Shown: piece by piece, positions 1 through 32,000 of the stretch
Layout: every line of letters begins with the position of its first letter
Position numbering within the stretch: the stretch's first letter is position 1
NCBI GenBank assembly: GCA_000830275.1
Contig: CP010424.1
Coordinates: 870,001-902,000, forward strand
Source of the DNA: an archaeon GW2011_AR10
Lineage (GTDB): Archaea; Iainarchaeota; Iainarchaeia; Iainarchaeales; GW2011-AR10
DNA length: 32,000 nt
Direction of reading: 5' to 3'
Notes under the pieces: generated by a model
Database searches by the model: none
Told to the model about the DNA's origin: nothing
Seen by the model: only the letters and a program-made list of their open reading frames with translations
Position numbers and translations under genes: made by a program

Positions 1-1923
1 CCTTGTGTCGCCTAGGAAGTCAGCATCATTGTAATTGAATATCACGTTGAACTGGTTAAAGCCTATTACAAGGCTCTGCAATGCCTCATTGTTTAACTCG
101 TTTAGTTCCGGCACAGAATTGGATGGGTCAATTACGAGCTTCAATTCGTTTACTCCGAAGAAATCGTTTGTGTCCTCAACAGAAAAATAGATTTCAGCTG
201 AGCCATCGGTTTCAAGCCCTGCAATTGTTACTGAGTCAACCAGCTGGTTGTTCAAAAGCAGGACAACATCAAAAGAGGCGGCATTGGAAACGCCTGCATT
301 CTTTACTGTTGCACTGACATTCAAGGGCTTTCCGACAACAGAAAACGAGGGAATGTTTTTTTGAGTGAAAATCAACTCTGAAAGAAGCACGCAGTCCTCG
401 TCAATCAAATCGTCATTGTCGTCATCCTTGAAATTACCGCAGATTTCAACGCACTTTATTCTGTGCGGTGGAATAACAGCATACCACGCATCAGTATATA
501 CCCTTGAACTGTTTCCTAAACCATCATAAGCATAAGTGTTTGAGTAAAAGAAAACCTCTCCTGAAACAGGGCCAATTGTGCCGGTAAACTTTTCCCCGCT
601 CTTTGACAGGAAAACAGTTTCATCTTTAGAGGTTCTTCCAAAGCGGTAAAACACTTTAGCTGTTTCAACTGTAGCTCCCTCAACAGGGGTTAGCTCAACA
701 TCAATAAAGAAAGCAGAATAATTGTCATTAGGCCTTGCCTCAAACTCCACGCTTTCAATCAGCTTAACTTTTTGGCTGGGAAGCGGGGGCCTGAATGCCT
801 CGTCCTCGTCAACAGGCAAAAAGAACTGCAGGTTAACAATGCTGCCGTCAATGTCCATAAAATTGTAGTACACTGTGTCTGCATCAGAAAATGAAGCATT
901 CAGGGTTTGCCCCTGCTTTACATTGGTGAAACTGAACTGCTGTGAGGAAGAGCCCCTTACAACAAAAACGTCAACAAACCCAATGCTGTCATCATTGTCA
1001 TACACGCTTGTTGCAACAAGCTGGCCGCTCTGGTTAACAATTTTAATCCATGAAAACTGGCTGCTTCCCTGCAGCAGAATCACTGGTGCATTTCCCTCAT
1101 TTGCCAAATTAATTGTTTCGCTAATTTCTTCGTTGATTATTGCTGAATCAAATGATGCTGCTTCAAACTGGATTGTTGGAGTCTCTGTCACAGTTGATGG
1201 GGCAGCTGAAGCAGGAACCCCGATTAAGGCGCAGGCTGCAACATCAGACGCAATTAAATGGTAAACTGTTGAGCCAAAGCCGGAGGTAACTTTTTTCCCA
1301 GAAGAATTGTAAACTGTTATGCCACTGTAAGGGTAAATTTTTCCGGTGAACGGCCCGGCTGTTGCAGTGAAAGTGTCGCCGTTTTTAATCATCGGGACAC
1401 TTGTTCTTGTTCCGCTTTTAGTGAAACTGTAAAAAAACACTGCCCTTTCAGCTGAAAAAGCGGAATTAATGTCAGCTGAAACATCAAGATAAAAGCTTCT
1501 GTTCCCCTCGGCAAGCCTTGGAGTGATTGTTTTGCCCAAAAACACTTTCGGCTTTGGCTGCACTGGAGTAGGCTCTTCCGGGGGCTGCGGGTTCAGAACA
1601 AAAATGAAGTACTGCAGGTTAACAATTGCCCCGTCATTGTCCATAAAATTGTAGTAAATGCTTGAATCAGAAGAAAATGCAACATCAAACACTGTTCCTT
1701 CTTCAACTCCTGAAAACTGGTAACGGTTAACTGAGCCGGAAGAAGCAATAAAAATGTCCACCAAACCAATGCTGCCGTCATCATCAAACACGTTTGTGGC
1801 CACAAGTTCTGGGCCCTGAACTTCAATCTGAATCTGTGAAAATTCTTGTGCATGCGCTGCACTAGGCAAAACCAAGGCCAAAAGCACTGCAATCAAAGCA
1901 TGTTTTATTGATTCTCTGTCCAT
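1..1923 (-). CDS. Secreted repeat protein with a CARDB-like domain. The 5' end is complete and the 3' end runs off the left window edge. It is not in the supplied ORF track.
   Basis: Hand translation of the minus strand. ATG at 1923..1921 gives MDRESIKHALIAVLLALVLPSAAHA/QEF (signal peptide with an AxA site), and the frame stays open for 641 codons to position 1. There are two ~262-aa internal repeats (nt offset 786, e.g. 826 vs 1612). A CVEICGNFKDDDDNDDLIDEDC motif is followed by a CARDB-like end motif, DPSNSVPELNELNNEA. The listed 99-aa ORF at 1593..1892 is in a different frame. Confidence 0.8.
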   Translation of the reverse strand, partial: MDRESIKHALIAVLLALVLPSAAHAQEFSQIQIEVQGPELVATNVFDDDGSIGLVDIFIASSGSVNRYQFSGVEEGTVFDVAFSSDSSIYYNFMDNDGAIVNLQYFIFVLNPQPPEEPTPVQPKPKVFLGKTITPRLAEGNRSFYLDVSADINSAFSAERAVFFYSFTKSGTRTSVPMIKNGDTFTATAGPFTGKIYPYSGITVYNSSGKKVTSGFGSTVYHLIASDVAACALIGVPASAAPSTVTETPTIQFEAASFDSAIINEEISETINLANEGNAPVILLQGSSQFSWIKIVNQSGQLVATSVYDNDDSIGFVDVFVVRGSSSQQFSFTNVKQGQTLNASFSDADTVYYNFMDIDGSIVNLQFFLPVDEDEAFRPPLPSQKVKLIESVEFEARPNDNYSAFFIDVELTPVEGATVETAKVFYRFGRTSKDETVFLSKSGEKFTGTIGPVSGEVFFYSNTYAYDGLGNSSRVYTDAWYAVIPPHRIKCVEICGNFKDDDNDDLIDEDCVLLSELIFTQKNIPSFSVVGKPLNVSATVKNAGVSNAASFDVVLLLNNQLVDSVTIAGLETDGSAEIYFSVEDTNDFFGVNELKLVIDPSNSVPELNELNNEALQSLVIGFNQFNVIFNYNDADFLGDTR

Positions 1924-4900
1924 ATCGTCCACCAAATCAAGCTCAAGGAATTTATTCTCTCGTAATGCATTCTCCTGATAAAGCTTGGCTCAGTCCACCA
2001 CTTAACTCCGACATCGTTTACTTGCCCGTAAGCAGGAACAAGGCCCCTTTCAATGACATCAAATTCATGCACTGAGTAAAGCGAATTGTTCCTGTCAATC
2101 CTGAGGTTGTTAGTTGAAAGGCTCGACAAATTGGATGAAAGCTTGCTCGTTAACAGCACTTCATCTTCCCTGAACTCGCTTAAAGAAATCAGCTGCAGCA
2201 CTGATAGGTTGGCTCCGGCAACAGAATACTTGTAAGTGTTGTTTTGCCCTGATGCTGTTGAATTCCAGATGCTAACCCACAATGGCTCGTTCTGCAGGAA
2301 CTCATCGTAAGAGTAAAACAGTGCCGGATCAACAACATAAGTTATTGAAAGAATTTCATTGTTGGATTCGTTGCTTTCAGGCACTTCATCAAGCGGGTCA
2401 ACTACAACCCTTACTTCATTTTCCCCTTCAAATGCTGCTGAGTCAACGGAGAAGATAAATGCAGCGTTGGAGTCAATTGCCAGCGCTTCAAACTGCCCGG
2501 AATCAACCAGTTCATTGTTGAAATAAAGCGATAATGTGAATGGGGTTGAAGCGTTATCTCCCGGGTTTTTCACCATTCCTGAAACCATAATGTTTTCGCC
2601 GCTGAAAACAGATGACGGAATGTCCACATTTTCCAGTGTTAGGTCAGACAAAAGCAGCTCGATGAATATTTCTTCAACGTTGTCTGCCTCATTCACTTCA
2701 CTAATGTCTCCCTCCGAGTCAACGAATACATAGAAGTTTGTTGCCTCCTGGAAATAAGCAGCAATTCCTTCCTCTTTCTCTGCAAGCCTGAATACTGTGC
2801 CTATTGGCGCCTCCCAAACAAACTGCAGGGTTAGCTCGCCGTCCTTGGAAACCGCATCAATAAAGGTTACTGCAACACCGTTCCCTGAAAGCGCGTCCTT
2901 GAAGAACTCAACGTAGAAGTCCTCTGACTTTGCGTAATCTGACTTAACTATAACAGTGAACTCAACGCTGATCAAGTCCGTTCCAACGTAGGTTGGAGAG
3001 CCAATTTCAATTGATTTAATGTAAAGGTTCGGCAGGTTGCAGCCCTCATCAACCAGGCCATCGCCGTCATCGTCAGCATTGTTGTTGCAGATTTCTGGGC
3101 CGGCAAAGTAAATTGAAACCTGCGTTTCGTTGTTGGATTCATTGCTTTCAGCAACCGCGCCTGAATCATCAGCTGTTAACACAAACTCTTTTGTCTGATA
3201 CAGCCAGCCACTCATTTGAGGATTGGAAGAATTGAAAGCAATGTTGAATACAAGGCTTACCGCGTCTCCTGCACCCAAACCGTTAACTGTCTTTGATTCA
3301 GAGTACTTGTCTGGCCCTGTTCCCTTCTCCTTCAACTTAACAGTAAAAGAAGCATCAGTTTCGCCGGCATTATTGTAAACCGTTACAACAACTAAGCCAG
3401 TTGAACCATCATTAATTACTGAGGAAGCACTGGCCGAAATCGTTAAATCTGGAACTGACTCGCATGGAATGCTGCAGCATGCATCCGAATCAGTTGCACT
3501 CAAAAGCGTGCCCGAGCAGGTTTCAAAGGCACTGCAAATGAAACCATTCTGCTCTGCACAGGTCTGGATAGGCAAGGAACAGTCAGCCGGGCAAGTGGAA
3601 GTGGTTTCACTTCCAGTGCACTGGCCGTCGCCGCAAACATCCGCTGGCGGGCAAACACCGCAGTCAGCGGAGCAAGTTGAACAGTCTTCTCCTGTTTCAC
3701 ATGAGGCATTTCCGCAGACAGGCCCTGCAGGAGCACAGTCGCTTGGACAGTTGTTTTTGTTCTCTCCCGCCTCACAGGAACCATTGCCGCAGACAGGGCC
3801 ACCGCCGCCTCCTGTCTTCCTGAAGGTAACGCTGGCTTCAGAGCCATTGTAGTCAAGGTTGTCTGTTGCCCAAACATAAATTGTGTGGTTGCCGTTGCTG
3901 TAGCCGCTAAACACGTAGCTTGTGTTGGTTGAATTGTTTATTGTTGCGCCGGAATCAAGCCTTAACCAGTATGTTTTCACTCCTGAGCCAGTGCCATCGC
4001 TTCCAGTGTACTGCACTGTAATGCTTGAAGATGTTGTGTCAGAACCACTTGTTGGGGAAGAAATTGTTACGGTTGGAGCAGTTGAATCATAAACTGTTGA
4101 GTCATTAACAGTGCTTGATTCGTTGCCTTCAGAGTCCTTCACTTTTACATAAACTGTTTTTGTTCCATCGCCGGTTGAGCATCCAGCTCCTGTTGTAATG
4201 TCAAAGCTCGAGTAGGTTGAAACAAAGGCAATCCAGCTGCCAAATGTTGAATTGTTGCAGCTGAAAGCCATGTGAGAGGCATCACTTCCAGCGGAAATTG
4301 TAAGGGTTGGAGTTGAATCATTTGTGTAGCCAGAAGTATCAGTAATTGCAATTGAACTTAAGCTCGGGGCATTAGTGTCTTGGCCTAACCCCCACTGCGA
4401 CAAGTGGTTCAAGTCAGCTGTAACCTTTAGAGTGGTCAAGTTAACGGTTGACGGATACTTCACCCACTCTCCAGCATTAGTATCATAGAAGTACATTGAA
4501 ACCTTGTTTATGTCGGAAGCAGTGCAGCCATACAACGGAGCACTCCCTAAAGCATTATAGCAGTTCAGGGCAGCAACATTAATGTCAAGGGTCAAACTTG
4601 GCTTTGTTGCACCGAACGAAGTGCTGCTCGGCAATTCAATGTCATAAGCTTCAAGCATTGTTCCGCGGGTGAAAGGCCTGTAGTTTGTGTTTGCATCAAT
4701 TGTGATATTGTTGTCTGCTCCAAACAATCCTGAAGGAAAAGTGAAGTTAAAGTCTCCCCAAGCACTGGATATCTGCTGGTTAATTCCTCTTCCATCAGTT
4801 GGCACCTTGAAAGGGCTCTGCGTGTCAACAAAGCACTGAATGGCAGTGGAATCGGCATAGTTTCCTAAAGCATCATAGGTTCTAACCTTGTAGAAGTAAA

Positions 4901-7900
4901 CACCATCAGTTGAGCCAGAGTCAGCTCCAAACTTGCTGCTGCCAGTCAAGTAGTCGGAGCTCGGGGCATCAACGCAGCCGTTAATGCACACAAAGCTGGA
5001 GCCGAACTTCTGCTTGCAGAACTGGTTTTCCAAAGTGTCTGGGCAGTTCTCTCCCGGAGAGCAGATGCTGTCACCGCAAACAATAGTTACAGAGGTTACC
5101 TGCCTGCAACCTGTTTGGCTTGTTTCCGGGTTGCCGCAAACATAGTTGTTTCCATAGTTGCCGTTGCCTGAAGTGCTTGATGCGCGGCAAGCAGCATTGT
5201 CATAAGAGCAAAACTCGCCTTGCCCGCAAAAATTGTCACCGCATTTCAAGCAATCATTCTTGCAGCTGGTGTTGTCTTCGGTTGACTCACAAACCCCGTC
5301 ATTGTCACAAGTGCTTCCCACAACACCATCGCAGTCCTGCGGGCAAGTAGAAACTGTTTCGGTTCCACTGCACCAGCCGTCAACATAGCAGCCGGAACCG
5401 CTTCCGCTTGCAAAGCTCTGGCAGTCAGCGGAACAGCTCTGCGGGTTTTCATTGTAATTGCACGTGCCATTGCTGTTGCAGACACAGTCAATGCCTGCTG
5501 CCTCAAACCACTCGCAGAACCCATCACTTGTTGGAATGTTTGCTTGAGAACAATCAGCAGCACAATTGGTGGAGGTTTCACCAAAATTGCATATTCCGTT
5601 GCCGCAAATGCTGGAGTCCGGGCTTGATGAGCCGCCCTGAGCATAGTAGCCTTCTGTTTTCTGCACGCAGCCATTAACGCACCAGTAAGCTCCTGAAGTG
5701 TTATACCTTGCATCGCAGGCAGAGTCATCAGCTGCACAGTTTTCTCCAACAGAGCAAACACTGTCACCGCAGGTAATTGAAACAGAGCCGCTTGTTGCCT
5801 GGCAGCCGTTGCTGCAGCTGTAACCTTTAGGGCAGTCAAAGCTGTCTTCCGGGCAGAACTCTCCTTGAGTGCACCAGCCATCACCACAATTGCCGGTGAA
5901 ACCATAGCTTGAATAAAAGCTGGTTGTGTCGAAGGCATAGCTTGTGTAAGAATAGTTAAAGTAGTTGTCATCAGCATTATTCTGTTCGTTCAAAGTATTG
6001 TAGTTTGTTCCATCGACTGAAACCATTATCTCGTAGTGGTGTAATCCAGCATTGCTTGAGGGAGCAGTCCACTGCAAGTCAATGTTGGTGCCGTCAACAA
6101 CGCTTGGGCAGGCACTTAGGGTAACAGGCTGAATTGAAGCTTCCTGCAAAACATACTCTGTTTTTGGAATTTCATTGTTGCCGGCTCCGGAAACAGAGTA
6201 GAATTGTATGGCAAAGTTTCCGTCCTTCGAGAAAAGGAAGTTAACATCAAACACGTTGAAGTCAACCCCTGCTGTGCCGGTGTAAAAGCCGTCAGTTGCA
6301 TAAGTTGTTGGGTTGAATGAAATTGTGCTTGCTGGATTGGAGTCAAGCCTGAACCTTGTTGCACCTGAAGGACAACCGCTTCCTCCAGGAGGAGAGTAGT
6401 GAATCTTGAAATCATACAATGACATTGTGTAGAAAGAGCCACTCGCAGTTGACCTGTCCTGGAAGCGCACATTGAACTGGATGTACTGGTTTTCTGTGCC
6501 TATGGGGGAGTTAAATGAAGTGGTTTCGCTTGACCAAGAACCCCAACTGCTTCCATTGCTTGAAGTCCTGTATTTCACGAAAATGTCTTTGCCCTCAAAA
6601 GGATACTTCTGCGCATAATAATCGTAGCCGCTCCAGTTGACGGATGAGCCAGCATTGACAGTAATTGTAAGGTTAGCGTCCCTAATTCCGCTCTTCAATT
6701 GCACATTGCTGTTTATTACTTCAAGCTGGGCGGAATTGAAGTTGATTGTAACGCCTGATGGAGGGGTTGTTGTCCAGTGCGCCTGAGTGTAAATCAACAC
6801 ACTAGTGAAGGCTGATGTGCCTGTGCTGCAGGTAAAGTGAACGTTTGCATCCGTTTTCTGCCAGAACTTGTTGATATCGGATTGAGTGAAAGGAGCTACA
6901 TTCTCGTTAATGTAAGTGTCCGAAACAACCCCTGAGTAGAACTCTCCATCATATGCAACGCATTTAACTGTAGCAGTTCCTTCAGTGTTGAGGCCCTGCC
7001 CAACACAGTTGGCTCCAGCATAACCAGCAGAAGAAATTCCGGTTCGAGAACAAAATGATGCAGCGCCTGCAATCTGGGCTCCACTATCAAATGGAGGAGT
7101 GTCAGAGCAGTAAAAGTTCAGGTTGTCATTGTCTGGATCAGTTAAGCCTGCTGCAGTAACCTTAATGTCTTTATTGAGGCTTGCTGAGGAAACATTCAGG
7201 TCAATTGAAGTAATTGAAGGAGCAGCATTCCAGCTTGTTGTGAAGGAAACATCCAAATTGTTTGCGGAAGAGTTGCCGTTGCCTACCCCATCAACACAGG
7301 AAACATACCTGTTGATTGCCTGGCCGTTTGTGCTGATTCCTGTGAAGTCGCACCTCCACTGGCTTGTTCCGGAATTGAAAGAGCAGGCAGTGCCTGTTCC
7401 TACTGAATAATTCACATCAGTGGCATACCACCTGCAAGCTGAAACAGTTGAGCCTGCATCTGAAGCAGTAAACAAGAGGTTTGCATCACTGTCGTTGATT
7501 GTGTCAGCGTAAGGAGCAGTTGTGTCGCCTTCAATGCTGACAATGCTGAAAGAGCCGGGAGCAGTTGCATCACAGGTGAAGGAACCGCTAATGTAGTTTG
7601 CTGCAGCAGCCTCATTCAAGGAATCGAAGAGGAAAACATACCAGTTATGGCTGTCATTGTCACCTGCTTTGGAGTACTGGCAGGTTGGGTTGCTGCTTGA
7701 AGAAGTGTCAGAACATAAGCCGTTGCCGACAGAGCAGCCGGAAGAGGTTGCATCAGTTGCCTTGCAGGCATAAAACTTTAGGGTTTGCGAGTCAGCATCG
7801 GAGGCAGTGCTAGTGAACTTAATGTCTGCCGGGCATTTGATTGTGCCGGAAACGTTTTCATCAGCTGCTGTCAGGACAGGCAAGCGGTTAATGTTAATTG

Positions 7901-10900
7901 TTTTGCTAGCAGTGCTCTGCACGTTTCCAGCAGCATCGGTTGAGCTATAGCGCAGGTAGTTAACTCCCCTGTTTGAATCAGAAAAGGTCACTTGGCCCCC
8001 ATTGTCTATTACAGTTGACGGGGTGCAGTTGTTAGCAGTATAAGAGCAGAAGCTTGTTGTAATTGCAGCAGCAGCCGAAACATTGTCCGCTTCTGTGATT
8101 GTAACAGAATAGTTTGGAGCAGCAATTGCAGTGCTGGAATCATCACTTGTTGTTGGAACAGTCCAGTCAACACCGAAAGAAACTGATTGAGTGGAAGTTG
8201 CATTCCCAAGCGAGTCAGCGCAAGCATAATAGCGCGTGTAAGAAGCAGCCTGAGTCAATGCACCGAAGTCACAGGTTGCTGCCTGAGAGGTTGTCGTACA
8301 GTTACTGGCAAGGGAAGCGTAAGCAACATTTGCAGTATCCCATTTGCAGGTTACCCCTGCTTCCCCATTATTAATAACCAAATCCGTTCCAGAATCATTT
8401 GTTGAATCCCAGTAAGCAGCGGCAGTGTCACCATTCAAGTCAGCAATGCTTATGTCAGGGCCGGAGGTGTCAACAGTGAAACTGAAAGCAGTTCCATAGC
8501 TTCCAACATTGCCAACTGAATCAGTTGCCTTCATTCTCCAGTAAATTGTTGTTCCATTAGAGAAATTGGTGGTATACTCCGTTCCACCATAATCACAGTC
8601 AGCGCCAACATCCAAACCATTCAAATCTGAGAACTGGCTCAAAAAATTAGAAGCATCATCAACCTGCAAATAACAATTGCTCACAGTTTCACTCGGATTA
8701 GCAGTGAAATCAGGGTCAACATCATTGGTTGAGGAAGCATCCGCAGGGGTTTGCAAGGTTACAGTTGGAGCAGTTGAATCTGTTGTATAAGAGCCTGTCT
8801 TGTAGTTGCCGGGGGCAGGCTCGTTCAAGGAATTGAAAATGTAAGCATACCAGTTATGCGTGGTGTCATCGCTTTCAGCAGTCCAGCCGCAGCTTGGATT
8901 GGAAGCAGAGCCGGTTGAAGAGCAATAAGTGTCTGGTGCGCCGCCATCACAATCTGTTCCGGAAACACCAGTGCTCTTGCAGATAACAAGTTTGAGTGTT
9001 TGGGTTGCGTCAGCATCTGAAGCAACAGTGGTAATGGTAATGCTTGTTCCGCCCTTAATTGTTGGGTTGGAGTTGCCGATGTCGGCTGTTGCAGAAGTAA
9101 AGCCCGGCAACTGGTTGATGTTAATGGTTTTGCTGGCAGTGCTTTGAGTGTTGCCGGCAGCATCAACCGAATAATAACGCAAATAATTTAAGCCCCTGTT
9201 GCTTGCATCAAATGAAGCAGTGCCGCCATTGTCAATTGAGGTTGTGGGAGTGCAGCTGTTGTTGGTGTCCTTGCAGTAATAAGAGGTTGTGTCAGTTGAA
9301 TTTGAAACATTGTCCGCTTCAGTTAATGTAACAGTATAAGTTGGAGCAGCAATTGCAGTGCTGGAATCATCACTTGTTGTTGGAACAGTCCAATCAACGC
9401 CAAAGCTTACAGACTGAACAGTTGTATTATTGTCCAATGAATCCTTGCAAGCATAATATCTTGTGGCGGAAGCAGTTTGGGTAATTGCACCAAAGTCACA
9501 CCTGATGAAATTGCCGGAAGCAGCATTGCAATTGTTTGACAGCAAATCATAGTATGCTTTCGAAGTGGTGTCCCACTTGCATGTTACCCCTGCTTCGGCG
9601 CCATTAATGTTCAAATCCGTTCCGGAATCATTGGTTGAATCCCAGTAAGCAGCGGCAGTGTCACCATTCAAGTCAGCAATGCTTATGTCAGGGCCGGAGG
9701 TGTCAACAGTGAAACTGAAAGCAGTTCCATAGCTTCCAACATTGCCTGTGTCATCCGTTGCCTTCATTCTCCAGTAAATCGTTGTTCCATTAGAGAAATT
9801 GGTCGTGTACTCCGTTCCACCATAATCACAGTCAGCGCCAACATCCAAACCATTCAAATCTGAGAACTGGCTCAAAAAATTAGAAGCATCATCAACCTGC
9901 AAATAACAATTGCTCACAGTCTCAGAAGGAGCAGCAGTGAAATCAGGATCAACATCATTCGTGGTTGAAGTATCTGACGGACCCTGCAGGGTTACGGTTG
10001 GAGCAGTGTTGTCAACTTCGAAGGAGTTATCGCTTGAATCAATGTCATCCCCGGCATAAGAATCCCAGACATTAACGTCAATATAGAATGTGCCGTTTAT
10101 TCCTGTTGTGTTCCAGAGCCAAGAGCACGCCTTAGTTGTTGTAAAATTGGGGTCTTGGCCGCATGCACCTGTGACAAGGTTGAGGCTGCTTACAAGAGAG
10201 TTCTGTTTTCCTCCAGCAGAAGTTGAATACCATATCTGCGCGTTAAGGTCATCATCCTGCGCATCCTGAACCTCAAACACAATATTGTAATCCCCGTTGA
10301 CTTGGCTGATGCTGATTCCTGTATTGTTGGGGGCAGTTACCGCAATTGTTGGAGCGCTGTTGACTGAGCTGCTGCACGTTTCCGAGGAAAGGGCAGTTTC
10401 AGTGTTGTCACCATTCCTTGACTTTACCTTGAAGCAGTACTGAGTGTGGCCACTTAAGCCGGTAACAGTCTTAGTGCCCCAATTTGCGTTGGTCTGCCAG
10501 ATTTCGCTTGCTCCGAGAGAGCCGTTTGCCTGCACCCAAGGGTTGCCGGAACAATTAGCAGAAGAGCATTGAATGGCAAACTCTGTTGCAGCAGGGTTGC
10601 CGTTAACGTTAATTGTTACATCAAGCGAGGTTGGCTGGGCATTGCCCACTGTTGGGGCAGAAGGAACAGCTGCTAAAGTGTACTTGCAGGAACTGGCGCT
10701 TGCAGCGGAAGAATTGCTGGCAGCGTCCTTTGACTGGACAGTGTAACAGTACTGCGTGTTGGTGCTTAAACCTGTTACTGCTCTTGGGCTCGCTGCCCCC
10801 CAACCTGCTCCAGTGCCTGTGCCTGAAACGTTATAGGGTTGGGTTGCGTGCAAACCAGTTGTTGTGGTTGCGCCTTTTACCTCTTCAAAGTGCACATTGT

Positions 10901-13900
10901 CAATGTAAACCGTGTCGCTCGTGCCCCAACTGGCAGCTAGATAGCGGTAAAACACAATAGAAGTAATCGCATTTGTGCCAGGTCCGCCCTGGTCAACAAT
11001 TACATTCGTAAAACAATACTTTGCCCAGGAGCTTGTCGGAACCGGAAGGCCGAAATTCATCCACCCGCTATCGCTTCCCTCCCCTGTGTACACGTATATC
11101 AGGACTTTACGGCTGGCGTCATCATCCGACTTCTTCAAATCAACACAAATCCTGAATGTTCTCCCTAAAGTGCCAGAAATTGTCGATAAATTTTGCTGCA
11201 CAAAAGCATAATCATCAGTACCGTTTCCGCTGCTCAGGGAATACCCCCCTGTACTGGAATCCAGATCAATGACGCCATTGGTAATGTTGGTCCAGCCTGT
11301 TGTGCCGTTCTCAAACCCAGGATTTTTCACAAGATTGCTTTCGTTGCCGAAATCATCAAGGCTAGAAACAACAAAGTTGTAGTCGGTTCCTGCATCAGTT
11401 GCCGTTCCATAATTTACTGTCAACTGCGAGGCTGAATCCGCACCAATGCTGGAAATGGTTACAGCGCTTGGAAGAGCAGTATCAGTTGCGGCAGTATCGG
11501 AAAAAGAATTAGTGCGAACCGGCACCGTTACCTTGATGTTGTCAAAAGTTGAAAGGTCAGAGTCAAAAAAACCAATGTATGGCTTTAAGTCTCCCTCCGT
11601 GCTGTAATTGGAGTCAAAAAGCAGGACATCATTAATGAAATATTTTGCTCCCTTTGCTTTCAAAACAATTTTCCAGTGATAGTTTTTGTTGATGTCTATT
11701 GCACTTGAAACCGTGCTCCTAAGAATAGCATCCTCATAAATTTGGGCCTGGGTGTTAATGAAATTAATTACGTGAACCCCGTCCAACACGTTAACTGCCC
11801 CGGAATTGTCAGTGAAGCCAGCCCAAACCTGCACTTGAGCAGAGGAATTAAAGTCTCCCTCAAAAGTTGTTCCCGAAATTCTTGCAAGGGCAGTATTGTA
11901 GGTTATGCCTGTTTCCCCGAATATGCCTGAACCCCTTCCAAAAAGTTTTCCGGCTGTTGCAGAAATGCTTCCAGCTCCAGTATCGGTTACAGTCCAGTTG
12001 CTTGGAAGCGTTGTTCCGCTAAAATCATTGAAGTCACCGCTTCCAACAGGATCAAATGTTGTTCCATTGTTAGGGCTTCTTTCAGCAGCAAAATAATCGA
12101 AGAGCTTGTACTTGTAAACTGTGGTTGCACTGCAATTAAATGCGTAAATGTAGTTTGACTTGTTTCCGCCAATGCCCTCAATGTCAGCTACTTGCCCTGA
12201 AACATCAATTGTTTTAACGAGGTAAGGCGCTTCATCCCATTCACCAGTGCCGGCAGGCCAGCTGGTTACATCAATTACAGCAATTTTGGTGTTTGCAGTA
12301 ATGTCTGAACCAATGCCTGCATAAAGGTAGCCGTTGCTGTATTCCAAGCCCTCACCATAGTTTCCATCAGCAACCTTGAAATAGCCTGCAGCAGTAATGC
12401 TTGTCTGGTTGATTTTGTACCTTGTTACCACATTGCTTCTGCTTCCGGAAGTTGTGCCAGTGTAACCTGAAAGGTCGGCATTGCAGTAAAGGTAGTTGCC
12501 GTCAGTTGCAATGCCCAAACACTCGCCGTCAGTCAACAGCTTTCCTGTCCATGCTCCGCCACAGCTTGCTGGAGGGCTTGCGCCAGAACAGCTTGTCCAA
12601 GTTGCACCATTGCTTGAAACAATCCACTTGTTCACATCAAGCGTTGTCCAGTCCTGCGAAAAGAACACATTGTTTGTTGAATCAGCATTTCCATAATATG
12701 CGAGGCCGGTGTAAAAACTGGTATTGGAAATGGAACTCAAATAGTTGAAGTCAGAAGTATACCTTCCAACTATGGCATTGGTGATAGTGAACCAATAGTC
12801 TTGATTCCAACCTGTTTCAGTTGCTGGAGCAAAAGTCACGCCATAGCACCATCCAGTAGTTGCTGAAGCTGTTTCGCTTCCCACATAGTCGCCGAACTCG
12901 TTGCTTGTAAAGGTTAAGTTAACCCTGTTGTTGGAGGCATCGCCTGTTGCAGTCAAAGCAGCCGGCACTGAACTGTTCCTGTCAGGAACTATAATTGCTG
13001 CATCATTTGAATATGGGCCGTTGCTGGCTCCGGTAAAAGCCCTAACCCTGTAAACCAGGGAATTGTTGTCCCCGACATTGTTGTCATTGAAAGCCAGAAC
13101 ATCTGCAGCTGTTGCAAAAATCTGGAAATAGCTGCTGCCTGCCACTTTCCTCTCAATCTTGAAGCCGTCTTCCCCTGCAACATTGGTCCAAGAGAGCACG
13201 ACTCCCCCAAGATTCGAGCCAAGAGCAAAAAGGGTGTTGGCGTCAGCTGAAAGCACTGGGCCATCAATAGCAGTTGTTCCGCACACCTGAGAGGAAACAG
13301 TTGAATTGTTGTCAGCGTTGTCGGTTGAAAGCACGGTGAAACAGTACTGCGTTCCCGGGCTTAACCCTGTTATAGTGGTTGGAGTTCCTGCTAAAACATT
13401 GTCCAAGTCACTGCCATCATTTGCCCCAGAAGAACAGCTGCCACCGCTCTCGCAGTCAAGCAAATACTGTTTTAAACCAGAAGTAACAGTGGCATAATTG
13501 TAATTTCCACTCCTGTATATTTGTTCTACTTCAGCAGCAGTTAAGACCCTGTTCCACACCGCCACATCATCAATCTTCCCGACATGCGAGCCATTGCCGA
13601 AAATCCCGCCAATCTGGAACGGCTGGTTCGTGGACCTTAAGCTGTTTCCATCGTAAATGGCAATGCTGTCACTGTCCCTCAACACACCATTCACGTAAAG
13701 CCTCTGGAAACCATCCCTGTCAGCAGTGAAAGCAACGTGATACCATCTGTTTGCGTCAATCCCTGATGCTTGGCTTGCAATTGCGGGAGTACCAAAGTCA
13801 AGGAGCAACTGCACATTGTTGGCCGGGTTGGTCCTTATTTCCCACCCATAGTTGTTTGCGGTTGAATCCCTGTTGGAAATGGGCCTCTTAAGAGTGACAC

Positions 13901-16900
13901 TGGGGTCATTCCAGTAAACCCACAGGGAAGCAGAGAAATCTGTTAGCGCTTGATTGATGTCCCCTGCACGAATTATGTCAGTGCCGTTGAACACGTAAGC
14001 CCCGCTGCCTAAGCCACCGTTTTCAGTCCATACAACACCAGCCTCAACATTTCCATCCCGCCCATTCAAACTTGAGTCATAGGCAGTTGTGCCAAGGCCA
14101 TCCTCGAACTTCCAGTAGCCCTGAATATCGGTTGAATTAACATCGAATGAGTTCCCGTAACTGTCGAAAGCGTTGATGAGGTAATTGTAATCAGTTCCAT
14201 TGTCGCTTGGAGCAGTCCAGGAAACATTCAAGGAGGAAGTGGCAGGATTGTTAACAGTCAGGCCTGTTGGCGTGTTCGGGTTAGCACCATCAGTTGCGGC
14301 GGTATCAGCAAACGTGTTTGTGTCAATTGGCACTATGATTTTGAAATTGTCATAGTTTGCAATAGCAACACTAGTGTGTGTTACATAAGGCTTCAAATTG
14401 CTTTCAGTGCTGTAATCAGAATTGTAAACCAGCTTGTCATTTATATAGTAGTAGGCTCCCTGGTCTTTCAGAACAATTTTCCAGCGATAGATTGTGGTGC
14501 CATTCCAGCTTCCACCAGGTATTCTTGGGTTATTATCCTCATAAATATGTATTATTCCGCCGCCGCCAGAAGCGCTAAAGAAAATAGCGTGAACTCCATC
14601 TACAAAACCCACGCCAGCACCATTGTCCTTAAAGCCAACCATTGCATAAGTAGCAGTGGGATCAGAAGCATTGAAATCCCCTTCAAAAGTCACGCCTGCA
14701 GCACGGGCCAAAGCCGTATTGTAAGTGAAGGCTGTTTCACCCCATGTGCCCGTACCAATTATGTTCAGCATTCCGCTTTGGGTAACGCTCCCCGAACCTG
14801 TATCGGTTACGGTCCAGTCGCTTGGAAGAGTTGTTCCATTGAAATCAGCGGAATCACCGTTGATTGGAGTGAAGGAACTTCCACTATCAGTGCTCTTCTC
14901 CAAAGCATACTTTACCGTGCCAATGTTGTAAAGGTTCTTTATGGAGGTGGCTGAAAGCACGGTGTTGAAAACCATTACCTCGTCTATGGTTCCGGCAATT
15001 TCTTGGTGTTCGATACACGCGACGTCAGTGCAGTAGGACCTCGCGCCTATACTGAATCTTGCATTAGCGGTCGTAGGTGATAGTGTGAGAGTATTATAGT
15101 CAATAACCGTTGTTTCTTCTAGCCCATCAACATAAATTTTCAGGCCGCTTGCTGCACTCGAGCCATTGTAGGTTACCGCTATGTGGTGCCACTTGTTGTC
15201 ATTAACCTTGTAAAGGGTGCCGTGCTCTTTTATCCCATTGGTGATTTCAGTATCGAGCAAGTGCGCCTCGACATAGCCCCCCTGCAAAAACATGTCATAG
15301 CCCTTGTAAGAGGGGTTGGAATCCATTTTTGACACGAGCGCTGCGCCATTAGCTGTTCCCTTATACCAGGCCGATAAAGTGTAGGAATCTGTTCTGTCAA
15401 AATTATAGGCTGATGATGACGTAATCCTGATGTTGTCTCCGACACCATCCAAAGTAATAGCGTTCCCTATTCTGCCTTTCGTGAAAGAAGCATTGTAATA
15501 TAGAGTTCCATCATTCCCGCTCCCGCTGCTGTCATATGCTGTTGAACCTGATTCTTCATCAAGCCGCCAGTAGCCAATGAGGTTGCTGCCAAAGTATGAA
15601 TTGGCTGCCGAGTTGTCGTCGCTTGCAGTCCAGTTCAAATCCGCATGCGCAGAAGCGCCGGCAGTGGAGGAAACAACAAAATTCTGTGGAAGCGATGGGC
15701 CGCTCCTGTCAGTGGTTACGTTGGCATCAACGCTTGAGTTCGTGTCAGCCAAAACTCCGATGGTTGACACCTTGTAGTAGTAAGTGGTGTTGTCCAGGAG
15801 ACCAATTTCATCAAAAGAGGTGGTGTTTGCCGCGAGCGTGCCGGAAGCATTGGTGAAAGGCCCGATGGAATTATTTGCAGACCTGTACACAATGTAACCC
15901 TGCTCGCCGGTTGCATCAGCCCAAGTTACTTTCGCACCGCCAAACCTCGAGTTCCTGTGGAGGAGATTGTTTGCGTCAAGAGAGCTGAGAGCTGCTGGGG
16001 CTCCAGTAACATCATAATTGACAACCAGGGTTGGGGCAACCTGGGAGTTCTGGTCATAGGAATACCAGCCCCACCTGCTGGCCGGAGAAACTTCATTTGC
16101 TGCAACTGCTTTAAGGCCAATGTTAAAGTAGTCGGATGGAAGCTGGTTATCCAGGTCTGTGGCAGCGGTTGAACCAAGGCTAACAGTTGCTGTGTCACCA
16201 ATGGCCTCATTCCAGCCCGTGGTACTCATATATAAAGTGCCGGAACCAATGTTGCTGTAAACGGTTGAGGCAGTGCCGGCACAATCCACATTACTGGTGC
16301 CAAGCCTCCGTGCCTCAATGGTCGGGTTTCCGGAATTAAGGATAAGTCCGCCTGTGAGCTTGAGGCTCACGCCGAGAATCGGTGCGGCATCCGGAATGGA
16401 GCTTGTGCTGAATTTCAGGAAACTTCTTCTAACACTAGGATTGAATAAACTACTATACCCTGCAGAAACAGTGTTTAAATTATTGTTACAAGAATAAGTT
16501 ATATCATCAGGATTATAATCGATGTATCCATCGTTGGCGCTTGCCGCTGTGGTTATGTTAACAATGGGGTCGATTGCGATGGGGTAAACTCTATTCTCAT
16601 TGGTGAGCCAAGCGTACGGAACACTAGTGTACAGGAAAATGCTGCTGCCCTGCTTTTCAATCGTGTAAGTGAGGTTGATGAAACTGTTGTTGTTTGTTGG
16701 TTTTCCCTCGGCATCGAAATCGCTTGCGGCATCGCTTGCATAAGCAATGGCAACAGGAATGTACAGCTCCGGGGAGCCGGAAGAAGCGTCGTTCAGGGTC
16801 AGCTGCTGTGAAGTGGTTATGGTTGAACCCTTGTATGGCTTGCCGTCCACATAAAGCAAGAGGTTGTTGGGAAGGTTGAGCTTTTCCTTGAGCTGGAGAA

Positions 16901-18320
16901 CTGGGGCAAGGCCTAGATTGGCGTTAGGAACAGGCACAGATTTGTTGGAATCGATTGTGATTGTTTTGCTTATGCCGCTAAAACCATACCTGTATTCCAG
17001 GTCAAACCCTTCGGCAAAAACATCTGAATATTTTACCCTGTTTCCGGTGACCGAGTCGGTTCCCTTATTGGAGCCTGCGCTCCCAATGAGCTGGGTGTTT
17101 CCATTGCCAGAGTAAAGCAGTTCTGAAGCGCTGAACGCGAGGGAAAAATCCCCTTTCTCGACCCTCACTGTATCTTCCTGCGTGAAGTCATCCTTCCAGT
17201 AAACTTTCAAATCGGATTCCTCAACCTCGTAATCATAATTTGATCTTGCCTGGAGCTTTTGCGCAACGCCTGCAGCGATTCCCTGCCTTGCAGCTTCAGC
17301 AAGCTTTTTTGCGCTGTCAAGTGGCCTTATCTGCCTGTCAATTCTTTTAAAAGCGCCGTTCTCATCAACGTAATTCACTCTCTCAATGTGGATGTAGGCA
17401 AGCCTTTGGTCTGCGTCAAGGCAGTAAATGTTTGCGTTCTCTTGCCTTTCGCATGGCTGCTCGTTTGGCCTCTCAATTTCCTCAAAAGTGTTGAGGTCAA
17501 ACCGCAAAGCATTAACATCAACCGGCCCTGGAACAGCTCTGGAAGGCAAAGTGTAGGTTACCTCAATGGATGGCTTCTGGAGGCTTGGAACAATTGCGGC
17601 AGAAGAGTAAAAGCGGAACAGTGCTTGGTCTTCATCCGCCCCAATCAAACCAATTGAAAAGTAGTCTTGGTTTAATTGCTGTTGCAGGTCAGCTGCTGCT
17701 TGTGCCCCAAGAATAACGACATGGTTGCCTGCAATAGTTCCCTGCAGGCCTTCAGCGTATTTCGGGAAAGAAGAAATGTTTTCAAACAATTGCTGCGAAT
17801 TGTAAGCATTGGTTATCTGCCTGCCGCTAAAGGACGTTACGCTCCACGTCTGGAAACCGAAGTCAGCAGAGTAAGGTGTTTCAACGAAAAGGTTGAGCTT
17901 TACCTGCGAAACATTTGCATCATCAGGAATCTGCGAAGTGTCAAAGTCAAGGAAACCTCTGTAAAAAACATCAGTGCTTCTTGCTGTTTCCCCACCAAGC
18001 TGAATGAACTCTGAGGAAACTTTTAGGTAAAGGGTTCTGCCGTTCCATCGCACAAAGCCATCATACTTTGGTGAAATTGTGCCAGCATCAAAGAATGCCT
18101 GCTGCCCGAATTTTGGCGGAACAAACAGTTTTGTGGTGTAAGAGCCGTCAGCGTTTTTTATTGTTTTGGAAAAACTTGCTGCTGTTTGCTCCTGCGTAAA
18201 AACAGCGGAAAAAAGTGCAAAAACCGCCAGAAGAGCAATTACGGATAGGAAAAAATTTCTTGAAAAAATTTTCTTTGTTCCCCACTCAAAACTGCGCATG
18301 CGCTTCCCTAACCCCTTCAA
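1905..18320 (-). CDS. Giant (5,471 aa) secreted multidomain surface or adhesin-like protein
   Basis: A single uninterrupted 16.4-kb ORF. The N-terminus has a basic region followed by a hydrophobic helix (NFFLSVIALLAVFALFSAVF). Recognisable modules are LamG/ConA-like lectin domains, FN3-like, CBM4_9-like, Ig-like modules ending ..D.(A/T)GN.., Cys-rich CGxGxC repeats and CARDB-like domains. The longest ORF starts at TTG 18320; ATG at 18299 (MRSFEWGTKK..) is an equally plausible start. Confidence 0.95.
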   Translation of the reverse strand: MKGLGKRMRSFEWGTKKIFSRNFFLSVIALLAVFALFSAVFTQEQTAASFSKTIKNADGSYTTKLFVPPKFGQQAFFDAGTISPKYDGFVRWNGRTLYLKVSSEFIQLGGETARSTDVFYRGFLDFDTSQIPDDANVSQVKLNLFVETPYSADFGFQTWSVTSFSGRQITNAYNSQQLFENISSFPKYAEGLQGTIAGNHVVILGAQAAADLQQQLNQDYFSIGLIGADEDQALFRFYSSAAIVPSLQKPSIEVTYTLPSRAVPGPVDVNALRFDLNTFEEIERPNEQPCERQENANIYCLDADQRLAYIHIERVNYVDENGAFKRIDRQIRPLDSAKKLAEAARQGIAAGVAQKLQARSNYDYEVEESDLKVYWKDDFTQEDTVRVEKGDFSLAFSASELLYSGNGNTQLIGSAGSNKGTDSVTGNRVKYSDVFAEGFDLEYRYGFSGISKTITIDSNKSVPVPNANLGLAPVLQLKEKLNLPNNLLLYVDGKPYKGSTITTSQQLTLNDASSGSPELYIPVAIAYASDAASDFDAEGKPTNNNSFINLTYTIEKQGSSIFLYTSVPYAWLTNENRVYPIAIDPIVNITTAASANDGYIDYNPDDITYSCNNNLNTVSAGYSSLFNPSVRRSFLKFSTSSIPDAAPILGVSLKLTGGLILNSGNPTIEARRLGTSNVDCAGTASTVYSNIGSGTLYMSTTGWNEAIGDTATVSLGSTAATDLDNQLPSDYFNIGLKAVAANEVSPASRWGWYSYDQNSQVAPTLVVNYDVTGAPAALSSLDANNLLHRNSRFGGAKVTWADATGEQGYIVYRSANNSIGPFTNASGTLAANTTSFDEIGLLDNTTYYYKVSTIGVLADTNSSVDANVTTDRSGPSLPQNFVVSSTAGASAHADLNWTASDDNSAANSYFGSNLIGYWRLDEESGSTAYDSSGSGNDGTLYYNASFTKGRIGNAITLDGVGDNIRITSSSAYNFDRTDSYTLSAWYKGTANGAALVSKMDSNPSYKGYDMFLQGGYVEAHLLDTEITNGIKEHGTLYKVNDNKWHHIAVTYNGSSAASGLKIYVDGLEETTVIDYNTLTLSPTTANARFSIGARSYCTDVACIEHQEIAGTIDEVMVFNTVLSATSIKNLYNIGTVKYALEKSTDSGSSFTPINGDSADFNGTTLPSDWTVTDTGSGSVTQSGMLNIIGTGTWGETAFTYNTALARAAGVTFEGDFNASDPTATYAMVGFKDNGAGVGFVDGVHAIFFSASGGGGIIHIYEDNNPRIPGGSWNGTTIYRWKIVLKDQGAYYYINDKLVYNSDYSTESNLKPYVTHTSVAIANYDNFKIIVPIDTNTFADTAATDGANPNTPTGLTVNNPATSSLNVSWTAPSDNGTDYNYLINAFDSYGNSFDVNSTDIQGYWKFEDGLGTTAYDSSLNGRDGNVEAGVVWTENGGLGSGAYVFNGTDIIRAGDINQALTDFSASLWVYWNDPSVTLKRPISNRDSTANNYGWEIRTNPANNVQLLLDFGTPAIASQASGIDANRWYHVAFTADRDGFQRLYVNGVLRDSDSIAIYDGNSLRSTNQPFQIGGIFGNGSHVGKIDDVAVWNRVLTAAEVEQIYRSGNYNYATVTSGLKQYLLDCESGGSCSSGANDGSDLDNVLAGTPTTITGLSPGTQYCFTVLSTDNADNNSTVSSQVCGTTAIDGPVLSADANTLFALGSNLGGVVLSWTNVAGEDGFKIERKVAGSSYFQIFATAADVLAFNDNNVGDNNSLVYRVRAFTGASNGPYSNDAAIIVPDRNSSVPAALTATGDASNNRVNLTFTSNEFGDYVGSETASATTGWCYGVTFAPATETGWNQDYWFTITNAIVGRYTSDFNYLSSISNTSFYTGLAYYGNADSTNNVFFSQDWTTLDVNKWIVSSNGATWTSCSGASPPASCGGAWTGKLLTDGECLGIATDGNYLYCNADLSGYTGTTSGSRSNVVTRYKINQTSITAAGYFKVADGNYGEGLEYSNGYLYAGIGSDITANTKIAVIDVTSWPAGTGEWDEAPYLVKTIDVSGQVADIEGIGGNKSNYIYAFNCSATTVYKYKLFDYFAAERSPNNGTTFDPVGSGDFNDFSGTTLPSNWTVTDTGAGSISATAGKLFGRGSGIFGETGITYNTALARISGTTFEGDFNSSAQVQVWAGFTDNSGAVNVLDGVHVINFINTQAQIYEDAILRSTVSSAIDINKNYHWKIVLKAKGAKYFINDVLLFDSNYSTEGDLKPYIGFFDSDLSTFDNIKVTVPVRTNSFSDTAATDTALPSAVTISSIGADSASQLTVNYGTATDAGTDYNFVVSSLDDFGNESNLVKNPGFENGTTGWTNITNGVIDLDSSTGGYSLSSGNGTDDYAFVQQNLSTISGTLGRTFRICVDLKKSDDDASRKVLIYVYTGEGSDSGWMNFGLPVPTSSWAKYCFTNVIVDQGGPGTNAITSIVFYRYLAASWGTSDTVYIDNVHFEEVKGATTTTGLHATQPYNVSGTGTGAGWGAASPRAVTGLSTNTQYCYTVQSKDAASNSSAASASSCKYTLAAVPSAPTVGNAQPTSLDVTINVNGNPAATEFAIQCSSANCSGNPWVQANGSLGASEIWQTNANWGTKTVTGLSGHTQYCFKVKSRNGDNTETALSSETCSSSVNSAPTIAVTAPNNTGISISQVNGDYNIVFEVQDAQDDDLNAQIWYSTSAGGKQNSLVSSLNLVTGACGQDPNFTTTKACSWLWNTTGINGTFYIDVNVWDSYAGDDIDSSDNSFEVDNTAPTVTLQGPSDTSTTNDVDPDFTAAPSETVSNCYLQVDDASNFLSQFSDLNGLDVGADCDYGGTEYTTNFSNGTTIYWRMKATDDTGNVGSYGTAFSFTVDTSGPDISIADLNGDTAAAYWDSTNDSGTDLNINGAEAGVTCKWDTTSKAYYDLLSNNCNAASGNFIRCDFGAITQTASATRYYACKDSLDNNTTVQSVSFGVDWTVPTTSDDSSTAIAAPTYTVTLTEADNVSNSTDTTSYYCKDTNNSCTPTTSIDNGGTASFDASNRGLNYLRYYSVDAAGNTQSTASKTININQLPGFTSATADIGNSNPTIKGGTSITITTVASDADATQTLKLVICKSTGVSGTDCDGGAPDTYCSSTGSASNPSCGWTAESDDTTHNWYAYIFNSLNEPAPGNYKTGSYTTDSTAPTVTLQTPADASSTNDVDPDFTANPSETVSNCYLQVDDASNFLSQFSDLNGLDVGADCDYGGTEYTTNFSNGTTIYWRMKATDSVGNVGSYGTAFSFTVDTSGPDISIADLNGDTAAAYWDSTNDSGTDLVINNGEAGVTCKWDTANVAYASLASNCTTTSQAATCDFGALTQAASYTRYYACADSLGNATSTQSVSFGVDWTVPTTSDDSSTAIAAPNYSVTITEADNVSAAAAITTSFCSYTANNCTPSTVIDNGGQVTFSDSNRGVNYLRYSSTDAAGNVQSTASKTININRLPVLTAADENVSGTIKCPADIKFTSTASDADSQTLKFYACKATDATSSGCSVGNGLCSDTSSSSNPTCQYSKAGDNDSHNWYVFLFDSLNEAAAANYISGSFTCDATAPGSFSIVSIEGDTTAPYADTINDSDANLLFTASDAGSTVSACRWYATDVNYSVGTGTACSFNSGTSQWRCDFTGISTNGQAINRYVSCVDGVGNGNSSANNLDVSFTTSWNAAPSITSIDLNVSSASLNKDIKVTAAGLTDPDNDNLNFYCSDTPPFDSGAQIAGAASFCSRTGISSAGYAGANCVGQGLNTEGTATVKCVAYDGEFYSGVVSDTYINENVAPFTQSDINKFWQKTDANVHFTCSTGTSAFTSVLIYTQAHWTTTPPSGVTINFNSAQLEVINSNVQLKSGIRDANLTITVNAGSSVNWSGYDYYAQKYPFEGKDIFVKYRTSSNGSSWGSWSSETTSFNSPIGTENQYIQFNVRFQDRSTASGSFYTMSLYDFKIHYSPPGGSGCPSGATRFRLDSNPASTISFNPTTYATDGFYTGTAGVDFNVFDVNFLFSKDGNFAIQFYSVSGAGNNEIPKTEYVLQEASIQPVTLSACPSVVDGTNIDLQWTAPSSNAGLHHYEIMVSVDGTNYNTLNEQNNADDNYFNYSYTSYAFDTTSFYSSYGFTGNCGDGWCTQGEFCPEDSFDCPKGYSCSNGCQATSGSVSITCGDSVCSVGENCAADDSACDARYNTSGAYWCVNGCVQKTEGYYAQGGSSSPDSSICGNGICNFGETSTNCAADCSQANIPTSDGFCEWFEAAGIDCVCNSNGTCNYNENPQSCSADCQSFASGSGSGCYVDGWCSGTETVSTCPQDCDGVVGSTCDNDGVCESTEDNTSCKNDCLKCGDNFCGQGEFCSYDNAACRASSTSGNGNYGNNYVCGNPETSQTGCRQVTSVTIVCGDSICSPGENCPDTLENQFCKQKFGSSFVCINGCVDAPSSDYLTGSSKFGADSGSTDGVYFYKVRTYDALGNYADSTAIQCFVDTQSPFKVPTDGRGINQQISSAWGDFNFTFPSGLFGADNNITIDANTNYRPFTRGTMLEAYDIELPSSTSFGATKPSLTLDINVAALNCYNALGSAPLYGCTASDINKVSMYFYDTNAGEWVKYPSTVNLTTLKVTADLNHLSQWGLGQDTNAPSLSSIAITDTSGYTNDSTPTLTISAGSDASHMAFSCNNSTFGSWIAFVSTYSSFDITTGAGCSTGDGTKTVYVKVKDSEGNESSTVNDSTVYDSTAPTVTISSPTSGSDTTSSSITVQYTGSDGTGSGVKTYWLRLDSGATINNSTNTSYVFSGYSNGNHTIYVWATDNLDYNGSEASVTFRKTGGGGGPVCGNGSCEAGENKNNCPSDCAPAGPVCGNASCETGEDCSTCSADCGVCPPADVCGDGQCTGSETTSTCPADCSLPIQTCAEQNGFICSAFETCSGTLLSATDSDACCSIPCESVPDLTISASASSVINDGSTGLVVVTVYNNAGETDASFTVKLKEKGTGPDKYSESKTVNGLGAGDAVSLVFNIAFNSSNPQMSGWLYQTKEFVLTADDSGAVAESNESNNETQVSIYFAGPEICNNNADDDGDGLVDEGCNLPNLYIKSIEIGSPTYVGTDLISVEFTVIVKSDYAKSEDFYVEFFKDALSGNGVAVTFIDAVSKDGELTLQFVWEAPIGTVFRLAEKEEGIAAYFQEATNFYVFVDSEGDISEVNEADNVEEIFIELLLSDLTLENVDIPSSVFSGENIMVSGMVKNPGDNASTPFTLSLYFNNELVDSGQFEALAIDSNAAFIFSVDSAAFEGENEVRVVVDPLDEVPESNESNNEILSITYVVDPALFYSYDEFLQNEPLWVSIWNSTASGQNNTYKYSVAGANLSVLQLISLSEFREDEVLLTSKLSSNLSSLSTNNLRIDRNNSLYSVHEFDVIERGLVPAYGQVNDVGVKWWTEPSFIRRMHYERINSLSLIWWTIWTENQ
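2335..3450 (-). other. Three CARDB-like domains with an interposed CNNNADDDGDGLVDEGC motif
   Basis: Each unit ends with the CARDB-type motif: DDSGAVAESNESNNE, DSEGDISEVNEADNV, DPLDEVPESNESNNE. The acidic CxxxxDDDGDGLVDEGC segment at about 3040..3095 resembles MopE/TSP3-like metal-binding repeats. Confidence 0.7.
3455..3815 (-). repeat. Cys-rich repeat array 2 plus a C-x4-GF[IL]C...CC-x3-C motif
   Basis: VCGNGSCEAGENKNNCPSDC, VCGNASCETGEDCSTCSADCGVC and VCGDGQCTGSETTSTCPADC, followed by TCAEQNGFICSAFETCSGTLLSATDSDACCSIPC. Confidence 0.8.
4965..5905 (-). repeat. Cys-rich repeat array 1 (CG[DN]GxCxxGExxxxCxxDC-type units)
   Basis: NCGDGWCTQGEFCPEDSFDCP.., TCGDSVCSVGENCAADDSACD.., ICGNGICNFGETSTNCAADCS.., CYVDGWCSGTETVSTCPQDCD.., TCDNDGVCESTEDNTSCKNDC.., KCGDNFCGQGEFCSYDNAAC.., VCGDSICSPGENCPD.. 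Confidence 0.8.
7565..10004 (-). repeat. Tandem in-frame duplication of a 411-aa (1,233-nt) multi-Ig-like unit inside the giant gene
   Basis: Unit 1 is 8772..10004 and unit 2 is about 7565..8771. Both begin APTVTLQ (agc at 10002-10004 and 8769-8771). The core 8401..8760 vs 9634..9993 is nearly identical at nt level, including a 113-nt exact run from 8401/9634. The flanks have diverged. Confidence 0.9.
10875..11340 (-). other. CBM4_9-like carbohydrate-binding module of the giant protein
   Basis: The N-terminal NLVKNPGFENGTTGWTN and C-terminal VYIDNVHFEEV resemble the NPGFE.G...W ... D.v.l pattern of CBM_4_9 jelly-roll modules. Confidence 0.55.
11481..12065 (-). repeat. About 195-aa lectin-like module, copy A2 (paralogous to 14293..14880)
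   Basis: FDPVGSGDFNDFSGTTLPSNWTVTDTGAGS...TYNTALARISGTTFEGDFN...YHWKIVLKAKGAKYFINDVLLFDSNYSTEGDLKPY...NIKVTVPVRTNSFSDTAATD. Confidence 0.8.
13500..14130 (-). other. LamG / concanavalin-A-like lectin domain 2 of the giant protein
   Basis: IQGYWKFEDGLGTTAYDSSLNGRDGNV...FSASLWVYW...RWYHVAFTADRDGFQRLYVNG...GKIDDVAVWNRVLTAAEVEQIY follows the same pattern as domain 1. Confidence 0.75.
14293..14880 (-). repeat. About 195-aa lectin-like module, copy A1 (paralogous to 11481..12065)
   Basis: FTPINGDSADFNGTTLPSDWTVTDTGSGS...TYNTALARAAGVTFEGDFN...YRWKIVLKDQGAYYYINDKLVYNSDYSTESNLKPY...NFKIIVPIDTNTFADTAATD. It aligns in frame with copy A2 at a 2,820-nt offset. The shared nt string tatcggttac lies at 14801 vs 11981. 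Confidence 0.8.
14925..15590 (-). other. LamG / concanavalin-A-like lectin domain 1 of the giant protein
   Basis: LIGYWRLDEESGSTAYDSSGSGNDG...WHHIAVTYNG...LKIYVDG...IDEVMVFNTVLSATSIKNLY matches the Laminin_G_3-type pattern (GYW.lDE..G....D.SG.GN.G ... W.hva.ty ... lyvDG ... iDev.i.n.aLs..ei..ly). Confidence 0.75.
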
Positions 18321-18355
18321 AGCAAGCCGGCAAAAAGGCTCAGAACACTTGAAGC

Positions 18356-18388
18356 TTTAAATACTTCAAATAATAGTAATTTATACTT
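18356..18388 (-). promoter_or_regulatory. TATA-like boxes upstream of the giant gene
   Basis: On the minus strand, TATTTAAA (rc of 18356..18363) and TATAAATT (rc of 18378..18385) lie in the AT-rich divergent intergenic region, about 40-65 nt upstream of the candidate starts. Confidence 0.35.
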
Positions 18389-18456
18389 AATAAACATTAC
18401 GCCGAGAAACTAATTGAATGATTATTAGTTTGCGCATTTTCAGTATTCCGGCTAAT

Positions 18457-18464
18457 CTTTAAAT
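18457..18464 (+). promoter_or_regulatory. TATA-like box for the DUF2283 gene (implies a leaderless or near-leaderless mRNA)
   Basis: CTTTAAAT is centred about 25 nt upstream of ATG 18486. Confidence 0.4.
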
Positions 18465-18485
18465 GGTCTTTGCAGCATATGTTCA

Positions 18486-18707
18486 ATGCATATGGAGATA
18501 AACTACGATAAAGAAGCAGATGCAATGTACATTGAATTCCAAAAGGGCGGATTTTCAAAAAACAAAAAAATAGATGATTTCACAGTTATTGATTTGGATG
18601 AAACCGGAAACCTTTTAGGAATTGAATTGCTCAATGTCAGTAAAAGAATCCCCGCAAAATCGCTTTCAGAAGTTAACGTCAAAAACTTGTTTGCAGTAGC
18701 AAAATAG
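18486..18707 (+). CDS. DUF2283-family small protein
   Basis: INYDKEADAMYIEF......VIDLDETGNLLGIELLNVSKR matches the DUF2283 pattern (YD.eaDalYi ... D.d.dG.lvGiEil.as). Confidence 0.85.
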   Translation: MHMEINYDKEADAMYIEFQKGGFSKNKKIDDFTVIDLDETGNLLGIELLNVSKRIPAKSLSEVNVKNLFAVAK

Positions 18708-18992
18708 GGTTAATGAAGAATTTTACAAGAAACTTTTGACAACAAATTCCGTGAAATTCTAGGCAAACGCGGAAAAGGAAAAAATTTCTGAAAAAAACGA
18801 GAAAATTATGTAGGGAGCATAGAAAAAACAAAGAAACCAGTATACATAAAAATTTTGTTTCCCTAATTTCAGGAAACATTAGTATAAGCTAATTATACAT
18901 AACGCTATTTTTTGCTAAGCGAACGCGCAAACAGCAGTGTAAGTGTAGAGCTGAGACAGGATTAGGTGCTACAGTGCAGATTCAATGGCTTA

Positions 18993-19094
18993 TCAAGAAC
19001 CACTGAATAAATTTGGCGACCGGATAATTCTTGACAGTAGCAATTCCTATTAAACCACTGTTTCAAAACAGCGGAATTGCATGATTTAAAAATG
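18993..19094 (+). repeat. Conserved structured intergenic element, copy 1 (candidate ncRNA or cis-regulatory element)
   Basis: P1 is TCAAGAA 18993-18999 paired with TTCTTGA 19028-19034. TTCTTGACAGTAGCAATTCC at 19028-19047 is identical to 27990-28009. P2 is GCAATT/AATTGC and P3 is CCACTGTT/AACAGCGG. The 3' block GGAATTGCATGATTTAAAAAT lies at 19073-19093. Confidence 0.5.
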
Positions 19095-19096
19095 CC

Positions 19097-19109
19097 TTTT
19101 TCTTTTTTT
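19097..19109 (+). terminator. Oligo-T tract (TTTTTCTTTTTTT) directly after element copy 1
   Basis: Archaeal terminators are oligo-T runs. This tract follows the P2/P3 hairpins and sits 18 nt before the PIN start codon. Confidence 0.3.
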
Positions 19110-19126
19110 CCCAGCTAATTTGTGTT

Positions 19127-19627
19127 ATGGCTGAAGAATTTTTGAGGGTTTTACTTGACACTAACATTTATGGCCTTATTTGTGAGCTTTCTGACGCCCG
19201 CAAGACAGTTTTTCAGATTGCAGAGCATTCAACTGTTTGCGGTTCAAGGGTTGTAAGGCAGGAACTGCGAAACATTCCAAAGAAAGTCATTCGTGGGAGG
19301 GCCAAGCTTAGAAATCAGGCCTTGGAGTTTTATGATGTCCTTGTGGCTGAAAAGAGAAACTATTCCGTGACTGATTTTGTAAGGGTTCTTGCCCTAGAAT
19401 ATAATTCAATGTATAAAGGGTCAAAGTCTTGGAGTGAGCTTGAAAACGATTTTCTGATTGTTGCAACGGCCTCAATTCACAGCATTAACGTAGTTGTGAG
19501 CAATGACGAGAGGACAATGACTTCAAAAGAAGCGGTTGAAGCTTATTACTTTGCGAACCAAAAATTTGAACTGAAAACACCGGACTTCATAAAGTTTGAA
19601 GAGTACAAAAAAATGGTTTTTAAGTAG
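19127..19627 (+). CDS. PIN-domain-like ribonuclease (VapC-like fold)
   Basis: Acidic residues sit in PIN order: VLLDTNIY (D11), RQELRN (E46), NDFLIVATASIHSINVVVSNDE (D108, D127). No adjacent upstream protein antitoxin ORF was seen. Confidence 0.65.
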   Translation: MAEEFLRVLLDTNIYGLICELSDARKTVFQIAEHSTVCGSRVVRQELRNIPKKVIRGRAKLRNQALEFYDVLVAEKRNYSVTDFVRVLALEYNSMYKGSKSWSELENDFLIVATASIHSINVVVSNDERTMTSKEAVEAYYFANQKFELKTPDFIKFEEYKKMVFK

Positions 19628-19772
19628 TTTCTTTAATGAATTGCTTGACGGCTTTCCTAAAATCAGGGTCTTTTTGGTTTTTCTCCAGTCTCCTGCAGGC
19701 AGCTTCGAGCCTCTCAAAATCCCTCTTGGAGTAAGGTTTTTCTTCTTCCACTACAACGCTTTTTTGCCTCAT
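19620..19772 (-). CDS. Hypothetical 50-aa protein, below the ORF-track size cutoff, convergent with the PIN gene and overlapping it by 8 nt
   Basis: Hand translation gives MRQKSVVVEEEKPYSKRDFERLEAACRRLEKNQKDPDFRKAVKQFIKETT, with the stop at 19620..19622. The composition is charged and helical. A TATA-like TTTTTAAATA (rc of 19795..19804) lies about 28 nt upstream of the ATG. Confidence 0.35.
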   Translation of the reverse strand: MRQKSVVVEEEKPYSKRDFERLEAACRRLEKNQKDPDFRKAVKQFIKETT

Positions 19773-19895
19773 AACATAATTGCTGGGCCAGAACTATTTA
19801 AAAATATGGTTTTGGCATTTTTAACAAGGCTTTACTTCATTGAGTGGTTAACAGCAAATATTCGTGCAACCAACAAAAAAAGCTAAAAAAGGAAT

Positions 19896-20909
19896 TTATT
19901 TCTTTTCCTGTTTTGGTTGCTGTGCCTGCTTGCTTTTCCTGCTAGCCATAAAGAAAAACAGCAGAGCAATTACAAGCAATGCAAGCAAACCCAAAATTAT
20001 TGGGTTATTCAATCCAATAGTGCTTAAATCAAACAAGCCAAAGAAACCAACAGGCGGTGCCTGAAGCGATTCAGTTCCTTCTTCTCCTGTTCCCTGCTCT
20101 CCTAAAGCATTCTGGTCTTCAACGCTTGTTCCCTGGCTTTCCGGCTCAGTTTCAATTTCTTCATCCGGAATGAATGGCCCGGTTTCTTCTTCCACTGGCT
20201 GGCCAGCAACAGTAACAGTAACCCTTTCCTCTCCTAAAAGAGTGCTGCCGCTGCCCTTCTTGTGAAGCTGTATTACTTTCGTGCCGGCAGAAGAAAAGGA
20301 ATACTTGAATTCCTGGAAAGCATTGCTCTTTGGAAGGCTCCTGATACTGGTTCCGTCAACTAAAACAGTGCAGCCAAAGCTCCAAGTGCACTTTGCTTTA
20401 ATCGTAACCTCTTGCCCAACCTCAATTGAAGTTGGGTTAACTTCAAGCAGGTCAACAGAACCGCTGCCGCTGCCTCCGCCGCCTCCACCACCGCCGCCAC
20501 CGCCGCCACCGCCGCCACCGCCGCCACCGCCAGGCCCGGGCACGGGTGGAGTGGAAACAGTGATTGCAAGGTTAAGGTTAGTTAAGGCGCCGTTCTCAAA
20601 AACTGATGTTGCAGCCAAAACATCGTTAACATAAAACTCTATTGTCTTACCATGATTCTGGCTGTTGGGGTCCTGAACGAAGAATAAGTTAGGGTCATAG
20701 CCATACTTTCCATTGGTTGTAGTTGAACTTGTGACAACTTGGCCGCCAATAAATGCTTTAACTGCTGTGCCATTTGGTGCAGCGGAATCATTAATTGTAA
20801 CGCTTCCATAGAATTGGTGTGGAATTCCCGGCACGGCGTAAACTGAAGCAGCAATAACTAAAACGAAAAAAATAAGCGCGAAACGTCTAAAGGCATTAAA
20901 AAAATTCAT
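19896..20909 (-). CDS. Secreted, C-terminally membrane-anchored surface protein with a poly-Gly hinge
   Basis: GAGGGG lies 5 nt upstream of the ATG. The protein has a signal peptide (RRFALIFFVLVIAASVYA), a beta-sandwich-like N-domain (PHQFYGSVTINDSAAPNGTAVKAFIGG), G20 followed by SGSGS, an Ig/PKD-like domain, an acidic linker, a C-terminal TM helix (IILGLLALLVIALLFFFMA) and a basic tail (SRKSKQAQQPKQEKK). Confidence 0.9.
   Translation of the reverse strand: MNFFNAFRRFALIFFVLVIAASVYAVPGIPHQFYGSVTINDSAAPNGTAVKAFIGGQVVTSSTTTNGKYGYDPNLFFVQDPNSQNHGKTIEFYVNDVLAATSVFENGALTNLNLAITVSTPPVPGPGGGGGGGGGGGGGGGGGGGGSGSGSVDLLEVNPTSIEVGQEVTIKAKCTWSFGCTVLVDGTSIRSLPKSNAFQEFKYSFSSAGTKVIQLHKKGSGSTLLGEERVTVTVAGQPVEEETGPFIPDEEIETEPESQGTSVEDQNALGEQGTGEEGTESLQAPPVGFFGLFDLSTIGLNNPIILGLLALLVIALLFFFMASRKSKQAQQPKQEKK
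20472..20531. repeat. (GGY)20 trinucleotide microsatellite encoding 20 consecutive Gly
   Basis: Codon-by-codon reading of 20472..20531 on the minus strand gives 20 GGN codons, mostly GGC/GGT with a gccgccacc periodicity. It is flanked by PGPG and SGSGS. Confidence 0.95.
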
Positions 20910-20972
20910 TTTTCCCCTCTATATAGTTAATAATAAATAAAAAGAATTAAAAAAGGGACTCTTAGTTAGCCC

Positions 20973-23900
20973 CTAAATGAATCCACAATTTGTTGTGAAC
21001 TCGTACTGGCCTGTTTCACCTGTTGAAAGCCAGTAACCTGCTCCAGCGTCAAGGCTGTCAGAGTAAGCGTAGCCACTCCACTGGTCTGGGTTGTCTGGCT
21101 CCCAGTAGCCGAGCAAGGAAGTCCAGCCTTTATCTAAGAATGAATCTCCCAATGAGAAGAGCACGCATCCAGCATCTCTTCCTGGCCCTTCAGTGAAGTC
21201 TGTGTCAGGCCCATCATACATTGTCTTTGTGTCTAATGGCGGGTTGAACAAACCATCATTGCCATAGTAGCCTATCAAGTTCCATCCGGGCACTATTGGC
21301 CAGTTTGGTGGTGTAACCGCTGGGCTGAATAATGCTCCGCCTATTACAAGCATTTCATCCTTGAACATTCTAACCCAATAACCTCTTCCTGGCTCCATTG
21401 TTTCAAGGTTGCTTGTTTCCGGGCTTGAAGGCCTGTACACTGACCATTCCTCTGATTCAGAGTCATAAGCCCAGACACTTTCAACGTTATCATCTATTGG
21501 TGCAAACACTAATGCAATGTTGTCGTCCTGCAATACGAACGGAACACTGACTAGGTTCCACTTCTTGTTCAAGTTAATCTTGAAGCTTGTTCCCTCAACC
21601 TTGAACTTCTCGTCATCTATTGGGCCCTTGTTTCCAAGTGCATCCTCACAATAGAACTTGAGGTTATGCTCTGATTCCTCAAGGAAGTAGAAAGTGTAGT
21701 CCTCGTTTTCGCCCACGACTTGGCAGCTGCCGTCTCCATTGGCATTAAAGTCTCCACTGTATTCATTGCAGTATTCCTCTGTTACATCGTCGCCATCAAA
21801 GTCAACCATGAAGAACATGCTGCTGTGGTCAACTGGGTGCGGTTCAGGGTCATCACAAGCCATTGTTATTGGAGTGAGCAAAGTTACTTTCCAGCATTCT
21901 ATCTGGTCCTCTTGCCCGTTCCAGCAAAGCTCATCAATATCATAGTAGACTGCGTCAGCACCATCCCATGTTTCGCCTGGCTCTCCGACAGTCTTAATCG
22001 GGTCAGGCCCTGTGTTGTCAATGTAAATGCATTCCCTCTTTGCATCCTCCACCTTGTTTACATTATCAACACTATAGTATTCTATCAAGTGGCAGCTTTC
22101 CTCATCAACATTGAATGGCTCTCCAGTATATTTCTGCCATTCTCCGGAGCCTTCTGCATCATCACAGTAAACTTCATTGTACTCTTCCTCAACTCCAACA
22201 TCGCAGAAGTTGTCATCAACTTGTGTTATCCTGTAGAATGTCATGTTCACATCGCTTGGATGCGGCTCTGGATCAAAAGCTGAGAGGAACACATTCAAAT
22301 CGCTTGTTCCCCACTGCGGAACCCAGTGCTCTCCCTCGTCTAAAGCGCAGTACTGCTCAAGGCATGACTCCCATTCTTGCCCATCAAGAGCATAGCACCA
22401 GTCATAACAGGAGAAATATGGGTCCTCACCAAATCTCTTCTCAGTTATTGGAGGTGTTTTGTCAACAAAGAATACTTCTTCATCCACCGAAGTGTTGCCA
22501 AGTGCATCATAGCAAGTGATTGTGAGGTGGTGCTCTGATTCCTCCGGGAAGTTGATTACAAACGGTGGAGTAACTCCTTGTTCTCCGCCCTGTGCACCAT
22601 CGTCATCAGCAACATAATATGACCAGTCACACAGCACTTCATTTACTGGGTGAGGTTCAGGATCAAAAGCATCAACGTGTATTTCTGTTACGCCATCAAT
22701 TATGCATCTGTCTCCTTCTTCTTGTGGCGGGCAGTCGCCTATTTGCGGGCCAACAACTGTTTTCTCAATTACTGGAGGAGTGTCCTCAACAAAGAAGTAC
22801 TCCACATCTGTTTCCCCTGTGTTTCCGAGTGCGTCCTCGCAATAGAATTCCAAGTCATGCAAGGATTCTTCCTCAAAGCTCACTTCAACCGGTCCGAAGG
22901 CACCGTACCAGTCACTGTAACTCCATGAGTTTCCGTCATGGAAACTGAAGCGCCAGTTCACTGTTTCGTGGTCAACTGGATGGGGCTCCTGGTCTTCACA
23001 GTCTAACAGGAACGGTGTCTTTGTTGTAACCCAATCCTCTCTTTCGCCATCGCACTTTGGCTCAGGAGGCTGACCGCCAAGGCCGCATGTTTGGGGCTCA
23101 ATAGCATAAGCTCTTGCCTGCCCAGCATAAGCATCCCTAATCCACATTACTTCAGTTGGAGAGAATGTATCTGGATCGCACTCCATGTCCTCAATTCTAA
23201 AGCCAGTGTTCACGAACTCGTCGAGCAATGTGAGAGTGTCCCTGTCTACTCTGAGGGTTACTTCACTGCCGTTTGTGCCAAGGTAGAAGTTGTCTCCTCC
23301 AATGGCTATTCCACTCTGGTGGCACAGCCTTGAATCTATTGCACAAACGTCAACAGTTCCAAGGAAGTCACCATTGGTATCCATATGCACCATTGGCTCG
23401 CTAACATCGTCGCTATACCAAATGCTGTCATCGGTTGCATCATAAGCAATTCCGTCATCCAAGCAGTATGTTATGTACGCTGATGACACAGAAAACATGT
23501 AGGTTGCGTCTCCCGTAACCGGGTCAATCAAGTAAACTGGCCCGCCACCGCTTCCATCGCAGCCGTAAGTGCCTGCCCACAGCTTGCCCCTGTCAGCATC
23601 GTAGGAAAGCGCGCCCAAACCTGTTTGGGTTACTCCTGATGTTGGAATGACCGCATGGCCAGAGCCATCAGGCCTAATCTTGTAAAGGTTTTTTGAGGAA
23701 ATGTAAGTGTAGTACAGGAATTCCCCATCGAATGCAACTCCAACTCCGGTGCTGCCCCCTTCCGGGAAAGTAATTGTGTCAACTTCGTCTCCAACATTGT
23801 AGTCTCCACCGACACCGCCGCCTCCGCCGCCATCTTCACCGTTTTCTTCGCAGATTTCGCCGTCAAACTTGATTACGTGAGGCTCGCCAATCCTCTTGAG

Positions 23901-26534
23901 CCCTTCCGGCGGAGTGTTATCAACGAAAACGCACTGCCAGTTCAATTCCTCAGTGTTTCCTAATTTGTCAACAGAATAGTATTCAATAACGTGGCAGGAT
24001 TCTCCTTCCTTCTGGAAAGTAACGTGCTCGCCGTTGACATCATTGAATGGTGCCTGCGGGTCAATGAACTGGTAATAGAATTCCGGGTTGCATAATTCAA
24101 CTTCATTGCATGCATCAAAGCCTTCTTCATCCCCAATAACCTGGTTTCTCCAGAAAATCTTGTCAACGCCAACCTTTTCGTCCTCTGCCCACAAACTTAC
24201 ATTGGTGTCAGAAGTAATCCAGTGAGGATATGCTTCCTCGCTGTGGCCATCGTAGCCGCCGCAAACTTGCCTTACGCAAAGCGCTTGGCCTTCCTCATTG
24301 TCAGGATACTCGTACTCGCACCAGTCAGTGCAGGAAAAGAATGGGTCACTGTACATCTTTGTTGTTTCAGGCGGGGTTGAGTCGACAAGGAATGTTTCTG
24401 TGTCCTCAACACTGTTTCCAAGGCCGTCCTCACAGTAAACTCTCAGTTCGTGAGTGGAATCTTCCCTGAAAACAACGTTAGCGTCGCTGCTGAATTCGCC
24501 GCCATCTATTAAGCACCAGCCATCATCGTAGTCTTCGCCGCCTTCTTCATCACAGGTTTCCTCATCAGTTTCCCACCAAACTTCATAATTGCACCAAACA
24601 TCGTCAACGTGGCAGATTTCTCCGCCGTCTGAAACATTAATGCTTACTCCGCTTGTGCCGTTGTCAGCAACAAAGCACTCATCATCTTCATCCTGCGGAG
24701 GGCAATCTCCAAGCCAGCTTCCAAACATTTCTTTTTCAATGCTTGGAGGGGTTGAGTCAACCTTGTAGTTCTGCAGTTCTGTTTCTGTTCGCTTTCCGAC
24801 CGCATCCCTGCAAAAGTACTCCAAGTCATGCATTGAGTCCTCTTCTTCATTGAAGTTGAACACAAAAACGTTTTCCTCGAATTCGCCTATTGGAATAACG
24901 CACCAGCCATCTTCCATTGTGCCGCCGTACTTAGCGCAGTATTCTTCAGTTAAGTAGCCGTCATCAGCCAAATCATAGGAAACCTTCAACAACAGCTCTT
25001 CCCCTTCAGCTGGATGTGGTTCTTGGTCAGCGCAGTAAAATGTAATGTCTGTTTGCGGTGTAACCCAGTGGAACAAACCGTTAGTGTCAGGGAAAGCATT
25101 ATAGTCGTAATCGTCTCCTGATGGTTGCCCTACGCGCTTCTCAAGGTAAGGAGGTGTTTTGTCAACAAAGAAGCAGTTGACATTCATGCCCTCTTCGTTG
25201 CCCAAGTTGTCAACACTGAAAAACTGGAGCAAGTGGCATGACTCTTGGTCTTTCTCTATTGGTTCTCCTCTGTAAAGATTCCATTGCTCTGAAACACCGC
25301 ACACATTATAAACTCTTTCCTCAACGCACTCTTCCCAGCTGTCGTATTCATCCTCTTCCCAGTTCTCATCACAGTAATCCTGCTGGTCGTCAATGCATCC
25401 CGGGTATTCCTGAGTTTCGTAAGGCGATGGGAACTGTGCTTCGCAGTATTCCTGCGGGTTGTAGCACTTATTCCATTTGTCCGGGTTTTGGAACACAACG
25501 TTCTTGTACCATATCTTGTCAACCCCACTTGGATGGGGTTCTGGGTCTTCAGCTGTTAATTCAACCAGTGTAACAGAATCAATCCATTCTGCGCCATTCT
25601 CAGCAATCTTTACCGGGCCAATGAACATCTTGTTTGTGTCAGGCGGAACTGTTTCAATGTAATCAATTTCTGTTACTGTTGTAACGTTTCCTGCAATGTC
25701 AACACACTCTATTTCAACAAAGTGGTTTGAGTCCTCCTCAAACTGCCATTCTTCAAAGTGCAGTGAATATGGGTCTCCATAAAATGGTTCCCATTCACTT
25801 GGCTCTCCGCCGTTTACAGAGTATCTGAACTGGCAGTAGCCGTCATCAACATCGTATTGCTCGCCTTCAAATCCGAGGTTGCACTCGTTTATTTCAGTGC
25901 TTTCATCGCCCCAGAAAGCGAATTCAGTGTTTTGGGTTCCATAATAATTGCATGCTTGGTTTCCTAAACCATTATAATCCTGCTCTTCGCATGCGTCAAG
26001 CACAATTTTTGGGTCGCCAACCATTTTTGTTACTTCAGGCGCCCTGCAGTCAATGAAAACCTGTGGAGAATTGAATTCGTGTTCTCCTATTGGCTGCGCA
26101 TTGTCAAGGGTTGAAATCAAAAATGAGCTAGCACAAGCATCGCTGCTCATTACTGCGTCGAATGAAAAATCAACGCTTTCTCCGGGGGCAATTGTATTTT
26201 GGTTTGAGCTTGATTGATGGGTTTTATATTCACAGTAACCAAAGTCACCAGTAAAATCAAACAATGTCCAGCCGCTTGGTGCAGGACCACAGGAAAAGTC
26301 AGATAAGCCGGCAACTGCCTTATAAATCCTCACTTCAAAAATGTTGTGGTCGCTTTCATCGTCGTTCTTAACGTTTACATTGAAAGTGTTTCCGAGCTCG
26401 GAGCAGTTTGCAATTGCGGGGTCGATTGTGATTATTGCATCATGTACAGCGAAAGCGTAACCAAAAAGTAGAACAAAAGAGAGAAACAGGATGGAAAGTT
26501 TTGGGAATCTATGATTGTTTGTGTTCAACGACAT
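20973..26534 (-). CDS. Large (about 1,853-1,861 aa) secreted surface protein made of repeated Ig-like modules with a (D/Q)EPHP signature, plus an embedded beta-propeller-like domain
   Basis: The longest ORF starts at TTG 26558. ATG 26534 is preceded by GGTGGGG (SD-like) and gives MSLNTNNHRFPKLSILFLSFVLLFGYAFA (signal peptide). Six D[PQ]EPHP motifs are present, along with repeated V(D/E)(S/K/N/D)TPP boundaries, FYCEDALGN and ESCH(L/V)(L/I)..(F/Y)SVDN(L/V)(G/N)N motifs. Confidence 0.93.
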   Translation of the reverse strand: MSLNTNNHRFPKLSILFLSFVLLFGYAFAVHDAIITIDPAIANCSELGNTFNVNVKNDDESDHNIFEVRIYKAVAGLSDFSCGPAPSGWTLFDFTGDFGYCEYKTHQSSSNQNTIAPGESVDFSFDAVMSSDACASSFLISTLDNAQPIGEHEFNSPQVFIDCRAPEVTKMVGDPKIVLDACEEQDYNGLGNQACNYYGTQNTEFAFWGDESTEINECNLGFEGEQYDVDDGYCQFRYSVNGGEPSEWEPFYGDPYSLHFEEWQFEEDSNHFVEIECVDIAGNVTTVTEIDYIETVPPDTNKMFIGPVKIAENGAEWIDSVTLVELTAEDPEPHPSGVDKIWYKNVVFQNPDKWNKCYNPQEYCEAQFPSPYETQEYPGCIDDQQDYCDENWEEDEYDSWEECVEERVYNVCGVSEQWNLYRGEPIEKDQESCHLLQFFSVDNLGNEEGMNVNCFFVDKTPPYLEKRVGQPSGDDYDYNAFPDTNGLFHWVTPQTDITFYCADQEPHPAEGEELLLKVSYDLADDGYLTEEYCAKYGGTMEDGWCVIPIGEFEENVFVFNFNEEEDSMHDLEYFCRDAVGKRTETELQNYKVDSTPPSIEKEMFGSWLGDCPPQDEDDECFVADNGTSGVSINVSDGGEICHVDDVWCNYEVWWETDEETCDEEGGEDYDDGWCLIDGGEFSSDANVVFREDSTHELRVYCEDGLGNSVEDTETFLVDSTPPETTKMYSDPFFSCTDWCEYEYPDNEEGQALCVRQVCGGYDGHSEEAYPHWITSDTNVSLWAEDEKVGVDKIFWRNQVIGDEEGFDACNEVELCNPEFYYQFIDPQAPFNDVNGEHVTFQKEGESCHVIEYYSVDKLGNTEELNWQCVFVDNTPPEGLKRIGEPHVIKFDGEICEENGEDGGGGGGVGGDYNVGDEVDTITFPEGGSTGVGVAFDGEFLYYTYISSKNLYKIRPDGSGHAVIPTSGVTQTGLGALSYDADRGKLWAGTYGCDGSGGGPVYLIDPVTGDATYMFSVSSAYITYCLDDGIAYDATDDSIWYSDDVSEPMVHMDTNGDFLGTVDVCAIDSRLCHQSGIAIGGDNFYLGTNGSEVTLRVDRDTLTLLDEFVNTGFRIEDMECDPDTFSPTEVMWIRDAYAGQARAYAIEPQTCGLGGQPPEPKCDGEREDWVTTKTPFLLDCEDQEPHPVDHETVNWRFSFHDGNSWSYSDWYGAFGPVEVSFEEESLHDLEFYCEDALGNTGETDVEYFFVEDTPPVIEKTVVGPQIGDCPPQEEGDRCIIDGVTEIHVDAFDPEPHPVNEVLCDWSYYVADDDGAQGGEQGVTPPFVINFPEESEHHLTITCYDALGNTSVDEEVFFVDKTPPITEKRFGEDPYFSCYDWCYALDGQEWESCLEQYCALDEGEHWVPQWGTSDLNVFLSAFDPEPHPSDVNMTFYRITQVDDNFCDVGVEEEYNEVYCDDAEGSGEWQKYTGEPFNVDEESCHLIEYYSVDNVNKVEDAKRECIYIDNTGPDPIKTVGEPGETWDGADAVYYDIDELCWNGQEDQIECWKVTLLTPITMACDDPEPHPVDHSSMFFMVDFDGDDVTEEYCNEYSGDFNANGDGSCQVVGENEDYTFYFLEESEHNLKFYCEDALGNKGPIDDEKFKVEGTSFKINLNKKWNLVSVPFVLQDDNIALVFAPIDDNVESVWAYDSESEEWSVYRPSSPETSNLETMEPGRGYWVRMFKDEMLVIGGALFSPAVTPPNWPIVPGWNLIGYYGNDGLFNPPLDTKTMYDGPDTDFTEGPGRDAGCVLFSLGDSFLDKGWTSLLGYWEPDNPDQWSGYAYSDSLDAGAGYWLSTGETGQYEFTTNCGFI
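23095..23785 (-). other. Beta-propeller-like (NHL/YVTN-type) domain inserted in the 1,861-aa protein
   Basis: GVAFDGEFLYYTY..LYKIRPDG.., LSYDADRGKLWAGT.., GIAYDATDDSIWYSD.., GIAIGGDNFYLGT.. are repeated blade-like G(I/V)A.D....(L/W)Y segments. A GGGGGGVGG linker precedes the domain. Confidence 0.55.
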
Positions 26535-26686
26535 TACCCCACCAAAAATAAAATGCAATTCAAATTTATGCGCTGAATGTTTTTTAAATAAATGCCTGCT
26601 TTTTTGCTACATAAATTTTTACTACTGTGTGGTTGTAACTAAAAAGCATTCTTTGCTTTTGAAATTATGGGCAGAATAATTTTTAA

Positions 26687-27739
26687 ATGAAATTCTTTTT
26701 TTCTCTACATAAGTTTTGGGAGATTGTTTATATTTCTTTTTTGTATTCTTATATTGGTGGTTGCTTGTTTGATGTTGTTTCGGTTGGCTCGGCAACAAGG
26801 GATGTTTTTGTGAGGGTTCACCCAAAAGTATTTAAGGGCAACATCTGTTTTTTGCCTGGAAGCAAGGTGGAAGTGGAGGAAGTTGACTACTTTTCTGGGG
26901 GAGGAGCAACCAATTCAGCTGTTGCTTTCTCGCGCTTGGGCCTTAAAGCAGCTGCCCTGTGCTCTTTGGGAAAGGACTTGAATGCCGAGAGAATCTTGAA
27001 GGAACTGAAAAAGGAGCGGGTTTCAACCGCGCTGGTTGAGTTTTCCAAGGAGAAAAAAACAGCTTACTCTGTTATCCTCACTGGTTTTGGAAGGGACAGG
27101 GTGATTTTAGCGTATCGCGGGGCAACAGCGCAGCTGAATGACGCGAAAAAAATCCCTTGGAGGAAACTTGAGGAAATGAAGGCGAAATGGCTCTATGTTT
27201 CAAGCCTGCACGCAAAAATAGGGGTTTTGAGGAAACTGTTTTTGTTTGCGGAAAAAACCAAAATCAGGGTTGCTTGGAACCCAGGCATGGTTGAATTAAA
27301 GCAGGGTTTGGAAAAGCTGAAGCCCCTGCTCAAAAAAGTTGATGTGCTGCTGTTAAACAAAAGCGAGGCACTGACGTTAACGCACAACGCGGGAGTTGAA
27401 AGGAACCTTGAGAAGCTTAACCGGTTTTGCGCAATTGTCGTGATAACTGAGGGAAAGCACGGCGTGCACGCAAGCGACGGAAAATTCACTTACTTCAAGA
27501 AACCATTCAAGGTAAAAGTTTTGGACAATACTGGGGCGGGAGACGCATTCAACTCTGCTTTTGTTGCAGCGCTCATCAGGGGAAAAAAAGTTGAGGAAGC
27601 GCTTGGCTGGGGAATGGCTAATGCAAACTCCGTAATCCAGTACCTTGGAACGAAAAATATTCTGTTAACTCAATCGGGAATAAAAAAGTTTTTGAGGAAG
27701 CACGGAAAAAACGAAACACGGAAAAAAAAATATGCCTAA
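26687..27739 (+). CDS. PfkB-family (ribokinase-like) carbohydrate or nucleoside kinase
   Basis: FDVVSVGSATRDV, GGGATNSAVAFSRLG and DNTGAGDAFNSAFVAAL (PfkB signature 2). The first 26 codons (MKFFFSLHKFWEIVYISFLYSYIGGC) look like translated AT-rich promoter DNA. In-frame TTG 26765 (MFDVVSVGS..) is the likely start. Confidence 0.9.
   Translation: MKFFFSLHKFWEIVYISFLYSYIGGCLFDVVSVGSATRDVFVRVHPKVFKGNICFLPGSKVEVEEVDYFSGGGATNSAVAFSRLGLKAAALCSLGKDLNAERILKELKKERVSTALVEFSKEKKTAYSVILTGFGRDRVILAYRGATAQLNDAKKIPWRKLEEMKAKWLYVSSLHAKIGVLRKLFLFAEKTKIRVAWNPGMVELKQGLEKLKPLLKKVDVLLLNKSEALTLTHNAGVERNLEKLNRFCAIVVITEGKHGVHASDGKFTYFKKPFKVKVLDNTGAGDAFNSAFVAALIRGKKVEEALGWGMANANSVIQYLGTKNILLTQSGIKKFLRKHGKNETRKKKYA
26727..26734 (+). 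promoter_or_regulatory. TATA-like box (TTTATATT) upstream of the likely true start of the kinase gene
   Basis: It is centred about 35 nt upstream of TTG 26765, but lies inside the longest ORF that begins at 26687. Confidence 0.35.
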
Positions 27740-27765
27740 TGAGGTGCTTGAACCGCTTAAAAAGG

Positions 27766-27777
27766 TTTTATTTTTCT
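27766..27777 (+). terminator. T-rich tract (TTTTATTTTTCT) after the kinase gene
   Basis: An oligo-T run lies 27 nt downstream of stop codon 27737..27739. Confidence 0.35.
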
Positions 27778-27878
27778 CAGGCGGCATAGAAATGTTGTGC
27801 TCTCTTCAAATATAGCAAATGACAAAAATATTTGAACAAAACAAGGTCATTTGCTATCTATCAGGAGACAATAAATGT

Positions 27879-28059
27879 GTCAAGAACCACCGACTAAAGT
27901 CAAAACTTTGGCAAAAAAAACTATTGGATTTTATTCACTTGCCAAAGTTTTGGGTGGCATGTTTAGAATATCCCAAAACAGGCAAGTGGTTCTTGACAGT
28001 AGCAATTCCAATGAACCACTCATTAAAATGAGTGGAATTGCATGATTCAAAAATTAATG
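27879..28059 (+). repeat. Conserved structured intergenic element, copy 2 (the most complete copy; candidate ncRNA or cis-regulatory element)
   Basis: P1 is a 12-bp stem, GTCAAGAACCAC 27879-27890 with GTGGTTCTTGAC 27986-27997. It encloses a 13-bp hairpin, AAAACTTTGGCAA 27902-27914 with TTGCCAAAGTTTT 27939-27951. CAGTAG follows, then P2 (GCAATT 28002-28007 with AATTGC 28036-28041) and P3 (CCACTCAT 28016-28023 with ATGAGTGG 28028-28035). The 3' block is GGAATTGCATGATTCAAAAAT. Confidence 0.55.
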
Positions 28060-28131
28060 TCACCTGCTATAGCTAAAATTTGGTCTAAAATGGTTTGTTT
28101 TTCAAAAAAGTTAATTTTAAAAATCCGGGGC

Positions 28132-28139
28132 TTTATAAT
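28132..28139 (+). promoter_or_regulatory. TATA-like box (TTTATAAT) upstream of the NYN gene
   Basis: It lies about 54 nt upstream of ATG 28190. A second A/T box, TTTTAAAAA, sits at 28115-28123. Confidence 0.35.
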
Positions 28140-28189
28140 ATATTTTATTGCATCCCCGGAGTTGCTTCGGCAAACCCGGGCTTATACTT

Positions 28190-28813
28190 ATGCCCAAAAA
28201 GAAAGCTATTTTGTTCATTGACGGCTCAAACTTTTACCATGGTTTAAAACAAAACAAGTTCTTTGACTTGTTTAATTACAAGTCTTTTTTTGAAGAGTTG
28301 TCCAAGGAATTTGAAATTCCAAAAGTCTATTTTTATGATGCAATCAAAAATATAAGCATTGAACCGGAACAGTATTCAAAGCAACAGGCATTCCATGAAC
28401 ACCTAAGGAAAGAAATCCCAGTGCTTGTTGTGCGCGCAAGAAAACTCAAATACCTTGGAGTAGACCACAAAATTGAAGATGCAAAAAAGAACACAAAATT
28501 CTGCAAAGACTGCAAGCCAAAACTAAACGAATTTTTGACTAATGCGGGATTAAGCAAGCTTTCAAAAGAAAAAGGAATTGACATTCTCCTTGTGACCGAT
28601 ATGATCAAGGGCGCATTTCAGGAACAATACCAGACAGCATTGCTTGCCACAGGCGACGCTGATTATGTGCCGGCAGTTGAACTTGTGCAAACTCTGAAAA
28701 AAGAAGTTATCAACCTGCATTTTTATGCGGGGAGTTCTGCAGAATTAAGAATAATCTGCAATTCCCACAAACTAATCCAAGTTGATGCAAAAGGAAACTG
28801 TTATTTCAGATGA
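28190..28813 (+). CDS. NYN-domain (LabA/DUF88-like) putative ribonuclease
   Basis: MPKKKAILFIDGSNFYHG, EKGIDILLVTDMIKGA and ALLATGDADYVPAVELVQ match the LabA-like NYN pattern. The longest ORF starts at TTG 28148 and would add 14 poorly conserved-looking residues. Confidence 0.85.
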   Translation: MPKKKAILFIDGSNFYHGLKQNKFFDLFNYKSFFEELSKEFEIPKVYFYDAIKNISIEPEQYSKQQAFHEHLRKEIPVLVVRARKLKYLGVDHKIEDAKKNTKFCKDCKPKLNEFLTNAGLSKLSKEKGIDILLVTDMIKGAFQEQYQTALLATGDADYVPAVELVQTLKKEVINLHFYAGSSAELRIICNSHKLIQVDAKGNCYFR

Positions 28814-28875
28814 TGGTTTAGCAGTATTCAAGTATTTTTTCACACTTGCCTGTGGAGGGGCAAAGCAAAACACGG

Positions 28876-28883
28876 AAAAAAAA
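28876..28883 (-). terminator. T8 tract (minus strand) after the coiled-coil/transglutaminase-like gene
   Basis: The A8 run on the plus strand at 28876..28883 reads GATTTTTTTTCCG on the minus strand, about 30 nt past the stop at 28912. Confidence 0.4.
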
Positions 28884-28911
28884 TCGGATTCTGCAATTTT
28901 GGGTTACTTTC

Positions 28912-29823
28912 CTAAATGAACTGCTCATAGTTTTTGTTGTTGAACTTGTAGAGGAAGCGCTTGATTTTGGAATCATTGAATGAATAGCTTGCAAGAACCC
29001 TTGCTTTCTCTCCGGAAAAAGCGTCAAAGGAATGCCTTTGGCTTGGGTCGAGGATGAAAAACCTTCCATTGAATTCTGTTATCACGAAAGCGTGCGTTGA
29101 AAGGTTGTCTAGTTCAGCTATAACCACTTCCGCTTTTTCATCACCTAAAGCACGGAGGAGCGAGCACAAAAAAACAGCCAAGTCTTCATCATCTCCAATT
29201 TTTTCTGCGAGAATTTCTTTCGGCGAGAGCCAGAAGTTAAGGTCAAGGTCTGCCTTTACGAAAGTGAACTCCCTTGAAACAAACTCGAAAACTTTGCGTG
29301 CAGCCGCCAAATAGTTTTTTTCAAACAAGTAGTTTTCCGGCTTGAATTCAGCAACCATTGACTGCACTGAAAGGTTTTCAGCATCAACGAGGCCTTTGAT
29401 CTCTCCAACAGTTTTTTTCTCGAACTCGTTTATTATGTCAGAGTACTTTTCGAGCAGCAGCGCGTAAAGCTTGAACTTAGGCATTTTCTCTTCGGCTGTT
29501 TCAGCTACATCGGAGAGAACACGCTGGCCTTTCCTTAAAAGCCTGTTTTCATCCAGGGCCCTTGAAAGCATTTTCTTGGCTTCCGCAAGCTCTTTTTTTA
29601 GTTTCCTGTTTTCCTCTTCTAACCGCGAATAGCTTGGACCGTGAACTGATACAAGCGCAGAGCGAAGCTCAGCAATCTGCTCCCTCAACTCGTGCTTCCT
29701 TTCAGAATCAGTTTCCTCGCGAAGCTCAACTTCGAGGGCTTGAATTGCTCTCAAAATCGACTGCTCGGCATCAGTTCTGCTGAGTTTCTGGCTTGAAATG
29801 CCTGAGAGCTCATTAAAGCCCAT
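28912..29823 (-). CDS. Coiled-coil protein with a C-terminal transglutaminase-like fold lacking the catalytic Cys
   Basis: The N-terminal ~110 aa are heptad-rich and charged (ELREETDSERKHELREQIAELR.., EEENRKLKKELAEAKKML). The C-terminal IGDDEDLAVFLCSLLRALG...THAFVI...FFILDP aligns by eye to the core G.C.DFA..f..llRalG...HaWve...lDP, with Asp in place of the nucleophile Cys. Confidence 0.8.
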   Translation of the reverse strand: MGFNELSGISSQKLSRTDAEQSILRAIQALEVELREETDSERKHELREQIAELRSALVSVHGPSYSRLEEENRKLKKELAEAKKMLSRALDENRLLRKGQRVLSDVAETAEEKMPKFKLYALLLEKYSDIINEFEKKTVGEIKGLVDAENLSVQSMVAEFKPENYLFEKNYLAAARKVFEFVSREFTFVKADLDLNFWLSPKEILAEKIGDDEDLAVFLCSLLRALGDEKAEVVIAELDNLSTHAFVITEFNGRFFILDPSQRHSFDAFSGEKARVLASYSFNDSKIKRFLYKFNNKNYEQFI

Positions 29824-29897
29824 CTAATATACATAATATGGTGAAAAGGCTCTAAAAGGTATGTTTTAAGGAAAAAAGAGGGGTTAGGCAGATTAGT

Positions 29898-29985
29898 GTC
29901 AAAAACCGCCCAATAATTGGGCGGCATGATTTTCACGCATAAAACGGTTTTTGACAGTAGTAATTCCACTCCACTGTTTCCAGCG
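29898..29985 (+). repeat. Conserved structured intergenic element, copy 3 (5' portion only; 3' strand of P2 missing or displaced)
   Basis: P1 is an 11-bp stem, GTCAAAAACCG 29898-29908 with CGGTTTTTGAC 29945-29955. TTTTTGACAGTAGTAATTCC at 29948-29967 matches the copy 1/2 block at 18 of 20 positions. The P3-like CCACTG..CAGCG stem has the same A.C mismatch as copy 1. A possible 3' remnant, AGTGGAACGCTGATTC, lies at 30323-30338. Confidence 0.4.
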
Positions 29986-30353
29986 AAGCTGCGTTTTCGC
30001 AAACCTCCTTGTAAAACCTTTGGTTTTGCGAGGCCCGCAAAATCTATGATTTTGCTTGGGTTTTCTAAAAGGCTTAAGGCAGGGTTATCCAAACATTTAA
30101 TGGACGCCATGAACCCGTCAACGCAACACTTTGTCAAAAAGAAAACAGGTGTTTTTATTTCACTTGACAAAGTGTTGAAAAGATACCGAGACCAATAACC
30201 GCGACTTAAAAGCCAAGGTATCTTTTGGGTTGAATGAAATAGTTGGGCAAATGGTCAAACAAACCACTTGGAACACTGCACTATGCCACACTATTGCAGA
30301 CTACTAATAACAAAATATTAATAGTGGAACGCTGATTCTATTTAGGGGTTTTC

Positions 30354-30929
30354 TTGGAAGAGGAAGCAAAGGAAAAACTGGAGAAAGCAGCAATAGTTTT
30401 TGCTGTGCTGCTGCTGATTGCAATTGCATATGTAACCTACGTGCAGCCGGTTTTAGTGCAGGGTGAACCGCCAAAAGATGGAGGAAGCAATGGAACAGGG
30501 CAACTTAGGGGCTGCTTTGAACTGCAGGGCTTTCTGTGCAAGGAAAACGAGAAGTGTTCTGCGGAATTGCTGCAGGCAACTGAAAGCAACTGCTGCAGCG
30601 AGGCCTGCATTTCAGCTGAGCCTTATGCTGGAGGAACTTATGCTGGGGAAGGCATAGAAATTGATGGCACTGCAACCGAGGAACAGAAAGAAAAAATAAG
30701 GGAATACATTCAAGAGCAGCTTTCCTCAAAGAATCCTATTGATGAAGGAAGTGAGGGCATTGAAGGAGGGGGAGGAACTGGCAGCGCAGTTGTGCTGGGC
30801 ATTCCATGCGAGCTGCCAAATGGGCATCCAATATTGTACTGCGACTGCATGGACATTTGCTTGTCAGAAGAAGTTCCACAGGAAGAATGCGAGCTTATTT
30901 GCTATGGCAGGCAAGTTGAGGCGAGCTAA
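30354..30929 (+). CDS. Membrane-anchored Cys-motif protein, first gene of the pilin-like operon
   Basis: TTG start with GGGG 6 nt upstream. N-terminal TM helix AAIVFAVLLLIAIAYVTYV. The Cys motif GCFELQGFLCKENEKCSAELLQATESNCCSEAC is shared with the giant protein. An acidic middle region is followed by a Cys-rich C-terminus. The stop codon directly abuts the next ATG (TAAATG). Confidence 0.75.
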   Translation: MEEEAKEKLEKAAIVFAVLLLIAIAYVTYVQPVLVQGEPPKDGGSNGTGQLRGCFELQGFLCKENEKCSAELLQATESNCCSEACISAEPYAGGTYAGEGIEIDGTATEEQKEKIREYIQEQLSSKNPIDEGSEGIEGGGGTGSAVVLGIPCELPNGHPILYCDCMDICLSEEVPQEECELICYGRQVEAS

Positions 30930-31346
30930 ATGAATTCAGTTGAAAGAGTAAAAGCGCAGGTAGCAGCAGAGTACTTGATTGTAATGGCTTTCCTGCTGGT
31001 GGCAGTTGGAGTGCTTTCAGCTTACAGTTTCATTACATTAAGCGAATCAATCAAGGCAAGGCAGGCAATCAATGCTGTTGACTCAATCGCAAACGCTGCT
31101 GACAGGGTTGGGGCATTTGGAGAAAACAGCAAGCTGATTGTGAAAGTTGAGCTGCCGGACGGAGTGCTGGCATTCAAAACAACAGGAAAAGAGGTTCAGA
31201 TTCAGATGCAGAGCTTCGGCAACACTACAGATGTTTATACAACAGCATTGTTTGATATTACTCCTGCAACGCTCTCCCCAAACAGTGGAAAAACATTATA
31301 CCTTGTTGAAGTGGTTGACTCAAACGTTGTTGTTTCACCAGCGTAA
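30930..31346 (+). CDS. Archaeal type IV pilin-like protein (class III signal peptide)
   Basis: MNSVERVKA/QVAAEYLIVMAFLLVAVGVLSA has a basic residue, then (G/A)-Q...E, then a hydrophobic helix. This is typical of prepilin-peptidase (PibD/EppA-type) substrates. Confidence 0.8.
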   Translation: MNSVERVKAQVAAEYLIVMAFLLVAVGVLSAYSFITLSESIKARQAINAVDSIANAADRVGAFGENSKLIVKVELPDGVLAFKTTGKEVQIQMQSFGNTTDVYTTALFDITPATLSPNSGKTLYLVEVVDSNVVVSPA

Positions 31347-31355
31347 GTGTTTTGA

Positions 31356-31718
31356 ATGAATGGAAAAGGCCAAGTGGAAGTAGAAGCAGTGGCAGCAGTA
31401 GGAGTTGTGCTTCTTTTCTTTGTGCTTGGAATGGTTTTAGTGACGATAAGGAACAATGAAGTTAATGCTCTGCAGGAAGTGCAGTTCAAAGAAGCGCAAT
31501 GCAGGAAAGTGTCAGAAATAATCGGGTTCCTCAATGCAAGGCAGGGCAGCCAAGAGATTTTTTTCCGGCTGAACGAGGATGCCAACATCTCGCAGGGAGA
31601 AGTGATTGTTGGAAGCGTTTTCTGCAGGCATTTGGGAAGCGCTGCTGAAGCGCAGCTTTCAAGCGGAAAAGTGAAAGCAAGCGAAGTGAACGGAGCTGTT
31701 GTGCTTGAAAACGTTTGA
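31356..31718 (+). CDS. Archaeal type IV pilin-like protein (class III signal peptide)
   Basis: MNGKG/QVEVEAVAAVGVVLLFFVLGMVLV carries a KGQ motif followed by a hydrophobic helix. It lies 10 nt after the preceding gene. Confidence 0.7.
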   Translation: MNGKGQVEVEAVAAVGVVLLFFVLGMVLVTIRNNEVNALQEVQFKEAQCRKVSEIIGFLNARQGSQEIFFRLNEDANISQGEVIVGSVFCRHLGSAAEAQLSSGKVKASEVNGAVVLENV

Positions 31719-32000
31719 CCTGAATGAGAGCGGGCAAACAATCCTTGTGGACCTGACTTTTGCGCTGCTGATTTTTCTGCTGGTGTTCAATTCAATTAAT
31801 GCAGCATACATTTCCTCTGTTGCAAGCGTTAAAGAAAGAAGCCGGCTGAACGAAATGCAGCTCAAGGCAACGCAGGCAATTGAAAGCCTTGTAAGCTTTG
31901 AAGGAACTCCAAGCAACTGGGAGGAACTGCCGCTGCAGCAGGTTCAAGAAATTGGTTTGGCCGATGAAAGCAAAACAATAAACGAGGCAAAGCTTAACGC
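31705..32000 (+). CDS. Putative pilin-like or membrane protein, 3' end beyond the window (not in the ORF track)
   Basis: Frame 1 is open from TTG 31705 (GGAG lies 9 nt upstream) to the window end: MKTFDLNESGQTILVDLTFALLIFLLVFNSINAAY... It overlaps the previous stop by 14 nt. The start codon is uncertain. Confidence 0.5.
   Translation, partial: MKTFDLNESGQTILVDLTFALLIFLLVFNSINAAYISSVASVKERSRLNEMQLKATQAIESLVSFEGTPSNWEELPLQQVQEIGLADESKTINEAKLN

Follow-up and report, generated by a model that had tools for sequence, protein, structure and literature searches.

We are inclined, with a confidence a little above even, to see in the giant protein described here a non-enzymatic, glycan-binding adhesin fibre, exported by the Sec route and docked by its tail on a membrane partner. 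The integrity of the gene, its domain content, the conserved tail and the conserved overlap with the partner gene are shown; cleavage of the signal peptide, docking, ligands and adhesion are what we infer. Judged from the names that NCBI gives to homologues, its source is a DPANN archaeon of the Diapherotrites (Iainarchaeota) from the Rifle aquifer. The proposed sequence of events would begin with export, directed by a signal peptide. The C-terminal domain would then dock non-covalently on the ectodomain of a protein co-translated downstream, and this protein, which has a signal peptide, a CARDB domain and, at its C-terminus, two or three hydrophobic segments, would serve as the fibre's membrane anchor. 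As a result, variable N-terminal modules of the lectin type would be held far from the cell (an estimated 100-200 nm if fully extended), where they would bind glycans, plausibly acidic polysaccharides, on the envelope of another cell or in the extracellular matrix. Ligand binding would fall to modules in the N-terminal 2,500 residues: a head unit with its two DNRLRE/CBM96-like domains, a pair of LamG domains, one CBM4_9 domain and a duplicated module. The other 3,000 residues or so, made of Ig-like, FN3, Cys-rich and CARDB modules, would be the stalk.

An intact giant gene

The window, that is, the whole stretch of 32,000 nucleotides analysed, contains a frame of 5,471 codons (1905..18320, minus strand) without internal stop, so that the original prediction of a single 16.4-kb ORF holds. 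That prediction had omitted the strand; the gene lies on the minus strand.

1905..18299, minus strand: coding sequence of the giant, 5,464 aa from ATG 18299, with its stop codon at 1905-1907

The mechanical start of the frame is a TTG (18320), while gene callers applied to other assemblies start at the ATG of codon 8 (18299). The resulting 5,464-aa product, an acidic protein of 581 kDa (pI 4.2), is called in L001, L002 and L005-L012; at least eight metagenome assemblies of Rifle groundwater, made from several samples with several assemblers, yield it in identical form. Chance cannot produce an open frame of some 5,470 codons at 45-50% GC. The ORF is a real, intact gene. That it might be an assembly artefact or a pseudogene, born for example of a chimeric join or of collapsed repeats, is very improbable. 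To be sure, there are irregularities of the kind that this would predict: in a MEGAHIT contig (L014) two 411-aa units are joined, leaving one unit missing, a MAG copy at NCBI codes for 5,436 aa with seven indels in 12 kb, and one JGI contig ends within the gene. Yet the frame is kept open even in the L014 variant, the same product comes out of all the assemblies just mentioned, and distant homologues are collinear with the giant over long stretches. The tandem 411-aa copies are locally up to 98% identical as proteins, but over 300 nt their DNA identity is only 92%, which allows assemblers to resolve them.

The nearest homologues come from MAGs and bear the NCBI name 'LamG-like jellyroll fold domain-containing protein [Candidatus Diapherotrites archaeon]'. 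One homologue (P0002) is collinear with aa 267-1390 and aa 2189-2612 of the giant, another (L024) with aa 3236-5469 and a third (L020) with aa 4239-5471. The description of the protein as a mosaic is thus borne out, since homologues have common modules in different orders: the upstream modules are shuffled and the C-terminal part is collinear throughout the family. This pattern fits a conserved base close to the cell and a variable distal tip.

Export

18186..18272, minus strand: hydrophobic segment, aa 17-45, with K/R residues before it (Kyte-Doolittle scan)

This is the sole hydrophobic segment of the giant in a Kyte-Doolittle scan, with none at the C-terminus; for the protein itself, the predicted N-terminal signal or anchor and the lack of a C-terminal anchor are both correct. 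The segment is probably a signal peptide of the Sec type and would be cleaved. A PGF-CTERM or archaeosortase signal is absent, the protein ending in ...LSLIWWTIWTENQ with a Kyte-Doolittle maximum of 1.23 over the last 200 windows (below the threshold of 1.6). N-glycosylation sequons are not enriched, 103 being observed for 93 +/- 9 expected from composition.

A putative ligand-binding head

17556..18008, minus strand: DNRLRE-like domain 1, aa 105-255, with the motif FLDFDTSQIPDD (NF033679; internal repeat)
16521..17525, minus strand: beta-rich, unannotated 'head' module, aa 266-600, ending in YPIAIDP (exhaustive search)
15966..16523, minus strand: DNRLRE-like domain 2, aa 600-785, putative CBM96-like fold (Foldseek of an AF2 model)

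The definition of the DNRLRE domain comes from archaeal surface proteins (PMC2447325), and the alginate-binding CBM96 (PDB 7VBO) is related to it (PMC9971899). Two DNRLRE-like domains had been tentatively placed at the N-terminus of the giant. They are matched to one another by an internal repeat (aa 121-237 with aa 632-750), and in a model containing the second, the fold matches CBM96, which speaks for the proposal. At the level of sequence the DNRLRE/CBM96 assignment is sub-threshold for domain 1, which scores 29.8 bits (E 5.5e-7) against NCBIfam NF033679 (DNRLRE_dom) for a cut-off of 34 bits, or absent: domain 2 has no match to NF033679, and a profile of 20 DNRLRE-like domains searched against PDB sequences found no CBM96 entry.

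The AF2 model of aa 266-790 is confident (pLDDT 86.5). With Foldseek it matches a chondroitin-sulfate-binding CBM (8wab, E 1.1e-6, TM 0.70) and the alginate-binding CBM96 (7vbo, E 5.7e-5, TM 0.64), while several phage tail proteins and a 'CBM96 domain' protein of a phage (E 8e-8) are matched by a domain some 180 aa long. We infer that the CBM96 match belongs to aa 600-785, the Foldseek output giving no aligned model residues. The other part of the head, aa 266-600, is common to at least 85 other proteins in an exhaustive search and had no convincing fold match in the PDB with Foldseek; an uncharacterised siphovirus protein is matched by the head as a whole (aa 266-790; E 3e-18, query-normalised TM 0.59). 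The DNRLRE surface proteins of Methanosarcina and CBM96 are the obvious points of comparison, the giant's domain matching 7vbo and 8wab by fold; unlike them, the giant's domains have no lyase or disaggregatase attached. The second comparison is with phage tail or receptor-binding proteins that carry CBM96-like domains. Here the likeness is in fold only, at 9-19% identity, and the giant gene is cellular; no phage genes were otherwise found among the neighbouring genes checked. The neighbour of one homologue (P0004) is itself annotated as a DNRLRE domain-containing protein.

Modules of carbohydrate-binding families and a proposed stalk

14940..15440, minus strand: LamG_3 domain 1, aa 961-1127 (PF13385, 69.7 bits)
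14316..14909, minus strand: 195-aa module, copy 1, aa 1138-1335 (internal repeat)
13527..13985, minus strand: LamG_3 domain 2, aa 1446-1598 (PF13385, 84 bits)
12093..12938, minus strand: segment aa 1795-2076, previously read as beta-propeller-like, homologous to the C-terminus of P0003
11508..12092, minus strand: 195-aa module, copy 2, aa 2077-2271 (internal repeat)
11010..11339, minus strand: CBM_4_9, aa 2328-2437 (PF02018, 27.9 bits for a cut-off of 25.9)
10290..10814, minus strand: FN3-type pair, aa 2503-2677 (PF09294, 32.3 bits for a cut-off of 21; internal repeat)
7278..10025, minus strand: Ig-like run, aa 2766-3681, with Y..D..GN motifs and two tandem 411-aa units
4911..5933, minus strand: Cys-rich array 1, aa 4130-4470 (Cys histogram, internal repeats, CGNGxCxxGE motif)
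3456..3803, minus strand: Cys-rich array 2, aa 4840-4955 (Cys histogram)
3123..3452, minus strand: CARDB domain, aa 4957-5066 (PF07705, 33.3 bits for a cut-off of 22.7)
2676..3035, minus strand: possible divergent CARDB domain, aa 5096-5215 (terminal motif match alone)
2355..2648, minus strand: CARDB domain, aa 5225-5322 (PF07705, 61.4 bits for a cut-off of 22.7)

Much of the anticipated content of this long region is recovered by profile searches. Both of the LamG domains that had been announced pass the Pfam cut-off of 27.6 bits for Laminin_G_3 (PF13385), reaching 134 bits together. The CBM4_9-like module passes as well, marginally, with profile positions 1-114 of 136 covered. FN3-like units find their support in PF09294, which is of the FN3 type, whereas PF00041 remains below its cut-off of 25 bits, at 18-21 bits in each 400-aa tile and 34.9 bits if summed over a 2,000-aa segment; no individual stretch passes by itself. 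Sequence searches of the PDB with both halves of the giant returned marginal FN3 and CARDB-like matches only; a match to 3mpc ('Fn3-like protein') has E 0.003. The long run of Ig-like modules is there, including its tandem 411-aa unit, with weak matches to Big_13, Big_3_3 and OmpL47, and the two Cys-rich arrays are confirmed by the Cys histogram, which counts some 43 Cys in aa 4100-4500 and some 20 in aa 4800-5000.

Other assignments fared less well. The 195-aa module is indeed duplicated, its copies being 48% identical, but the lectin fold ascribed to it has no counterpart in Pfam matches or in hhalign similarity. The beta-propeller-like segment, the call for which concerns aa ~1930-2075, is unsubstantiated, with no Pfam match (E <= 1), no internal repeat and no hhalign similarity to the propeller-like region of a neighbour; the hhalign comparisons, in which module and segment were set against LamG, CBM4_9, the DNRLRE-like domains and that region, all gave probabilities below 1%. 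Three CARDB domains had been counted. Two stand, and the middle candidate resembles the others in its terminal motif alone, having no Pfam stretch and no significant BLAST match to the flanking copies.

Altogether, the giant would be a secreted mosaic protein of the cell surface, in which modules from carbohydrate-binding families abound, much as the glycan-binding bias first ascribed to it implied. Tiling the whole protein with Pfam and NCBIfam revealed no catalytic domain. About half of it carries no family assignment, and this half may hold a cryptic enzymatic or pore-forming module.

Such an inventory could also serve a free-living cell, for which the giant would be an adhesin for matrix, particles or biofilm, or a fibre capturing polysaccharides, binding acidic polysaccharides or detritus in the aquifer. 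We hold this to be rather unlikely, though it draws on several observations. The CBM96-like fold matches alginate- and chondroitin-sulfate-binding modules (PMC9971899), CBM_4_9 and LamG modules are present, and the Iainarchaeota (Diapherotrites) have been reported as a DPANN lineage that is possibly free-living, with enough anabolism to be so (PMC10936187). However, similarity of fold does not fix the specificity for a ligand, and no glycoside hydrolase or lyase domain was found in the giant (with Pfam) or in the neighbouring genes checked.

A conserved C-terminal domain

1908..2333, minus strand: C-terminal 'MHYERIN' domain, aa 5330-5471, candidate docking domain without a matching family in Pfam or NCBIfam

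Directly after the last CARDB domain comes the tail that had been described as Trp-rich and of unknown type. Rich in tryptophan it is, with 7 Trp in 142 aa; what had been missed is that it is a conserved, family-specific domain, found at seven other loci, with an invariant motif MHYERIN..L...WW. In L017/L021, L020, L022, L024 and L025 the homologue forms the extreme C-terminus of a large open frame, in L023 and L026 that of a short end-fragment; with the locus of the window this makes a family of eight loci, of which several may be close relatives. Synonymous codons vary under the invariant residues, a mark of selection at the protein level. The AF2 model of the last CARDB domain with the tail, made from a three-sequence alignment, has a pLDDT of 38.

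Two other roles were considered for this end of the protein. Conservation of the tail as an RNA or translation-coupling element was discarded, third codon positions varying under the invariant residues. A C-terminal amphipathic helix lying at the membrane interface was unsupported as well, with a hydrophobic moment of just 0.28-0.38.

The tail also bears on the orientation of the fibre. The N-terminal hydrophobic segment, some 20 residues long, could be an uncleaved signal-anchor, making a partner unnecessary as an anchor. The giant would then be held by its own N-terminal transmembrane segment, and the C-terminal domain would be the distal functional tip, for instance a contact or insertion module, with the downstream protein as an accessory. 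The length of the segment (aa 22-42) and the tail, rich in Trp and Arg with a strongly conserved terminal stretch, lend themselves to this arrangement, which we nevertheless think distinctly unlikely. With it, the variable lectin modules would lie next to the membrane and the tip would be the most conserved part, the opposite of the arrangement in known fibrous adhesins. In addition, the N-termini of homologues look like ordinary signal peptides, and the terminal helix is only weakly amphipathic.

A candidate membrane partner

1..1923, minus strand: 5' part of the partner gene, 641 codons from ATG 1923, leaving the window

To return to a fibre docked by its tail, the candidate anchor is coded immediately downstream. 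The ATG of the partner gene (1923) overlaps the final 19 nt of the giant gene, and the part that lies in the window codes for a signal peptide, for two modules of the form DDDxxIxxVD..YNFxDxDG and for a CARDB domain. An overlap of partner start and giant stop, by 1, 4 or 19-37 nt, is seen at eight of eight tail loci, the sequence of L023 being too short to show the partner. Complete copies at five loci have the signal peptide, the CARDB domain and C-terminal hydrophobic segments; complete homologues are 881-931 aa long and end in two or three hydrophobic segments followed by a basic tail. Thus, the lack of a C-terminal anchor remains true of the giant, but a translationally coupled gene for a membrane protein, placed just after the tail, had escaped notice. 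Gene adjacency is what suggests that tail and partner dock, and the partner family may also occur without a giant.

Tentatively, the giant and the overlapping gene might be seen as a previously undescribed two-component surface system of archaea, in which an anchorless adhesin of about 0.6 MDa docks through its MHYERIN domain on a membrane CARDB protein. The neighbourhood offers a possible parallel. A gene for a secreted protein of 1,861 aa is adjacent, followed by one for a protein of 337 aa that has a signal peptide and, at its C-terminus, a hydrophobic segment, and this pair may follow the same docking logic. Genes for archaeal pilin-like proteins also adjoin the giant.

Relation to known systems

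Bacteria have giant fibrous adhesins, of the RTX type (MpIBP, LapA, SiiE) or of the LPXTG type, in which an Ig-like stalk presents distant ligand-binding modules of the lectin type; these proteins are acidic and often have Ca-binding motifs. The giant is like them in its long Ig-like stalk, its lectin-type modules and its acidity. It differs in being archaeal and in its proposed anchoring through a separate membrane protein; Pfam tiling of the giant gave no RTX repeats (HemolysinCabind), no T1SS signals and no LPXTG or sortase signals.

Closer to home, large surface proteins rich in LamG, CARDB and Ig modules have been proposed to mediate contact between DPANN archaea and their hosts (PMC5498576; PMC7414124; PMC10266531). 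The general idea is therefore already published, and LamG-rich giant surface proteins are a recognised DPANN feature, which leaves less novelty to the present case. As described there, the proteins of the Micrarchaeota Mia14, of the Undinarchaeales (arCOG07813) and of Ca. Nanohalococcus (SVXNc_08xx) are, like the giant, secreted, multi-domain and non-enzymatic, with prominent LamG jelly-roll and CARDB domains, and lie near loci of the type IV pilin kind. The giant is much larger (5,464 aa) and has as its own the head unit, the MHYERIN C-terminal domain and the coupled gene for a membrane protein, none of which is mentioned in the available parts of the three papers. The SPEARE giants of Nanohaloarchaeota, 5,998-9,409 aa long, also combine a DPANN origin, a signal peptide and long Ig-like and FN3-like runs, with a proposed role in binding host cells; they are described as cell-bound, with a VirB4/TraG-like ATPase domain facing the cytosol and an adjacent gene for a secretion ATPase (PMC10266531). 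By contrast, the giant has no C-terminal hydrophobic segment and no ATPase match in Pfam, and its neighbour is the CARDB membrane protein.

These precedents bring up a narrower possibility, namely that the giant is the host-attachment factor of an obligate episymbiont and that its ligand is specifically the envelope of the archaeon or bacterium that serves as host. The lineage is DPANN, and the same role has been put forward, in the papers cited above, for the LamG/CARDB/Ig-type proteins of Mia14, Undinarchaeota and Nanohaloarchaeota; the head and its CBM96-like domain resemble phage tail or receptor-binding proteins, which recognise cell surfaces, and a pilin/VWA surface locus is nearby. We regard this possibility as doubtful. 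The features of the sequence fit any glycan as well as a host ligand, and the variants sampled in the population are all at least 99.7% identical in the DNA of the giant gene, with no sign of diversification driven by a host. The lineage has been reported to have anabolism enough for free living (PMC10936187), so that there may be no host to bind. Of the original suggestion of an attachment factor in host-dependent archaea, the DPANN-type archaeon stands; host dependence was an assumption, in a lineage that is possibly free-living.

What a docked fibre would mean

Until now, contact of ultrasmall DPANN archaea with cells or surfaces has been mostly inferred from lists of domains, and the lifestyle of the present lineage, free-living or symbiotic, is under debate. 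The locus gives something definite to test: two genes conserved as a pair, one for a giant fibre and one for a membrane partner, a C-terminal domain peculiar to the family that offers a handle for searches, and a head unit with a confident model that in part shares its fold with CBM96-type modules and phage tail proteins. Should the docking model fail, we would be left with one more large LamG-rich archaeal surface protein, ordinary for the group. Should it hold, it would account for a protein of 0.6 MDa staying on the cell without an anchor of its own. The two-component system, if real, would then be a new mounting of giant adhesins for archaea without archaeosortase-type signals and a marker with which to find such fibres in Iainarchaeota.

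Integrity of the giant gene

A single frame of 5,471 codons runs without internal stop along the minus strand of the window, from 18320 to 1905. Taken mechanically, it starts with a TTG; gene callers elsewhere chose the ATG of codon 8 (18299), which yields a product of 5,464 aa beginning MRSFEWGTKKIFSRNFFLSVIALLAVFALFSAVFTQEQ... (581 kDa, pI 4.17, with S, T, G, A, N and D abundant). That one uninterrupted ORF covers half the window, as the original prediction had it, is borne out, this product being called in at least eight assemblies. The locus recurs in many Rifle (Colorado) groundwater metagenome assemblies, made from different samples with different assemblers (PRJNA268031, PRJNA292723 and several from ENA and JGI among them). 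The 153-kb JGI contig Ga0209211_10000144 is 100% identical to the window, and across all Rifle assemblies compared the DNA of the gene agrees to 99.7% or better, about 9 kb of it having entered the comparison.

Could so long a frame be an artefact of assembly? The end of one JGI contig falls inside the gene, and the gene contains one long DNA repeat, a tandem 411-aa unit. Because the two copies of this unit are 92% identical at best (over 300 nt), assemblers can resolve it. The MEGAHIT contig L014 (ERZ909592; L014 1-900, window 8077..10000) runs across the two units and is without one of them (about 1.23 kb), the reading frame being kept, which reflects either true variation in copy number within the population or a collapse of the repeat. 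The copy in an NCBI MAG, L016 (GCA_013332025.1, DUFG01000017.1), codes for 5,436 aa, with seven indels in 12 kb, and there a neighbouring 337-aa gene is broken into pieces of 99 and 173 aa; this looks like poorer consensus quality, not biology. Over long stretches, remote homologues align collinearly with the protein. We regard the ORF as intact, and an artefact as very improbable indeed.

Domain content

The protein was cut into 400-aa tiles and searched against Pfam and NCBIfam.

Features of the giant protein (aa numbering of the 5,471-codon ORF, minus strand)
aa 105-255: DNRLRE_dom, 29.8 bits, under the 34-bit cut-off
aa 121-237 and 632-750: internal repeat, DNRLRE-like pair
aa 854-1139 and 1328-1610: internal repeat, FN3 plus LamG
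aa 961-1127: LamG_3, copy 1, above cut-off
aa 1446-1598: LamG_3, copy 2, above cut-off
aa 1138-1335 and 2077-2271: internal repeat, 195-aa module
aa 2328-2437: CBM_4_9, 27.9 bits against a cut-off of 25.9
aa 2766-3681: internal repeat, tandem 411-aa unit
aa 4957-5066: CARDB, above cut-off
aa 5225-5322: CARDB, above cut-off
several places: FN3-type units, PF09294 above cut-off, PF00041 below
Ig-like run: weak matches only to Big_13, Big_3_3 and OmpL47
both Cys-rich arrays: internal repeats within each

The two LamG domains and the CBM4_9-like module proposed from the sequence both find their Pfam families, and the run of Ig-like modules, the two Cys-rich arrays and the duplication of a module of about 195 aa are likewise recovered. 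Others hold in part: FN3-like units through one of two families, the DNRLRE-like pair through its internal repeat, the family score falling short, and two of three CARDB-like domains, the third showing just the terminal motif. The fold suggested for the 195-aa module, lectin-like, gained no support, with nothing in Pfam and nothing by hhalign against LamG, CBM and DNRLRE-like profiles, nor did a beta-propeller-like segment, for which Pfam and hhalign were equally silent. The tiles gave no match to a catalytic family anywhere and left about half of the protein without any family (aa 1138-1335, 1795-2076, 3800-4130 and 4470-4660 among the stretches concerned); PDB sequence searches were essentially empty. 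An N-terminal signal or anchor with no C-terminal counterpart had also been expected, and the sole hydrophobic segment indeed spans aa 17-45, the C-terminus having none.

A shuffled mosaic with a conserved C-terminal part

Over its C-terminal 1,200-2,200 aa the protein is collinear with relatives that bear the same C-terminal module, at 40% identity over aa 4239-5471 for locus L020 and 30% over aa 3236-5469 for locus L024. Upstream of this part, modules are shuffled or absent in the same relatives, and homologues align in jumps: P0002 follows aa 267-1390, then skips to aa 2189-2612, and P0003 follows aa 267-948, then skips to aa 1690-1981. The collinear end, the shuffled modules and the jumps together make the giant a true mosaic, which on sequence comparison reads as a conserved base carrying a variable, lectin-rich N-terminal part. 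The original interpretation is partly supported: the mosaic surface protein stands, the propeller and lectin-like folds lack support. Among the closest homologues, P0005 is labelled "[Candidatus Diapherotrites archaeon]" at NCBI, and P0002 "[archaeon]"; the names of homologues, rather than marker genes, place the source in Diapherotrites/Iainarchaeota (DPANN).

The N-terminal head

Exhaustive HMMER search of 1.84 billion representatives with aa 46-800 returned 358 relatives at E <= 1e-3; among the 150 matches listed of these 358, at least 85 cover the greater part of an unannotated module (aa 355-610), and in a subset of relatives a DNRLRE-like domain follows it, as in the giant. An AlphaFold2 model of the head, aa 266-790 (47-sequence alignment), reached pLDDT 86.5 and pTM 0.86. 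In Foldseek searches of the PDB, a domain of about 180 aa in this model matched a chondroitin-sulfate-binding CBM (8wab, E 1e-6, TM 0.70) and an alginate-binding CBM96 (7vbo, E 6e-5, TM 0.64), and the remainder gave no convincing match. The Foldseek output carries no query range, and we infer that the matched domain corresponds to aa 600-785. Against predicted viral structures, the head as a whole matched a siphovirus protein, itself uncharacterised (E 3e-18, TM 0.59), and the 180-aa domain matched several tail proteins as well as a phage protein labelled "CBM96 domain". A profile built from the sequences of 20 DNRLRE-like domains retrieved no CBM96 entry from the PDB; membership in CBM96 is therefore backed by fold, not by sequence. 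CBM96 and the DNRLRE domain are linked in the literature (PMC9971899), the latter having originally been defined from surface proteins of Methanosarcina (PMC2447325).

The C-terminal domain and its gene partner

The Trp-rich tail, first described as of unknown type, matches no Pfam or NCBIfam model, but it is a conserved domain also present at other loci. The last 147 aa, used in a word-index search, retrieved one protein, P0001 (46% identity), the end of a large scaffold-gapped gene on L017; an alignment of the two sequences, scanned against metagenomes, yielded six further loci, and P0160 on L026 came from a profile search. In every locus the module, placed directly after a CARDB domain, forms the very C-terminal end of the open frame. 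On longer contigs these frames measure at least 2,804, 2,516, 3,444 and 993 aa, minima because they run to a contig or flank edge. Seventeen positions, MHYERIN.L...WW among them, are invariant over seven tails, and third codon positions vary beneath the invariant residues, so that selection acts on the protein rather than on an RNA element. Structure prediction for the tail stayed at pLDDT 38, the alignment being too shallow.

An ATG at 1923 of the window opens the frame of a partner gene, which shares 19 nt with the end of the giant gene and leaves the window at its left edge; its sequence is complete on JGI contig Ga0209211_10000144. In all eight loci whose sequence continues, the next gene begins with an ATG that overlaps the stop of the giant, the overlap being 1 nt (TAATG), 4 nt (ATGA) or 19-37 nt, a signature of translational coupling. 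Complete copies in five loci code for 881-931 aa, with a signal peptide, a DDDxxIxxVD...YNFxDxDG module in duplicate, a CxxxCxNxxDDDxDGxxDExC motif, a CARDB domain and a CarboxypepD_reg-like sandwich, and further with two or three hydrophobic segments and a basic C-terminal tail; no Pfam or NCBIfam model covers this family. GAPDH lies downstream in the five loci that reach that far, followed in the longer ones by a 404-407-aa ORF, taken as a putative phosphoglycerate kinase. The motif C...C.N..DDD.DG..DE.C stands just ahead of CARDB both in the giant (window 3036..3110, aa about 5077-5100) and in the partner (about 420..500), and these motif-plus-CARDB units, as paralogues, share 35-39% identity. 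We take the motif to resemble a Ca/metal-binding one.

The surrounding region

Neighbouring features in the window
18486..18707 and 19127..19627, plus: toxin-antitoxin-type small genes (DUF2283, PIN), directly upstream of the giant's 5' end
19896..20909, minus: 337-aa protein with signal peptide, 22-Gly run and C-terminal hydrophobic segment
20973..26558, minus: second large secreted protein, 1,861-codon ORF called as 1,853 aa
28912..29823, minus: 303-aa protein, N-terminal coiled-coil (CHAD-like match) and transglutaminase-like or CEP76-peptidase-like domain
30354..31718, plus: small-protein cluster, continuing in L001 15020-20444

Highly acidic and rich in Cys, the 1,861-codon product contains about six repeats bearing D(P/Q)EPHP and YYSVD..GN motifs, besides a stretch resembling a propeller and a C-terminal region rich in Trp (WNLVSVP...); no Pfam family matches it. 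With the 337-aa protein that follows, it shares the layout of the giant and its partner, a big secreted protein beside a small anchored one. Both genes are missing from L018, the locus of P0002, otherwise syntenic with the window through PfkB, PIN, transglutaminase-like, small pilin-like and VWA/LVIVD genes; L018 keeps the 303-aa protein beside PfkB, and at the place of the toxin-antitoxin-type genes (9084-9616) has DUF4258 and a MazE-like gene, with PemK and PIN further off.

The small-protein cluster, syntenic in L018, has N-termini like archaeal class III (pilin-type) signals (KAQVAAEYLIV..., KGQVEVEAV...), the ORFs at 30930 and 31356 among them, and leads, beyond the window, to a 944-aa protein with LVIVD, VWA and CARDB. 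A Class_IIIsignal protein also precedes the homologue P0004. Taken together, these 40 kb have the look of a cell-surface island. Right of PfkB, from about 28071, a strain-level replacement is seen (L003, L004, L013): in contigs of JGI 3300025309 and ERZ909578, identity with the window ends at about 28070, and the NYN, transglutaminase-like and pilin genes give way to a cluster coding for glycosyltransferase, methyltransferase and DegT.

A possible anchoring system

On the best-supported reading, drawn from sequence features and family assignments, the giant would be exported via Sec and form a fibre with a conserved C-terminal base and variable N-terminal modules predicted to bind glycans. Its C-terminal domain may then dock on the co-translated membrane partner, holding the giant on the cell, and glycans on another cell or in the extracellular matrix may be bound; conserved gene order and fold similarity point to these two steps. 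It is possible, though less probable, that the N-terminal segment at aa 17-45 is instead an uncleaved anchor of the giant.

LamG-like jelly-roll and CARDB proteins are described, in passages of three papers, as generally abundant in DPANN, often beside pilin loci, and as likely host-interaction factors (PMC5498576, PMC7414124, PMC10266531), and large Cys-rich surface proteins are noted in Huberarchaea in a passage of PMC6792436. The nanohaloarchaeal giants in a passage of PMC10266531 are larger (8,880-9,409 aa) and carry, on the cytosolic side, a VirB4/TraG-like ATPase domain that is absent from the present protein. Because Iainarchaeota are reported, in a passage of PMC10936187, as the DPANN lineage that is possibly free-living, the host dependence attributed to this archaeon is an assumption. 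The C-terminal MHYERIN domain and the obligate partner gene, absent from those passages on DPANN surface proteins, look new. It is possible, though we would rather wager against it, that the giant and its partner represent a two-component system by which giant archaeal adhesins are anchored.
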